A stretch of 33,397 bases of DNA from Thermodesulfobacteriota bacterium (lineage in GTDB: Bacteria > Desulfobacterota > UBA8473). Shown piece by piece: positions 1 through 33,397 of this stretch. The stretch is taken from contig JAXHSZ010000068.1 of NCBI GenBank assembly GCA_034190725.1, forward strand, positions 1 through 33,397. Direction: 5' to 3'. The translations under genes and the position numbers were made by a program. The notes under the pieces are model-generated. The model saw only the letters and a list, made by a program, of their open reading frames with translations. It was not told the DNA's origin and made no database searches. How positions within the stretch are numbered: position 1 is the first letter of the stretch; each line of letters starts with the position of its first letter.

Positions 1-946
1 AAAGTCACGAAAACAGAATACTCAAGGAGGGAAAGTTAAATCGGTGATAAAGGAGGATGTTTAAATCATTGGTAATACTCTTTTTTTTCAGATACTCAGA
101 CATCACACGCATAAAAATTTGATCACCGTTGAAGCTCTCTGATATCTTTATTTCATAGAGCTAAACTATTACCGTGAATATTTATACGAGAAGGGATCTC
201 TCTTCGGTATTGAAAGAGAGAGATCAAAAGGTTTCGAGATTAGTCCTATTGACAGGTTCAGATACAGGACCAGGTATTTTACAGACAGTGGGGTAATAGG
301 GATCAAGGTCTTTGTACAGAGATACCATAGATTCCCATATATTAAATTTCACTGCGTTATCGGTCGGAATCCTCGACGACATACTGCAACGTACGACTTA
401 CTCGGACTCCTCCCTCCGGCCTTGTGAAATATAATATCTGAAAATCTATATGAACAATTCAAGCACCATTTCTCTTCGAAGAATGAAAAAGTCCCAAAAG
501 GAATCAAGGGGTTGGACGGTGTTTATCCCATGAAACGTCTTTCTGAGAAGTTGTGATCTATGGGGAATCCACAAGACAAATATAATTGCTTTTTCTTTTA
601 CTTACCTCGCGAATATCTTTGGATGCTTAATCCAACTTTTGATCACAAAAAGTATTTACAATACCCATTGATATTGATAGGCTAACTTAAAAGTGGTTCA
701 GTCTAAGAGTCTATGTTAAGTTATGTTCATAACTCAACAGCAGTTCAGCTATAGGGGACTTTCACCTCATAAGCTCATGCCCATGCCGGGTGTACACAAC
801 GGTTTCAAGTTGGACCGTGGAAAAGTATTGGGGATTTGAATTTTGAGAGCTTTGTCCGCAAACTTGCTAATGAGCAAGCTTGTATTTTTAAGTCCGCAGC
901 CGCTTAAACCGAACGATGTTGGAGCTCTAAAATAAAGGATATCAAA

Positions 947-1285
947 ATGACTTGGCCAAAAAAAGGGACACGAAAGCTTGTCATAGATAATAAGGATTAT
1001 TTATGGCATTACGATGCACACTGCCCTCTCTGTAGCTCCGATGTTTTTACAATTGGTCGTCCTGGCAAAAAATTTGTATTGTTTATAGATCCAAATCCTT
1101 GGGGATTTGAATTGCGTCCAGCATCGGTTGTGGCCGCAATAACATGGGCCTTGAAGAAAGGTTGGTCTCCTGACTCCGGGCCGAATCGTAGTATTGCTTG
1201 GAACGATAAAACTCAAGAATATGAGTGGCTACCAGATGGCAAACGCCATTTGGCCTGTAATTCAAAACCCGTTTCAACAGAATAA
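947..1285 (+). CDS. hypothetical protein, 112 aa, no family recognised
   Basis: ATG ORF with an AAAGGA tract about 8 nt upstream. It is the only long ORF in the first 1.4 kb. The sequence looks globular but carries no motif I recognise. Confidence 0.5.
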   Translation: MTWPKKGTRKLVIDNKDYLWHYDAHCPLCSSDVFTIGRPGKKFVLFIDPNPWGFELRPASVVAAITWALKKGWSPDSGPNRSIAWNDKTQEYEWLPDGKRHLACNSKPVSTE

Positions 1286-1503
1286 GCTGTTAAGAAATAT
1301 GGCCTGTGGGATGGCGAAACGGAATGGTATTCGTATTCAAGTAAAAAAAATAAATGGACCGAAGAACAAAATGATGTCAGACGGGCTTATCGCTAGGATT
1401 TGTTGAGAGGTTTCTGTTCTCATCATTTTTTACATTTTATCCGAGTTTTTTTAGCGTAGTATACACCCACTGCTTTTCTTGGCGTTGGCAAAGAAAAAAA
1501 ATC

Positions 1504-1659
1504 ATGTTGAAAATGAAAATAGCGTTTGTGATCATCAGTGCATGCTTTGTTTCTCTGTTCATGAATTCCTGTGATAAGAACAGTGGATCGGACGATGATC
1601 ATGACAGTGTTACCGAGTATCGCTCTTTTTTATATGGCTGCTGCTCCTTTCCAGATTGA
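1504..1659 (+). other. 51-codon ORF encoding a lipoprotein-type signal peptide, out of frame with the overlapping 401-aa ORF
   Basis: Manual translation from ATG 1504 gives MLKMKIAFVIISACFVSLFMNSC-DKNSGSDDDHD..., that is a basic N-terminus, a hydrophobic core, Cys and a polar linker. It stops at TGA 1657-1659 in frame 1. The downstream body is open in frame 2 from 1565. A T6 run at 1626-1631 lies in the overlap. Confidence 0.55.
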
Positions 1660-2776
1660 GGTCACCAGCACAACCGCCAGATCGACTTTCCGGTTTCATG
1701 GTTTTCAAGGAAATGTAGACCTTATCTCTCTGCATACAGATAATTTTTTCGGCCTGCCGTGGGATGAGTTCAAACCTGGTGGTGAACGCGTGAATGCATG
1801 GCACGATGTAATAGAAGGAATAAAAGCTGAAGTTGAACCTCTTCAGGCAGGCATTTATTTGAGCGTGACACCGTTGAATGGTTTTCGCACCACCATAGCC
1901 GTGCAGGCTCGCGAAGTTGACGATGAATTATATATTGATGATGAGTGGTTAACGGGGTGTTACAATTTTGACACTGGCCCTAGTGCTGTCGAAATCAGAA
2001 CCGCATATCTCAATTATGTTCATTGGATGGTCGATTTTTTCGGCCCTGTTTTTCTTACCCATGGTATCGAAATAAATATGTATATGGATGCATGTCCTGA
2101 CTCTTATGAATCACTCATTCGTCTTTTGAATGATGTCTATGATCAGGAGAAAGCAAGAAATACTGATCTAATCATTTTTCCCACTTTTACCGCAAGTGAT
2201 ATGTGGGATTATGGTGAAGATGGTAACTGTCCTGTCGGGGATCGATCCTGCCTTACTGCCAATCTGGAAAACCAGAGAGACATCAAACGCGATCGATTCG
2301 GCATCAGTGCGTATCCTTTTTTACTGGAGTGGGAATGGGACCATATACCGAACGATTATTTTTCCGCTTTTGCTGAGTTGACAGAAGAAACAATTGTTTT
2401 TAGTGAAACTGGGCAAGGATCCTATAATGTGACCATTCCATGGCCAGAGCCCACAGATCCCTGTTTTACTGTTTTGCATTCGAGTGACGAAGCTCAAATG
2501 GAGTACATGCAATTTGTCTTCGAAGAGGCAGATCGACACAAGAGTGATTTGGTCGTGTGGTGGTCTTTACGTGACTTTCTCTTCGAGGAAATCCTTACAA
2601 ATTGTCCCTGTCAGGCACCCGGACTCTGGTGTTTGCTTTATGATGCCGTCACTGAAGACGGGTTGCTCCCTGCATGGATAATGTGGGGGTCAATGGGGGT
2701 TTTTGATTATAATGGCGCTCTGAAAGAATCTCATCCATTATGGTCTACGTGGTTGCAGAAAGAGAGAAAAAATTGA
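1571..2776 (+). CDS. hypothetical exported protein or lipoprotein body; probably 5'-frameshifted, function unknown
   Basis: 401-aa ORF with Trp/Asp-rich, enzyme-like composition (motifs LHTDNFFGLPWDEF, WWSLRDF). As drawn it has no convincing start or SD. Its natural N-terminus appears to be the signal peptide ORF at 1504 in another frame. Confidence 0.65.
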   Translation: MIRTVDRTMIMTVLPSIALFYMAAAPFQIEVTSTTARSTFRFHGFQGNVDLISLHTDNFFGLPWDEFKPGGERVNAWHDVIEGIKAEVEPLQAGIYLSVTPLNGFRTTIAVQAREVDDELYIDDEWLTGCYNFDTGPSAVEIRTAYLNYVHWMVDFFGPVFLTHGIEINMYMDACPDSYESLIRLLNDVYDQEKARNTDLIIFPTFTASDMWDYGEDGNCPVGDRSCLTANLENQRDIKRDRFGISAYPFLLEWEWDHIPNDYFSAFAELTEETIVFSETGQGSYNVTIPWPEPTDPCFTVLHSSDEAQMEYMQFVFEEADRHKSDLVVWWSLRDFLFEEILTNCPCQAPGLWCLLYDAVTEDGLLPAWIMWGSMGVFDYNGALKESHPLWSTWLQKERKN

Positions 2777-2781
2777 GATAC

Positions 2782-2837
2782 AAGCCTTTCGTAGAGTAGG
2801 TCACCACGGAGTATCACAGAAAAGGCTTCTGTTTTTT
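2782..2837 (+). terminator. possible intrinsic terminator after the 401-aa ORF
   Basis: AAGCCTTTC (2782-2790) pairs with GAAAAGGCTT (2819-2828) and is followed by TGTTTTTT (T-run 2832-2837). The loop is unusually long at about 28 nt. Confidence 0.3.
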
Positions 2838-2974
2838 ATCAGCAATGAGAGATACCTGGAAAGGGTACTTCCCATTGTAACGAATGAGGTTTCAAGCACA
2901 GATATGCAAATATCTTCGCAGAATTCCTAATGTAAAGAATCGATGAATTGCATTGTTTTCATTAAAAAATGAAA

Positions 2975-3153
2975 CCTAAATTGAGCGATTCTTTCCGTAG
3001 CGAGAGGACGTAGCTTGCTGAATATGGAGAAAAAAAACGATTCGAAGCGGACGAAAGTGAAGCCAACCCTTCAGTGAGTTCGGTTCGAAGTGTTTTTTAC
3101 CTCAGATTCAGTGAGATACGGCCTCGCAGTAGGAAAGAATCGCTCAGTTTAGG
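2975..3153. mobile_element. MITE-like non-autonomous element, a 179-bp imperfect hairpin with terminal inverted repeats and a 5-bp TSD
   Basis: The left end CCTAAATTGAGCGATTCTTTCC and the reverse complement of the right end CCTAAACTGAGCGATTCTTTCC match at 21/22. Arm complementarity continues imperfectly for about 75 nt to a central loop of about 28 nt. Identical TGAAA flanks the element at 2970-2974 and 3154-3158. There is no ORF inside. Confidence 0.5.
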
Positions 3154-3214
3154 TGAAACTAAAATATGATCTAATATATAGTCGATAGGAAACGGATACT
3201 CGGATAAGGGGAGT

Positions 3215-3490
3215 TCTTCTTTTGCCCTCCCCTCTCCTCAATGCTTTTGAATTAAGGGATAATTTTAAAGCTCTTACTTATTTAAAACTCCAATCTTCAA
3301 AGATTTCTCTCCCTTTATGAGGGAGGTGATGTGAGGGTGAAAAAACTGACCAGTAAAGTTATTTCTGTTTTTTTATCATAAAGTCTGTTTTTCACTCCCT
3401 CAATCCCTCCCACCAGGGGAGGGAGGTTTTCTTCCTCCTTCGATCTATTTTCCTAATTCAACAGCATTATCCCCTCCCCTCCCAACACCA
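3215..3490. repeat. cluster of short CCCTCCC/GGGAGGG hairpins and C-rich tracts in a non-coding spacer
   Basis: The cluster contains hairpins CTCCC-TTTATGA-GGGAG (3309-3325) and CCCTCCC-ACCAG-GGGAGGG (3405-3423). C-rich tracts GCCCTCCCCTCTCCTC (about 3223-3238) and TCCCCTCCCCTCCC (about 3470-3484) flank them. An inverted pair AATGCTTTTGAATTAAGG / CCTAATTCAACAGCATT brackets the whole region. Confidence 0.45.
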
Positions 3491-4029
3491 CCCGGCGTGT
3501 GTTGCAACATAAAGTCGCTTTTTGTCGCTGACATCAGAATCAACCTTCAATATAGCCGGCAGTTTATTCCCCCAATATGTATTGCTGGTAACGGCAATGT
3601 GTGAAGTTTGGGGGACAATGTGGCCCTCAATCTGACGACTGAAAGAGTGAATAGTGTTAGAAACTCAATTCTGGTCGCATCAACCGGATGAGAACTCAAA
3701 CAGAAACATTGGAACAGACAAATTATACTCACACTCAACACCCACGCATAAGTACCCTTACAAAAGACCATTTCTTCTTGCAGCTTTCATAGTAGCAACA
3801 ATCACTTCTTCATAACTCATATGGTAATTGTCTGACAAATGAAAATACTTTCTGCTTTTTTCGAGTTGTGCAGTGAGTTTATGCGGGTCATGTAAAAGCA
3901 CAGAGACACAGGGCAGAGAGAAGAATGATAATAAGGGACGGGTAACCTGCGACTTACATGTACTCTTCCCTTTGTTCTTGTAAATGTACCATCCGGAAAC
4001 CTATGGCTTTCAATTTCCCTAAAAAAGTC

Positions 4030-4059
4030 TTGACAAATATTTCAAAGAAGATATATATT
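4030..4059 (+). promoter_or_regulatory. sigma70-type promoter of the tetR-GRE operon
   Basis: Perfect -35 TTGACA (4030-4035), an 18-bp spacer and -10 TATATT (4054-4059). It lies 47 nt upstream of the tetR ATG. Confidence 0.55.
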
Positions 4060-4064
4060 AAGCT

Positions 4065-4082
4065 ATCGAACGAGCGTTCGAT
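4065..4082. promoter_or_regulatory. perfect palindromic operator candidate (probable TetR autoregulatory site)
   Basis: ATCGAACG-AG-CGTTCGAT has 8-bp perfect arms and a 2-bp centre. It starts 6 bp downstream of the -10 hexamer, so it sits over the expected transcription start. Confidence 0.5.
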
Positions 4083-4105
4083 CGGTGAGAAAGGGGTTAT
4101 GATTT

Positions 4106-4726
4106 ATGGAAGCAAATGCCATTCGCACTTTCAGTAATGATGAGAATCTCGTAAGGGAACGACGATATCAAATCGCAGAAGGAGCATTACAGTTATTTGT
4201 GAAGCAGGGGTATCATCAGACCTCTATTCGTCAGATTGCGCAGGCCGCAAATATGAGTGTCGGTACTCTATATCATTACATAGGCTCAAAGGTGGACATT
4301 CTCTTCATGGGGATTGAGGATGCTTTGAATAAGGTACATGATGCCATTGAATCAGCTTCAAAGATCGAAAGCCCAAAGGAAGCCTTGGATGACGCAATAG
4401 AAAGATTCATTCGTGCAGTGGATGATGCTCAGGATATTACGGTCTTTGCCTATCAAGAGTTGAGAAATCTTAAGCCGGATGTTATGGCAGGTCTTTTGGA
4501 TATTGACAAACGTTCCGCAGCCATATTCGAAGAGATCATATCCAAAGGGGTGAAACAGGGAGAGTTCAGGGAGGTTGATGTTCAGCTTGCAGCCCACGAT
4601 ATTATTGTGATGGGCCATATGTGGGCGTTCAGACGCTGGTTTTTGAGGAAACATTACACACTGGATCAGTACATTGAATATCAAAGGCGATTTATTCTGA
4701 ATGGAATTCTGACCGTTCAGGAATAG
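4106..4726 (+). CDS. TetR/AcrR-family transcriptional regulator
   Basis: The N-terminal HTH signature (GYHQTSIRQIAQAANMSVGTLYHYIGSK) is typical of TetR_N, and the C-terminus is a helical ligand-binding domain. The SD GAGAAAGGGG lies about 9 nt upstream of the ATG. Confidence 0.9.
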   Translation: MEANAIRTFSNDENLVRERRYQIAEGALQLFVKQGYHQTSIRQIAQAANMSVGTLYHYIGSKVDILFMGIEDALNKVHDAIESASKIESPKEALDDAIERFIRAVDDAQDITVFAYQELRNLKPDVMAGLLDIDKRSAAIFEEIISKGVKQGEFREVDVQLAAHDIIVMGHMWAFRRWFLRKHYTLDQYIEYQRRFILNGILTVQE

Positions 4727-4787
4727 AAGGATTATCGCTCTTGTGTATTAATAATTCTCAATCCATCGTGTCATGGGAGGAAGAGCT

Positions 4788-7223
4788 ATGGAATCAACAG
4801 TAAACACTCGAACATTGGACTTGAAAGAGAGAGTATGCCTCAAAACATTCACCGATGGGGCCCAGGCAAAAGGAAAGACAAGGAAGGGGGTGAAGCTGTG
4901 TATTGAGCGGGCTCGTTTGATAACGGAGTCATTCAAAGAGACGGAAGGCGAGTCTATGGTGATACGAAGGGCAAAAGCACTGGCAAGAATATTGGACAAG
5001 ATGACCATATATATTCAGAACGGAGAGAGGATTGTGGGTAATTTTGCCGGAGACCCACAGTCCGTATCATGGTATCCGGAGATCCAGTACAAATGGCTTG
5101 ATAAAGCCCTTGAAGACGGTTACAGAGACATATTGGACGAGCGGCAAAAGGTTGAATTAAAAGGAATTCATGCTTACTGGGAGGGCAAGACGGTTGAAGA
5201 CAGGGAAAGGGCTGTTATGCCCGTCCATTTGAAGAGATATCGAGGATTCACCGGGGCCAGTCTGTGGAGTCACTATGGATTCATCAGTGGACAGGTAAAG
5301 GTCGACTATCAAGAAATATTTCAAGAGGGACTCAATGGTCACATCAGGAGGGCAAAAGAAAAGATACGATCCCTTGAAAATGATCCTCACATTGCCCCTA
5401 TCGTTTATGTTCAGCAGAAAAATTTCATGGAAGCCGTAATAATTTGCCTTGAAGCGGCAAAAAGATTTGCAGCAAGATACTCTGAAGAGGCCTTGGATCT
5501 GGCAAGCACAGTGGATGATCCTCAAAGAATCCAGGAATTGAAGGAGATAGCAGAGACATGCAAATGGGTTCCTGGAAATCCCCCACGGACACTTCAGGAA
5601 GCATTACAGTCTTTCTGGTTTATTCATATGATCAATTGCATGATAGAGGCCCCCAATGGAGGATGCGGTCTTCGGTTCGATAAGGTGATGTATCCTTATT
5701 ATAAGAAGGACATGGAAGAAGGCAGGTTACACTCCAAAGAAGATGCAAAAGAATTGATCGAGCTTTTATGGATCAAATTTGAAGAATTGGGACGAATTCT
5801 CACTCCTCAGGCGGCTGCGGTCCAGACGGGCGGTACCATGTTCCAGACTGTAAACCTTGGAGGGATAGATGAAAACGGTACGGCCGTGATCAATGATTTG
5901 AGTTATCTGGCCCTCGAGGCATCAAAGACCATACGAACATTGCAACCCACATTGGCAGTCAAATACACCAACCATTTGCCAAAGGACTTTATATACAGTG
6001 CCATTGACCTTTTAAAGACGGGTATCGGATATCCCTCGTTCTTCAATGATAATACCATCATTCAACATCTTCTCAGTAAAGGCATCCCCATAGGGTCCGC
6101 CAGAGACTGGTCATGCCCCGGGTGCGTCAATTTCGGCGTGTATGAAGGCATTCATGAGCCTTCCATTGCTGCACGTCAGGCAAATATCGGGCATATCGTG
6201 CTTCCCAAGTGTCTCGAGCTGGCACTCAACCAAGGTGTGGACAAGCTCACCGGTGAAGAGATCGGTTATCCCACATCTGATCCAACGACCTTTACATCAA
6301 TAACGGATGTTATGGAAGCATACCTGAAACAGGTGAGCTTTTTTGCAGGAAAGATGATTAAAATAGAGAATATCCGGCAGGCGATCTTCGAAGAACACTA
6401 TCCAAAGCCATTTTCCGCTGCTCTGAGAAGGGATTTTGACAGGATTGAGCTGGGAAACGGCAACAAACCTTCTCCCCATTTTTCCGTTCTCGCATACCTG
6501 GTGGCCCTTGGACCAACCACTGTGGCGGATTCTTTGGCAGCCATGAAGAAACTGGTATTTGAAGAAAAGAGAATCACCATGAAAGAGCTGTTGAAAGCCT
6601 TGAAGAATAACTTTGAAGGTCAAGAGGAAATTCGTCGGATACTCATCAATGAAGCTCCAAAATTCGGAAATGATAATGACTATGTGGATTCCATAGCAAA
6701 ATGGGTTCATTATGAGACCAACAGGGTGGTTGAGAAATACCCTGACTATTTCGGTGCACCTGTTCATCTGGACGGCGGCGGCACCTCGACAAATATCACT
6801 TTTGCCCATCTCACAGGGGCAACACCGGACGGAAGACGGGACGGAGAGCCCTTTGCCGATGCCATTCTCTCGCCATCTGCCGGCAAGGACAAGAAAGGGC
6901 CGACAGCGACCCTGAAGTCCGCTTCAAAGGTAGATCCCATCACAACATACAATCATCTGTTCAACCAGAAATTCCTTCCTCAATTCCTGGAAGGAGACAA
7001 TGTACAGTTGTTCGCAGGTTATTTAAAAACTTGGGCTGATTTGGGCATTCAACATATCCAATTCAATGTCGTGGACGGAAATACATTGGTGAAGGCCCAA
7101 GAGCATCCTGAAGAACACGGTGATTTGATTGTACGGGTTGCAGGGTACAGTGCGTATTTTGTAGATCTGCCAAAAGCATTTCAAGACAATATCATAGAGA
7201 GAACAGAGCAGGCTTTTTGTTAG
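4788..7223 (+). CDS. glycyl radical enzyme, PFL2/glycerol-dehydratase-like family, paralogue 1 (Cys loop GCVN)
   Basis: The C-terminal glycine-radical motif is RVAGYSAYFVDL (Gly codon 7143-7145). The Cys loop is ARDWSCPGCVNFG (Cys 6123-6125). The length of about 811 aa fits the family. I prefer ATG 4788 (MESTVNT) because GGGAGGAAG lies just upstream; the ORF track starts at 4773. Confidence 0.9.
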   Translation: MESTVNTRTLDLKERVCLKTFTDGAQAKGKTRKGVKLCIERARLITESFKETEGESMVIRRAKALARILDKMTIYIQNGERIVGNFAGDPQSVSWYPEIQYKWLDKALEDGYRDILDERQKVELKGIHAYWEGKTVEDRERAVMPVHLKRYRGFTGASLWSHYGFISGQVKVDYQEIFQEGLNGHIRRAKEKIRSLENDPHIAPIVYVQQKNFMEAVIICLEAAKRFAARYSEEALDLASTVDDPQRIQELKEIAETCKWVPGNPPRTLQEALQSFWFIHMINCMIEAPNGGCGLRFDKVMYPYYKKDMEEGRLHSKEDAKELIELLWIKFEELGRILTPQAAAVQTGGTMFQTVNLGGIDENGTAVINDLSYLALEASKTIRTLQPTLAVKYTNHLPKDFIYSAIDLLKTGIGYPSFFNDNTIIQHLLSKGIPIGSARDWSCPGCVNFGVYEGIHEPSIAARQANIGHIVLPKCLELALNQGVDKLTGEEIGYPTSDPTTFTSITDVMEAYLKQVSFFAGKMIKIENIRQAIFEEHYPKPFSAALRRDFDRIELGNGNKPSPHFSVLAYLVALGPTTVADSLAAMKKLVFEEKRITMKELLKALKNNFEGQEEIRRILINEAPKFGNDNDYVDSIAKWVHYETNRVVEKYPDYFGAPVHLDGGGTSTNITFAHLTGATPDGRRDGEPFADAILSPSAGKDKKGPTATLKSASKVDPITTYNHLFNQKFLPQFLEGDNVQLFAGYLKTWADLGIQHIQFNVVDGNTLVKAQEHPEEHGDLIVRVAGYSAYFVDLPKAFQDNIIERTEQAFC

Positions 7224-7317
7224 GGATGGGAGGTTATTGGTCGGCGCAGAGTCCCCTTGAACTTAACATCAGGGGATGCAATAAGGGGCTTTTTCTTGTT
7301 TGAAAGGAGGAATTCCA

Positions 7318-9690
7318 ATGACTGTCAGTGCTGTATCACCACAGACATTGAAGGAAAATATCTGTTTCAAGACCCTGAAAGTACCTCTCAGGCCCGGGGT
7401 AAGACTCTGCCTCGAACGTCCTCGACTGTTGACCCAGTCATATAAAGAAACAGAGGGTGAGCCCATGGTCTTAAGAAGGGCAAAAGCCCTGAGCAGAATA
7501 CTTGAGAATATGACGGTGTATATACAAGACGGCGAGCGAATTGTTGGTAATTTCGCAAGTGATCCCCATTCACTCACATTCTATCCTGAGTTGTATTGTA
7601 GATGGGTCGAGAAGGCGGTGAATGACGGGTATAGAGATCTCCTGGACGAACGGGGGATAAATGAACTGAGGGAGATCAATGAATACTGGGGAAACAAGTC
7701 CGTGCACAGCCTCGATTCAAAGTACGTGTCCCGGGACTACTGGAGGGACACGGGAGGCGCGTTTGTATGGTTTTATCTGTTCGAAGGGGGAATACCGAAT
7801 TATGAAAAGATATTTCAGATTGGGCTCAACGGGATTATGGAAGAGGTAGAAAGGAGACTGACTGAGCTCGAGAACGATGCTGCAATCCATGCAAAGGATT
7901 TCATTGAGCAGAAGGACACCCTGGAAGCACTGATCATATCTCTCAGGGCGGTCATCAATTTCTCGAAGCGATATGCAGGCAAGGCAAAGGAACTTGCCCG
8001 AGACGAGGGGGACGAAAAACGAAGTAGGGAACTTCTGGAAATCGCTGCGATCTGTGATTGGATCCCTGCGAACCCACCGACAACATTCCATGAAGCACTC
8101 CAGTCCTTTTGGCTGATACATATGATCACACATATCATTGAGATACCCATGGTCGGGTGTGGCGTGCGATTCGACCGAATTTTCTATCCTTTTTACAAAA
8201 AGGACAGAGACGAAGGAAGAATTACAAAGCAAGAGGCTCAAGAGCTTTTAGAATTCTTATGGGTCAAGTTCGAAGAGGTGGGGCATCTTCATCCTCCAAT
8301 GATGGCAGAGGCCGGTGCAGGGGCCAACATGTGGCAGACCATAATTATCGGTGGAACTACTCCTGAGGACGAGGATGCCACCAACGAGGTTTCCTATCTG
8401 GTTCTTGATACGGCAAAATCAATGAGAACTTTGCAGCCCCCCGTGGCTATTCGATACCATGACAAAATACCCAATGATCTTATCATGAGCGCCATTGATC
8501 TCATAAAGGTATCCCATGCTCATCCGGCCTTCTTCAACGACAAAGCCATGATCCCCTGGCTTACGACAAAGAAGGGGATCCCCCTGGAAGATGCTTTAGA
8601 CTATGGTATAAACAGTTGCATGGAGTGGAATATCCCTGGCAAGAATATTCTCACGCGCACTTCCGCAGGGTTGATTTTACTCCCAAAGTGTTTGGAATTG
8701 GCATTGAATATGGGTGTAGACAAGTTCAGCGGGAGACAGATAGGCTATCCCACCCCTGATCCCACCTCATTTCAATCCATTGACGATGTAATGGAGGCCT
8801 TTTTGAAACAGGTACGCTTTTTCTCAGGAAGAGCAGCCAGGATGAGTGATATAGGCGACGCCCTCTATGAAGAATATCTGCCCCGTCCTTTTATGTCGGC
8901 ACTCATAGACGACTGTATTGAAAAGGGGAAGGATTGCCGGAGATGGAGTTACCACGGCAAGAGGGCTCCATGTACGGTCGGAGCCAACAATGTGGCGGAT
9001 TCACTTGCAGCCATGAAGAAGGTCGTCTTTGAAGAGAAAAGGATATCCCTGGACGAACTCTTGGATGCACTCAAGCATAACTGGGACGGGAAAGAGGACC
9101 TCCGCAGACTCATGCTGAGTGCGCCGAAGTTCGGGAATGATGACGATTATGTGGATTTAATGGCAAGGGAAGTCCAGGTGAGGGTGACGGAGGAAATGGA
9201 AAGACATCCAGGTTACTATGGAGTCTCTCTTTCCCCTGAGGGCAGTGTTGCTGCAGCACCGTACGCGATGGCCATCTTCACAGGAGCCACCCCGGACGGA
9301 AGAAAGGATGGTGAACCGTTTCACGATGGGACCATCTCACCGGTTCAGGGGAGAGATACAAACGGTCCCACCGCTGTTCTCAAGTCTGCCTCCAAGGTGG
9401 ATCCTGTTGTCACCTATAATCATCTTCTCAATCAAAAATTCATGCCTCAATTTCTCGAAGGGGATTTCAGAGATGCGTTTACAGCATATCTGAAGACCTG
9501 GTCTGAACTGGGGATTTATCATATCCAGTTCAATGTGGTTGACAGGGATGTACTTTTAGATGCCCAAGAGCACCCTGATGATCACAATGACCTGATGGTG
9601 AGGGTATGTGGGTATGCAGCATATTTCGTGGACATGAGCAAAGGCCTGCAGGACGATATTATTGCCAGGACTGAACAAAAATTATCGTAA
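7318..9690 (+). CDS. glycyl radical enzyme, PFL2-like family, paralogue 2 (Cys loop SCME)
   Basis: It carries the RVCGYAAYFVDM glycine-radical motif and the Cys loop ALDYGINSCMEW (Cys 8617-8619, Glu 8623-8625). It is collinear with paralogue 1 along its whole length. I prefer ATG 7318 (MTVSAV), which is preceded by AAAGGAGGAA. Confidence 0.9.
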   Translation: MTVSAVSPQTLKENICFKTLKVPLRPGVRLCLERPRLLTQSYKETEGEPMVLRRAKALSRILENMTVYIQDGERIVGNFASDPHSLTFYPELYCRWVEKAVNDGYRDLLDERGINELREINEYWGNKSVHSLDSKYVSRDYWRDTGGAFVWFYLFEGGIPNYEKIFQIGLNGIMEEVERRLTELENDAAIHAKDFIEQKDTLEALIISLRAVINFSKRYAGKAKELARDEGDEKRSRELLEIAAICDWIPANPPTTFHEALQSFWLIHMITHIIEIPMVGCGVRFDRIFYPFYKKDRDEGRITKQEAQELLEFLWVKFEEVGHLHPPMMAEAGAGANMWQTIIIGGTTPEDEDATNEVSYLVLDTAKSMRTLQPPVAIRYHDKIPNDLIMSAIDLIKVSHAHPAFFNDKAMIPWLTTKKGIPLEDALDYGINSCMEWNIPGKNILTRTSAGLILLPKCLELALNMGVDKFSGRQIGYPTPDPTSFQSIDDVMEAFLKQVRFFSGRAARMSDIGDALYEEYLPRPFMSALIDDCIEKGKDCRRWSYHGKRAPCTVGANNVADSLAAMKKVVFEEKRISLDELLDALKHNWDGKEDLRRLMLSAPKFGNDDDYVDLMAREVQVRVTEEMERHPGYYGVSLSPEGSVAAAPYAMAIFTGATPDGRKDGEPFHDGTISPVQGRDTNGPTAVLKSASKVDPVVTYNHLLNQKFMPQFLEGDFRDAFTAYLKTWSELGIYHIQFNVVDRDVLLDAQEHPDDHNDLMVRVCGYAAYFVDMSKGLQDDIIARTEQKLS

Positions 9691-9771
9691 TGGATAAGGC
9701 TGAGGGTGAGAAAACCCCTCTGTTTTTGGAGGAAACTCAAAATTGAATTGTTAAAGGAGGAAAAGGTTCGA

Positions 9772-11511
9772 ATGGGAAAAGGTGAAGATCTTACTGCAAA
9801 AGGACAATACCGGTTGGTAAAGACGGAGACTCAATCCGGGATCAAGGTAAAACCATCATACGGCCCTGATGACATAGAAGGGCTTGATTATGAAAAAGAC
9901 CTGGGCGATCCGGGTCAGTGGCCGTTTACCAGGGCCACCCATGATGGACTCTATCGAAACATGCTGTGGTTGCATGAGAACCTATACATGACAGGCAGTG
10001 AGCGGTTTAAGGAAACTTGGATCCATCGAGTGGGGCTGTCAAATCCCAATCCTCCGGGATACGATGGAAACTTTTTTTATAATCCATGCGATGCGGCCCG
10101 GGAAGCAGGAGTGGACCCGGATCATCCCATGGCCCGATTGGAAATCGGTTGCGCCGGTAATGTTCACTATTGCCTCCGTAATTTGGAAGACGACCTTGAA
10201 ACGGTCCCGAACGAAAAATTGAAAACACTTTATCTCTGTTCTTTGGATGCTCCCTCACATGGAGACACACCGAGATATGCGCAGCATATTGCCCTGTTTG
10301 AAAAACGAGGTATACCCCTGGAGGAGATGAGGGGTTTTCAGGTAAATGACGGTATACACATCCATATCATCAGGTGGTGCGACAGTAACCCCCTTGATCT
10401 CAGTTTCAGGTTGAGTGTTGATTCCATGGAATTCAGCGCCAGGAACACGCCCCGATATTATCCCATCTGTCCGAACATGTATGATATGAGAGAGACAGGC
10501 ATAGATGTGATCCAGGAAGTGGCTTTCAATCTGAGCGAGCGAATTGCCTTCATCGATGAAGCCATGAAACGGGGGATCAAATTTGAACAACTCACCCATA
10601 GGATTGACATATCCTTTACAGGAGAGATCGATTTCTTCGAGACAATTTGTAAAATCAGAGCGGCCCGGAGGATGTGGGCCAGAATAGCCAAGGAAAGATA
10701 TGGATGTACCGATCCTAAATATATGAGACCGCCCACCGGGATAAACATGGCAGGCAGCGCCATGACCGCACAGCAGCCCGTAAACAATATCTCCAGAATA
10801 GCAATTATCAGCCTTGCGTGTGCCTTAGCAGGGGTTCGTTCCATACAGCCCAAAAATTTCCTGGAGCCTCTGCCCGTACCGTGGTTGCCCGGGACCATGT
10901 ATCCAAGCATTGCCACCCAGTATATTATCGCTCATGAGACAGGAGTTCCCCTGGTTGCAGATCCATTGGGTGGTTCCTATTATGTTGAGTGGCTGACCAA
11001 TAAGATCGAAGAGGAAGCGAGCAAATTGATGAAGGAGATAGAAGACAGGGGTGGAATACTGGAATGTATCAGGAGCGGTTGGATACAGGGGGAAGCCGAG
11101 AAAAAGGCCCTTGATCTCCAAAGAGAATTGGAGGAGGGGCGAAGGATTCAGGTGGGGGTGAATGCGTTTCAAATACCCAAGGATATAGAAGTACCCATAC
11201 CTGAGATTGAGCTTGAGGATCTGGAAAAGTGTCCCGGTGGTGAAAAGTTTGAAAGCCTGGAGGAGTATCAGTTGAAGATCCTGAAGGAGATAAAGGAGTT
11301 CAAGGAGGGGAGAGATTCAGCCAGGACAAGAGAAGGTATGTTACGACTCCGTGAAGCCTCGGGAAATGGAGAGAACTTGATTCGTCCCATGATAGAGGCA
11401 TATAAAGCCGATGCTACTACCGGGGAGGTAATGGGTATGATCAGAGAAGGCATGGGATACAGTTACGATCCATTCAATGCCATAGAAAGACCGGAATTCT
11501 TAAACCAGTGA
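9772..11511 (+). CDS. divergent methylmalonyl-CoA-mutase-family large (substrate-binding TIM-barrel) subunit
   Basis: Family landmarks are TQSGIKVKPSYGPDD, PGQWPFTRA, FFETICKIRAARRMWARI, MTAQQPVNNI and DPLGGSYYVEWLT. Several canonical blocks (RQYAGF, GLSVAFDL, SGYH) are replaced. There is no fused B12 domain. I prefer ATG 9772, which is preceded by AAAGGAGGAAAAGG. Confidence 0.8.
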   Translation: MGKGEDLTAKGQYRLVKTETQSGIKVKPSYGPDDIEGLDYEKDLGDPGQWPFTRATHDGLYRNMLWLHENLYMTGSERFKETWIHRVGLSNPNPPGYDGNFFYNPCDAAREAGVDPDHPMARLEIGCAGNVHYCLRNLEDDLETVPNEKLKTLYLCSLDAPSHGDTPRYAQHIALFEKRGIPLEEMRGFQVNDGIHIHIIRWCDSNPLDLSFRLSVDSMEFSARNTPRYYPICPNMYDMRETGIDVIQEVAFNLSERIAFIDEAMKRGIKFEQLTHRIDISFTGEIDFFETICKIRAARRMWARIAKERYGCTDPKYMRPPTGINMAGSAMTAQQPVNNISRIAIISLACALAGVRSIQPKNFLEPLPVPWLPGTMYPSIATQYIIAHETGVPLVADPLGGSYYVEWLTNKIEEEASKLMKEIEDRGGILECIRSGWIQGEAEKKALDLQRELEEGRRIQVGVNAFQIPKDIEVPIPEIELEDLEKCPGGEKFESLEEYQLKILKEIKEFKEGRDSARTREGMLRLREASGNGENLIRPMIEAYKADATTGEVMGMIREGMGYSYDPFNAIERPEFLNQ

Positions 11512-11557
11512 TAATAAGAAATCGCAAGGTCTCATTCCATGGAGGTGAAGGTTGAAA

Positions 11558-12115
11558 ATGGAATACAAAACGTCAGACGAAAAGAGAAAGATGAGGGTAT
11601 TAATGGCAAAACCCGGAATCGACACCCATTGGAGGGGTGCTTTTGTTATTGCTCAGGCGCTCAGGGATGCCGGGATGGAGGTGATTTACACAGGAACGTA
11701 TAAAAGTCCTGAGATGGTATTGAATATGGCCATAGAAGAAGATGTGGATGTCATTGCCATGAGTTTTATGGGCGGGTCCCACGTACCTTTGTCCAGAGAG
11801 ATCGTGAAATTGGTCAAAGAAAAGGAGGCTGAGGATATCTGTCTTATTGCCGGTGGGATCATCAGGGATTCCGATAAAGAGGTATTACAGGAAATGGGGA
11901 TTTCCGGGCTGTATGGGCCCGGCACTCCCTTGGACCTCATAGTCGGCCATATTGCCCAGAGGATCAGGAGGGAGAGATGGAATCAACCCGTCTGTTGTAA
12001 AGAGTGTGCCATGTTTTCCCCAACGCAAGAGAATGAGAGAGAAGTTGAGTGTAACGGTACGGTTGTGTCACATGATACAGAGGTCACGGACTGCCTTGAT
12101 TTTCGGTTTTCATGA
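11558..12115 (+). CDS. cobalamin-binding small subunit (B12-binding Rossmann domain) with an atypical Cys-rich tail of about 45 aa
   Basis: The DxHxxG motif is present as GIDTHWRG in RVLMAKPGIDTHWRGAFVIAQAL, with downstream SF..GG and GGII blocks. GGAGGTGAAGG lies upstream of ATG 11558. The tail is NQPVCCKECAMF...ECNG...DCLDFRFS. Confidence 0.85.
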   Translation: MEYKTSDEKRKMRVLMAKPGIDTHWRGAFVIAQALRDAGMEVIYTGTYKSPEMVLNMAIEEDVDVIAMSFMGGSHVPLSREIVKLVKEKEAEDICLIAGGIIRDSDKEVLQEMGISGLYGPGTPLDLIVGHIAQRIRRERWNQPVCCKECAMFSPTQENEREVECNGTVVSHDTEVTDCLDFRFS

Positions 12116-12119
12116 TCAC

Positions 12120-12242
12120 TTGATATTCATGAAATATATCCGCAGGAACCACAAAGGACACGAGGATACCTGGAAGGTCTTCAAGGTGGATCCCAGCACA
12201 GGGGGGTTCATTCCCATGACCGGATGGAGGAAAGCAGAATAG
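12120..12242 (+). pseudogene. 3'-terminal remnant of a second LivK-type substrate-binding-protein gene
   Basis: In frame 3 it reads ...RRNHKGHEDTWKVFKVDPSTGGFIPMTGWRKAE-stop. This parallels the C-terminus of the intact SBP, SHKGGNAWKIFKADPSTEKFIPKTGWRSPE-stop. DNA similarity is also visible (CCACAAAGGA..TGGAAG..GATCC..GGATGGAG). No N-terminal part is present. Confidence 0.65.
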
Positions 12243-12300
12243 GAGTTTCCGACTGGAAATGTTCTTATTATTGAAACTTGAAAGCAAGGAGGTGTAACTC

Positions 12301-13515
12301 ATGAAAAAAGGCGTATTCGTCATTGATTGTCGTGTATTATTCATGGTTCTTGTTTCTACAATCCTCGTTCTTGTATGGGGAAAACCCGGTTATTGTGCAA
12401 AGGGAGTGACTGATGATACCATAACGATGGGTGTCATATTCGATCAAACAGGACCGGCTGCAGAGCCCTGCCTTCTTCCGACAAAAGCAGTGAGGAACCT
12501 CTCTCGATTCATTAACAAACAGGGGGGAATACTTGGAAGAAAGCTGAAGATATTTGTTGAAGATGACCGTTGTGCCATTCCTATGGCCGTGTCTTCCTTT
12601 AAAAAATTAGTCTTCCGGGATAAAATTATTTCTTTACTCGGACCCACAAGCTCAGGTGGTGTCATTGCCTTATTGAGGAGTATTAATAAAGAAAAGGTCC
12701 CTACCATCCCAATATCGGCAATGGAAAGGATGGTCAATCCCTTCCAACGGTATATCTTTACCATTCAGGATACCTACCCTGGTCAGATGAAGGTAATTGT
12801 TGATTATATTATGAAAGATTTGAAGGCAAAAAACCCACGGATTGCATTAGTCTTACCGGATAATGAAACAGGAAAGGCAGATTTAAAACCCGCAATGGAG
12901 AGACTGAAACAATACAATCTGGAGCCTGTAAAAAAGGAGATTCTCAATTATGGTTCCCTTGATGCTACTTCCCAAGTAATGAACCTGAGGAGGGCTCAGC
13001 CTGATTATATTATATCATGCGGTTCACAACCTCAACCAACGATCGTTCTCTTGAGAGAGATGAGAAAGTTTGGTGTGAAGATTCCCTTGTTTTGTAGTTG
13101 GGCGAGTGGGAGCGAAGAGGTAATACGGATAACAGGTGATGCATCTGCATTGCTTTATGTAGTCCATGCCGCAGCCTCATGGTATGATGAGGGACCTGGG
13201 GTGGCTAAGATGAGGGAAATTACTCTCAAATATGAACCAAACACGGAGGAATACCAACGTGGAAAGAACTATACACTCGGTTGGGTTATGGTAACTGTTA
13301 TGTTCGAGGGGATGAAGAGGGCAGGAAGGAATCTTAATGGAGAGACTCTGGTAAAGAGTTTGGAGGGGATAAAGAACTTTGACACGGGAGGGCTCACAGT
13401 ACCAATAAGTTACAGCTCAACAAGCCACAAAGGAGGAAATGCATGGAAGATATTTAAGGCCGATCCATCCACAGAGAAATTTATACCCAAGACTGGATGG
13501 AGAAGCCCAGAGTAA
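12301..13515 (+). CDS. periplasmic substrate-binding protein, LivK/branched-chain-amino-acid ABC type (Peripla_BP_6-like), orphan
   Basis: It has an N-terminal signal sequence (hydrophobic VLFMVLVSTILVLVW) and a type-I PBP layout (ITMGVIFDQTGPAA, LLGPTSSGG). AAGGAGG lies 8 nt upstream of the ATG. No permease or ATPase genes are adjacent. Confidence 0.85.
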   Translation: MKKGVFVIDCRVLFMVLVSTILVLVWGKPGYCAKGVTDDTITMGVIFDQTGPAAEPCLLPTKAVRNLSRFINKQGGILGRKLKIFVEDDRCAIPMAVSSFKKLVFRDKIISLLGPTSSGGVIALLRSINKEKVPTIPISAMERMVNPFQRYIFTIQDTYPGQMKVIVDYIMKDLKAKNPRIALVLPDNETGKADLKPAMERLKQYNLEPVKKEILNYGSLDATSQVMNLRRAQPDYIISCGSQPQPTIVLLREMRKFGVKIPLFCSWASGSEEVIRITGDASALLYVVHAAASWYDEGPGVAKMREITLKYEPNTEEYQRGKNYTLGWVMVTVMFEGMKRAGRNLNGETLVKSLEGIKNFDTGGLTVPISYSSTSHKGGNAWKIFKADPSTEKFIPKTGWRSPE

Positions 13516-13608
13516 AGCCTGGAGCGGAATTTTATCAGAGGCTAATTCTGCGGTTAATATCTTCCTTTTTCTTGACTGTACAGAATATTTCAGTTGCAGA
13601 TGAAAATT

Positions 13609-13648
13609 CAACAAAAGCCACATCATTTTGGTGTGGCTTTTGTTGTTT
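13609..13648 (+). terminator. rho-independent terminator closing the tetR-to-SBP operon
   Basis: Perfect 14-bp stem CAACAAAAGCCACA (13609-13622) / TGTGGCTTTTGTTG (13632-13645) with a 9-nt loop, followed by TTT. Confidence 0.8.
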
Positions 13649-13761
13649 GATGCTTTTGGGTCTTATTTGTCTTTTCCTATGATATTGCAAAATCGCTCTG
13701 ACCTGGAGTAAAAACATATTTTCGGTGACTTATGAATTTTTTGCATACTTGTCGTCATTGC

Positions 13762-13784
13762 ATGTGTTATAATGAATAACACAT
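13762..13784 (+). promoter_or_regulatory. extended -10 promoter (TGTTATAAT) embedded in a 9-bp-arm palindrome, upstream of the hydrolase gene
   Basis: TGnTATAAT matches perfectly at 13765-13773. The inverted repeat ATGTGTTAT (13762-13770) / ATAACACAT (13776-13784) has a 5-bp spacer. Confidence 0.4.
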
Positions 13785-13963
13785 ATGTGCTCAACAAAAA
13801 AAACTCTTTGAGGATTTATCTTCCCTCATATCCAGAGTTTGTCTGTTAGAAACTGGTAAGGTTAAAAAAGATGATTGAAGATCGTATCTGTGCTTGACTC
13901 TTTCAATATTGTCCGTCCGAAACTGATGGTCTATAAAAAACGCTAAATCCCAGGAGCAACAAG

Positions 13964-14755
13964 ATGGTCAAATCAGGAGATGATCTGTCCGTTCTGGATC
14001 TTCCGGAGATACTCCAGTTCGTCTTCTTTCCCAGGAAAGATTTTGGGGGAAAACCCTCCATGGAGGGAGTAACTGATTACCGAATCCCAGTGGAAGATGA
14101 GGTATTCATAGGGTGCCGTTCCCATATTTGCGGAAAAGATTTCCCAAATATACTATACTTTCATGGCAACGGAGAGATCGTAAGTGATTACGATGATGTT
14201 GCCCCTCTGTTTAAAGGGATCGGCGCGAATCTTCTTGTGGCTGACTACAGAGGGTATGGATTCAGCAGCGGGACGCCGACTCTGAGTAGTATGATTGAGG
14301 ATGCCCATAATATATTTCATTTTTTCGTTAACATTCTAAGAGAAGAAGGTTATACGGGCAAGCTTTTTGTTATGGGGAGATCTCTCGGAAGTGCCTCTGC
14401 TTTGGAACTGGCCTGCAATTATCAGGAGCAGATAAGCGGCGTTATTATTGAAAGCGGTTTTGCAAATCTTTTCGATCTGCTGAGAAATATCGGGTTTCCT
14501 GTAGACTCCCTTAACCTATCAGATGAGATTAAAAACTCTACTCTTTCAAAGATTCGTTCAATCAATATCCCTGTTCTCATCATTCACGCTCAGTATGACA
14601 ACATCATTCCCCTTACGGAAGGGATGACGATTTTCGAAAATGTTCCTACGGACCGAAAGAGAATGTTGGTCGTACCGAATGCAGATCACAATAACATAAT
14701 GATTATGGGACTGAATAAGTACTTTGGAGTAATTGAACAATTTGTGTTTCAATAA
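13964..14755 (+). CDS. alpha/beta-fold serine hydrolase
   Basis: The nucleophile elbow is GRSLGS (GxSxG). HGNG is an oxyanion-type motif. The late Asp (AQYDNIIP) and His (ADHNN) are arranged as in a catalytic triad. AGGAG lies 8 nt upstream. Confidence 0.85.
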   Translation: MVKSGDDLSVLDLPEILQFVFFPRKDFGGKPSMEGVTDYRIPVEDEVFIGCRSHICGKDFPNILYFHGNGEIVSDYDDVAPLFKGIGANLLVADYRGYGFSSGTPTLSSMIEDAHNIFHFFVNILREEGYTGKLFVMGRSLGSASALELACNYQEQISGVIIESGFANLFDLLRNIGFPVDSLNLSDEIKNSTLSKIRSINIPVLIIHAQYDNIIPLTEGMTIFENVPTDRKRMLVVPNADHNNIMIMGLNKYFGVIEQFVFQ

Positions 14756-15364
14756 GCTTCTTTAAAAAAGTCGCTAAGGAAATATCAAATTACAATCCGT
14801 ATCAAGCTCACATTTGAGTAGTCGTAAAAAAGAACAGCATATCACCATTGAATTAACCCTCTCAATTCCGGCCTCTTTCAGGCACATTAATGTGGGGGAA
14901 TCCCGTGTTCTTTCTTTACACTCACTCAGGTACTCAAACAGTTATACACATTAAAACTTAATCGTCATTGAAACTTACTGATCTCTTTTTTTATTTCATA
15001 GAACCAGACTATTGCCGGATAGGAGACTTTCAGGATGAATCCTATGGAGATTCATTCTATAGCTTCGCAACATTGAAAAAGAAAGTGTGCATACAGATAT
15101 GGGGAACCTCATAATATTCTTGACATTTTACCGAAATCAATTTAGAAGATTACTATCAGGTTGAGTGAGTCTGACTCAGAGATTGCAGAAAAGAGCCATT
15201 TACTGATAGATTCCAAAAGACACATAGTATGGTATCGTGATGGCGCAATATTTGAGTTTTTTTGGCATATAAATTGCTTCTCCAATATATTGGCGATTAC
15301 ATATCATCAAGACATTCTAAAGTTTTTTTATAGTGTGAAATAATAGGAAATGAAAAATTGACCA

Positions 15365-15445
15365 CGTCATTCCGGCGAAGACCGGAATCCAGTGTCGCTT
15401 CATAATGTTCTTTGTTCTGGATGCCGGATCAAATCCAGTATGACG
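15365..15445. repeat. pair of short palindromic intergenic repeats of the widespread type that mistranslates as WIPxFAGMT
   Basis: CGTCATTCCGGCGAAGACCGGAATCCAG contains the hairpin ATTCCGG-CGAAGA-CCGGAAT, and its reverse strand reads WIPVFAGMT. A second diverged inverted copy, CTGGATGCCGGATCAAATCCAGTATGACG, follows. Confidence 0.5.
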
Positions 15446-15654
15446 AAAGAACTTTGGACTGTCAAGATATCATGAAAAGGAGAAAATTTTTTTCATACTC
15501 AGTTTCAACTCCACCTTGTTTGGAATTATTGCTACCACTTGAAATATACGTTGTTGAAATACAGATGAATATTATCTTTAATGGCCGATACTTCTTGTCA
15601 GTTTCTTTTTCTGAATCTATGTCCGATTGAGTACTGAATGTGTGATATAGAGAT

Positions 15655-16965
15655 ATGAAGGGTGACCATATGTATTACGAGTATTGGGATCTCAAAAAAC
15701 CGCCTTTTGACAATGTTCCGGACCCATCCATGTATGTGGAGTCTCATGGATCAGTAGAGACAGCCATATCAGAGACCCTATTCGCCATAGAGGCAGGAAA
15801 CGAATGCATCTCAGTAATTGTTGGCGATGCAGGCACGGGTAAGACCATGACATTGAGAATGATCATGGATAGTCTCGAGCAAGAAAAATATAAAATCGCC
15901 TTCATAACCAATCCCGACATGTCATTTGTCCAGCTTTTACGAGAAATAATTGGCCAGTTAACAGAGGAAGAATGCGAGGCAAAGAGAAAGATCGAGCTTC
16001 TGGATCATTTCAAAAAACTTTTATTTGAGACGATCGATGAAGGCAAGAAGGTTCTTATCTTCATCGATGAGGCAAATGCTATTTCTCCGGCGAACCTGGA
16101 AAGTCTCAGGTTACTTACCAATATGCAGGATGAAAGCAGAAATCTTTTTAGCATAGTTCTCTCCGGGCAGATGGAATTGGCTGAACGATTAGAACATCCA
16201 AAGCGAGTGAACCTTCTTCAGAGGATTGGTAGCTACAACAGGATCGATAAAATACAGTCGGAAGATCTCATAAAGGAGTATGTGGGAACTCGGCTCAAAC
16301 TGGCTGGTGGAACAAAGAAAGTCTTTTCAGATGATGTCTACACATATCTATGGGAATATTCGGATCATGGAATTCCCTGTCTTGTCAATAAAATCTGCAA
16401 ATTAAGTTTAAAGGCTGGAGAGACAAAAGGCCTTCATGAGATAACAGGAGACGTTGTAAAACAGGTTGGTGAACGGTTTGAGAGGTTGGTCGGCCCGGCA
16501 ATTCAAAAGAGGAGACCTCGAAAAAGAACAATTGAGAATGTTGTTTCTGAACAAACCGGAATACAAGAAGATAAGCAAAAACCAATTCTAGCAGAACTCA
16601 GAGAGAAAAGAGAGGTTGCATCCCGCATCCAAAGAAAGAGACTGAGAAAAAGGCCAGCTGATGAAGAGGGACAGAAGTCTGTTCCAGAAAAAAGTGATGA
16701 GGAACAATCAAGGATTGGGAGATTTAAGATAGGCAAGATAGGGATACCTTCCTATATTATCCATGAGGCAAAATCCACCACAAAGGAACACCGTCTGAAG
16801 CTTGCAGGAGTTTTAGCTGCTCAGACACTCAAGAAATATCCTCAGTTATTAGAATCCTCACCTTCGGCTGATCCGATTACCGTATGGAATGAAGCGAGAA
16901 ATCTCATCTACAGTAGGATTGAAGAGGAAATCGCTACAATAGAAGCTTCAAGTTCGTCTTCTTAA
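15655..16965 (+). CDS. ExeA/GspA/MshM-like AAA+ ATPase (AAA_22) with a charged K/R/E-rich C-terminal half
   Basis: The N-terminal signature is YWDLKKPPFDNVPDPSMYVESHGSVETAISETLFAI. Walker A is GDAGTGKT and Walker B is VLIFIDEA. The start could instead be ATG 15670, which has AAGGGTG upstream. Confidence 0.8.
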   Translation: MKGDHMYYEYWDLKKPPFDNVPDPSMYVESHGSVETAISETLFAIEAGNECISVIVGDAGTGKTMTLRMIMDSLEQEKYKIAFITNPDMSFVQLLREIIGQLTEEECEAKRKIELLDHFKKLLFETIDEGKKVLIFIDEANAISPANLESLRLLTNMQDESRNLFSIVLSGQMELAERLEHPKRVNLLQRIGSYNRIDKIQSEDLIKEYVGTRLKLAGGTKKVFSDDVYTYLWEYSDHGIPCLVNKICKLSLKAGETKGLHEITGDVVKQVGERFERLVGPAIQKRRPRKRTIENVVSEQTGIQEDKQKPILAELREKREVASRIQRKRLRKRPADEEGQKSVPEKSDEEQSRIGRFKIGKIGIPSYIIHEAKSTTKEHRLKLAGVLAAQTLKKYPQLLESSPSADPITVWNEARNLIYSRIEEEIATIEASSSSS

Positions 16966-16990
16966 ATGCGAATTTATTTTTGCCCTGCCC

Positions 16991-17887
16991 TCAGTTGCTC
17001 AACTTTTTCAAAAGCTGATTTGCACGAGTATGTCCAGGGTTGACAGACAAGACAAAGTGGAGTCTCCGAGTTATCTCCTTCTTTTTTGACTGATTCAGGT
17101 CTGACTTGTTACGGAGATAGTCGAGCCGTGCAACATTGAAATGGGCTTCTTCCTGATAGGAATCGAGTGAAAGTGACTTTTCATAAGCAGAAGAAGCTTC
17201 TTGATACTTTCCCATCTCTTCATATACTGCACCCAGGTTATTCCACACCTCAGCATTGTATGGGTCCAACCCCAGTACTCTCACAAAGGATTCCTTTGCA
17301 TTTTTATAATCCCCCTGTTGGATGTAGAGATTTCCAATATTAAAACGTGCTTTTATGTGATTGGGATTTATCTCCAGTACCATCTGATAGTATTTCATTG
17401 CCTCATCAAACATGTCATATCTATCATATAAGACGGCCAGACAAAAATGAGCGGGTATTGATTCGGGGTCTATATCAATTGCTTTCATGTATTGTTTTTC
17501 AGCACCTTTATAGTCGGCCTGTAAATCTGCGATGTGACCAAGATCAATAATGGCTTCAACGTCTTGAGGATTCAATTCCAAGGCTTGTTCATACATCTGC
17601 TTGGCACTGCTAAAACGTTCCAGTTTTTCATAAACATAGCCCAGGTTATTGTATGCTTCGGGATTGTCAGGCTCAATCTCTGTCACTTTTTTGAAGAACT
17701 CTAAAGCCTGATCATAATCCTCTTTCTCAAGATATATAAAGCCCAGATTCACATAGGCATCCACAAAGGTGTCATCGAGTTCTATACTCCTTTTGTAAGC
17801 GATTATGGCCTTATCATAATCAGCCTCAATGGTGTCATATCTATATCCTTCATTAAACCATTCTTTGGCAGTTCTTTTATTCGTCAT
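16991..17887 (-). CDS. tetratricopeptide-repeat protein (about 8 TPRs)
   Basis: It shows regular 34-aa repeats with the A..Y...L...P....A..NLG.Y pattern throughout, for example AYNNLGYVYEKLERFSSAKQMYEQALELNP. Confidence 0.85.
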   Translation of the reverse strand: MTNKRTAKEWFNEGYRYDTIEADYDKAIIAYKRSIELDDTFVDAYVNLGFIYLEKEDYDQALEFFKKVTEIEPDNPEAYNNLGYVYEKLERFSSAKQMYEQALELNPQDVEAIIDLGHIADLQADYKGAEKQYMKAIDIDPESIPAHFCLAVLYDRYDMFDEAMKYYQMVLEINPNHIKARFNIGNLYIQQGDYKNAKESFVRVLGLDPYNAEVWNNLGAVYEEMGKYQEASSAYEKSLSLDSYQEEAHFNVARLDYLRNKSDLNQSKKKEITRRLHFVLSVNPGHTRANQLLKKLSN

Positions 17888-18509
17888 ATAACACCCTCAA
17901 CATGAGACCACATTTAAAAGATGAGAAACTTTAAAAAAAGACGTTCAATTGCAAAGTTTAAAGTGAAAAACATGTTACCAGACGGGTTATTTGTTGTCAA
18001 GATTGAATGATTTAAAGTTTTTTTATTGCAGACCGATAATAAAGAAAGAAAAGGAAATCATGGTCTATTAAATAACGGTTTTTTGCACTTAAAAATCCCC
18101 CTTGCCCCCTTTTTAAAGATTGGTGAGCGAGGGATTTTCATTATACTGCACATTGCATTTTCTATACAGATTTTTAATGAGTGATTGGCCGAAAACTAGA
18201 GAAAAAATAAAATTTTAAAGTGCGAATGCAATATTTTGAAAATATCTATTCTAGGTTGTATGGCTTCAGCTACAAGCCTTTAGAATAATGTTTTCACTAT
18301 CTGAAGTTGAATGCTGATCGCTGTTTGATTCATCATATTATCATGTGTACCTACTCCTTTATTATTTCACCAGTAATAGATTTTTTTTAATCACTCATCG
18401 AAAACCGTAATGGCTTTTTAATTCTTTGATATTATTTATCTTTCCCCTTTTAATCAGACTGGCAGAAGGAATGTTCTTCTATTAGTTTTCTACAAATAGG
18501 ATACCAATA

Positions 18510-19556
18510 TTGGCTAAGATTGATGTGTTGCTTAACATGATGATAGAGTATGGGGCTTCTGATTTGCATGTTTCCGCAGGAAATCCTCCTATGCTCAGAA
18601 TCAACGGTGAATTACAGAGAACAAAATATCATGATCTTTCTCCCAAAGAAGCTGAAGTCCTTCTTCTTGAGATGTTGGATGAAGAGACGCTGGAACTTCT
18701 GAAGAAGAAGAGGGATATTGATTTTGCATATGAACTTGAAAATAAAGGTCGTTTTCGTGCCAATGTTTTCATGGAAAAAAACGGATATGGAGGAGCATTC
18801 CGTCTAATTCCTACACAGATAAAGACTCTCAGGGAACTTATGCTCCCTGAGTCCATCTATTCCCTTGCGCGTATGAAGAGCGGTCTTGTATTGGTAACAG
18901 GACCAACGGGATCAGGCAAATCCACGACTCTCGCTTCTATGATAGATTTAATGAATAAGGAGAATAATTATCACATCATCACTCTAGAAGATCCAATAGA
19001 ATTTATATATCCCAAAGGGAAATGCCTTATACACCAAAGGCAAATGGGTTTTCATGTAGATAGCTTTTCTTCAGGTCTGAGGGCCGGCTTGAGAGAGGAC
19101 CCTGATGTTATTCTTGTCGGGGAGATGAGAGATCTGGAGACAATCCATCTGGCACTGACAGCATCAGAGACAGGACTTTTGGTCCTCGCCACTCTCCATA
19201 CTTCCAGTGCTGCCCAGACAATTGATCGTATCATAGATGTATTTCCCACATCACAGCAACCTCAGGTCAGAACCATGCTGAGTGAATCCTTACGTGGAGT
19301 GATTGCACAACAATTATTAATACGATCTGATAAGAAGGGCAGAGTTGCAGCCGTGGAAGTAATGATATGCAATCAGGCCATCCGGAATCTGATTAGAGAG
19401 GGGAAAACGTATCAAATATCTTCCGTGCTTCAGACAGCTCGATCTAAGGGGATGCAGACCTTAGAAAGCCACATCACGGAACTGGTGGGACAGGATTTGA
19501 TAAGTGAGGAGGAAGCAAATTTATACAGAAAGGACAATGAAGCAGTCTCCCAATGA
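18510..19556 (+). CDS. pilT: PilT-type type IV pilus retraction ATPase
   Basis: It carries GASDLHVSAGNPPMLRINGEL, Walker A GPTGSGKST, Asp box LEDPIEF, Walker B VILVGEMRD and an intact His box ATLHTSSA. The size of about 348 aa fits. The start is TTG at 18510; ATG 18537 is an alternative. Confidence 0.9.
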   Translation: MAKIDVLLNMMIEYGASDLHVSAGNPPMLRINGELQRTKYHDLSPKEAEVLLLEMLDEETLELLKKKRDIDFAYELENKGRFRANVFMEKNGYGGAFRLIPTQIKTLRELMLPESIYSLARMKSGLVLVTGPTGSGKSTTLASMIDLMNKENNYHIITLEDPIEFIYPKGKCLIHQRQMGFHVDSFSSGLRAGLREDPDVILVGEMRDLETIHLALTASETGLLVLATLHTSSAAQTIDRIIDVFPTSQQPQVRTMLSESLRGVIAQQLLIRSDKKGRVAAVEVMICNQAIRNLIREGKTYQISSVLQTARSKGMQTLESHITELVGQDLISEEEANLYRKDNEAVSQ

Positions 19557-21582
19557 GATGATGGATGACATCATAAGACTGAGAACATATCTCATACAAA
19601 AGGGTCGATTAACAGAGGACCAGTTTCTTCAAGCGGAAGACTATGCCCTTACACGGAAGATGTCCATTGATGAAGCCATTCTCTTTCTCAACCTTATGGA
19701 TTATACGGAATTTGGAGAGAGTCTGGCTGAGATTTATGGAAAATCTTATCATCCTTTATTAGAAGAGCCTCCTCAAGGGACTGCCAGAGAATTTGTTCCA
19801 TTGAAGCTGGCTGAGAAATGGAATATTTTTCCCGTAAACTACGATCCAAAAAAAAAGATCCTCACACTTGCAATTGATAACCCGGAAGATCATTTGATAA
19901 TCGGTCAAATCCAAACGATCTTCCCCGCAGGTGTAAAACTGGTATTTTTTGTGGCATCGAAGGCAGAGATTGCAAAGGCCATAGACGTCCACTATAGGGG
20001 TAGGACATACACACCCGAACGGGATCTGGAGGTCCCCCATGATTTCGCCATATTAGGTTCTGAGAAAGAAACTGAAGAAGAAATAGAAATAGATTGTGAA
20101 GAGGAGATCAGAACAAAAAAGAAAATACTTGTTCTTGAACCTGATTTCACTCGCGCCGGCGCCCTGAAAACCATCCTTCGCTGTGAGGGGTATCGGGACG
20201 TGAGTTGGATTTTATCACTGCAGGATATGATAGATACACTCAGAAAAAATTCACCGGACTTTTTATTGGTGAACAACCGCACCTTCCAGCGTCAGGGATC
20301 CTGGCTCAAGGATATTCCAAAAGATATTGATCTTCCACATATATCATACTATGATCTTTCCCCTTTACTATTTGGACAAGAATATCCCTACCATCAGATG
20401 AGTGAAGCCTTAATTGATCTCACGGCATTTCTTGTGAGAAAAAGTCTGGAGAATGATGCAGACAAACTCCAAGAGACACTCACCAGAGTGCGGCTTTGCA
20501 AGCTTTTAGCATTGAGGTTGCATCTCTTCCCTGCTCAAGTAGATGCTACAGTTCTGGCTGCATGGTTTTCAACACGGGGAGTAGGGAAAGATCTGTTAGG
20601 CAGTATAACTACTCCTTACCATCTGGAAGAAATTCTTAATTTCAAGTTGAGTACGGAGAATGGACGAAGGATAGAATCGACCATTCTGGAGATGGTCATT
20701 GTATATCAGAGCTTGAGAAGAAGTGAATCTGAAATGTCTCAGGACATCAATCGACTCAGGAGTATACTGAGCAGACAATTTCCTTCTGGAGAGTATGAAA
20801 GAATCTTGGAAACCTTTCTGCATCTCATCAAGGATGAGGAATTTTTAAAAAGAGTTGATCATCATGGAGGAATTATCCTTATTGTTGATTCCAAAGAGTC
20901 CAAAGAATCGAGTATGTCTCTCCGACTGAGTAATGATGGGTACCAGATAGAGGTTGTTTCGGATGTTCGTGAGGCGATAAAAACTCTATCCCAATTCAGA
21001 GTTGACTTGATCATTTCCGAGGTCAATCTACCAGAGACCGATGGCCTGAGCTTCTGCCGGACTATCAGAGAAAACTCTCTTGGGGGAGACGTTTCTTTTT
21101 TCTTTCTCACAGAAGAAGAAGGGGAGAGACTCCCGGCGAAATGCCTGGAAGCCGGCGCCGATGACTTCCTAAAAAAACCAGTGGATATGGAAATCCTCTC
21201 CTTAAAGATTGCGCGTGTGCTGGCTTTAAAAGGTTCCCAAAAATCAAAGAGAGGTGTCAATGGATCTCTTAAAGAGATGAACTCCACGGATTTTATTCAA
21301 AGCCTTTCCGAAGGGCATAAGGATGTTGAGATAACCCTTAAAAGTATGGGTGAAAAAGGCATTATCTATATGCAGTCAGGAGAAATTATTCATGCTTCCC
21401 TGGGTGACCTTTACGGAGAAAATGCATTTTACCGGCTCATGACATGGCAAGATGGGGAATTTCAGATCGTCCCCTATTCCACCTTCCCACCTCGAACTAT
21501 TCATCACAGCACCATGTCCCTTTTGATGGAAGCGGCCCGTATCGCTGATGAAGCCAACGCAGCAGAAGATGAAGAATGTTGA
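19537..21582 (+). CDS. multidomain signalling protein: T2SSE_N (GspE/PilB N-terminal) domain, pseudo-receiver, HD-like degenerate region, receiver with Asp->Glu acceptor, DUF4388
   Basis: The T2SSE_N pattern is FVPLKLAEKWNIFPVNYDPKKKILTLAIDNPED. REC-like 1 has FLLVNN in place of the acceptor Asp. REC 2 reads DLIISEVNLPETDG (GAG codon 21019-21021) and keeps LT and KKP. The C-terminal DUF4388 pattern is GSLKEMNSTDFIQSL...GIIYMQSGEIIHA...GENAFYRLMTWQDGEF. The gene overlaps or abuts the pilT stop at 19556, so the start (19537 or 19558) is uncertain. Confidence 0.8.
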   Translation: MKQSPNEMMDDIIRLRTYLIQKGRLTEDQFLQAEDYALTRKMSIDEAILFLNLMDYTEFGESLAEIYGKSYHPLLEEPPQGTAREFVPLKLAEKWNIFPVNYDPKKKILTLAIDNPEDHLIIGQIQTIFPAGVKLVFFVASKAEIAKAIDVHYRGRTYTPERDLEVPHDFAILGSEKETEEEIEIDCEEEIRTKKKILVLEPDFTRAGALKTILRCEGYRDVSWILSLQDMIDTLRKNSPDFLLVNNRTFQRQGSWLKDIPKDIDLPHISYYDLSPLLFGQEYPYHQMSEALIDLTAFLVRKSLENDADKLQETLTRVRLCKLLALRLHLFPAQVDATVLAAWFSTRGVGKDLLGSITTPYHLEEILNFKLSTENGRRIESTILEMVIVYQSLRRSESEMSQDINRLRSILSRQFPSGEYERILETFLHLIKDEEFLKRVDHHGGIILIVDSKESKESSMSLRLSNDGYQIEVVSDVREAIKTLSQFRVDLIISEVNLPETDGLSFCRTIRENSLGGDVSFFFLTEEEGERLPAKCLEAGADDFLKKPVDMEILSLKIARVLALKGSQKSKRGVNGSLKEMNSTDFIQSLSEGHKDVEITLKSMGEKGIIYMQSGEIIHASLGDLYGENAFYRLMTWQDGEFQIVPYSTFPPRTIHHSTMSLLMEAARIADEANAAEDEEC

Positions 21583-21653
21583 GTCATATCTGTTTTCATA
21601 CTTCATGATGTCCACCTATCATGAAATACCCGAAGAGATTAAAGGAGGAGTTG

Positions 21654-22109
21654 ATGTACAAGATTGATATGGTAAAGAGGGAAGCTGAGGTCTTTTTCGC
21701 TGATGGAAGCAGTCTTGCGGGAAGCTTTTTCGTCTCACCCCAATCATCAAGTCATTCAGGGAGCCAGTTGGTATCTGAATTGCTCATTGACAAAAATTCA
21801 TATTTGCCCTTCGAGTTAGATGGAGAGGAGACAATTATCCTATGGAGGGGATCTATTGTAATGGTTATTTTAGAGAAAAATGAGCTGAACTTGCAGACTC
21901 CTTGCTTAAAACAGATTATCGTTCGGGTCTGTCTCATTTCTGGTGGAAATCTGAATGGCAAGGTATTCACAGATCTTCCGGAAAGTTACACACGCCTTTC
22001 TGATTTCTTGAATCATAATGATCAATTCTTTCATTTAGAGGTGGATAACAAGGATCATCTGATTAATTCCAGATTCGTTAAGATGGTAGAACCCGGGCTG
22101 TCAGCTTAA
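21654..22109 (+). CDS. hypothetical protein, about 151 aa, with two similar beta-rich halves
   Basis: AAAGGAGGAG lies directly upstream of ATG 21654. There is internal similarity between AEVFFADGSSLAGSFFV and VRVCLISGGNLNGKVFT. I recognise no family. Confidence 0.6.
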   Translation: MYKIDMVKREAEVFFADGSSLAGSFFVSPQSSSHSGSQLVSELLIDKNSYLPFELDGEETIILWRGSIVMVILEKNELNLQTPCLKQIIVRVCLISGGNLNGKVFTDLPESYTRLSDFLNHNDQFFHLEVDNKDHLINSRFVKMVEPGLSA

Positions 22110-22122
22110 CAGAAATTTTGTG

Positions 22123-24441
22123 TCATGCAACACAGACTCTTCTCACTTCATCAATATCAGTCAATCCCATAAAAACCTTATTGATTCCATCTTGTTTCAT
22201 AGTAGTCATTCCATCTCTTATTGCTTGTTCAAAAAGGTCCCCTTCGGTTGCCCGTTCTTTGATCAGACCTTTTATTTGAGGCGTCCCTTCCATCAATTCA
22301 TGTATGCCTATACGTCCTTTGTAACCGGAATGAGTGCATAGGTCGCAGCCCACAGGACGATAGAGTTTAAGATCAGGACTAAAATCCCCTTTAAAGGCCT
22401 TAAATTGTCCATTACCATAATCGGAAACAATATCCTCAAACTCCTCTTTTGAGGGGTGATATTCCTCACGGCAGTTTGTGCATAGTCTTCTGACAAGCCT
22501 TTGAGCAAGCACACCCAGGAGAGCATGAGAGAGATTGAGTTGATTCAAGCCGGTGCTCAGGAGTGTGGTCACTGTTTCACAAGCACCTTCCGTATTGAGG
22601 GATGAAAAGACGAGATGTCCGGTCAGCGAGGCTTGTATTGCCATTGAGGCTGTTCTATCCTCCTGCATCTCACCGATCATGATAACATCCCCATCGGCTA
22701 ATAAAAGAAAGCGCATAATCCTTGTAAAATCTAATCCTATTCCAGGTTGTACCTCAATCTGTCTCATATCGGTCTGAACAATCTCCACAGGATCTTCTGC
22801 AGTCCAGATTTTGAGGTCTGACCTTTTGATATGAGCAAGGACACTGTGAAGGGTTGTGGTTTTTCCTGAACTGGTTGGGCCTGATACCAGCATAAGACCA
22901 TAAGGCTTTGTAAGGATGTTTTTGATTTTATCTAGATTTTTTTCACTCAATCCTATTTCATCCAGTGCCATTACATCGGTCTTCACCAATATTTTGACAA
23001 CAATATCCTCGACCTCTCCTATAGTTGGGATGGTGGTTACTCGAAGATCAAGAGGTGGTGTATCTTTTCCCTTGAATTTAATCTTCCCATCTTGAGGTAT
23101 GAATGTTTCTTCCTCATCGAGGTTGGCCATTGCTTTCAGTCTTGAAAGTAATTCCTGGGCCATGGACTGGGGTATGTGAAGATACTCCTGACAAACACCA
23201 TCCATTCTGAAGCGTATACCAGCTGACTTTGAATCGAATGACGGCTCGATGTGTATGTGTGATACTTTTTTTCGATACGCATCAACTAGAATCTGCTCCA
23301 ATAGCCCTATCACTTTATCAGATACTTCATCATCCCTCACACTGTACCCCTCTGTCTCAGTCATCACATCTGATTCAGACTTTACTTCTTTTCTCTCACC
23401 TTCACCCTCCTCTTGTCCATCATCCACTTGCTCCTTATCCTTCTCTGTTTCTCTCCCCATATCATATTTTTTTTCTTCCTCCAAATTCATGTCCGCATCT
23501 ACTTGGACCTTTTGACTTGTCTCCGGTTCTACTTCCGTTTCAGCATCCAAACTTTTTTCCAAGTTCAGAGCGATGTCATCGTCTGTGTCTATTCCTGCCT
23601 CAATCTTCCCATCTTCTTCATCAAGGGGGAAGTCAGAAATAAGATCAAAGTCCATTTCTATCTCATCAATGGTCATATCATTCTTTATAAAACTGTCCGG
23701 CGATCTCATTTCAGAGTCATGATGCTCATCTTCAGCATCTGCTTTCTGCAATTTTTCATTATCTACAATATATCCATCCGTTTCTGATCCTAAAGAAAAG
23801 TCAGTGGTAAGAGAATCTACTTTCTTTTTGATTTCAATATTGTCTGGGTCCTTTTCCACTGCTGACTTGTACAGATCAAAGGCCAGATCATTATGTTGCC
23901 TCTTTTCCATCTCCAGCCCAAGCAAAAACTGAATCCGCCCGGCCTCATCTTCATCGATGCCGTGTCTGTTGAAAAGGCTTTCTATCTGCTCTTTAACTGC
24001 TGTGGCAGGATAAATACTGAAGAGACATTCTGAAAGATTGGGGACTATTTTTCCAGGGGGATAATTATGTTCAAATAGCATTTCATATTTAGCGATTGCT
24101 TCTTTGAAAAGGCCAAGTTTCTTGAATGCTGATGCACTGTCCAGGATTTCCTCAACGCTTTCAATATCTGTTTTGTTCGCCATATTGATGGGAGGCTCTT
24201 GTGCTGAGAGTTCAGATGCTTCTGTAACTTCATCGTTTTGTTGTTCCCTGATTTCCTTTTTCAATGACGCAATCTTTTCTCTGATTTTTATTTGTTTATA
24301 TGCATCCAGTTCCGGGACATCTTGAAGAATTTGTTCATAGGACTGTAGGGAGTCTCCCAACAATCCCATTGAATAATAGACCTCTGATGCCCGTAATTTT
24401 GCTTCTACGTCGATTTTTTTTCCGGTTACATTCTCATTCAT
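22123..24441 (-). CDS. GspE/PilB-family secretion ATPase with a non-canonical N-terminus (TPR-like helices plus a polyacidic linker of about 160 aa) and a degenerate His box
   Basis: The core motifs are VSHIHIEP, Walker A GPTSSGKTT, Asp box AEDPVE, Walker B DVIMIGEMQE and the tetracysteine CTNC...CDLC. The His box reads SSLNTEG (AAT codon 22594-22596) instead of S/TLHTN. The SD GGTGGAG lies upstream. Confidence 0.85.
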   Translation of the reverse strand: MNENVTGKKIDVEAKLRASEVYYSMGLLGDSLQSYEQILQDVPELDAYKQIKIREKIASLKKEIREQQNDEVTEASELSAQEPPINMANKTDIESVEEILDSASAFKKLGLFKEAIAKYEMLFEHNYPPGKIVPNLSECLFSIYPATAVKEQIESLFNRHGIDEDEAGRIQFLLGLEMEKRQHNDLAFDLYKSAVEKDPDNIEIKKKVDSLTTDFSLGSETDGYIVDNEKLQKADAEDEHHDSEMRSPDSFIKNDMTIDEIEMDFDLISDFPLDEEDGKIEAGIDTDDDIALNLEKSLDAETEVEPETSQKVQVDADMNLEEEKKYDMGRETEKDKEQVDDGQEEGEGERKEVKSESDVMTETEGYSVRDDEVSDKVIGLLEQILVDAYRKKVSHIHIEPSFDSKSAGIRFRMDGVCQEYLHIPQSMAQELLSRLKAMANLDEEETFIPQDGKIKFKGKDTPPLDLRVTTIPTIGEVEDIVVKILVKTDVMALDEIGLSEKNLDKIKNILTKPYGLMLVSGPTSSGKTTTLHSVLAHIKRSDLKIWTAEDPVEIVQTDMRQIEVQPGIGLDFTRIMRFLLLADGDVIMIGEMQEDRTASMAIQASLTGHLVFSSLNTEGACETVTTLLSTGLNQLNLSHALLGVLAQRLVRRLCTNCREEYHPSKEEFEDIVSDYGNGQFKAFKGDFSPDLKLYRPVGCDLCTHSGYKGRIGIHELMEGTPQIKGLIKERATEGDLFEQAIRDGMTTMKQDGINKVFMGLTDIDEVRRVCVA

Positions 24442-24719
24442 TTTGTCTCCACCTCGACCTGAACCAGGCCTTGTTTAAAATGTATTTATTCGATCTTTTT
24501 ATTATTCCCAAACCTATCATGAGCAACTGACAACCACTGCAAGTACTCGCAGACTTATACATAACTCCCATCGGTTGAAAATCGGTTATCAACTGAAACC
24601 GCTTGAAGTATTCATACGTCTGGAGTGAGAATAATCTATTATCTTGCTCATTTTTACCTATAATAGATCAGAATCGCAATATACGTATTGTAATTATTAT
24701 AAACTGTAACAAAGCTACT

Positions 24720-25100
24720 CTATCTTGCAAAAAGATGCGTGAATCTTTTAATTTTTCCCATCTGCTTCAAATTGGGCAACAGAGTGTCGCAATTGAGTCG
24801 TAACATGGCAATTGGAGCGAAAACTCCCATAAGCACAAAGAGATATCCATGCTCTATTCTCCTGATATAAAGTCTGCTCTTTTCAAATAGTAAATCCGCT
24901 TCTCTGATTCCTTTCAATGAGTCAATAAAAAAGCCCCACCAGTCTTTTGTATGAGGATCTACTGGAGGTGGAGATAAAAACTCTTCAAATATGATCTCTC
25001 CCTGAAAAGAGACTAATATAACCCCTTTCACATCTTCAGTTGTCAAAATACAGTGCAATAGTTTCTTGATTTCTTTCTTGGATGGCAATTTCGTTTGCAT
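24720..25100 (-). CDS. Roadblock/LC7-like small protein (second MglB-type paralogue), tentative
   Basis: The 126-aa protein shows the pattern LLHCILTTEDVKGVILVSFQGEII...ADLLFEKSRLYIRRIEHGYLFVLM, typical of Robl_LC7 (alpha-beta-beta ... beta-beta). Confidence 0.5.
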   Translation of the reverse strand: MQTKLPSKKEIKKLLHCILTTEDVKGVILVSFQGEIIFEEFLSPPPVDPHTKDWWGFFIDSLKGIREADLLFEKSRLYIRRIEHGYLFVLMGVFAPIAMLRLNCDTLLPNLKQMGKIKRFTHLFAR

Positions 25101-25333
25101 TCTTTGTTATCACCAGTTCACAAATCTTGAGATCCTGTTCTCAACGAAACAGGCTGAAGTTCCTTGAAAAAAGTAATAATCCGTGAGGGTGAATAGGACT
25201 TTGGTACGCACCGGCTGCTTGCTTCGTTTCTCATTAGATGCAGAGTCTGACACGTATCCTCATATACATAAAAACCTGCAATCCTAGTATTAATTTCAAT
25301 CTGAAGGTGAACATTCCCTTGATTTATAACAAT

Positions 25334-26407
25334 TTATGCGAATGTATCATTTATAATTTGAATTATTTTTTCCTTAGGACACTTTGGACTGATTGAAATG
25401 ACTGTTGTCTCTTGACCAGGTAAAAGTATGAAATCATTTGATTCACCCCTGTCTATATAGGCAAGATTCAGTCTTCCTGCATCAAAGATTGCCCCCATTT
25501 TTCGTATCTGCGCCATGAAGCTGTTCCATGAATTGTCCTGATATATGTTCTCTAGCTCCCACTTTTTATCCATCTTTGCATCCAACTTACACTTAATATA
25601 ATCCGTGGGGTTCGTATCTTCTGTACCCCCATTTTTCACCAATTCATCTGGGTTTTCATCCTCATTAGAGGGAGCGCCTGGTTCTTCTCTCTGCTCACGC
25701 TCATCTTTAAGCCGCATTGCTTCAAGGAGGACTGCCTGAAGGTCGTTCTCGATCCTCTTTTTCTTATTAAAACATGCATTTTGGATTGAAAGGTTCGCTT
25801 CATCCCAAGAGAGAATTTCATATGCAGCGACTGTTCCTTGGATACTCCCAACTCTTGCATCAATCAGCGCACCTTCCTTGACAAAGAGTACTCCATGTTT
25901 CCCCGACTGCTTATCATTTAACCTAATGGTACATGTCTTCCTTTCCATATCCATCAACTGTAAAAACATCCCAGAAGAGATATCATGTAATATTCCACCC
26001 TCTGACTCCCTCTGTAAGATCATCTTAATTTTCCGAGTAAGATCACTGATCACAATGGGTTTTTCAATGTATTCCAAGGCATCTTCCATTTGGATCTGCC
26101 TCTTGAGGCTTTCTTTCCCATAACCGGTCATTATGAATACCGGAATATCCGGAAAGTGTTCAACGATATAAGCCCGGAGTGTAGCTCCATTCATTTGTGG
26201 CATTTTGAGGTCAGTAACCACCAGAGAGATGGGGTTTTCCTTCAGCATTTTTATGGCTTGAAAACCGTCTCTGGCGGTTATTACAGAAAAATGCTCATCG
26301 TGGTCTTCAAGGCTTTCTTTGAGAGAGCGCAACACCTCTAGATTATCGTCGACAATGAGTATCTTTTTCTTCATAATTTTAGTCAATGAATTTTCAGTTT
26401 CATCCAT
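25334..26407 (-). CDS. response regulator: canonical receiver, DUF4388, and an unknown C-terminal domain
   Basis: The receiver residues are KKILIVDD, VVTDLKMP, IMTGYG and EKP. The DUF4388 pattern is GILHDISSGMFLQLM...GVLFVKEGALIDA...GTVAAYEILSW. The start is either ATG 26407 (inside a 34-bp palindrome) or ATG 26371 (MKKKILIVDD). Confidence 0.85.
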   Translation of the reverse strand: MDETENSLTKIMKKKILIVDDNLEVLRSLKESLEDHDEHFSVITARDGFQAIKMLKENPISLVVTDLKMPQMNGATLRAYIVEHFPDIPVFIMTGYGKESLKRQIQMEDALEYIEKPIVISDLTRKIKMILQRESEGGILHDISSGMFLQLMDMERKTCTIRLNDKQSGKHGVLFVKEGALIDARVGSIQGTVAAYEILSWDEANLSIQNACFNKKKRIENDLQAVLLEAMRLKDEREQREEPGAPSNEDENPDELVKNGGTEDTNPTDYIKCKLDAKMDKKWELENIYQDNSWNSFMAQIRKMGAIFDAGRLNLAYIDRGESNDFILLPGQETTVISISPKCPKEKIIQIINDTFA

Positions 26408-26425
26408 GCATGGATGAAACTGAAA
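26392..26425. repeat. 34-bp perfect palindrome spanning the annotated start codon of the REC-DUF4388 gene
   Basis: TTTCAGTTTCATCCATG|CATGGATGAAACTGAAA matches at 17/17. It lies between the stop of the 242-aa gene (26436) and the REC gene. Confidence 0.85.
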
Positions 26426-26435
26426 GTGAATTGAA

Positions 26436-27164
26436 TTACGGGAAACTGATCCTGTATCTTTTTAGCATATCGCAATGTCTCTTGAACCATGGATCTAAAT
26501 TCTTTTCAAGCTGATGCAGGATTCCAAGTTCATTGGCCGATTCCTTTACGGATTCTACTACCCCATATATGAGGTCTTGAGTGCTTGCATCCCCTTTAAA
26601 TGAAATCTTTTGATCAGAGTATTCGAATTCACCTGCAAACGGATCAAGAAAATCATACTTGCCAGCCAGTTCCACAAATTTCTTTTTGAGCAGAATACTG
26701 GACCCTGTCTTTATCTTCTTGTTTGAACCGACTGTTTGCTCGAATGCAATCAATAGTTCTTCGAGCATATTGAGCGCATTCGAAAATAATCTCCGACTCG
26801 TCTGTATCTTTCTCTTTTCTTTGTTTTCCATTGTAGGGGGAATCTTGCCGACGTTAAAAGTCCCCCCCCCTTCTTTTGTTTTTTGAATAAGGAGTTTTTG
26901 GTCTTCTTGGAAATTTCTGATCTTTCCGTTGTTCCACGAATACGACCCGACAACCATGTCTCCATTCTGGAAAAAGATGAGGCCCCTTTCCTCCCCTTTG
27001 CCTATTAATACATCCACATAACCGGTGAGCTTCTGAAAACTCATCTTTGTTAACAAACCTTCAAGATCAATGATGTCGACACTGAGGCCTTCATACATCA
27101 TCTTTGCGTTATATGCATTTGCCCAATAGTAGACTTTCTCATGATCTATATCATAGATGTTCAC
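26436..27164 (-). CDS. hypothetical protein with a DUF4388-like N-terminal module
   Basis: The GTG start overlaps the upstream stop (GTGA). The pattern LTGYVDVLIGKGEERGLIFFQNGDMVVGS resembles the DUF4388 core. The C-terminal half is unknown. Confidence 0.6.
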   Translation of the reverse strand: MNIYDIDHEKVYYWANAYNAKMMYEGLSVDIIDLEGLLTKMSFQKLTGYVDVLIGKGEERGLIFFQNGDMVVGSYSWNNGKIRNFQEDQKLLIQKTKEGGGTFNVGKIPPTMENKEKRKIQTSRRLFSNALNMLEELLIAFEQTVGSNKKIKTGSSILLKKKFVELAGKYDFLDPFAGEFEYSDQKISFKGDASTQDLIYGVVESVKESANELGILHQLEKNLDPWFKRHCDMLKRYRISFP

Positions 27165-27421
27165 TGTAAAATTATGGCTGCCTTTTTTTGCATGAGCAGA
27201 CCCACTGCTTTCTCGCCTTCGATCTCCCCGTATTTATTCTGAAAAACAGCTGTCAAAAGTTCGTCTTTGTCAAAGAAAATCATGCCTTCTGCGGAAACAG
27301 ACTTAAAATGGATCCCTCCTGCATCGAACTCCCCTTGATAGTGTTCCACAAGTCGCTCCATGTCGAGGTAATAGCTGTTCAGATTCTGAATAGAAGGCTT
27401 CTCTCTCGGAACAATAACCAT
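27161..27421 (-). CDS. small DUF4388-like protein (86 aa)
   Basis: The pattern FDAGGIHFKSVSAEGMIFFDKDELLTAVF...GEKAVGLLM resembles the DUF4388 core. It is translationally coupled to the next gene through a 4-nt overlap. Confidence 0.55.
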   Translation of the reverse strand: MVIVPREKPSIQNLNSYYLDMERLVEHYQGEFDAGGIHFKSVSAEGMIFFDKDELLTAVFQNKYGEIEGEKAVGLLMQKKAAIILQ

Positions 27422-27474
27422 TCGTCTCTCAAATTACACTTTTCAGGGTCTGTCATAAAAAAAGCATCACATCT

Positions 27475-28620
27475 TCAGGCTGCGTTCTTTGCTTTACGTC
27501 CTCGCAATCTCTCAATTGAAAGACGGATACTGTCCTGCATGCGTGAGACTGCTTCTGCCAGATCTTCTATTTCATCATTGGATTTTATTTCTATTTCTGC
27601 ATCCAACTCACCTATACTGATACGGTCCGCGGTTTCGGAGAGATGTCGGATTTTACCTGTAAGGCTACGTCCGTAGAGAAATATAATACATGCAATGGCG
27701 ACAAGCCCTGTCCCCATTGTTATCATATTGGCTCTTCTTATTTTTTCAGCAATCTGCGCTCCCTCTTTTTCCAGTATGTTAACGGGTGCATAGAGTTCAT
27801 CAAGGTAGAGAGTAGAACCAACAACATAGGATGTCCCTTCAACAGGAATACAAGCCATGTATTTCTCCCTTGTTCGCCCGTCCTTTTCATGCCATGTGTA
27901 GTAACCTGTTGAGCCCTTTCTGCCTTCCACTCCTGTAAGGGTTTTCCAAAATCCTTTAAAATTCTTCCCGAGAGTCTTTTTTAACTGGCTTAAATCAATG
28001 CCTACCAGGTGAGGGTTGGGATGGACCCATGCTCTCCAGATCCCATTTTCATCAGGCATCTCATAGAGAACAGTGTAACCGGTACGTCCTATCCTGTGGA
28101 GGACTACTTTCTTGAATTCTGGATCGCTATTGAAGTCCTCTTTTTTCAAGTCCGGGTGTTTCATGAGGTAGTTTTTAATCTGCATTGCTAAAAACTTGGA
28201 ATGACTATTTGTCTTCTCCTCTGTCATTCGTGTTATTATATTGACACTTTTATTTATTGTAAGCTCTTGCATGGATGACATGTTTCGTATTGAAAGAAAA
28301 ATACTGACGCTATAAATGATGATCAACGGCACAAGGATAAAAAACATAAATTTCGTTGTCAGACCAATTCTCCATGAACGCTTCCCGAAGATCTTCGCTA
28401 CACGATTTCCTGCATGCTTTTTTTGAATTGTAGGTTTGAAATGCGGCGTTGCCTTTTTTATGGCATGATAACCGTGTTGTGATTCCGAAGATCTGACATC
28501 AGGTTTCATTATGGTAATAACATGCCCACAAAACTGGCATTTCCCTTGGGCCGCATCTCCTTTAATTTTTGAAGGATCTACTCGATATTTTCCTCCGCAT
28601 TCCTCACAAAAAACAATCAT
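27475..28620 (-). CDS. membrane sensor: N-terminal MJ0042-type zinc ribbon, TM, Cache-like extracytoplasmic domain, TM, HAMP; no output domain
   Basis: The zinc ribbon is MIVFCEECGGKYRV...GKCQFCGHVI (CxxC...CxxC). The two hydrophobic segments are FMFFILVPLIIIYSVSIFL and MITMGTGLVAIACIIFLY. The HAMP region is LTGKIRHLSETADRISIGELDAEIEIKSNDEIEDLAEAVSRM, and the protein ends about 20 aa later. I prefer ATG 28620, with GAGGAG 7 nt upstream. Confidence 0.8.
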   Translation of the reverse strand: MIVFCEECGGKYRVDPSKIKGDAAQGKCQFCGHVITIMKPDVRSSESQHGYHAIKKATPHFKPTIQKKHAGNRVAKIFGKRSWRIGLTTKFMFFILVPLIIIYSVSIFLSIRNMSSMQELTINKSVNIITRMTEEKTNSHSKFLAMQIKNYLMKHPDLKKEDFNSDPEFKKVVLHRIGRTGYTVLYEMPDENGIWRAWVHPNPHLVGIDLSQLKKTLGKNFKGFWKTLTGVEGRKGSTGYYTWHEKDGRTREKYMACIPVEGTSYVVGSTLYLDELYAPVNILEKEGAQIAEKIRRANMITMGTGLVAIACIIFLYGRSLTGKIRHLSETADRISIGELDAEIEIKSNDEIEDLAEAVSRMQDSIRLSIERLRGRKAKNAA

Positions 28621-28631
28621 AGCTGAGCTCC

Positions 28632-29126
28632 TCAAGAAAGTTTCTTAGTATTATTGGAAATATCCGTTTCCTTAATTTTCTTGATCATATTCTGTTTAAA
28701 CCGTGTCATCTTCTCCTCTCGTTGTATCTGTCTGGCAAGCAAGTCAACCAACTCAGCTGCTCGACAACTCGGAAAATGTGATAGAGTATGATCCAGGTCA
28801 CTGACTGCATCATCGATCAATATCTCGGCTATTGGACCCACGGCCAAGGACAATTGAGCATTGAGATAATCAAAGAAGTCATCTTGCAGAATGGGAACAG
28901 CGCCCTCAACAGGTTCAACAAGCTCTAGTTTTAGAAGCTTGGAAATGATCTCCTTGATGATACCTATCTTTATACCCGTCTTCTGGGCTATTGTCCCAAG
29001 ATTTTTTTTGCCATCTAATTCCATAATGACTTTTAACATCTGGCTGGTCAGGGAAAACTCTCCAAGGTTGTCCCTCATTACGCGCTTGAAAACCATAACA
29101 TACGCTTCATTCAACGAAATATTCAT
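28632..29126 (-). CDS. hypothetical protein with a possible winged-helix (MarR-like) segment
   Basis: It contains the wHTH-like stretch NLGTIAQKTGIKIGIIKEIISKLLKLELVEPV. GGAG lies 9 nt upstream of the ATG. Its stop is followed at once by the SD of the next gene. Confidence 0.6.
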   Translation of the reverse strand: MNISLNEAYVMVFKRVMRDNLGEFSLTSQMLKVIMELDGKKNLGTIAQKTGIKIGIIKEIISKLLKLELVEPVEGAVPILQDDFFDYLNAQLSLAVGPIAEILIDDAVSDLDHTLSHFPSCRAAELVDLLARQIQREEKMTRFKQNMIKKIKETDISNNTKKLS

Positions 29127-29247
29127 TTCAAAGTCTCCAATAAACTCACTTCTCAGCCATTTGTTCTCATTATGAATGGAGTATGTAATTGATCAAGAAC
29201 TATCAAGAATTTTGTTTCTCCTTTCTGGAAGACTATCAGGTTCCCTT

Positions 29248-31611
29248 TTACTTTTCTTCTCTCCATAATTTTAATTCTTCCCTGAGAGAGCTGAATTCTG
29301 ATTGTATTGTATTCTTTATCTCTTCCAATACATGAATAAAAGCTTCGTCAGTCCATGTCATTGTTCCCTCAGGTCGAGATAATCCATCCTCACTCTGTTG
29401 ATAGAAATCGACCATCTCTTCTCTGTTCTCTTCATATTCTCCCGATATGGCGGGGGCAATCATTTCCGGGATTATATCTTCTTCTTCAATTGTTTCACAA
29501 GGAGTATCAGTGTCTTCAACCCCTATAGCTCCATAATCTTCTGCTGATGCATCAAAGTCTACAATCTCTTCAGTGATTTGGTCGTCCTGATAAGTCAATT
29601 CCGGAAAATCCATTCCTCCCCCTTGATCTTCCGCATAGTCTAATAAACATGCATCTTCTATTGGCATCTGCAAAGCGTCATCTTGTTCTAAGACAGCCAA
29701 TTCCGAAACGTCAATCTCTTCATCTTCGGTTGCCATTTTATCCTGTGGGAATCCCTGAAACATTTTCGTTTCAAGGGTGGAATCCGCTTCTTGAACAGTC
29801 AATTCCTGAAGAGTATTTTCTTGCTCCGTTTCATCCATCATAGATTTATTCTGTGTAGTCATTCCAAACGAGCTGTATGCTTCTTCATTGGTCTTTTCCT
29901 TGACATGGATCTCTTCTTCATCGGTCATGTCATCCTGTACAGTGATATCCTGTGTGGTCATTTCAGGCATAATATATTCTTCTTTGTCGATTCCATCTTC
30001 GATAGAGATCTCTTCTTCATTGATCACATCATCCTGTACAACGATATCCTGTGCGGTCATTTCAGGCGTGATGTATCCTTCTTTATCTACTTCCCGGAAT
30101 TCTAACTCTTCCTCTTCGTCTTTTATCTCTAACTTTTGCTCAATCTCTTCATCGATACCAACACTTGTGTCTTTCTTCCGTTTTCCGAATAACCAGAATC
30201 TCCTTCTTCCTTTTTTCTTTTTAGAAGATATTTCTTCTTCATTGGTTGCACTGTCTTCAGTAAAAGTATCAGCAGAGATTATTGTGGGACCAAATTCTGG
30301 TTCCTCTGTAACCTCATCCGATATATTAATCTCTTTCTCTTCTCCAGTGAAATCTTCTTCTGATATTGTATCGGAGATCAGTATTTCAGGTGGGGCGTAC
30401 TCTTCTTCGTCAAGTGTCTTTCCGATATTTATCTCTTCCTCTATAGCAACAATTTCAGTTTCTGCAGGTGTGTCTTGAGATGGAATATCCTGTAATGTAA
30501 ATTTTTCTTCTATAAACTCATTTTGAGTCTCAATCATATCTTCTTGGTCCGGCATCTCATCATTGAACAGCACATGGGATTCCATTGTCGGAAGGACTTC
30601 ATCTTCTTCAGTTGTGACTTCATTCTCAGGCACTTGGGGCATCGTCATCTCATCGGATCTTTTTTCCATTCGTTCTGAGACAGCAGTTTTTTCTAAAGCA
30701 ATTTCTTTTTTAAATTCATTAAATGCATTCAACTCTGCAATGAAGATTTCATCCTTTTCTAATTCTGAAATCTCTTGGGATACCATCACCTTTTCCAGAC
30801 TATCACAAGCAGAGCAGAGTAATCTCATAGATTTCGGATTGGCTTTTTCCTTCTTTACTTGAATATATTTACCAATACCGCCAATGAGTTGAAGAAACAA
30901 AAGAGCAATCCTGTCTTCATTCCACATGTGCTTTAGCCTATTCATCTCATCGTTAAACCGCACCAAAACCTGATCTTTTATTTCCAAATCGAGTGATTCA
31001 ACAATTTCTTTTAAATTTTTCACTGGTGAATCAGGTATATCGGTGGCGTTATCTTCTTCCATCTCTGCAACAATTACAGTCTCAGGAGGAGTTTCTATTT
31101 CCATCGCCTCAACAAGAGGAAGTTCCATCTTTCTGGGAGTTTCTGTCTTTTCAAGGGCAATCTGTCTTTTCAGCTCATTGAATTTATTCAGTTCAATGCG
31201 AAACAACCTTTGCTTATTTTCTTCAGAAATTCCGTTTGTTAATGCCACCTTTTCGAGACTACTATAGGCAGAATGGAGCAATCCAATGGAACCATGATGG
31301 GCTTTGTCCCGCTTTTTTCTGATATATTGTCCAACCCCTCCAAGGAGCTGAAGGAACATAAGAATAGTTTTGTCATGCTTCCAAATCTCTTTTTGCCTGT
31401 CTATCTCGTTGTTGAATCTGTCCATTATCTGATCGGTAATCTCCCAATCGAGTGATAGAACTGCGACCTTCAAGTCTTTGATTGGCGAATCCTGCACGCC
31501 GAGGGAGGAGTCCTGTTCCTGACTGTCAGTTTGTATTTCATTTTCTCCAAAGAGTTCATCAAATCGTTCATCCAGTTCCATGGTAATCGTAACATCATCG
31601 TTATAATTCAA
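29248..31611 (-). CDS. hyperacidic repeat protein (787 aa), unknown function
   Basis: The TTG start at 31611 lies 7 nt after a GGAGGG that directly follows the mglA stop. The protein has two copies of a module of about 116 aa (31144-31491 and 30685-31032). It also has three 33-aa acidic repeats (29788-30084) and one basic/hydrophobic island, SSKKKKGRRRFWLFGKRKKD (30169-30228). Confidence 0.8.
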   Translation of the reverse strand: MNYNDDVTITMELDERFDELFGENEIQTDSQEQDSSLGVQDSPIKDLKVAVLSLDWEITDQIMDRFNNEIDRQKEIWKHDKTILMFLQLLGGVGQYIRKKRDKAHHGSIGLLHSAYSSLEKVALTNGISEENKQRLFRIELNKFNELKRQIALEKTETPRKMELPLVEAMEIETPPETVIVAEMEEDNATDIPDSPVKNLKEIVESLDLEIKDQVLVRFNDEMNRLKHMWNEDRIALLFLQLIGGIGKYIQVKKEKANPKSMRLLCSACDSLEKVMVSQEISELEKDEIFIAELNAFNEFKKEIALEKTAVSERMEKRSDEMTMPQVPENEVTTEEDEVLPTMESHVLFNDEMPDQEDMIETQNEFIEEKFTLQDIPSQDTPAETEIVAIEEEINIGKTLDEEEYAPPEILISDTISEEDFTGEEKEINISDEVTEEPEFGPTIISADTFTEDSATNEEEISSKKKKGRRRFWLFGKRKKDTSVGIDEEIEQKLEIKDEEEELEFREVDKEGYITPEMTAQDIVVQDDVINEEEISIEDGIDKEEYIMPEMTTQDITVQDDMTDEEEIHVKEKTNEEAYSSFGMTTQNKSMMDETEQENTLQELTVQEADSTLETKMFQGFPQDKMATEDEEIDVSELAVLEQDDALQMPIEDACLLDYAEDQGGGMDFPELTYQDDQITEEIVDFDASAEDYGAIGVEDTDTPCETIEEEDIIPEMIAPAISGEYEENREEMVDFYQQSEDGLSRPEGTMTWTDEAFIHVLEEIKNTIQSEFSSLREELKLWREEK

Positions 31612-31623
31612 TTGTCTGCCCTC

Positions 31624-32229
31624 CTATTTCAGTTCCTCTTGCAAGGATGATATAGTTGTGGATATTATCCTTTTCAGTGTGGGAAGCACATTTTCTCCTG
31701 TTACAGCACTGGCCTCAAAAGAAGGTACCTTCAAACGCCCGTTAAGGTCTTTTTCCAGTGTTTCTAAAGATAAGAGAGGAATACCATCTTCTTTGAGGTC
31801 CCTTTTGTTATATTGCAATACAAGGGGAACCCTGAAGATGTTCTTATTATGAGCCGTCAAGTTTTCTTGAAGACTCTTGAGAGATAAAAGATTCTTTTCT
31901 CTTCTCACTGCCATGGAGTCAGCAACAAAAACAACACCATCCACCCCTTTCAAAACCAAGCGTCTGGTTGCATTATACTTCACCTGTCCCGGCACTGTGT
32001 AGAGTTGTATTCGAACAGCATATCCCTTTATCTTCCCCACATCAAAAGGAAGAAAATCAAAGAAGAGGGTTCGGTCTCCATAAGTCTTTATACTGACCAT
32101 ATCCGATTTGACCCTCTCTTTAAATCGTGTATTTATATATTCGAGATTCGTGGTCTTCCCACCCCTACCAGGGCCATAGTAGACTATTTTTACCTGTACC
32201 TCTTTGTTTTTGAGATTGATGAATGCCAA
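31624..32229 (-). CDS. mglA: MglA-family Ras-like small GTPase
   Basis: It matches MglA landmarks closely: FINLKNKEVQVKIVYYGPGRGGKTTNLEYI, GDRTLFFDFLP, LYTVPGQV, LKGVDGVVFVADS and LQYNKRDL. I place the start at TTG 32229, 5 nt after GGAGGGA, which gives (M)AFIN... as in MglA. The ORF-track start at 32244 would include the SD. Confidence 0.92.
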   Translation of the reverse strand: MAFINLKNKEVQVKIVYYGPGRGGKTTNLEYINTRFKERVKSDMVSIKTYGDRTLFFDFLPFDVGKIKGYAVRIQLYTVPGQVKYNATRRLVLKGVDGVVFVADSMAVRREKNLLSLKSLQENLTAHNKNIFRVPLVLQYNKRDLKEDGIPLLSLETLEKDLNGRLKVPSFEASAVTGENVLPTLKRIISTTISSLQEELK

Positions 32230-32327
32230 AACTGATCCCTCCAAAATACTGGTTCAATTCTCATACCGACTGGACCAATCGGACTGATAAAGCAAAGAAA
32301 ATAAGAAATGAGGTGAAGAATTCCTCA

Positions 32328-32720
32328 TTAATGTTCCCACACATCTCTCAATTTATTGGCAGCCTCTGCCACTTTCAGGCGGAGAAAACCCAGAGAGATA
32401 TCTTTCCCGAATAGGATGATCAGAAGAAAATCACCATTCACCTTGCTGAAATGCATACTTTTCTCTTGCCCTTTGTGAAAGAGCAGTGAAAACTCGTCTT
32501 CTCCAATGATGTTTGCCATGGCATTCACAGCACCGAAATTACCTGCACCCAATGCTGCTAAAGAATACACATCATGATCGCTCTCTCCATTGTCGCATCT
32601 TGCAATAATATTGCCTGCCATATCAATAAAAATGACGGAGTTGGCACCAACTTCGATCAGGTCCTCTGCCAGAATGGTCTCAATCCTATCAAGTTGTTCA
32701 GGGGTAAAACTGTATTCCAT
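32328..32720 (-). CDS. mglB: MglB-type Roadblock/LC7 protein (cognate GAP of MglA)
   Basis: The Robl_LC7 pattern is GANSVIFIDMAGNIIA...SLAALGAGNFGAVNAMANIIGEDEFSLLFHKG...FLLIILFG. It sits directly upstream of mglA, as in the classical mglBA operon. The SD GAGGTGA lies upstream. Confidence 0.85.
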   Translation of the reverse strand: MEYSFTPEQLDRIETILAEDLIEVGANSVIFIDMAGNIIARCDNGESDHDVYSLAALGAGNFGAVNAMANIIGEDEFSLLFHKGQEKSMHFSKVNGDFLLIILFGKDISLGFLRLKVAEAANKLRDVWEH

Positions 32721-32739
32721 TGGTTCACCTCACTCAAAG

Positions 32740-32756
32740 CTCAAGGAACGTGCCAA
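32740..32756 (-). promoter_or_regulatory. sigma54-like -24/-12 element upstream of mglB (candidate only)
   Basis: The minus strand reads TTGGCACGTTCCTTGAG. TGGCACG is perfect, the spacing is correct, and the -12 element is TTGA instead of TTGC. It ends about 20 nt before the mglB ATG. Confidence 0.3.
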
Positions 32757-33397
32757 CGAAATGGCTGCCCTCATTAATGTTGACTATCAGAGTATTTTCC
32801 ATTATGTGTCCAACCATACCCTTTCCTCTGTACTTCTTCTCTACATAGTACCCATCTGTCGTTTTCTTTTCGTTGTCTTTAAAATTCCCTTACCTTATCT
32901 CAAATGAAAAAGGATGAGTTCTATCGAATAATTGTGTACAAATTAACTTTTTATAGCTCTCATTTCATTATCTCATGTCCTTCTTCTGCTCTCCATAAAT
33001 ACCATTATGAAAAACTCTCTGATTAAAGAGAAATAATGCGCAGTTGAAAGAAACAGCTCATAAAAAATTTTTACAACATACGCTGTTTTACTAATAAAAA
33101 GGCTAATAAAACGATTTGTGAAAATATCAGGCAAAGATTCATTCTGAGAATTTTATTTCTTACCATAAAAATGTCATGTATTATTTCATCCACATCCAGT
33201 AATTCTCTTCTCTATCAGATGATCCCTTTTCACTGAGGGTTATTAAAACTCTTTTTCAATCAAATGCTGTCATAGTTATGGAAGGGATATTGTAGAAATT
33301 GAGACATATAGTATCCAAAGTCCTTGAATGTCAGTCTCTTCATAAGCAATAAGTGTGCCATGAATGACAGGAAACTGTTTCTGACTCTGGCAGTATA

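Follow-up and report, generated by a model that had tools for sequence, protein, structure and literature searches.

What pathway could be encoded by an operon that places two glycyl-radical enzymes (GREs) next to a B12-dependent mutase and a solute-binding protein (SBP), with neither a GRE activase nor a CoA-activating enzyme beside them? We addressed this question on a 33,397-bp stretch of DNA (the window), which is an entire contig of an uncultured Desulfobacterales bacterium related to sulfate reducers; GREs are sensitive to oxygen. A first-pass annotation had described seven genes and elements at 4106–13648 as one transcription unit on one strand; all seven were found there, co-directional on the + strand, and followed the promoter/operator region in the order tetR, GRE1, GRE2, mutase large subunit, B12-binding small subunit, SBP remnant, SBP and terminator (Table 1). 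AGGAGG-type ribosome-binding sites supported the gene starts, and the intergenic gaps were 46–190 nt long. Because the total of promoter-like matches in the region equalled the shuffle expectation, the best match, upstream of tetR, was compatible with a promoter, short of proof. The palindrome behind it occurred in the window as a single exact copy, with one further match carrying 3 mismatches, and we infer that it is a candidate TetR operator. The operon ended in a strong terminator, with its hairpin at 13609–13645, and no operon-internal hairpin was better than those of shuffled sequence. Taken together, these features supported a single regulated transcription unit with one promoter, one operator and one terminator. 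A group II intron fragment lies just 5′ of the operon.

Table 1 Features of the operon and their coordinates in the window
Feature	Coordinates	Strand	Details
Sigma-70-like promoter, 5′ of tetR	4030..4059	+	TTGACA-18-TATATT; 11/12 positions; best match in 3400-14200
Candidate TetR operator, perfect 8+2+8 palindrome	4065..4082		ATCGAACG-AG-CGTTCGAT; between −10 box and tetR ATG
TetR-family regulator, FadR/KstR2-like	4106..4726	+	TetR_N + TetR_C_24
GRE1, glycyl-radical enzyme, 811 aa	4788..7223	+	ORF 4773-7223; RBS-supported ATG at 4788
GRE2, paralogous glycyl-radical enzyme, 790 aa	7318..9690	+	ORF 7300-9690; ATG at 7318
MCM-family mutase large subunit, non-canonical, 579 aa	9772..11511	+	ORF 9706-11511; ATG at 9772
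B12-binding domain, mutase small subunit	11558..11959	+	PF02310; DTHWRG fits DxHxxG
C-terminal four-Cys tail of small subunit	11960..12115	+	CKEC-x14-C-x13-C (CxxC-x14-C-x13-C)
SBP remnant, 3′ end of second SBP gene, 37 codons	12129..12242	+	Similarity to intact SBP
LivJ-type SBP, intact	12301..13515	+	Peripla_BP_6, 140 bits; signal-like N-terminal segment
Intrinsic terminator	13609..13660	+	17-bp stem, then T-rich tail; dG −25 kcal/mol, z −6.2

GRE1 and GRE2 are 50% identical, and both matched the Pfam PFL-like (560 and 607 bits, respectively) and Gly_radical (94 and 98 bits) domains, with the glycine motifs RVAGY and RVCGY. The Cys loop of GRE1 reads PGCVNF, with Asn two residues past the catalytic Cys (C+2) and a 4-residue insertion, and that of GRE2 reads SCMEW (C-x-E). 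Both proteins scored under every NCBIfam equivalog cut-off and the PFL2-3 subfamily cut-off and were roughly equidistant to all solved GREs, with whole-protein scores of 478–519 bits for glycerol dehydratase (GDH), 394–460 for HypD, 363–398 for benzylsuccinate synthase (BSS) and 377–380 for MasD. Over the Cys-loop region, the X-succinate synthases (XSS) ranked near the bottom, at 29–35 bits versus 57–66 for HypD and GDH. By the whole-protein and Cys-loop scores, the GRE alpha chains do not belong to the XSS clade. By this comparison with the characterised clades, which left both proteins outside every solved or curated class, GRE1 and GRE2 are assigned to a large uncharacterised PFL2-like clade. 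In this family the C+2 residue is hypervariable (Y 48, R 32–33, S 20–22, Q 6, E once), which leaves the family without a conserved catalytic Glu, and the GDH diol-binding residues H164, H281, S282 and D447 are not conserved in the GREs. An Arg that 95% of the family share stands 13 residues past the catalytic Cys, or 17 past it in GRE1, and has no counterpart in GDH and HypD. It recalls Arg508 of BSS, which lies 15 residues past Cys493 (10.1101/2024.10.11.617960), and by this analogy is a candidate carboxylate-binding residue.

The mutase large subunit matched PF01642 (353 bits) and TIGR00641 (310.7 bits; cut-off 303.8), and most of the MCM/HCM active-site residues are replaced in it: Y89 by L, the catalytic H244 by D, Q197 by V, R82 by M, R87 by E, H328 by G and Q330 by N. 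Retained are R207 and Y243 of MCM, and the position of the carboxylate-binding Arg207 is R or K only in the mutases of the window and of two related contigs, L008 and L009. The window-type enzyme lacks R82, T85 and R87, which we take to be the CoA-contact positions in MCM (P. shermanii enzyme). Judged by its residues, the mutase is a member of an MCM-family clade that is non-canonical and lies outside the characterised ones. The view that the operon could not be assigned to a described pathway held.

The new point to emerge concerned the B12-binding subunit (whole gene 11558–12115; TIGR00640 131.9 bits), which ends in a gamma-like four-Cys tail. The small subunits of XSS had been noted as absent, and no separate XSS-type beta or gamma genes were indeed found in the window, but the tail qualifies this absence. 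Its four Cys are kept in all three known tails (window, L008 and P0361), and the tail is restricted to the window-type lineage. When the tail profile was compared with the PDB (177,635 sequences), the top two and only matches were MasC and TutF, gamma subunits of alkyl- and benzylsuccinate synthase, both weak and covering ~21 residues (E 0.03–0.08 for MasC, 0.2–0.75 for TutF). The near-matches in Pfam were BssB_TutG, BssC_TutF and HPIP_like (E about 0.01); the window's own tail alone had no Pfam match. The tail thus bears a weak sequence resemblance to the XSS gamma subunit and to HiPIP proteins, and it is predicted to bind a 4Fe-4S cluster; small Fe4S4 subunits are a feature of X-succinate synthase systems (10.1101/2024.10.11.617960). 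The presence of this tail makes the analogy with fumarate addition closer than the first-pass annotation held, even though the XSS clade includes neither GRE alpha chain.

We tentatively favour, at somewhat less than even confidence, a coupled catabolic cassette of two radical enzymes whose logic resembles that of fumarate addition; a GRE and the mutase would act in sequence and the tail would dock on the GRE. Counting against this reading are the position of the alpha chains relative to XSS, the weakness of the tail matches, the polar substrate suggested by the SBP, the many loci of either enzyme family that have only one of the two partners, and the loss of CoA-contact positions in the mutase. 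A less probable but substantial alternative keeps both enzymes in one pathway and assigns to the GREs an elimination, decarboxylation or other C-X/C-C reaction on an imported organic acid, whose product would be CoA-activated in trans; the mutase would then linearise a branched acyl-CoA, and the tail, as a structural or redox Fe-S module, would have nothing to do with docking on the GRE. The overall closeness of the GREs to eliminase-type enzymes (the GDH and HypD scores above) is consistent with this, as are the C-x-E motif that GRE2 shares with eliminases, the linkage to SBP/TRAP genes, which points to polar acids, and the occurrence of the mutase clade in ordinary acyl-CoA/beta-oxidation contexts with MeaB. 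However, the hypervariable C+2 position, with no conserved catalytic Glu, and the missing GDH substrate-binding residues argue against it, and it leaves unexplained why XSS small subunits are the tail's only database matches.

The adjacency of GRE and mutase genes recurred on five other contigs (L008, L009, L010, L092 and L095), and this conservation argues for functional coupling. On L008, a GRE1-type gene (64% identity to GRE1) lies directly 5′ of the mutase and B12 subunit genes, with 62–64% protein identity and about 66% DNA identity to the window; on L009, a GRE1-type gene with 75% identity to GRE1 over a C-terminal fragment precedes the mutase. The other orders were mutase, B12, GRE, SBP, mutase, B12, SBP, mutase (L010); CoA ligase, TetR_C_24 regulator, mutase, B12, MeaB, GRE, activase, ETF beta and alpha, ACAD (L092); and SBP, GRE, ACAD, CoA transferase III, mutase, B12, CoA transferase III (L095). 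The non-canonical mutase clade is found among acyl-CoA genes, its 35 loci including a B12 subunit in 27, ACAD in 10, TetR_C_24 in 9, CoA ligase in 8, MeaB in 7, GRE and ECH in 5 each and SBP in 4. No adjoining GRE was seen at any canonical mutase locus, and in unbiased scans about 2/31 non-canonical versus 0/129 canonical mutase loci had a GRE neighbour (Fisher p about 0.04). GRE-family loci elsewhere (L171, L172, L175, L176, L005 and L173) carry SBP/TRAP genes, CoA ligases, ACADs and thiolase + DUF35.

These neighbourhoods also bear on whether the enzymes are co-regulated but biochemically independent, in a catabolic island of separate SBP-linked cassettes (GRE + SBP; mutase, B12 subunit + SBP) that act on different, related substrates and lie together because of gene shuffling and common regulation. 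In this sense L010 and L172 have a modular look, with repeated mutase-B12-SBP and GRE-SBP units; the SBP remnant, 54% identical to SBP C-terminal residues 369–404 (E 1e-11), shows cassette loss in the window; in L008 no GRE2 separates the GRE1-type gene from the mutase, as it does in the window; and most GRE-family loci have no mutase, just as most loci of the non-canonical mutase clade (about 29 of the 31 scanned) have no GRE. We nevertheless consider independence improbable, because a GRE1-type gene lies immediately 5′ of a window-type mutase, at gaps of 24–85 nt, on three contigs with a DNA identity of no more than about 66–69%, because promoter, operator and terminator are each single, and because the fusion of an XSS-gamma-like tail to the mutase subunit is peculiar to the window-type lineage.

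The reported absence of activase, CoA ligase/transferase, MeaB and ABC genes was borne out for the 33 kb. In Pfam searches, none of the remaining ORFs of 80 aa or more matched an activase, CoA ligase/transferase, MeaB, ACAD, ETF, TRAP permease, ABC permease or ABC ATPase; tblastn of the window with helper proteins from related loci (ABC components excluded) gave nothing at E ≤ 0.1, and no ORF of at least 100 aa contains a CxxxCxxC motif. As a feature of the system, however, the absence did not hold, since L092 has CoA ligase, MeaB and activase and L095 two family-III CoA transferases. As the window is the whole contig, absence from it says nothing about the rest of the genome. An activase was present within the fetched flank at only 4 of 12 loci of the GRE family, so that members of this family normally rely on an activase supplied in trans, and since more distant relatives encode activase, MeaB, CoA ligase/transferases, ACAD and ETF in cis, these are here probably provided in trans. 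The missing activase, CoA-activating enzyme and MeaB reflect the short contig and the gene organisation of the GRE family, not the system itself.

The same absence, with the SBP pseudogene fragment and the group II intron fragment just upstream, could be read as a sign that a once larger operon is decaying and no longer functions, its activase, CoA ligase, MeaB and transporter genes being gone. This is very improbable, given that none of the five enzyme and regulator ORFs is disrupted, that their ribosome-binding sites are good and their Gly, Cys and DxHxxG motifs preserved, and that two thirds of related GRE loci likewise have no adjacent activase. Barely credible, finally, is a role of the adenosylcobalamin protein in making or restoring the GRE radical in place of a radical-SAM activase, with no small-molecule substrate. 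Such a role would fit the window, L008, L009 and L010, none of which has an activase, as well as the heavily remodelled mutase active site without CoA-contact residues and the likeness of the tail to subunits that bind GRE alpha chains, but it is without precedent and at odds with L092, where the GRE adjoins mutase, MeaB and a conventional activase, and with solitary GREs of the same family that have neither activase nor mutase and imply activases acting in trans.

Returning to the coupled cassette, we infer each step of the following route from the observed gene content. The exported LivJ-type SBP would capture a polar, probably carboxylated substrate; in this gene family an SBP recurs beside a cytoplasmic radical enzyme, and its export suggests a polar compound, in contrast to the hydrocarbons on which fumarate addition classically acts. 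A GRE would perform the difficult first step, with the GRE1-type enzyme as the conserved mutase partner and GRE2 as an extra paralogue, and would most likely yield a branched dicarboxylic intermediate of the substituted-succinate type, as in fumarate-adding enzymes. Once a CoA ligase or transferase from another locus had formed the thioester, the non-canonical adenosylcobalamin mutase would shift the carbon skeleton and make beta-oxidation possible, much as in the processing of alkylsuccinates, where beta-oxidation follows a carbon-skeleton rearrangement of the mcm type (10.1101/2023.08.24.554723). The four-Cys tail probably docks on the GRE, which would physically join both enzymes, and other loci would provide the GRE activase, MeaB, the enzyme for CoA activation and the membrane parts of the ABC importer. 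An acyl-CoA intermediate may free the FadR-like repressor from the palindrome; the closest solved structures of this TetR protein by name are Bacillus FadR, KstR2 and MbdR, which are CoA-thioester-responsive sensors. The operon thus points to the substrate-specific core of an undescribed anaerobic degradation route, which no described pathway fits.

Among known systems, LivJ-type (Peripla_BP_6) SBPs of ABC importers share the domain architecture and signal-like N-terminus of the window SBP, which differs in having no permease or ATPase genes nearby. The FadR, KstR2 and MbdR regulators likewise combine TetR_N with TetR_C_24, and the palindromic candidate operator overlaps the window promoter, but all scores of the window TetR fall far under the equivalog cut-offs. 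Like the acyl-CoA mutases (methylmalonyl-, isobutyryl-, 2-hydroxyisobutyryl-, ethylmalonyl- and pivalyl-CoA), the window enzyme has a PF01642 large subunit, for which HCM (large subunit, 4r3u) is the best solved match at 213 bits, and a B12-binding subunit of its own with the DxHxxG motif, and its relatives share the MeaB linkage; the canonical motifs WTMRQ[YF]AGF, QNDILKE, GYH and FHTQT are replaced by WLHENLYMTG, VNDGIHI, MYD and TGINM, and the window small subunit carries the extra Fe-S-type tail. PFL2-class eliminases (glycerol/propanediol dehydratase, HypD, CutC, IslA, HpsG/HpfG) gave the best overall GRE matches, led by GDH, and have in common with GRE1 and GRE2 the fold, the RVxGY glycine motif and the single catalytic Cys; their C-x-E motif is present in GRE2 but not in GRE1, with its Asn at C+2, and the window GREs depart from them in their sub-cut-off scores and the loss of the GDH residues. 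The Ass/Mas and Bss systems with mcm genes, whose alpha chains form a clade that excludes the window GREs, likewise combine a GRE with an MCM-family B12 mutase, and loci related to the window likewise add CoA ligase or family-III CoA transferases, ACAD, ETF and thiolase + DUF35. The window differs from them in its non-canonical mutase (His244 to Asp among the changes), in having no adjacent activase, and in an exported SBP that implies a polar substrate. Where those systems have a gamma subunit, to which the weak MasC and TutF matches liken the four-Cys tail, the window has, in place of separate beta and gamma genes, a gamma-like module fused to the B12-binding subunit.

ORF, domain and signal analysis confirmed the gene content and layout of the first-pass annotation: from 4030 to 13660 every gene lies on the + strand, and the gaps are short. 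Upstream of tetR stands the region's top sigma-70-like match, the number of such matches being that expected by chance, and after it comes a perfect palindrome whose exact sequence occurs just once in the window and which is a likely candidate for the TetR operator. The solute-binding protein (SBP) gene is followed by a hairpin with a 17-bp stem and a T-rich tail (dG −25 kcal/mol, z −6.2); hairpins within the operon were no better than those of shuffled sequence, and upstream of the operon we found neither a cobalamin riboswitch nor another regulatory RNA. The SBP remnant claimed earlier proved real, the fragment sharing 54% identity (E 1e-11) with the final 37 residues of the intact SBP. The regulator carries a TetR_C_24 domain and scored 77 bits against the FadR model (cut-off 200). 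Its nearest solved relatives by name include Bacillus FadR, KstR2 and MbdR, CoA-thioester-sensing TetR proteins whose similarity suggests an acyl-CoA effector here as well.

Features of the operon and of the rest of the contig
Feature	Position	Strand	Evidence or remark
401-aa ORF	1571-2776	+	no Pfam match
ORF-poor gap	2777-4105
Group II intron D1-D4 fragment (RF02012)	3544-3695	+	Rfam, 71.8 bits; gathering score 34
Sigma-70-like match	4030-4059		TTGACA-18-TATATT
Perfect palindrome	4065-4082		ATCGAACG-AG-CGTTCGAT
TetR	4106-4726	+	Pfam/NCBIfam domain search
GRE1	ORF from 4773; GGAGG-preceded ATG 4788	+	811-aa product is the protein on record
GRE2	ORF from 7300; AGGAGG-preceded ATG 7318	+
MCM-family large subunit	ORF from 9706; ATG 9772	+
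B12-binding small subunit	11558-12115	+
C-terminal four-Cys tail of small subunit	11960-12115	+
SBP fragment	12129-12242	+	reads MKYIRRNHKGHEDTWKVFKVDPSTGGFIPMTGWRKAE
Intact Peripla_BP_6 SBP	12301-13515	+
AAA_22 ATPase and 298-aa TPR protein	15655-17887	opposite strands	ATPase resembles XrtA/PEP-CTERM-associated ATPase, 151 bits, under cut-off; the two genes face each other
Large cluster	18510-32720
PilB/T2SSE-like ATPases	18510-19556 and 22123-24441
787-aa ORF	29248-31611		no Pfam match
MglA-like protein	31624-32244
MglB/Roadblock-like protein	32328-32720

The intron fragment lies just upstream of the operon promoter; because both a D5/D6 match and a reverse-transcriptase ORF are absent, it is probably an intron remnant, and could be the trace of an earlier insertion or the edge of acquired DNA. 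The G+C content is 0.45–0.49 across the operon (5000-12000) compared to 0.35–0.44 in most of the remaining contig, and this contrast, the intron fragment and the SBP pseudogene together suggest that the cassette was acquired or rearranged. Other contig genes encode PilB-like ATPases, DUF4388 response regulators, MglA/MglB-like, TPR and AAA proteins, and several ORFs have no Pfam match. The large downstream cluster, which also contains two DUF4388 response regulators, a HAMP/Cache zinc-ribbon protein and several smaller ORFs without Pfam match, looks like a motility or polarity module with no relation to the operon. The MglA-like protein is 75–78% identical to homologues from Desulfatibacillum, Desulfonema and Desulfobacterales MAGs, which places the host among the uncultured Desulfobacterales.

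Both glycyl-radical enzymes (GREs) combine a PFL-like barrel with a Gly_radical domain (Pfam PF02901 and PF01228), carry the glycine motifs RVAGY and RVCGY and a catalytic Cys mid-sequence, and share 50% identity with each other. They scored 548 and 600 bits against TIGR01774, the PFL2-3 subfamily model (cut-off 678), and 320–542 bits against NCBIfam equivalogs with cut-offs of 1000–1150. In phmmer searches of the PDB they were nearly equidistant from the solved GREs (330–520 bits), with HPAD and classical PFL far lower; glycerol dehydratase (GDH) was the best match (478–519 bits), BSS (363–398 bits) and MasD (377–380 bits) fell in the lower part of the range, and GRE family members score at least 760 bits. 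These scores match no described class; as far as sequence can tell, GRE1 and GRE2 are members of the GRE superfamily outside any characterised class. Canonical identity with the alpha subunit of X-succinate synthases (XSS) was rejected on the whole-protein scores of BSS and MasD against those of GDH, and on the Cys-loop segment, which gave 29–35 bits with XSS versus 57–66 bits with HypD and GDH. A PFL-type ketoacid formate-lyase making branched acyl-CoA was rejected on the single loop Cys and the lack of a Cys-Cys pair; against TIGR01255 the GREs scored 115–118 bits (cut-off 994). Also rejected was a diol or glycerol dehydratase feeding propionyl-CoA to methylmalonyl-CoA mutase (MCM), since the GDH substrate residues are missing and the mutase departs from canonical MCM.

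The active-site loop sets the family apart. In GRE eliminases the C+2 position is the catalytic Glu. GRE1, unlike these, has C-V-N instead of C-x-E, and GRE2 shares the C-x-E of GDH (as C-M-E) but lacks GDH H164, H281, S282 and D447. Across the family alignment the catalytic Cys is invariant (125/125), and residue C+2 is hypervariable (Y 48, R 32–33, S 20–22, Q 6, N 3, A 3, F 3, D 2 among 125 members), with Glu found in GRE2 alone (residue 442 of the 796-aa ORF). The C+2 variants sort into discrete subclades (CVY, CMR, CMS and others), and this residue could be usable for predicting specificity. In GRE1 and its orthologue in L008, one of the fetched homologous loci (L001–L176), the loop reads GCVN and is lengthened by a 4-residue insertion. 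An Arg at C+13 (C+17 in GRE1), present in 119 of the 125 members, resembles by spacing alone the fumarate-binding Arg508 that follows Cys493 in BSS. A plasmid tblastn search for BssA returned only eliminase, PFL and YbiW types. The PDB holds a 793-aa chain (8iof_A) deposited as "benzylsuccinate synthase alpha subunit"; it has a GCVE (C-x-E) loop and is much shorter than BSS alpha, and its name may be an annotation carry-over. We conclude that, among PFL2-like GREs, this clade represents a functional class not yet characterised, one that has diversified by substrate.

Absences were scored in the window, one complete contig of 33,397 bp. No radical-SAM activase was found in the 33 kb by Pfam on ORFs, tblastn or motif scan, and the CxxxCxxC motif was absent from all window ORFs of at least 100 aa. 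Searching the window by tblastn with activases, CoA ligases, MeaB, CoA transferases, ACAD, ETF and DctM from related loci gave nothing at E ≤ 0.1. Neither a MeaB-type G-protein chaperone nor ABC permease or ATPase domains occur in the window, where the SBP and its remnant stand alone. Thus, the lack of an activase, CoA ligase or transferase, MeaB and ABC permease or ATPase reported in the first-pass annotation holds within the 33 kb. The accompanying statement that an activase is almost always encoded beside a GRE fails for this family: an activase was present in the fetched flank at only 4 of 12 loci (beside the GREs of L005, L092, L171 and L175), and encoding it elsewhere is the rule for these GREs.

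Examination of orthologous neighbourhoods demonstrated that the GRE-mutase linkage recurs, on five other contigs (L008, L009, L010, L092 and L095). The closest full-length homologues of GRE1 (55% identity; L001–L004) are solitary GREs without a mutase, and a relative at 51% identity (L005) has its activase 3 kb off. L008 and L009 contain the closest mutase homologues (62–64%), and in each a GRE1-type gene ends 24–85 nt upstream of the mutase, with the B12 subunit next after the mutase in L008. The DNA of both loci is only ~66–69% identical to the window, and synteny has therefore outlasted considerable divergence. L010, whose mutase is 45% identical, reads mutase, B12, GRE, SBP, mutase, B12, SBP, mutase. 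Its segment 1-11367 holds three non-canonical mutase large-subunit genes in tandem, two of which come with a B12 subunit and an SBP each; a single GRE sits among them, and the array points to cassette duplication and substrate diversification. An unbiased scan with a mutase profile against GTDB genomes and JGI metagenomes yielded 160 loci, mostly canonical mutases; a GRE lay within 10 kb at two of them (L092 and L095), both from the non-canonical clade, which amounts to ~2/31 non-canonical versus 0/129 canonical loci (Fisher p ~0.04). L092 reads CoA ligase, TetR_C_24 regulator, mutase, B12, MeaB, GRE, activase, ETF beta, ETF alpha, ACAD, and L095 reads SBP, GRE, ACAD, CoA transferase III, mutase, B12, CoA transferase III; the genes missing here therefore do accompany more distant relatives.

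The wider GRE family is surrounded by SBPs or TRAP transporters, CoA ligases, ACADs, enoyl-CoA hydratases, thiolase with DUF35, OYE-type reductases and PrpD-like proteins, a neighbourhood that is a toolkit for organic-acid uptake and degradation as CoA esters. Within 15 kb of a Thermodesulfobacteriota MAG (L172, GCA_040757775.1, 6915-22403), two family GREs occur with three Peripla_BP_6 SBPs and no activase in 22 kb, and the GRE-SBP pair looks like a recurring unit; the same locus encodes a PaaK-like ligase and an AMP-binding ligase. Two loci, L171 (255-9865) and L175 (1223-17430), have TRAP DctPQM in place of the SBP and an adjacent activase. L171 is flanked by two PrpD/MmgE-family genes, and L175 contains AtuA, ACADs, ECH, thiolase with DUF35 and two CoA ligases.

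The mutase is an MCM family member by domain, not by active site. Its large subunit matched PF01642 at 353 bits and barely passed TIGR00641 (310.7 versus cut-off 303.8), and its best solved match, the large subunit of 2-hydroxyisobutyryl-CoA mutase (HCM), reached just 213 bits; the small subunit scored 131.9 against TIGR00640 (cut-off 57.45), its DTHWRG fitting DxHxxG. We compared motifs by residue-level alignment to human MCM and HCM and in a 179-sequence alignment, with residue roles assigned after the P. shermanii (MCM) and A. tertiaricarbonis (HCM) enzymes.

Large-subunit motifs of canonical mutases and their counterparts in the window
Canonical	Window
WTMRQ[YF]AGF	WLHENLYMTG
GT.QNDILKE[YF].A[RQ]	GFQVNDGIHIHIIRW
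ISGYHIREAG	PNMYDMRETG
PRLSFFF	HRIDISF
RFHTQTAG	PTGINMAG

Relative to MCM (P. shermanii numbering), the window enzyme has Y89 replaced by L, R82 by M, T85 by L, R87 by E, Q197 by V, H244 by D, H328 by G and Q330 by N, and it retains Y243 and the carboxylate-binding R207; R or K at position 207 is confined to the window, L008 and L009. The usual CoA-contact residues are presumably lost in the mutases of this lineage. The exchange of His for Asp is shared by 36 sampled sequences from Desulfobacterota, Dehalococcoidia and other MAGs (the "YD" clade), of which the lineage of the window, L008 and L009 is the most derived. At 35 YD-clade loci, the neighbours comprised the B12 subunit (27), ACAD (10), TetR_C_24 (9), CoA ligase (8), MeaB (7), GRE (5), ECH (5) and SBP (4). 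Because they lie beside acyl-CoA genes, YD-clade members most likely act as acyl-CoA mutases with a new specificity.

In the window and in L008, the small subunit runs ~50 residues past the B12 domain, an extension absent from the B12 subunits of L010, L092 and L095. This tail has four conserved Cys (CxxC-x14-C-x13/14-C), a spacing that we take to be that of HiPIP-type 4Fe-4S sites. Pfam gave no match for the window's own tail, and for the L008 tail only sub-threshold matches, to BssB_TutG (E 0.011–0.015), BssC_TutF (0.013–0.021), HPIP_like (0.014–0.02), HIPIP (0.075) and LRV_FeS (0.12), all of them small Fe-S-protein families. When the two tails, from the window and from L008, were combined in a profile and run against 177,635 distinct PDB sequences at E ≤ 10, just two matches came back, the XSS gamma subunits MasC (E 0.031) and TutF (of benzylsuccinate synthase, E 0.22); the E-values are weak and the match covers ~21 residues, with MasC (1-methylalkylsuccinate synthase gamma) aligning as tCkeCkmFsPtqederkvkCn versus TCKECRNYFPINEEASRGDCV. 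Among 1.84 billion representative proteins, the tail search found one further tailed B12 subunit (the homologous protein P0361, 66% identity) and one spurious repeat protein. With a three-tail profile, MasC and TutF were still the top two of the PDB (E 0.079 and 0.75). In 2.3 Mb of fetched loci, the window and L008 are the only places where a real ORF contains the tail motif. A single-sequence AlphaFold run gave a poor model of the tail (pLDDT 58), and its Foldseek matches were meaningless. That both top matches of a protein encoded in a two-GRE operon should be XSS gamma subunits by coincidence appears very unlikely. Sequence comparison leads us to predict, with moderate confidence, a gamma-type Fe-S domain in the tail and, more speculatively, that it might dock on the GRE. 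The small beta and gamma subunits of XSS had been recorded as absent from the module; indeed, no separate small Cys-rich ORFs occur in or beside the operon, and a scan beside the GREs at 12 loci gave nothing convincing, but the gamma-like tail of the B12 subunit qualifies that absence. In XSS, the small subunits contain Fe4S4 clusters and are required for activity, and their role is not known (10.1101/2024.10.11.617960).

These observations can be arranged into a route. The SBP would deliver a polar substrate, from which a GRE would make a branched dicarboxylic intermediate, most plausibly by addition of the substrate radical to fumarate. A CoA ligase or transferase from another locus would activate this intermediate, the mutase would rearrange it, and an acyl-CoA would release the FadR-like TetR. 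Four observations point to fumarate addition: the tail is gamma-like, the GREs conserve an Arg after the Cys, the mutase keeps its carboxylate-binding Arg, and in the precedent of alkane degradation mcm gene products rearrange alkylsuccinates ahead of beta-oxidation (10.1101/2023.08.24.554723). We regard this coupled, fumarate-addition-like reading as a tentative one, with rather less than an even chance. Two points against it are that the alpha chains are not XSS-like and that an SBP implies a non-hydrocarbon substrate. A third point is that the partner enzyme is missing from most family members. As for the rivals, coupling of GRE and mutase through a different GRE chemistry is somewhat unlikely, and cassettes that are co-regulated yet independent seem improbable. 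It is very doubtful that the operon is a decaying remnant, and hardly credible that the B12 protein services the GRE radical.

A bolder form of the coupled reading takes the tail as a working XSS-gamma-type Fe-S tether of mutase to GRE, in a complex that would make and immediately rearrange a succinate-type intermediate from an imported polar substrate. Such a complex might be CoA-independent, because the window-type mutase lost the usual CoA contacts and a CoA thioester is perhaps not needed. We consider this tethered complex quite unlikely; if true, it would add fumarate in a way of a new kind, through an alpha subunit from outside the XSS and a small subunit that both enzymes share.

GREs and B12 mutases are the two main means by which anaerobes break unreactive C-H and C-C bonds, and the sole route using both that we know of is fumarate addition to alkanes followed by mcm-type rearrangement. 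In bioRxiv/PMC searches, whose partial coverage makes an earlier description possible, a GRE and an acyl-CoA mutase appeared together only in fumarate-addition papers and a review. The analysis exposes a large uncharacterised GRE clade of Desulfobacterota and Chloroflexota with a hypervariable active-site loop, and its habitual pairing with SBPs and CoA ligases hints at a family of radical reactions, as yet undiscovered, that act on the polar organic acids of sediments. It also exposes an MCM-like mutase clade without the catalytic His and a fusion that may physically join the two enzyme types. If confirmed, the module would represent a new anaerobic activation and rearrangement pathway and would give the first functional clue to the role of the XSS small subunits.

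Among known systems, ABC importers with a LivJ-type SBP differ from the window in having permease and ATPase genes. XSS systems carry the activase in the operon, in contrast to this 33 kb. The closest working likeness of the module is alkylsuccinate synthase combined with mcm, although the alpha subunit here fails XSS membership.

Follow-up and report, generated by a model that had tools for sequence, protein, structure and literature searches.

A conserved nine-gene operon of Desulfobacterota that may couple a Group-1 MglA switch and sensory proteins to a PilB/GspE-family ATPase

Some Group-1 MglA proteins are coupled to two MglB proteins, and the zinc ribbon of GltJ binds MglA-GTP. In Myxococcus xanthus, MglA acts through the TPR protein SgmX on PilB (bioRxiv 10.1101/2024.03.11.584430). 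PATAN regulators bind PilB1 (bioRxiv 10.1101/2021.06.11.447907), and mglA and mglB genes were reported near PATAN genes (PMC4316618). General links between MglA/B and PATAN proteins, and between PATAN and PilB or GspE_N, are already known (PMC4316618; bioRxiv 10.1101/2021.06.11.447907). Here we analyzed a 33,397-nt contig of a Thermodesulfobacteriota bacterium (JAXHSZ010000068.1, assembly GCA_034190725.1), referred to below as the window. Its minus strand carries an operon that is distinct from the described Frz, Pil-Chp, Pix/Tax and Wsp circuits, in agreement with a sequence-only reading of the same DNA.

Gene order and conservation of the operon

The features identified in the window are listed in Table 1. 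The operon genes were found in the order mglB, mglA, helical-bundle protein, DUF8082 protein, Zn-ribbon/Cache-like/HAMP sensor, PATAN-like protein, REC-PATAN regulator, second Roadblock protein and TPR-PilB/GspE-like ATPase. The same order, all on one strand, was found again across Desulfobacterota genomes in synteny analyses with two independent anchors. The p327 family, used as the first anchor, occurs in 389 species genomes, and each partner was present in 87-100% of the related loci of sufficient length to show it. Among related loci long enough for the given partner, the counts were mglB 41/45, mglA 48/51, bundle protein 47/51, DUF8082 gene 56/62, sensor 64/66, REC-PATAN 64/64, p126 54/57 and ATPase 34/39. 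With the PilB-like ATPase as the anchor in metagenomes, MglA was present in 13 of 14 loci and p228 in 12 of 14, and this anchor also yielded minimal MglB-MglA-p228-PilB-like loci. The earlier reading had flagged a 17-kb region as a unit. Its minus-strand half is real as such, with an order that is not fortuitous and that links MglB/MglA, PATAN-type proteins, a kinase-less transmembrane HAMP sensor and a PilB-like ATPase in one module, while the plus-strand genes are not kept alongside.

Table 1. Features of the window (positions are those of the whole 33,397-nt stretch)
Feature	Position	Strand	Basis
ExeA/MshM-like AAA_22 ATPase	15655-16965	+	AAA_22 match; not conserved with operon
TPR protein	16991-17887	-	Not conserved with operon
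PilT-family ATPase, 348 aa	18510-19556	+	TIGR01420, 458 bits, above cut-off
MshEN, degenerate receiver, REC, PATAN protein, 692 aa	19504-21582	+	Pfam
p162, 162 aa	21621-22109	+	Only sub-threshold DUF6812 match
Conserved nine-gene operon	22123-32720	-	Gene order and strand shared among genomes
TPR-like N-terminus plus PilB/GspE-family ATPase, 772 aa	22123-24441	-	T2SSE 9e-97
p126, second Roadblock-fold protein, 126 aa, basic (pI 9.4)	24720-25100	-	AF2 model and Foldseek
REC-PATAN-CTD response regulator, 357 aa	25334-26407	-	Pfam Response_reg 4e-23, DUF4388 2.5e-12
p327, tandem PATAN/DUF2226-like, one gene	26436-27421	-	Single-protein homologues, about 327 aa
Frameshift site CAAAAAAAGG	27181-27190	-	One G fewer than L167
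Sensor, 381 aa from ATG at 28620	27475-28620	-	Pfam and NCBIfam
p164, DUF8082: N-terminal wHTH-like, C-terminal AF1502-like	28632-29126	-	Precomputed PF26309
p787, MglA/B-associated helical-bundle protein, 787 aa	29248-31611	-	No Pfam match
mglA, Group-1 MglA small GTPase, 201 aa	31624-32229	-	188 bits to M. xanthus MglA
mglB, Roadblock/LC7, 130 aa	32328-32720	-	Pfam Robl_LC7; NCBIfam MglB E 3e-14
Candidate sigma-54 promoter TGGCACACTTATTGCT	33345-33360	-	625 nt upstream of mglB

The invariant core consists of MglB, MglA, the helical-bundle protein (p228/p787 family) and the TPR-(MshEN)-T2SSE ATPase. The other five genes, which code for the DUF8082 protein, the Zn-ribbon/Cache-like/HAMP receptor, p327, REC-PATAN-CTD and the second Roadblock protein, form a cassette inserted as a block in this core and absent in other lineages that carry it. 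Minimal variants adjoin MCP, CheW and CheA genes; the two cassette-less loci examined (L163 and L128) have such a module in place of the cassette. In L169 the MglB-MglA-p1054 trio occurs by itself, with a T2SSF gene 5 kb off. A multihaem cytochrome gene adjoins one minimal locus, a single case. A PAS-PAS gene was found in 50/64 related loci and a hybrid histidine kinase in 5/39, and several loci have an HATPase_c gene upstream. The absence of a kinase, noted in the sequence-only reading, is a trait of a sub-lineage only. No pilin motif, PilC, secretin, CheA, CheW or MCP was found within the window, as that reading had stated for the 17-kb region; as to filament structural genes, the related loci were searched for the window's proteins only.

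The candidate promoter is the sole zero-mismatch match to the sigma-54 consensus in the window. In 16/62 related loci, a motif with at most one mismatch precedes mglB or the HATPase_c gene (background 0.025 per kb), and NtrC-type activator genes are found upstream in relatives. Transcription of the operon is probably sigma-54 dependent.

Predicted products of the operon

Searches of Pfam, NCBIfam and the PDB bore out most of the domains proposed earlier; the Cache and wHTH matches are weak, and p126 and p787 have no Pfam match. MglB matched M. xanthus MglB in the PDB search (E 8e-16) and is presumed to be the GTPase-activating partner of MglA. The MglA sequence includes the P-loop GPGRGGKTT (19-27), the intrinsic arginine in DRT (52-54, within DRTLFFDF), TVPGQ (78-82) and NKRD (141-144). 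Its start was placed at the TTG at 32229, not at 32244; this codon is preceded by a GGAGGG SD site, and the gene was called with the same start on a Logan contig of identical sequence. Identity to relatives is about 70-76% for MglA and 60-65% for MglB. The helical-bundle family comprises 1127 clusters (50% identity) in two size classes, has a median length of 244 aa in related loci and is also found in the minimal trio loci. A short homologue of p787 was modeled by AF2 as a helical bundle with pLDDT >90, and no PDB match was significant, the best being CheA P1 (E 0.4). The hyperacidic character assigned to p787 was confirmed (27% D+E, pI 4.1). It has two copies of the bundle domain (about residues 41-165 and 196-310), and a linker with 32% D+E, which holds a 33-aa repeat, is followed by a conserved C-terminal helix.

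The sensor has a cytoplasmic MJ0042-type Zn ribbon (Zn_ribbon_4/MJ0042), two transmembrane segments (89-118 and 302-322) enclosing a periplasmic Cache-like domain, and a HAMP domain with no output domain after it. The Zn ribbon, transmembrane segments and HAMP are confirmed, while Cache scores under the gathering threshold in the window; Cache_3-Cache_2 is matched by 29/29 family members (best E 1e-6). The family profile matched AF1503 (4cq4, E 6.6e-16) and the GltJ/AgmX Zn ribbon (7zok, E 2.4e-5), the latter a resemblance to GltJ at the domain-family level only. The top PDB match to the C-terminal half of the DUF8082 protein, a weak one, was AF1502 (5a1q, E 0.039), so that the pair resembles Archaeoglobus AF1503/AF1502, and both genes were duplicated together in L052 and L082. 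The wHTH assignment for p164 stays tentative (E about 1e-3 to 5e-3; Lrp-type HTH E about 0.005).

The REC-DUF4388 regulator was recognized correctly. Its receiver has all phospho-acceptor residues (D20/D21, D66, T93 and K116), and about 90 C-terminal residues form a domain that 45 homologues conserve. The second Roadblock protein, p126, had no match in the Pfam search and was recognized through its AF2 model (pLDDT 82.6, topology alpha-beta-beta-alpha-beta-beta-beta-alpha), for which the top Foldseek matches were Thermus and Myxococcus MglB, LAMTOR and Asgard Roadblock proteins (probability 1.0, TM-score 0.65-0.72). In place of the up to four DUF4388 adaptors suggested earlier, the window codes for two clear PATAN proteins, of which the conserved operon contains just one, and for one frameshifted gene, p327, with two divergent PATAN/DUF2226-like repeats. 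DUF4388 was matched by 13/27 members of the p327 family and DUF2226 by 10/27; the internal repeat and the PATAN similarity were detected at E about 3e-4 to 7e-4, against 0.05 or worse for controls.

The copy of the operon in the window

The two DUF4388-like genes described earlier (86-aa and 242-aa ORFs with a GTGA overlap) are one gene, read as two because of a 1-nt deletion; single homologues of about 327 aa rule out separate genes. At 27181-27190 the window has CAAGAAAAAGGC where a close relative has CAAAAAAAGGC, with one G missing. The deletion creates an in-frame A_AAA_AAG run, a slippery heptamer, at which a -1 slip restores ...QKKGSHNFTVNIY. The sequence at this site is identical in the Logan contig L001. 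A sequencing error in the homopolymer may explain the frameshift; alternatively, the frameshift may be bypassed at A_AAA_AAG.

The ATPase has the TPR-like N-terminal repeats conserved in its family, and a segment with 36% D+E (216-375) takes the place of the MshEN domain. The family consensus GEMRD and STLHTN, present in 119/119 relatives, reads GEMQE (Q593, E594) and SSLNTE (N616, a His-box H to N change) in the window, and this ATPase may be catalytically impaired. The window's copy is of a derived sub-lineage without PAS and kinase genes, with an acidic segment for MshEN and with a bundle protein that became duplicated and hyper-acidic. The PAS-less order is common to L168 and L167, and L168 also has a long acidic bundle protein and an acidic segment replacing MshEN with a conserved DFD.I.DF.L.E motif. 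Since its ATPase has lost residues invariant in the relatives and p327 is frameshifted, the copy in the window may not work like the rest of the family.

Alternative readings and proposed mechanism

By analogy with the described systems, we consider it probable that the operon puts its PilB/GspE-family ATPase under a Group-1 MglA switch with dedicated sensory input. An unlikely alternative is that the operon is decaying in this genome and controls nothing now, the frameshift, the loss of catalytic residues and of MshEN from the ATPase and the absence of PAS and kinase genes being steps of pseudogenization. The one-base deletion, the changes at N616 and Q593/E594, the low-complexity acidic sequence in place of MshEN and the lack of any remnant of the PAS/kinase genes are in line with it. 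Nonetheless, all other reading frames are intact, MglA and MglB keep the identities to relatives given above, and dN/dS against the close relative is 0.14-0.28, both halves of p327 included (0.28 for p327). Intact genes are found in L168 for both the PAS-less order, which L167 has as well, and the long acidic bundle protein, L168 also repeats the acidic replacement of MshEN with its conserved motif, and the frameshift itself may be an error or be bypassed.

The sequence-only reading took the whole 17-kb region, with the PilT, ExeA-like, TPR and MshEN-REC-PATAN genes, as one module in which a kinase-less sensor steers extension and retraction ATPases. All these genes are related to type IV pili and adjacent in the window, the two strings converge, p162 and the ATPase gene being only 14 nt apart, in L081 the ATPase gene is followed by a weak PilT-like match, and the MshEN-REC-PATAN protein is of the PATAN/GspE_N fusion type noted in the literature (bioRxiv 10.1101/2021.06.11.447907). 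We regard such a module as quite improbable: among loci with enough flank, PilT, the 692-aa protein, p162 and the ExeA-like ATPase were found in 0/39 p327-anchored and 0/24 ATPase-anchored cases and the TPR neighbour in 1/39 related loci, the genes past the ATPase differ locus by locus, and relatives do have kinases. Synteny thus largely refutes it and offers no ground for placing extension and retraction ATPases under a shared control. The identities assigned to the ExeA-like, PilT and T2SSE_N/REC/DUF4388 proteins held, and these and the TPR protein are pilus-related but lie outside the conserved unit, probably as just neighbours. Catalytic degeneracy of several partners, as had been proposed, is predicted from sequence for the PilB-like ATPase, for PilT (AIRNLIREGK is present; the His box is TGLLVLATLHT, with TGL where TGH is expected) and for the receiver of the 692-aa protein, with Glu at the phospho-Asp position (E508, in IISEVNLP 503-510). 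It is rather improbable that the ATPase drives another type-IV-filament or type-II-secretion-like export, for example short pseudopili secreting surface or redox proteins, with MglA setting the export site instead of acting on a motility pilus. The GspE score of the ATPase (383 bits) slightly exceeds its PilB score (374 bits), both being under the equivalog cut-offs, pilin and PilMNOPQ genes were not found nearby in the window, a cytochrome gene adjoins a minimal locus, and the ExeA/MshM-like and TPR neighbours are genes of a type found in MSHA or type-II-secretion loci. However, every characterized Group-1 MglA system acts on motility or type-IV-pilus polarity, the cytochrome neighbour occurs in one locus only, and PATAN regulators act on PilB1 (bioRxiv 10.1101/2021.06.11.447907).

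For control of the ATPase by the MglA switch, we propose a mechanism in which all steps are drawn by analogy. MglA-GTP would mark the docking site of the ATPase on a type-IV-filament machine encoded elsewhere. The contact would probably be made by the TPR repeats within the ATPase, a built-in version of the separate SgmX adaptor of Myxococcus. MglB would act as the GAP, with the second Roadblock protein modulating it in an MglC-like manner. The output-less AF1503-like receptor would sense an extracytoplasmic ligand and signal through HAMP, the DUF8082/AF1502-like partner and the GltJ-like Zn ribbon in the cytoplasm; this ribbon could keep MglA-GTP at the membrane. Relay of the signal to the ATPase would fall to p327 and to REC-PATAN, with its phosphorylatable receiver, in the way that PATAN regulators act on PilB1 in Synechocystis. 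An operon that is widespread in Desulfobacterota and uncharacterized so far would in this way bring sensory input to bear, through an MglA switch, on where a filament ATPase docks.

Gene content and conservation of the operon

The gene list of the sequence-only reading was mostly borne out by an ORF listing and by searches of Pfam, NCBIfam and the PDB (see the table). The mglB gene lies upstream of mglA, with 98 nt between the end of the former and the start of the latter. The MglA start was assigned to a TTG codon behind GGAGGG, five codons within the mechanical ORF, and the same 201-aa call was found on an identical Logan contig. The reported absence of pilus structural and chemosensory genes holds for the whole window. 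Pfam searches of ORFs of at least 80 amino acids detected no pilin, PilC platform, PilMNOP, secretin or prepilin peptidase family, a six-frame scan detected no prepilin motif of the G-F/M-T-L-I-E type, and Pfam detected no CheA, CheW or MCP gene. The window is neither a type IVa pilus machine locus nor a chemosensory locus of the Frz, Pil-Chp, Tax or Wsp kind, the latter being recognized by CheA, CheW and MCP in the locus.

Genes of the window and presence of the operon genes in p327-anchored related loci that are long enough
Protein	Coordinates	Strand	Identification	Related loci
MglB	32328-32720	-	Robl_LC7 (Pfam, above cut-off); M. xanthus MglB, E 8e-16 (PDB)	41/45
MglA	31624-32229	-	201 aa; Group-1 hallmarks	48/51
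p787 (bundle protein), acidic, 787 aa	29248-31611	-	No Pfam match; 27% D+E	47/51
p164 (DUF8082), 164 aa	28632-29126	-	Weak wHTH; DUF8082 from precomputed annotation	56/62
Sensor	27475-28620	-	MJ0042-type Zn ribbon, TM, Cache-like periplasmic domain, TM, HAMP; nothing beyond HAMP	64/66
p327, as ORFs of 86 and 242 aa		-	Between sensor and REC-DUF4388 genes	
REC-DUF4388 (REC-PATAN)	25334-26407	-	Pfam	64/64
p126 (Roadblock-2), 126 aa	24720-25100	-	Roadblock fold from model	54/57
T2SSE (PilB-like) ATPase, 772 aa	22123-24441	-	PF00437 (Pfam)	34/39
AAA_22 ExeA-like ATPase, PilT, 692-aa MshEN-REC-DUF4388 protein, 162-aa protein (p162)		+	Pfam and NCBIfam searches	
TPR protein		-	Between ExeA-like and PilT genes	

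Conservation was assessed in one genome per species with the p327 family as the anchor, and presence was scored in loci with enough flank. Relatives of p327 were found in 389 genomes, nearly all labelled as Desulfobacterota lineages (Desulfobacterales, Desulfatiglandales, Desulfatibacillaceae, an Olavius symbiont and others), and the partners share one strand and a fixed order. When the ATPase was utilized as a second, independent anchor in metagenomes, the same cluster was recovered. The neighborhood comparison proposed earlier thus supports the operon at 22123-32720, conserved in order and strand, but not the converging plus-strand genes. PilT, the 692-aa protein, p162 and the ExeA-like ATPase are present in none of 39 and none of 24 related loci, and the TPR protein in one of 39. 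Therefore, the conserved unit is 22123-32720, and the other flagged genes are its neighbors. The proposal that all 17 kb form one control module, which had included the converging PilT and 692-aa PATAN proteins, is highly unlikely in light of these counts.

The ATPase anchor also revealed a minimal form of the cluster, MglB-MglA-bundle protein-(kinase)-ATPase, and the input module of this core appears to be exchangeable. Fifty of 64 related loci have a PAS-PAS gene between p327 and REC-PATAN, a hybrid histidine kinase gene precedes the ATPase gene in five of 39, and relatives carry a small HATPase_c gene and an NtrC-type sigma-54 activator gene upstream of mglB. All of these are absent from the window, and tblastn found no PAS, hybrid-kinase or HATPase_c remnants in its intergenic gaps. 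The description of the circuit as kinase-free is correct for the window but does not extend to those relatives that carry hybrid histidine kinase, HATPase_c or CheA-type (Hpt-HATPase_c) genes.

Three related loci showed other surroundings. The minimal locus of contig L163 (12589-16623) adjoins genes for REC-PAS, MCP, CheW and an Hpt-HATPase_c kinase (Pfam), and that of contig L128 (13527-17586) adjoins a set of ORFs that matches this chemosensory set by size. A bare trio of MglB, MglA and a 1054-aa bundle protein is located amid housekeeping genes in L169 (8896-13165 of CALNZA010000001.1, 2.4 Mb), with a T2SSF (PilC-like) gene 5 kb from the trio.

The only perfect sigma-54 consensus of the window (TGGCACACTTATTGCT, 33345-33360, minus strand) is located 625 nt upstream of mglB; in the 680 nt that precede this gene, neither an ORF nor an Rfam family was found, nor any conservation with the related contig L168. 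In relatives the motif is enriched ahead of the operon: with at most one mismatch it precedes mglB or the HATPase_c gene in 16 of 62 related loci (background 0.025 per kb), and an NtrC-type activator is encoded beside several of them. Another copy with one mismatch (15263-15278, plus strand) precedes the ExeA-like gene by about 380 nt. This AAA_22 ATPase gene and the TPR gene next to it occupy opposite strands (15655-17887). Their products recall MshM and MshN, which are paired in MSHA pilus loci; the nearest NCBIfam family of this ATPase is the PEP-CTERM-associated ATPase, under its cut-off. Elsewhere in the window, Rfam identified group II intron domains D1-D4 (RF02012; 3544-3695, plus strand; 71.8 bits, E 5e-13) downstream of a 401-aa ORF (1571-2776) with no Pfam match. 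Behind a TetR gene, positions 4773-13515 (plus strand) hold metabolic genes unrelated to the operon: two tandem PFL-like glycyl-radical enzymes and methylmalonyl-CoA-mutase-like, B12-binding and periplasmic binding proteins. Their GC content is 0.46-0.48, compared with about 0.40 elsewhere, and they might serve the anaerobic activation of hydrocarbons or organic acids, as a cluster that was possibly acquired.

PATAN proteins and altered ATPase

The two DUF4388-like proteins previously seen next to the sensor are one gene, since the search found 155 homologues, every one of them an undivided protein of about 327 aa. The close relative L167 (dS about 0.2) reads CAA GAA AAA GGC, whereas the window reads CAA AAA AAG GC, with one G missing (27181-27190, minus strand). 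The deletion makes a dnaX-type slippery heptamer, A_AAA_AAG, in the zero frame, and a -1 slip at this point would bring back full-length p327 (...QKKGSHNFTVNIY). Against the close relative, dN/dS values are 0.11 and 0.35 for the two halves and 0.14 and 0.22 for neighboring genes, a pattern that indicates purifying selection on both halves. Therefore, the deletion would be recent, an assembly error, or tolerated.

The PF14332 (DUF4388) profile, with a cut-off of 25 bits, confirmed REC-PATAN (47.4 bits) and the 692-aa protein (70.1 bits) but matched neither half of p327. Among 27 p327 homologues, 13 match DUF4388, the best one at the cut-off itself (25.0 bits, one member), and 10 match DUF2226, several over its 22-bit cut-off. 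In domain-wise hhalign comparisons the first two thirds of p327 look like a duplicated PATAN core (E about 3e-4 to 7e-4; controls at least 0.05), with E 4e-4 to 7e-4 against the PATAN domain itself, and full-length hhalign of p327 against REC-PATAN gave nothing convincing. The protein would thus be PATAN-like in a loose sense only. REC-PATAN has an intact receiver (REC 16-127) followed by PATAN (138-237) and a conserved C-terminal domain, which is not the PatA-type order of an N-terminal PATAN and a C-terminal REC. This last domain of about 90 aa (residues about 262-357; 25334-25600) is present in 45 of 45 homologues with the consensus …G.l.lgYiDrge.nD.ILlPG..TTVisV.PkCP… and matches neither Pfam nor either Roadblock profile.

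The window ATPase is a member of the T2SSE superfamily only (PF00437, 9e-97), with scores under the cut-offs for both PilB (TIGR02538, 374 bits; cut-off 675.65) and GspE (TIGR02533, 383 bits; cut-off 630.25). In its family, TPR-like repeats are conserved, an MshEN domain is present and the motifs are canonical. In the window protein the Walker A sequence, GPTSSGKT, is acceptable, but GEMQE (Q593/E594) replaces GEMRD and SLNTE replaces TLHTN, so that the His-box histidine is an asparagine (N616); RD and H are kept in all 119 relatives compared. Mutagenesis of PilB and PilT has shown that the GE.RD and His-box residues are essential. Pfam detected no MshEN domain in the window ATPase, although relatives have it, and residues 216-375, in its place, are 36% D+E. 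The ATPase of L168 has the same acidic replacement, on a contig that stops before the catalytic domain. No very close relative of the window ATPase was found in metagenomes, the best being 63% identical. Judging from these substitutions, the enzyme may be impaired or inactivated. Altered sites were also found in two neighbors. PilT belongs to its family (TIGR01420, 458.6 bits, cut-off 319.1; AIRNLIREGK at 290-299), with TGLLV in place of the expected His box, TGHLV, and in the 692-aa protein a Glu occupies the phospho-Asp site of the receiver.

The window copy of the operon is a derived and possibly impaired member of its family. That it is simply decaying, as the altered ATPase and the interrupted p327 gene might suggest, is unlikely when set beside the purifying selection on both p327 halves and the acidic replacement common to L168. 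A role of the operon in secretion instead of motility would suit an ATPase that reaches neither the PilB nor the GspE cut-off; with MglA and PATAN proteins that act on type IV pili elsewhere, this role is very unlikely.

MglA switch, bundle protein and receptor

Group-1 MglA proteins are defined by a Ras-like fold with a P-loop, an intrinsic arginine beside the threonine of G2, and TVPGQ as the G3 motif (PMC4316618). All three motifs were identified in the window MglA (GPGRGGKTT at 19-27, DRT at 52-54, TVPGQ at 78-82), which matches M. xanthus MglA with 188 bits and, as is also characteristic of the group, is encoded beside an MglB homologue; the pair is kept in 41 of 45 related loci. Some Group-1 MglA proteins are coupled to two MglB proteins (PMC4316618). 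The second Roadblock protein proposed by the sequence-only reading was confirmed at the level of predicted fold. p126 has no Pfam match, its sequence profile found only dynein Roadblock chains below threshold (E about 0.6-1), and hhalign against MglB gave nothing convincing. Nonetheless, its AlphaFold model (pLDDT 82.6; alpha-beta-beta-alpha-beta-beta-beta-alpha) matches Thermus and Myxococcus MglB, LAMTOR and Asgard Roadblock structures with Foldseek probability 1.0.

The gene that follows mglA encodes a member of a family of 1127 clusters at 50% identity. Its short homologues, of about 230 aa, begin with a helix (EVE.RL..LFGE), which is followed by a bundle of helices of about 115 aa that is confident in the predicted model, then by a disordered linker and a C-terminal helix. 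The window protein has two copies of the bundle and a 440-residue linker (32% D+E) with a 33-aa repeat. Long forms are common; among the 150 best family representatives, about half have 650-1350 aa and 3-7 matched stretches. The closest relative is the 661-aa form of L168, which has the same layout. Within the linker, a 99-nt tandem repeat (29908-30087; 1.8 copies, 85% match) encodes ...PEMT.QDI.VQDD..EEEI, and the L168 homologue has a similar repeat, MTASDIMVDD. Neither the sequence profile nor Foldseek identified a significant PDB relative. The top matches were CheA P1 four-helix bundles (E 0.4), a resemblance not taken as homology. A CheA-P1/Hpt phosphorelay role was considered and rejected because the near-invariant His is located at a helix junction and the family is also found in kinase-free loci.

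The sensor has TM segments at 89-118 and 302-322, and HAMP (321-371 of 386 aa) is its last domain; two TM segments around an extracytoplasmic domain with HAMP last are the features of HAMP-only receptors of the AF1503 type. The window sensor scores 22.6 bits with dCache_2 (gathering score 26.5), and all 29 members of its family match Cache_3-Cache_2 (best E 1e-6). The family profile aligns with the engineered Archaeoglobus receptor AF1503 (4cq4; E 6.6e-16) over about 260 positions that include the sensor domain, TM2 and HAMP, with the Cache-like region on the AF1503 sensor domain. AF1503 is a HAMP-only receptor and a structural model for HAMP domains. The Zn ribbon matches that of GltJ/AgmX (7zok; E 2.4e-5 with the profile, 3.7e-4 with the window sequence alone). 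In Myxococcus, the GltJ ribbon binds MglA. For the C-terminal half of the DUF8082 protein the best PDB match, a weak one, is AF1502 (5a1q; E 0.039). DUF8082 and sensor genes are duplicated jointly in loci L052 and L082. The two genes of the window (27475-29126) resemble the adjacently numbered A. fulgidus AF1502 and AF1503. Taken singly, either match would count as a weak lead; what is notable is that two adjacent genes match adjacently numbered ones, and also that the pair is duplicated jointly.

Known systems and a proposed route for MglA

The operon shares with the M. xanthus polarity module (MglA, MglB, MglC, RomR/RomX) a Group-1 MglA with the intrinsic Arg and TVPGQ, an MglB Roadblock GAP and a second Roadblock paralogue. 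M. xanthus MglA acts through the TPR protein SgmX on PilB (bioRxiv 10.1101/2024.03.11.584430), and TPR repeats as the presumed bridge from MglA-GTP to an extension-type ATPase are common to both systems. However, in the operon all parts are encoded together, the TPR repeats are fused to the ATPase whereas SgmX is a separate protein with 14 repeats, a conserved third gene follows mglA, and the input is a HAMP-only receptor with PATAN proteins instead of Frz. No RomR, RomX, FrzS or SopA homologue was recognized in the operon.

The PATAN regulators PixG, PixE and LsiR bind PilB1 in Synechocystis (bioRxiv 10.1101/2021.06.11.447907). These PatA-type proteins share with the operon DUF4388/PATAN with a receiver, a role in spatial control and, likely, a type-IV-pilus extension-type ATPase as the target. 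Unlike their PATAN-REC order, the operon has REC-PATAN-CTD; it adds a receiver-free tandem PATAN/DUF2226-like protein, is coupled to MglA/MglB and, in the window variant, has no CheA or MCP. The likeness to AF1503 includes the sensor domain, TM2, HAMP and an end straight after HAMP, but the bacterial receptor adds the N-terminal MJ0042-type Zn ribbon. The weak similarity to AF1502 (motif L..L...GPIA..li..A...LG) is accompanied by an additional wHTH-like N-terminal half. With GltJ, of the Myxococcus gliding machinery, the sensor shares a cytoplasmic N-terminal MJ0042-type Zn ribbon on a membrane protein of an MglA-governed system; this ribbon of about 40 residues is the sole shared part, and MJ0042 ribbons also occur in unrelated proteins. 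In the actinobacterial conservon (CvnA-D) the sensor is believed to have the GTPase as its output (PMC4316618). However, the GTPases of conservons belong to Group 2 and have no intrinsic Arg finger, the CvnA component is a histidine kinase, and T2SSE ATPase and PATAN proteins are missing.

Neighborhoods of Group-1 MglA are highly variable, with PATAN genes now and then nearby, and the MglB-PATAN linkage was attributed to Makarova 2006 (Wuichet and Sogaard-Andersen 2015, PMC4316618). MglA/B genes near PATAN genes and GspE_N-PATAN fusions were also reported in the Synechocystis PATAN preprint (bioRxiv 10.1101/2021.06.11.447907). Therefore, the broad MglA/B-PATAN association was already known. 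A limited literature search found no description of the fixed nine-gene operon, of its core of MglB, MglA, bundle protein and TPR-PilB-like ATPase, of the AF1503/AF1502-like input or of the bundle family.

Genetic linkage and domain identities are what the analysis shows directly, and on this basis we propose the following steps. MglA-GTP would position or license the ATPase on a type-IV-filament machine encoded elsewhere, probably via the fused TPR repeats, by analogy with SgmX. MglB would be the GAP, and Roadblock-2 would modulate it. The HAMP-only receptor, the DUF8082 protein and the Zn ribbon would pass an extracytoplasmic signal into the switch, and REC-PATAN and p327 may pass it on to the ATPase, in the way that PATAN regulators act on PilB1. 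A more specific version, which we consider speculative and rather improbable, is a new MglA route in which the AF1503-type receptor with its AF1502-like partner captures or releases MglA-GTP through the GltJ-like Zn ribbon, and the bundle family (more than 1100 clusters at 50% identity), always after mglA, is a new core regulator or effector of MglA/MglB, all together licensing the TPR-fused PilB-like ATPase. If this were true, it would be the first physiological output for AF1503, the structural archetype of HAMP domains, and would point to an MglA/Roadblock/PATAN(DUF2226)/AF1502-AF1503 module common to archaea and bacteria.

To our knowledge, the control of type IV pili polarity by MglA/MglB is understood almost only in Myxococcus, where the polarity partners are scattered over the genome and were identified one by one. 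In Desulfobacterota, a large and environmentally important phylum, the switch, a second Roadblock protein, PATAN adaptors, a receptor, a TPR-PilB-like ATPase and an unannotated third core gene are found in one operon, which is a ready parts list with direct pairwise hypotheses. The window ATPase may be a natural case of a secretion ATPase that became a scaffold. The operon makes testable the route of MglA-GTP to the pilus ATPase, the role of PATAN domains outside cyanobacteria and the targets of signalling by AF1503-type HAMP-only receptors.

Follow-up and report, generated by a model that had tools for sequence, protein, structure and literature searches.

The gene that follows pilT in this Desulfobacterota genome encodes a 681-amino-acid protein with the domain order MshEN, pseudo-receiver, HD-GYP remnant, receiver with a glutamate acceptor, and PATAN. 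Sequence comparison indicates a non-enzymatic scaffold that arose within a family of pilus-associated c-di-GMP signaling proteins. Since the gene always stands directly behind pilT in sulfate-reducer-type bacteria, the protein most probably serves the retraction motor as a fixed adaptor and does not help the neighboring PilB-like ATPase. On our best reading, this adaptor would have no enzymatic activity and would no longer respond to c-di-GMP or to phosphorylation. We call the whole 33,397-nucleotide stretch of DNA that was analyzed the window. Its relevant features are as follows.

18510..19556, plus strand: pilT, retraction ATPase, the conserved upstream partner (TIGR01420, 3jvu)
19537..21582, plus strand: target gene, 681-amino-acid protein
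19570..20007, plus strand: MshEN (GspE/PilB N-terminal) domain, amino acids 12-157 (Pfam, structure alignment)
20107..20382, plus strand: pseudo-receiver, amino acids 191-282 (AlphaFold2 models, weak receiver matches)
20383..20856, plus strand: all-helical HD-GYP remnant, amino acids 283-440 (profile-linked relatives with true HD_5)
20866..21234, plus strand: aspartate-less receiver REC2, amino acids 444-566 (Pfam, Foldseek, PleD alignment)
21253..21555, plus strand: PATAN (DUF4388) domain, amino acids 573-673 (Pfam, E 2e-19)
21621..22109, plus strand: small partner ORF of about 150 amino acids, start possibly at 21654
22123-24441, minus strand: PilB-like ATPase, T2SSE at amino acids 375-768

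The target gene and its cassette

The target ORF ends at 21582 on the plus strand and has three candidate starts, at 19504 (GTG), 19537 (ATG), and 19558 (ATG). An N-terminal extension kept in P0002 (KKSPND versus KQSPNE) backs the ATG at 19537. With the pilT stop codon (TGA) at 19554-19556, this start gives a 20-nucleotide overlap, whereas the ATG at 19558 lies 1 nucleotide past the stop. The preliminary description of this DNA had noted that the gene overlaps or abuts pilT, as it does from the ATG at 19537. Loci L003 and L093 share an overlap of 20 to 23 nucleotides.

We found at least 67 full-length orthologs of the target protein across Desulfobacterota, with 41-65% identity. This rules out the possibility, raised in the preliminary description, that the gene is an artificial fusion of two genes. 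All five domains are comparably conserved, with a mean pairwise identity per domain of 0.46-0.59, and they are under comparable purifying selection, which suggests that they act as binding modules. A Pfam scan of the target protein returned three matches, namely, MshEN (PF05157), Response_reg, and DUF4388, each of which had been expected from the first reading of the sequence. The full-length AlphaFold2 model had a pTM of 0.35, so that its inter-domain packing is unreliable, and Foldseek with this model returned receiver matches only.

The upstream gene product scored 458.6 bits against TIGR01420 (cutoff, 319.1), its best solved relative is Pseudomonas aeruginosa PilT (3jvu; E 3.5e-100), and it carries the Walker A, Walker B, and AIRNLIRE motifs; it is confidently predicted to be a bona fide PilT. 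The upstream same-strand neighbor of the target gene is pilT in all 33 related loci with upstream DNA, at 72-78% identity. Of 31 distinct loci, about 24 have no more than 45 nucleotides between the two genes, and about 8 show the genes overlapping or abutting. A small ORF lies downstream of the target gene in about 29 of the 33 loci, such that the unit conserved in about 30 genomes is pilT, the target gene, and an ORF of about 150 amino acids. Complete genomes with this cassette include OY820932.1, OY821638.1, and CP070700.1. A consensus scan of the interval between pilT and the target gene gave no convincing promoter or terminator, with matches not clearly above the shuffled expectation. These data show that this clade gained a tight operon link among the three genes. 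The linkage means co-expression and not physical coupling of the target protein to PilT. As a separate observation, L001-L004 have PAS-HisKA genes in convergent orientation downstream of the cassette, and the window and many loci lack them.

MshEN domain

The MshEN domain comprises a helical hairpin (amino acids 12-68) and an alpha/beta part (amino acids 69-157). Pfam placed PF05157 at amino acids 77-156 with 30.2 bits (cutoff, 23.1), and amino acids 14-157 aligned over their full length with the Geobacter PilB and Thermus PilF N-domains (5zfr, 5tsg, and 6f8l; E 0.003). The initial proposal of a detached T2SSE_N/MshEN domain was therefore correct. Its further point, that the c-di-GMP motif is only partial, was also right. 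Receptors of this type are defined by a tandem 24-residue motif, RLGxx(L/V/I)(L/V/I)xxG(L/V/I)(L/V/I)xxxxLxxxLxxQ, or by its relaxed form, and none of the 67 orthologs matched even the relaxed motif (PMC5013675). In the target protein, R14-L15-R16 occupies the RLG position of motif 1 and S43-I44-D45 that of motif 2. Across the 67 orthologs, glycine at motif position 3 occurred in no motif 1 and in only two copies of motif 2, being replaced by K/R and E/D, respectively, and Gln24 was replaced by A in motif 1 and by I/L in motif 2. Both halves carry other residues in place of the Arg, Gly, and Gln of the motif, and the signature QAEDYALT, which is invariant, stands where the motif residues were. 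We conclude that the MshEN domain of this clade has lost its c-di-GMP-contacting residues. Compared to the MshEN domains of Vibrio cholerae MshE, Geobacter PilB, and Thermus PilF, amino acids 14-157 have the same two-part fold and keep the 24+5+24 register of the helical hairpins, but the domain is detached from any ATPase and the Arg, Gly, and Gln contacts are gone.

A pseudo-receiver and a receiver without acceptor aspartates

In AlphaFold2 models, amino acids 191-282 form four beta-alpha units with only four strands. Matches to receivers were weak throughout: 12.4 bits in Pfam (cutoff, 30.2), with weak matches in 7 of 19 members, E 0.005-0.03 for the profile against PDB sequences, and E 0.013 or worse in Foldseek. 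The acceptor position is occupied by N246 (codon 20272-20274), and Asn is found there in all 67 orthologs, so this pseudo-receiver is not phosphorylatable. A receiver-like fold lacking its acceptor Asp had been suggested from the first reading, in agreement with these results.

The second receiver, REC2, has the receiver fold. Response_reg (PF00072) matched amino acids 447-556 (E 1e-23), and Foldseek aligned the domain to the canonical receivers PhoB, ArcA, and CheY with TM values of about 0.9. In an alignment with receiver 1 of PleD, D451/S452 correspond to D9/D10, T525 to T83, and K547 to K105, and E495 (GAG, 21019-21021) pairs with the acceptor D53. The formal alignment thus bears out the Glu acceptor proposed at the outset and leaves no normal acceptor Asp, and Glu is present at this position in 67 of 67 orthologs. 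REC2 keeps D451, T525, F544, and K547, with the T/F/K switch residues conserved. The second acidic position is Ser in the target protein and Pro in 53 of the 67 orthologs. REC2 therefore has neither the acceptor Asp nor the acidic pair for Mg2+ that define a phosphorylatable receiver. Across this clade, both acceptor aspartates have been lost, being now Asn and Glu.

Aspartate-less receivers carry Glu as the acceptor substitute more often than any other residue, and this Glu frequently mimics phosphorylation (PMC4395418, PMC12632262). Such a Glu is not always decisive, as in ChxR the acceptor Glu did not determine activity. The pattern in REC2, in which Glu is the acceptor and acidic residue 1, Thr, and Lys are retained but acidic residue 2 is not, is typical of the aspartate-less receivers and pseudo-receivers ChxR, plant PRRs, and FrzS. 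In contrast to these proteins, the output of the target protein is PATAN, and its context is a pilus motor and not DNA binding or a clock.

A helical segment related to HD-GYP domains

Amino acids 283-440 were not recognizable by direct comparison. Pfam on 19 members gave no HD domain in this segment, its profile gave no HD match against PDB sequences, and an AlphaFold2 model built specifically for amino acids 188-442 gave none in Foldseek. Aligning the helical region alone to P0070 with hhalign gave a P of only 0.04. We then turned to a profile search of amino acids 283-440 that covered 1.84 billion representatives. It found P0196 (E 1.6e-23), P0184, P0180, P0187, and P0207, and the HD_5 domains of all five overlap the stretch aligned to amino acids 283-440. 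The alignments are colinear, with AAWFSTRG pairing with ..HDLGK in relatives whose HD-GYP is intact. Because P0196 and P0184 share the architecture and bear a true HD_5, the search settles the homology, and the preliminary assignment of a degenerate HD(-GYP) segment stands.

Via these relatives, the segment is shown to be a decayed HD-GYP domain (PF13487/PF01966). E313 stands in place of the first metal-binding His, S345-T346 (20569-20574) stands in place of the HD dyad, and the GYP loop is deleted, with about 28 and 11 residues of the His-rich and GYP loops missing. The clade has lost every catalytic and metal-binding HD-GYP motif. Inactive HD-GYP proteins act via protein-protein contacts (bioRxiv 10.1101/2021.11.05.467447). 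The RpfG-family REC-HD-GYP proteins HnoD and ECA3548 likewise have a receiver followed by an HD-GYP-derived domain in which the catalytic motifs are gone, and both presumably work by such contacts (same reference). Relative to HnoD and ECA3548, decay in the target protein is far stronger, to the point that Pfam and Foldseek do not recognize the domain and the GYP loop is deleted. In addition, the preceding receiver is itself a pseudo-receiver, and the unit has MshEN on one side and REC-PATAN on the other.

PATAN domain

The C-terminal DUF4388 domain (PF14332) that had been noticed initially was matched at amino acids 576-673 with 70.1 bits (E 2e-19; cutoff, 25). No other domain of the protein is conserved as well as PATAN (mean pairwise identity, 0.59). 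In Synechocystis, PATAN regulators bind PilB1 and PilC, through the N-terminal domains of PilB1 and PilC, and do not bind PilT1 or PilT2; this precedent therefore gives no support to direct contact with PilT. The cyanobacterial PatA-type (PATAN-REC) regulators PixG, PixE, LsiR, and PilG, which are linked to the motor for type IV pili, likewise pair PATAN with a receiver. In these regulators PATAN serves as the output domain, and orphan members function in the absence of phosphorylation. The target protein differs from them in having the receiver before PATAN, an acceptor Glu and not Asp, and the additional MshEN, pseudo-receiver, and HD-GYP remnant. It is encoded in an operon with pilT in a Desulfobacterota host, whereas theirs are chemotaxis-like operons. 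It thus falls outside the PatA type, defined by PATAN N-terminal to a phosphorylatable receiver in a chemotaxis-like system.

A wider family with the same domain order

The relatives P0196, P0192, P0212, and P0184 (750-840 amino acids) have the same five-domain order as the target protein, MshEN, pseudo-receiver, HD-GYP, REC, and PATAN, and most have an acceptor Glu. Unlike in the target protein, their HD-GYP domain is intact (H..HD..GYP), and canonical MshEN motifs survive in some of them. The Glu acceptor is ancestral to the wider superfamily. Since the Glu acceptor and the pseudo-receiver are both old, they are not adaptations of this locus. None of the five more distant superfamily members that we looked up, including these four, lies beside pilT, so the pilT link is specific to the clade of the target gene. 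The family represents a clean evolutionary series from forms predicted to bind and hydrolyze c-di-GMP to a form that would no longer sense it, and this makes it useful material for tracing how signaling proteins become fixed scaffolds.

Proposed role at the pilus motor

At one pilus base, bacteria choose between the extension motor PilB and the retraction motor PilT, and to our knowledge the regulators described so far (PilZ/FimX, c-di-GMP via MshEN, PATAN regulators, and MglA/SgmX) all act on PilB. MshEN is a docking domain that PilB/GspE has and PilT lacks. A protein strictly co-encoded with PilT that combines PilB-type docking and PilB/PilC-binding domains offers a concrete and testable candidate for regulation from the side of PilT.

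We tentatively infer that the target protein is a PilT-coupled adaptor that acts at the base of the motor for type IV pili and biases it towards retraction. The protein would be made together with PilT and would sit at the cytoplasmic base of the pilus machine via its two motor-directed modules. [quoted passage not shown] The MshEN copy would occupy or mimic the PilB docking site, so that the platform is handed to PilT and the motor is biased to retraction, with the Glu receiver presumably held in a fixed, phosphorylation-independent state. A broader form of this proposal is possible but doubtful. In it, Desulfobacterota PilT, lacking a docking N-domain of its own, would obtain one in trans from a dedicated partner in the same operon, and MshEN and PATAN would let PilT compete with PilB for a place on the PilC/PilM platform. 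The partner would have evolved from a c-di-GMP-sensing and -degrading regulator by losing all nucleotide and phosphoryl inputs. If this is true, the target protein would be the first described retraction-ATPase adaptor.

The alternative that survives best, although we think it unlikely, is that the protein is only a brake on PilB. PATAN and the MshEN mimic would bind canonical PilB and/or the platform and block extension, and PilT would be co-expressed without being contacted. This agrees with the binding of cyanobacterial PATAN to the PilB1 and PilC N-terminal domains and not to PilT1 or PilT2. MshEN could compete for the PilB docking partner or titrate PATAN-type regulators, and co-expression with pilT would make braking and retraction simultaneous. 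However, a brake leaves unexplained why the linkage to pilT is strict (33 of 33 loci), tight, and overlapping and why a third small gene is included (about 29 of 33 loci).

The preliminary description had instead proposed that the protein, as a phosphorylation-independent scaffold, supplies the missing N-domain in trans to the PilB-like ATPase. It was right that this ATPase lacks the domain, as Pfam found no MshEN in it; its N-terminus is TPR-like. Its gene is convergent with the cassette and lies 13 nucleotides downstream in the window, the two also adjoin each other in L093, the closest relative (60% identity), and cyanobacterial PATAN binds the N-terminal region of the extension ATPase. The comparative data speak against the proposal. 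The PilB-like gene adjoins the cassette only in the window and in L093; apart from it in L093, PilB-like, MglA, and MglB genes were never found within 10 kb of the cassette in 33 loci, and about 30 other cassette genomes have no PilB-like gene at that distance. In the window, this gene sits on the opposite strand with its own MglA/MglB/REC-PATAN module. The invariant neighbor is pilT, so the conserved partner is PilT, and synteny rules out the PilB-like ATPase in that capacity. Overall, we consider supply of MshEN in trans improbable.

We give equally little credence to a receptor for a nucleotide second messenger, in which the altered MshEN hairpins (the invariant QAEDYALT) or the HD-GYP remnant would bind c-di-GMP or another ligand non-canonically and this ligand would control PATAN output. 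Degenerate c-di-GMP enzymes often turn into messenger receivers (PMC12448109), relatives keep the canonical motifs, and the residues that now occupy the earlier ligand sites (A33, E34, D35, Y36, and T39; W343; S345) are strongly conserved. Against this stand the failure of all 67 orthologs to pass the relaxed MshEN motif, the replacement of Arg, Gly, and Gln in both halves, and the loss of all HD-GYP metal ligands together with the GYP loop. Finally, a conventional two-component output, with control by a kinase through binding without phosphotransfer or through phosphorylation elsewhere, is highly improbable: the T/F/K switch residues are conserved and the PAS-HisKA genes of L001-L004 are candidates, but the acceptor is Glu in every ortholog, the metal site is reduced (D-P), and the window and many loci have no kinase neighbor.

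The product of the small partner ORF has no relative among solved structures, its homologs are all annotated as "hypothetical protein," and we found no literature on DUF6812, to which it shows weak similarity. It contains an internal repeat with an RLSDFLN motif and is probably a further subunit or regulator.

Gene and domain architecture

The five-domain protein (681 aa) is encoded by a single long plus-strand ORF (19537-21582) whose stop lies at 21582 and which offers three in-frame starts: GTG 19504, ATG 19537, and ATG 19558. Since pilT (18510-19556, +) has its TGA stop at 19554-19556, ATG 19537 is 20 nt inside pilT and ATG 19558 is one base past its stop, so that the gene overlaps or abuts pilT as the preliminary description had stated. 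The start of more distant orthologues coincides with the second Met. We retained 19537 because the N-terminal extension (KQSPNE) is resembled in the closest orthologues (e.g., KKSPND in orthologue P0002) and a pilT overlap of 20 to 23 nt recurs in the loci of two of them, L003 and L093.

Pfam identified MshEN (aa 77-156, 30.2 bits; cut-off, 23.1), Response_reg (aa 447-556, E 1e-23), and DUF4388/PATAN (aa 576-673, E 2e-19) but no match at all in aa 160-445, and NCBIfam had no model for the protein except receiver matches. Three of the domains first read from the DNA (T2SSE_N, receiver, and DUF4388) were found by Pfam, and the HD domain only through relatives. An AlphaFold2 model built from 31 orthologues (mean pLDDT, 79.5) has five folded units with disordered linkers between them.

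Folded units in the AlphaFold2 model
aa 5-153, unit 1: helical hairpins plus an alpha/beta part
aa 193-278, unit 2: four beta-alpha units
aa 285-439, unit 3: all helical
aa 444-566, unit 4: receiver
aa 574-680, unit 5: PATAN

A large protein collection held 68 more full-length relatives (~660 to 700 aa; 41 to 64% identity) with the same three Pfam domains. The named ones belong to Desulfobacteraceae or Desulfobacterales MAGs, and a scan of species-representative genomes added orthologues in Smithellaceae/Syntrophaceae, Desulfovibrionales, and Desulfohalobiaceae MAGs. Mean pairwise identity was 0.46 for the pseudo-receiver (unit 2), 0.49 for the helical domain, 0.51 to 0.53 for MshEN, 0.56 for the receiver, and 0.59 for PATAN. 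Because identity is similar throughout, we conclude from these alignments that the "dead" domains are maintained by selection. A fusion artefact of two genes was ruled out by the same set of relatives, in which all domains are similarly conserved.

The MshEN domain and the receivers have lost canonical residues

The N-domains of Geobacter PilB (5zfr and 5tsg) and Thermus PilF can be aligned with residues 14-157 over the whole length. In the published MshEN c-di-GMP site, five residues join two motifs of 24 residues each (PMC5013675), and this register is intact (R14-A37, L38-M42, and S43-I66). The hydrophobic motif positions are retained, but the ligand-contacting residues are not. Across 67 orthologues, position 1 of motif 1 is mostly Lys, position 3 (Gly) has Lys or Arg in 57 orthologues and in no case Gly, and position 24 (Gln) is Ala. 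In motif 2, R-L-G is replaced by S-[LI]-[ED], position 10 (Gly) by Asn, Glu, or Lys, and position 24 (Gln) by Ile or Leu. Not one of the 67 orthologues matched even the relaxed search motif of the same study; an invariant QAEDYALT signature is located at the end of motif 1. The motif, initially called a partial match, is just that, and canonical c-di-GMP binding by this domain is unlikely.

In the second receiver, alignment to PleD receiver 1 paired E495 with the acceptor D53, D451-S452 with D9-D10, T525 with T83, and K547 with K105, in agreement with the Glu acceptor and reduced acidic pair seen at first reading. The Glu is conserved in 67/67 orthologues, as are D451 and the Lys; the Thr is present in 66/67, and the residue after D451 is Pro in 53/67. 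F544, at the aromatic switch position, is nearly invariant. By its residues, this is a typical aspartate-less receiver. In such receivers, Glu is the commonest acceptor substitute (26%), and the first acidic residue is usually retained and the second usually lost (PMC4395418). Glu at this position can be phosphomimetic but does not always determine activity (PMC12632262).

The other receiver-like fold had been described as lacking its acceptor Asp, and the position is Asn in all 67 orthologues. Its likeness to receivers is weak by every method: 12.4 bits in Pfam, with weak matches in 7/19 members (best E, 0.003); E 0.005 to 0.03 to PmrA and others by profile against the PDB; and E 0.013 or worse by Foldseek, where matches include the CikA pseudo-receiver.

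HD-GYP origin of the helical domain

Direct searches of the helical region for an HD domain (Pfam, PDB profile, and Foldseek) gave no match. Aligned by hhalign to P0070, the one HD-GYP-containing match of the first search, the helical part alone gave a P of only 0.04, in the register first proposed. We then searched 1.84 billion representative proteins with a profile of aa 188-442 and scanned the 149 matches with Pfam. P0196 (787 aa) shares the five-domain order and includes a genuine HD_5 (E 1.6e-23), and P0184 (824 aa) resembles it except that the HD_5 match is less strong (E 6.7e-12). P0180, P0187, and P0207 have this order minus MshEN, and shorter relatives lack the pseudo-receiver (~600 aa) or have only helical-REC-PATAN (~400 aa). 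In joint alignments, the first metal-binding His of the relatives ("RGHSH") falls on E313 and their HD dyad ("YVHDLGK") on S345-T346 in "AAWFSTRG," while the His-rich and GYP ("DGxGYP") loops are two deletions in the target clade. These positions bear out the early reading of AAWFSTRGVGK as a degenerate HD motif, and by this alignment the domain is a decayed HD-GYP domain.

At least one copy of the relaxed MshEN motif is present in each of the intact-HD-GYP relatives P0184, P0200, P0212, and P0214, and both halves look canonical by eye in P0200. Since most intact-HD-GYP relatives already have the Glu acceptor, and the first receiver of these relatives is a pseudo-receiver too, these features are old. 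What sets the target clade apart, judged from the same comparison, is that both c-di-GMP-related motif sets have been lost.

In the wider superfamily (proteins P0075-P0218; loci L085-L092), a helical (HD-GYP-derived)-REC-PATAN core is common to four size classes, including one of ~750 to 840 aa with MshEN and intact HD-GYP and one of ~560 to 590 aa without MshEN. The acceptor residue varies in the shorter classes (D, E, A, S, or V). Two members, at L086 and L089, have as neighbors a HEAT-repeat protein and an HD-GYP protein encoded separately.

A conserved cassette with pilT

We ran tblastn with the window's proteins against 35 related loci.

Neighboring features in the window
15655-16965, +, AAA_22 ATPase of ExeA/MshM type, just upstream of pilT
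16991-17887, -, six-repeat TPR protein, just upstream of pilT
22123-24441, -, PilB/GspE-like ATPase (772 aa; T2SSE at 375-768), convergent, 13 nt from the cassette
24720-32720, -, polarity-type gene cluster on the strand opposite the cassette, including a small ORF of 126 aa and the next five
25334-26407, -, REC-PATAN protein with a normal acceptor Asp
27475-28635, -, Zn-ribbon/Cache/HAMP protein
29248-31611, -, 787-aa protein with no Pfam match
31624-32244, -, MglA-like small GTPase
32328-32720, -, MglB-like protein

PilT (72 to 78% identity) is directly upstream on the same strand in 33/33 loci having upstream DNA, and a homologue of the small ORF at 21621-22109 is directly downstream in about 29. 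From the pilT stop to the orthologue start is at most 45 nt in about 24/31 distinct loci (overlapping or abutting in about 8) and 110 to 220 nt in a few. The cassette PilT (TIGR01420, 458.6 bits; P. aeruginosa PilT, E 3.5e-100) has all motifs and, on these matches, is a normal retraction ATPase. Among more distant superfamily members, pilT was a neighbor in 0/5 looked up.

None of the window's PilB-like, MglA, MglB, REC-PATAN, AAA_22, or TPR genes was found near target orthologues in the 35 loci, and the AAA_22 and TPR genes (15655-17887) are not conserved beside the cassette in other genomes. The gene tables of four long contigs were consistent with this result. Elsewhere, a PilB-like gene is convergent downstream only in L093, the locus of the closest relative (60% identity). 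Adjacency to a PilB-like gene is thus lineage specific; linkage to pilT holds throughout the target clade.

The small ORF (21621-22109, +; ~150 aa) starts at 21654 in the collection's gene call. It looks like an internal duplication, with a nearly invariant "LP.sh.RLSDFLN..FF.le...yLvN" motif in its second half. Its product has weak DUF6812 similarity. Relatives are hypothetical proteins only, from the same lineages; none was found among solved structures or in the literature searched. In L001, L002, and L003/L004, PAS-rich histidine kinase genes are convergent downstream of the small ORF, in the position held by the PilB-like gene in the window.

Possible mechanism

Taken together, the protein is conserved as a whole and co-encoded with PilT and the small ORF product. 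By its residues, it is not a phosphodiesterase, is not phosphorylatable on the canonical residue, and is without a canonical c-di-GMP site. GspE/PilB-type ATPases are docked to the GspL/PilM-PilC platform by their N-domain, which is absent from PilT. We tentatively favor a PilT adaptor at the motor base, although the case falls short of even odds. PATAN and the MshEN copy would place the protein there, where it would recruit PilT or exclude PilB and thereby tilt the machine towards retraction. A fixed core would be made up of the pseudo-receiver, the HD-GYP remnant, and the Glu receiver, and the small third protein would probably be a further subunit or regulator. Inactive HD-GYP proteins work by protein contacts (bioRxiv 10.1101/2021.11.05.467447). 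PATAN regulators of Synechocystis bind PilB1 and PilC; neither PilT1 nor PilT2 was bound, and the authors of that study added the aside that a GspE_N domain occurs in some PATAN proteins (bioRxiv 10.1101/2021.06.11.447907).

A brake on PilB that does not contact PilT is a less probable reading. The preliminary description had proposed that the protein supplies an N-domain in trans to the PilB-like ATPase. That ATPase does lack MshEN, with weak TPR matches and a long acidic low-complexity linker ahead of T2SSE instead, and other genomes could have an ATPase of this kind at another location. However, the comparative data (PilB-like beside the cassette only in the window and L093) do not support the proposal, and we consider it unlikely. 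Equally improbable is a receptor for a nucleotide bound in a non-canonical way, and kinase control is very improbable.

In the literature searched, we found neither the five-domain family, nor an evolutionary series leading from intact c-di-GMP modules to doubly inactivated ones, nor a strict pilT-scaffold-small ORF cassette. No domain type is new: there are published descriptions of aspartate-less receivers, of inactive HD-GYP domains, and of PATAN pilus regulators, and MshEN-PATAN co-occurrence has been mentioned once.

The window also carries a metabolic cluster unrelated to the five-domain protein (4773-12115, +). A TetR regulator lies ahead of a tandem pair of glycyl-radical (PFL-like) enzymes, and next come a methylmalonyl-CoA-mutase-like and a B12-binding protein.

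What the first reader, a model, noticed from the sequence alone, without database searches (positions are those of the whole stretch)
22123..24441. PilB/GspE-family ATPase with TPR-like head, 160-aa polyacidic linker and a His-box His->Asn substitution
Residues from about 375 to 772 form a recognisable secretion-ATPase core: VSHIHIEP, GPTSSGKTT, AEDPVE, DVIMIGEMQE and the intact tetracysteine CTNC/CDLC. Three things are unusual. (1) The His box reads SSLNTEG where the family has (S/T)LHT(N/S), with an AAT codon at 22594-22596. The conserved LRQDPD block reads LLADGD, losing an Arg. The neighbouring PilT has a normal ATLHTS. (2) The usual T2SSE_N domain(s) are absent. They are replaced by about 210 aa of helical, TPR-like sequence (YYSMGLLGDSLQSYEQILQ, AFKKLGLFKEAIAKYEMLF, LAFDLYKSAVEKDPDN). 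(3) The two parts are joined by a D/E-rich low-complexity linker of about 160 aa (23329-23808). In Myxococcus a separate TPR protein (SgmX) is reported to link MglA-GTP to pilus activation. A TPR head fused to the ATPase could be a built-in version of that link. The His-box change raises the question of whether it hydrolyses ATP normally.
Basis: partly seen in the sequence, partly recalled or inferred. Interest (0 to 1): 0.65.

Follow-up and report, generated by a model that had tools for sequence, protein, structure and literature searches.

The report
Degenerate TPR-headed PilB-like ATPase
This gene encodes a pilus-motor-type ATPase that belongs to a large, unstudied family of sulfate-reducer proteins encoded beside the polarity GTPase MglA. 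In this lineage it has lost one regulatory domain and several ATP-splitting residues yet is still kept by selection, so it probably acts as a regulator or scaffold rather than a motor.

Summary
ORF 22123-24441(-) encodes a 772-aa T2SSE ATPase with a TPR head, a 160-aa D/E-rich disordered linker and Asn (AAT, 22594-22596) at the second His-box histidine.

The context changes the reading. The TPR head is not unusual here. More than 100 homologs of about 785 aa in Desulfobacteria have TPR head + T2SSE_N/MshEN + ATPase with fully canonical motifs. They sit at the end of a conserved mglB-mglA-...-HAMP sensor-...-REC-PATAN operon (mglA upstream in 43 of 54 loci). The window gene is the positional ortholog.

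What is special is a lineage-specific degeneration, shared with one 85%-identical ENA relative and with strain variants in marine-sediment metagenomes:
- The MshEN body is gone and the acidic linker sits in its place.
- Family-invariant residues are replaced: H616N, arginine finger R483K, R447F, R581L, R593Q and D594E.
- In all, 46 of 207 conserved core columns are changed.

The Walker A Lys, Asp box, catalytic Glu, first His, Zn cysteines and the TPR head are kept. dN/dS is about 0.24, like the neighbouring genes, and the variants differ only synonymously across the His box.

Best reading: an ATP-binding but hydrolysis-impaired scaffold or switch in an MglA/PATAN-controlled pilus pathway. Biochemistry was not tested.

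The parts
22123..24441 (-). Whole gene: 772-aa TPR-headed PilB/GspE-clade ATPase (P0001), last gene of the mglBA-PATAN operon
23797..24417 (-). TPR-like all-helical head, aa 9-215 (ten helices), with a low-confidence loop at aa 72-93 (24163-24228)
   Evidence: AF2 pLDDT 81-92. The family head profile hits PDB TPR proteins and Foldseek matches only TPR proteins. Its divergence from the family is normal: 39% identity vs 41% among relatives.
23743..23793 (-). Remnant of the start of the family's T2SSE_N/MshEN region (LGSETDGYIVDNEKLQK, against family SGSKYDYLL..V.T.QLQK)
   Evidence: The family profile HMM aligns P0001 only up to node 227 (aa 233).
23323..23796 (-). D/E-rich disordered linker, aa 216-373, in the place of the MshEN body (family HMM nodes 228-352 have no counterpart)
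   Evidence: dN/dS is 0.50.
23611..23649 (-). FDLISDFPLDEED: possible relic of the family's conserved FDxIPDVSFEEEE motif, which follows MshEN in relatives. The match is weak.
   Evidence: HMM domain 2 scores -1.2 bits, not significant. It is conserved between P0001 and P0002.
22942..23319 (-). N2D domain, aa 375-500. It holds F447 (family R, 23101-23103), R467 (first arginine finger, kept, 23041-23043) and K483 (second arginine finger, family R, 22993-22995).
   Evidence: Mapping to PilB_Gm R271/R286 rests on motif spacing and the text of PMC5424180.
22855..22881 (-). Walker A, GPTSSGKTT. K527 is kept. G524S occurs only in this sequence.
22783..22800 (-). Asp box, AEDPVE, intact
22660..22704 (-). 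LLADGD-VIMIGEMQE, the Walker B region. The catalytic E591 is kept. R581L, P584G, R593Q and D594E are changes at family-invariant positions.
22585..22623 (-). His box, TGHLVFSSLNTEG. H609 is kept. H616N (AAT, 22594-22596), T614S, N618E and S619G are changed.
   Evidence: Strain variants keep it with only synonymous changes.
22336..22482 (-). Tetracysteine Zn site (CTNC 22471-22482, CDLC 22336-22347), intact
24720..25100 (-). Conserved 126-aa protein with no Pfam match, directly upstream. It has homologs at the same place in 54 of 104 related loci.
25334..26407 (-). REC-PATAN (DUF4388/PatA_N) response regulator, conserved upstream partner
26436..29126 (-). Three conserved operon genes: a 242-aa protein of unknown function, a Zn-ribbon-Cache-HAMP sensor (27475-28635) and a 164-aa DUF8082-like protein (28632-29126)
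29248..31611 (-). 787-aa protein. Its N-terminal module is homologous to proteins of about 180-290 aa at this place in related operons. Here the module is duplicated and followed by an acidic tail of about 450 aa.
31624..32244 (-). MglA-like small GTPase, median 71% identity to the GTPases of related operons
32328..32720 (-). MglB-like Roadblock/LC7 protein
   Evidence: Pfam Robl_LC7, 24 bits vs a 23-bit cut-off. NCBIfam MglB, 53 bits, below its cut-off.

Best explanation
What it is: a lineage-specific, degenerate ortholog of a large uncharacterised family of PilB/GspE-clade hexameric ATPases in Desulfobacteria. The family architecture is TPR head, T2SSE_N/MshEN-like domain, N2D, and CTD with a Zn site. 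Family members are encoded as the last gene of a conserved mglB-mglA-...-HAMP sensor-...-REC-PATAN operon.

What changed in the window's lineage (marine-sediment Desulfobacteria):
- The MshEN-like domain was lost. A D/E-rich disordered linker of about 160 aa stands in its place.
- The residues that contact the ATP gamma-phosphate, or couple neighbouring subunits to it, were replaced. These are the second His-box histidine (to Asn), the second arginine finger (to Lys), and three further invariant arginines (to Phe, Leu and Gln).

What was kept: the parts needed to bind Mg-ATP and to fold (Walker A Lys, Asp-box Glu, Walker B/catalytic Glu, first His, Zn cysteines), and the TPR head.

Inferred mechanism: the protein still binds nucleotide and probably still oligomerises, but it hydrolyses ATP slowly or not at all. 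It would then act as a nucleotide-dependent scaffold or switch rather than a motor. It would be held through its TPR head in the MglA/MglB-PATAN polarity and signalling module, which in other bacteria steers type IV pilus extension ATPases.

Shown here: the family, the synteny, the derived substitutions, the domain loss and purifying selection. Inferred: impaired hydrolysis, oligomerisation, the partners of the TPR head and a pilus-related output.
For: Family and orthology:
- More than 100 homologs of about 785 aa carry PF05157 + PF00437 plus TPR.
- The same operon order is seen in L002, L004 and many other loci.
- mglA lies upstream on the same strand in 43 of 54 loci with more than 9 kb of flank, and mglB in 38 of 54. 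REC-PATAN lies within 2.6 kb upstream in 59 of 104 loci.

Derived degeneration:
- In 118 of 118 relatives R447, R483, R581, R593, H616, N618, P584, D594 and D395 are invariant. All are changed in P0001 and P0002.
- 160 of 161 His boxes in the fetched loci have His. The one Asn is the P0002 locus.
- Conserved columns changed: 46 of 207 in the core, 21 of 34 in the middle region, 2 of 12 in the head.
- Core identity to relatives is 61%, against 78% among relatives. The middle region is 21% against 57%. The head is 39% against 41%.
- MglA, MglB, the DUF8082-like protein and the 126-aa protein show no such excess divergence.

Role of the lost residues:
- In G. metallireducens PilB, H420 and R286 coordinate the gamma-phosphate, and the two arginine fingers are completely conserved across PilT-like ATPases (PMC5424180).
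- Offset 196 maps T327, E357, T411, H413 and H420 onto T523, E553, T607, H609 and N616.
- PilT H229A (the second His) abolishes twitching and lowers ATPase activity (PMC10187167).

Still under selection:
- dN/dS against P0002 is 0.22 (head), 0.24 (core) and 0.50 (linker). The neighbouring genes give 0.21-0.23.
- Contigs of further strains in three other marine-sediment runs keep SSLNTEG. All 6 differences there are synonymous, including AAT to AAC at N616. LLADGD and Q593-E594 are also kept.

Precedents for the partners:
- The TPR protein SgmX links MglA-GTP to PilB (PMC7519303).
- PATAN domains bind PilB1 (bioRxiv 10.1101/2021.06.11.447907).
Against: - No biochemistry. Asn and Lys are polar or cationic and could partly replace His and Arg at the gamma-phosphate, so residual or even normal hydrolysis is not excluded.
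- The AF2 model of the ATPase core was poor (pLDDT 36-68). The geometry of the altered site could not be examined.
- No pilin, PilC or PilM gene lies in the window or in the related operons. A pilus output is inferred only from homology and from the PilT-like neighbour.
- I could not establish whether the same genome also has a canonical paralog that does the motor work.
- The dN/dS values come from one pair of close sequences and are moderate (about 0.2-0.3).
Confidence: 0.55

Rival explanations
1. Fully competent motor ATPase with a rewired active site. Asn616 and Lys483 take over gamma-phosphate coordination, and the other substitutions are co-adapted. The protein would still power a type IV pilus or T2SS-like machine, only with altered kinetics or regulation.
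For: - The Walker A Lys, Asp-box Glu, catalytic Glu591, first His, first arginine finger R467, R651 and the Zn site are all intact.
- H to N and R to K are chemically conservative.
- The derived states are themselves under purifying selection, as expected if they matter for a working site.
Against: - The replaced residues are invariant in 118 of 118 relatives.
- The arginine fingers are reported as completely conserved in the superfamily (PMC5424180).
- Alanine replacement of the equivalent His kills PilT function.
- Three further arginines go to non-basic residues (F, L, Q).
- The T2SSE_N domain is lost at the same time. From general knowledge of GspE/PilB, this domain usually couples these ATPases to the membrane platform or to c-di-GMP.
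Confidence: 0.25
2. The TPR head is a built-in SgmX/Bd2492-like adaptor that binds MglA-GTP directly. This is a property of the whole family and is compatible with either catalytic state.
For: - mglA and mglB are conserved in the same operon (43 and 38 of 54 loci). In L006 and L093 the GTPase gene lies immediately upstream.
- The head is conserved at the normal family rate even where the rest has degenerated.
- MglA-GTP binds the TPR protein SgmX, and MglA did not bind PilB directly in M. xanthus (PMC7519303).
Against: - Gene neighbourhood is not contact.
- The head gives only generic TPR matches. Homology to SgmX was not tested.
- The PATAN regulator or the conserved 126-aa protein encoded directly upstream are equally plausible ligands.
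- Standalone head-like proteins and a head-MshEN protein without an ATPase exist, so the head may serve another purpose.
Confidence: 0.35
3. A gene on its way to becoming a pseudogene. Selection on the motor was relaxed after loss of its machine, and the substitutions and the low-complexity linker are decay.
For: - The excess divergence is concentrated in the functional motifs and the MshEN region.
- The linker has the highest dN/dS, 0.50.
- The T2SSE score drops from 392 to 324 bits.
Against: - The 772-codon frame is intact in two independent assemblies.
- Core dN/dS of 0.24 equals that of the neighbouring genes.
- Only synonymous differences occur across the His box in further strains.
- The head and the C-terminal Zn domain are well conserved.
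Confidence: 0.07
4. Assembly or sequencing artefact, or a chimera of two genes.
For: None found.
Against: - The same architecture and the same substitutions occur in an independent ENA contig at 85% aa identity with the same neighbours.
- They also occur in Logan contigs of runs from four other studies.
Confidence: 0.01

Closest known systems
PilB, the type IVa pilus extension ATPase (G. metallireducens 5TSG/5TSH, M. xanthus 3JC8)
   Same: - N2D + CTD core matches at E about 1e-76.
- Walker A, Asp box, atypical Walker B with catalytic Glu, first His and the tetracysteine Zn site are present.
- As for PilB, regulation by MglA and by PATAN regulators is plausible.
   Different: - Below the NCBIfam PilB cut-off (374 vs 676 bits).
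- Second His is Asn, and the second arginine finger is Lys.
- No MshEN/T2SSE_N domain.
- An extra TPR head.
- Not encoded with pilC, pilM or pilin genes.
GspE/EpsE, the type II secretion ATPase (1P9R, 4KSS, 4PHT)
   Same: Best sequence match among solved structures (E 1e-78). It shares the Zn-binding C-terminal subdomain and the PilB/GspE-clade Arg (R651 here).
   Different: - Below the GspE cut-off (383 vs 630 bits).
- No N1E domain for GspL.
- R to L in LRQDPD and R to Q in GEIRD.
- No T2SS genes nearby.
The unnamed Desulfobacteria TPR-MshEN-T2SSE family (e.g. P0003, P0010, P0085, P0110)
   Same: - Same head, same core and same length.
- Same operon: mglB-mglA-...-ZnR/HAMP-...-REC-PATAN-small protein-ATPase.
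- The window gene is its positional ortholog.
   Different: Relatives keep MshEN (PF05157) and all canonical catalytic residues. P0001 and P0002 have lost them.
SgmX (M. xanthus) and Bd2492 (Bdellovibrio), TPR effectors of MglA-GTP
   Same: A TPR module in a genetic or functional unit with MglA and a PilB-type ATPase (PMC7519303).
   Different: - SgmX is a separate 1,060-aa protein.
- Here the TPR module is fused to the ATPase.
- Homology and MglA binding were not tested.
PatA-type (PATAN) response regulators acting on PilB1 in Synechocystis
   Same: A REC-PATAN gene lies directly upstream in most loci. PATAN is reported to bind PilB1 and PilC.
   Different: - The domain order here is REC then PATAN.
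- The interaction was not tested.
- The system is from a different phylum.
PilT H229A / His-box mutants
   Same: The same position is altered as in N616 (second His of the His box).
   Different: - That is a laboratory Ala mutant of a retraction ATPase (no twitching, lower ATPase).
- Here a natural Asn is conserved among strains and accompanied by many other changes.

Membership tests
T2SSE superfamily (Pfam PF00437) | Match to the family profile above the gathering score | tested here: met
   324.4 bits vs 24.9, covering aa 375-768 and profile positions 6-370 of 370
PilB/GspE clade | Walker A GxxGxGK[ST] with the Lys | tested here: met
   GPTSSGKTT, with K527 present. The fourth Gly is Ser in this sequence only.
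PilB/GspE clade | Asp box (EDPxE) and atypical Walker B followed by the catalytic Glu | tested here: met
   AEDPVE 548-553 and DVIMIGE591
PilB/GspE clade | His box with both histidines (TGHxxxSTLHT) | tested here: not met
   TGHLVFSSLNTEG. The first His is kept and the second is Asn. 160 of 161 relatives have His.
PilB/GspE clade | Two arginine fingers in N2D (PilB_Gm R271 and R286) | tested here: not met
   R467 is kept. Position 483 is Lys, where 118 of 118 relatives and GspE have Arg. The mapping to R286 rests on motif spacing.
PilB/GspE clade | Tetracysteine Zn-binding motif | tested here: met
   C654, C657, C699 and C702 are invariant in the alignment
PilB/GspE clade | N-terminal T2SSE_N / MshEN (GSPII) domain | tested here: not met
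   No PF05157 hit at E<=1. The family profile has no counterpart for nodes 228-352. Relatives have the domain.
NCBIfam equivalogs PilB (TIGR02538) and GspE (TIGR02533) | Score above the curated equivalog cut-off | tested here: not met
   373.8 vs 675.65 bits and 383.1 vs 630.25 bits
MshE-type c-di-GMP receptor ATPases | Tandem RLGxx(L/V/I)(L/V/I)xxG(L/V/I)(L/V/I)xxxxLxxxLxxQ motifs | tested here: not met
   The domain is absent in P0001. The motif was found in 0 of 120 sequences (P0001, P0002 and 118 relatives), even with a loosened pattern. The motif is taken from PMC5013675.
TPR repeat proteins | Helix-turn-helix repeats recognised by TPR profiles or fold | tested here: met
   The single sequence is below Pfam cut-offs. 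The family head profile hits PDB TPR proteins at E 1e-32 to 4e-6. Foldseek matches of the AF2 head model are all TPR proteins. Relative P0110 passes the TPR_14 cut-off.
Desulfobacteria TPR-MshEN-T2SSE operon family (unnamed) | Head homologous over its full length, and position as last gene after REC-PATAN and a small protein in an mglBA operon | tested here: met
   The family profile aligns aa 9-233 (194 bits) and 336-771 (666 bits). Synteny is shown.
SgmX/Bd2492 MglA effectors | Direct binding of MglA-GTP, and sequence homology to SgmX | not tested
Only gene neighbourhood supports a link.
Catalytically inactive pseudo-ATPase | Binds but does not hydrolyse ATP | not testable with these tools
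   Needs enzyme assays. The sequence shows only the loss of gamma-phosphate ligands.

The most novel reading that the evidence does not exclude
Desulfobacteria may possess a so far undescribed class of MglA-operon-encoded PilB-like ATPases in which the MglA/PATAN adaptor (a TPR head) is built into the motor. In this marine-sediment lineage the motor half would have been converted into a conserved, ATP-binding but non-hydrolysing pseudo-enzyme. That would be a natural separation of the scaffold or switch function of a pilus ATPase from its motor function.
Probability: 0.3. Interest if true: 0.7.

Novelty: new variant of a known kind. Interest (0 to 1): 0.55.

Why it matters
How small GTPases of the MglA type reach the pilus extension motor is known only for Myxococcus, where they act through the separate TPR protein SgmX. 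Here a family has the TPR module fused to the ATPase, and the ATPase gene lies in the mglBA operon in about 80% of loci. This would offer a simpler and widespread system for studying that coupling.

The degenerate variant in this window is a natural experiment. It keeps the head and the nucleotide pocket but has lost the gamma-phosphate sensors and the T2SSE_N domain. It can therefore show which functions of such ATPases need hydrolysis and which need only binding and scaffolding. If it is inactive, it would be, to my knowledge, one of the first conserved pseudo-enzymes described in the PilB/GspE clade.

Tried and rejected
- In-situ decay of MshEN. A global MAFFT alignment suggested decay at unchanged length. 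A profile HMM of the relatives finds no MshEN signal in aa 234-335 and only a weak FDLISDF relic. Deletion plus linker expansion cannot be told apart from in-situ decay.
- Transfer of the MshEN domain to the neighbouring 692-aa MshEN-REC-PATAN protein. There is no cross-hit between its MshEN region and the ATPase family. Rejected.
- Linker as a tandem repeat. None found.
- More members of the degenerate clade. There were none among GTDB species representatives or JGI metagenome contigs. Only P0002 turned up in the 5.8-billion-protein search. Strain variants were found only through Logan contigs.
- Full-length AF2 model. The core was modelled poorly (pLDDT 36-68), probably because the alignment was shallow and redundant. 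I drew no conclusion from it.
- NJ trees with midpoint rooting. They put the root on the P0001/P0002 stem, so they say nothing about rates. I used identity contrasts with the operon neighbours instead.
- Literature. I found no paper on this family. The EpsE arginine-mutant paper I remembered was not in the library, so roles for the LRQDPD and GEIRD arginines are not cited.
- c-di-GMP sensing as the lost function. The relatives' MshEN domains lack the binding motif, so this is unlikely.
Full report
**1. Observation**

The window has an intact 772-codon ORF at 22123..24441 on the minus strand.
- Pfam T2SSE covers aa 375-768 (324 bits).
N616 is codon AAT at 22594-22596.
- HMMER alignments to solved GspE structures place SSLNTEG opposite STLHTNT, LLADGD opposite LRQDPD, GEMQE opposite GEIRD and GPTSSGKT opposite GPTGSGKS. 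The His box is correctly identified, and its second histidine is Asn.
- No T2SSE_N/MshEN match exists even at E<=1.
- Residues 212-371 are 35.6% Asp+Glu with net charge -41. They are not a tandem repeat. AlphaFold2 predicts them as disordered, with pLDDT 21-30 over aa 215-373.
- The head (aa 9-215) is confidently all-helical (pLDDT 81-92).
- A profile of family heads hits TPR proteins in the PDB. Foldseek returns only TPR proteins such as CTPR, OGT, SPINDLY, MamA and LapB.

'D/E-rich' is a better description than 'polyacidic'.

**2. The family**

The protein search returned 1,499 hits with E<=1e-20. The best 120 are almost all 767-803 aa, from Desulfobacterales, Desulfobacteraceae or Thermodesulfobacteriota MAGs, and carry PF05157 (MshEN) plus PF00437, often with TPR hits.
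- Alignments show a common architecture: TPR head, MshEN-like domain, short acidic FDxIPDVSFEEEE linker, N2D, and CTD with four cysteines.
- In these relatives the catalytic motifs are textbook: GPTGSGKTT, AEDPVE, LRADPDVIMIGEMRD, TGHLVFSTLHTNSA and DIAERRLPQDGKIK.
- The TPR head is thus a family trait that sits in front of T2SSE_N. It is not a replacement for it.
- A head-profile search of 1.84 billion cluster representatives found 90 proteins at E<=1e-30 and 597 at E<=1e-10.
- I found no paper describing this family.

**3. Genomic context**

In the window the gene is last in a minus-strand row. The order is:
- mglB-like Roadblock/LC7 (32328-32720)
- mglA-like GTPase (31624-32244)
- a 787-aa protein
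- a DUF8082-like protein
- a Zn-ribbon-Cache-HAMP sensor
- a 242-aa protein
- a REC-PATAN response regulator (25334-26407)
- a 126-aa protein
- the ATPase

The same order is seen around canonical family members P0110 and P0085.
- Across the fetched loci with more than 9 kb upstream, 43 of 54 have the mglA homolog and 38 of 54 the mglB homolog upstream on the same strand.
- Of 104 loci with more than 2.5 kb upstream, 59 have REC-PATAN and 54 have the small protein directly upstream.
- Other members have the GTPase gene immediately upstream and a chemosensory cluster (REC-PAS, MCP, CheW, CheA) downstream.

The window gene is therefore the positional ortholog of a family that is genetically tied to MglA/MglB and PATAN regulators. 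Neither the window nor the examined loci (L002-L006) carry pilin, pilC or pilM genes.

**4. What is special in this lineage**

Only one database protein is close: P0002, at 85% identity, on an ENA contig with the same neighbours. Against 118 relatives, P0001 and P0002 share replacements at positions that are invariant in all 118:

| Family residue | P0001/P0002 |
|---|---|
| R447 | F |
| R483 | K |
| R581 | L |
| P584 | G |
| R593 | Q |
| D594 | E |
| H616 | N |
| N618 | E |
| D395 | H |

- In total, 46 of 207 core columns conserved at >=95% are changed. The figure is 21 of 34 in the middle region but only 2 of 12 in the head.
- A motif scan of all fetched loci found His at the second His-box position in 160 of 161 cases. 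The exception is the P0002 locus.
- Core identity of P0001 to the relatives is 61%, against 78% among relatives. The middle region is 21% against 57%. The head is 39% against 41%, which is ordinary.
- Some operon partners show no excess divergence. MglA is 0.71 against 0.69, MglB 0.62 against 0.60, the DUF8082-like protein 0.50 against 0.46 and the 126-aa protein 0.41 against 0.42.
- REC-PATAN, the ZnR-HAMP sensor and the 242-aa protein are modestly lower (0.45 vs 0.54, 0.42 vs 0.52 and 0.40 vs 0.45).

The acceleration is therefore concentrated in the MshEN and ATPase parts of this one gene, with only modest excess in three operon partners.

A profile of the relatives aligns P0001 at aa 9-233 and 336-771. 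It leaves family nodes 228-352, the MshEN body, without a counterpart. The acidic linker stands in their place.

**5. What the lost residues do**

[quoted passage not shown] R271 pairs with the Asp-box E357. The two arginine fingers are described as completely conserved in PilT-like ATPases (PMC5424180).
- With an offset of 196, T327, E357, T411, H413 and H420 fall on T523, E553, T607, H609 and N616.
- By spacing, R257, R271 and R286 fall on K453, R467 and K483.
- Both gamma-phosphate ligands are therefore altered (His to Asn, Arg to Lys). Mg-ATP binding residues and the catalytic Glu are kept.
- In P. aeruginosa PilT, mutating the second His (H229A) abolishes twitching and lowers ATPase activity (PMC10187167).

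Inference: nucleotide binding is retained and hydrolysis and/or inter-subunit coupling is impaired.

**6. It is not decaying**

- Nei-Gojobori dN/dS between the window gene and the P0002 gene is 0.22 (head), 0.24 (core) and 0.50 (linker). REC-PATAN gives 0.21 and the 126-aa gene 0.23.
- The sequence is held by marine and marine-sediment metagenome runs from several studies.
- Contigs of diverged strains in X3, X8 and X9 cover the His-box and Walker B region.
- In the X3 contig, all six differences between aa 605 and 628 are synonymous. They include AAT to AAC at N616, which also appears in an X9 contig.
- LLADGD, E591, Q593 and E594 are unchanged in the X8/X9 contig.

The derived state is itself conserved.

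**7. Mechanism proposed**

The family is a PilB/GspE-clade ATPase whose TPR head most plausibly docks it to products of its own operon. Two precedents support this:
- The TPR protein SgmX binds MglA-GTP and is needed for polar PilB localisation, while MglA did not bind PilB directly (PMC7519303).
- The PATAN domain of PatA-type regulators binds PilB1.

In the window's lineage the protein keeps the head and a nucleotide pocket but has lost T2SSE_N and the gamma-phosphate sensors. I therefore favour an ATP-binding, hydrolysis-impaired scaffold or switch (confidence about 0.55) over a rewired but active motor (0.25) or a decaying gene (0.07).

The relatives' MshEN domains lack the c-di-GMP-binding motif in 0 of 120 cases. 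The lost domain was therefore probably a protein-interaction module, not a c-di-GMP sensor.

**8. Comparison and novelty**

- The protein is a member of the T2SSE superfamily and of the unnamed Desulfobacteria family.
- It fails the NCBIfam equivalog cut-offs for PilB and GspE.
- It fails three defining features of the clade: the second His, the second arginine finger and the T2SSE_N domain.
- It is best called a new variant of a known kind.

**9. Limits**

- There are no enzyme data.
- The AF2 core model was poor.
- Complex prediction was not possible.
- The rest of the genome is unknown, so a canonical paralog or pilus genes elsewhere cannot be excluded.
- dN/dS rests on one close pair plus short contigs.

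Noticed in passing
window 29248-31611 (-): The 787-aa operon protein has its N-terminal module of about 125 aa duplicated (aa ~40-165 and ~195-320), followed by an extremely acidic low-complexity tail of about 450 aa. Homologs at this place in related operons are only about 180-290 aa. This is a second acidic expansion in the same operon.
   Followed up: partly
window 18510-19556 (+): The PilT-like ATPase passes the PilT/PilU family cut-off (458 vs 319 bits) and has ATLHTS and AIRNLIRE. It reads TGL instead of TGH at the first His of the His box.
   Followed up: partly
window 19504-21582 (+): A 692-aa protein with an N-terminal MshEN domain, a long middle part with no match, then REC and PATAN (DUF4388). 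It lies convergent with the ATPase and its listed GTG start overlaps the end of the PilT-like gene. The DUF6812-like gene between it and the ATPase recurs only in the P0002 locus, suggesting a lineage-specific arrangement. Its MshEN region shows no similarity to the ATPase family's.
   Followed up: partly
window 4106-12115 (+): A TetR regulator, two tandem glycyl-radical (PFL-like) enzymes, a methylmalonyl-CoA-mutase-like protein and a B12-binding protein. This is an anaerobic radical-enzyme cluster unrelated to the finding.
   Followed up: no
window 15655-17887: An AAA_22 ATPase resembling the XrtA/PEP-CTERM-associated ATPase (151 bits, below its cut-off) lies next to a strong 298-aa TPR protein on the opposite strand.
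   Followed up: no
P0231, P0234, P0251, P0262, P0266; P0122 (one search hits): The head also occurs in standalone proteins of about 250-270 aa with Pro/Ala-rich or basic tails. P0122 (498 aa) has head + MshEN followed by a C-terminal part with no Pfam match and no ATPase. The head-MshEN unit therefore looks modular.
   Followed up: partly
related loci L002-L166 / proteins P0003-P0120: The MshEN-like domain of the canonical family lacks the published c-di-GMP-binding motif in all 120 sequences checked. It also has Lys, not Arg, at the PQDG(R/K) position.
   Followed up: yes
L006 1-9988: One family member lies just downstream of a gas-vesicle gene cluster (GvpL/F, GvpG, GvpK, GvpA) and an Arf-like GTPase.
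   Followed up: no
L042 and L082 (both from MAG CAZCVB01): One MAG carries two family members, one of them without mglBA within 9 kb upstream. Paralogs of the family can therefore coexist in a genome.
   Followed up: no
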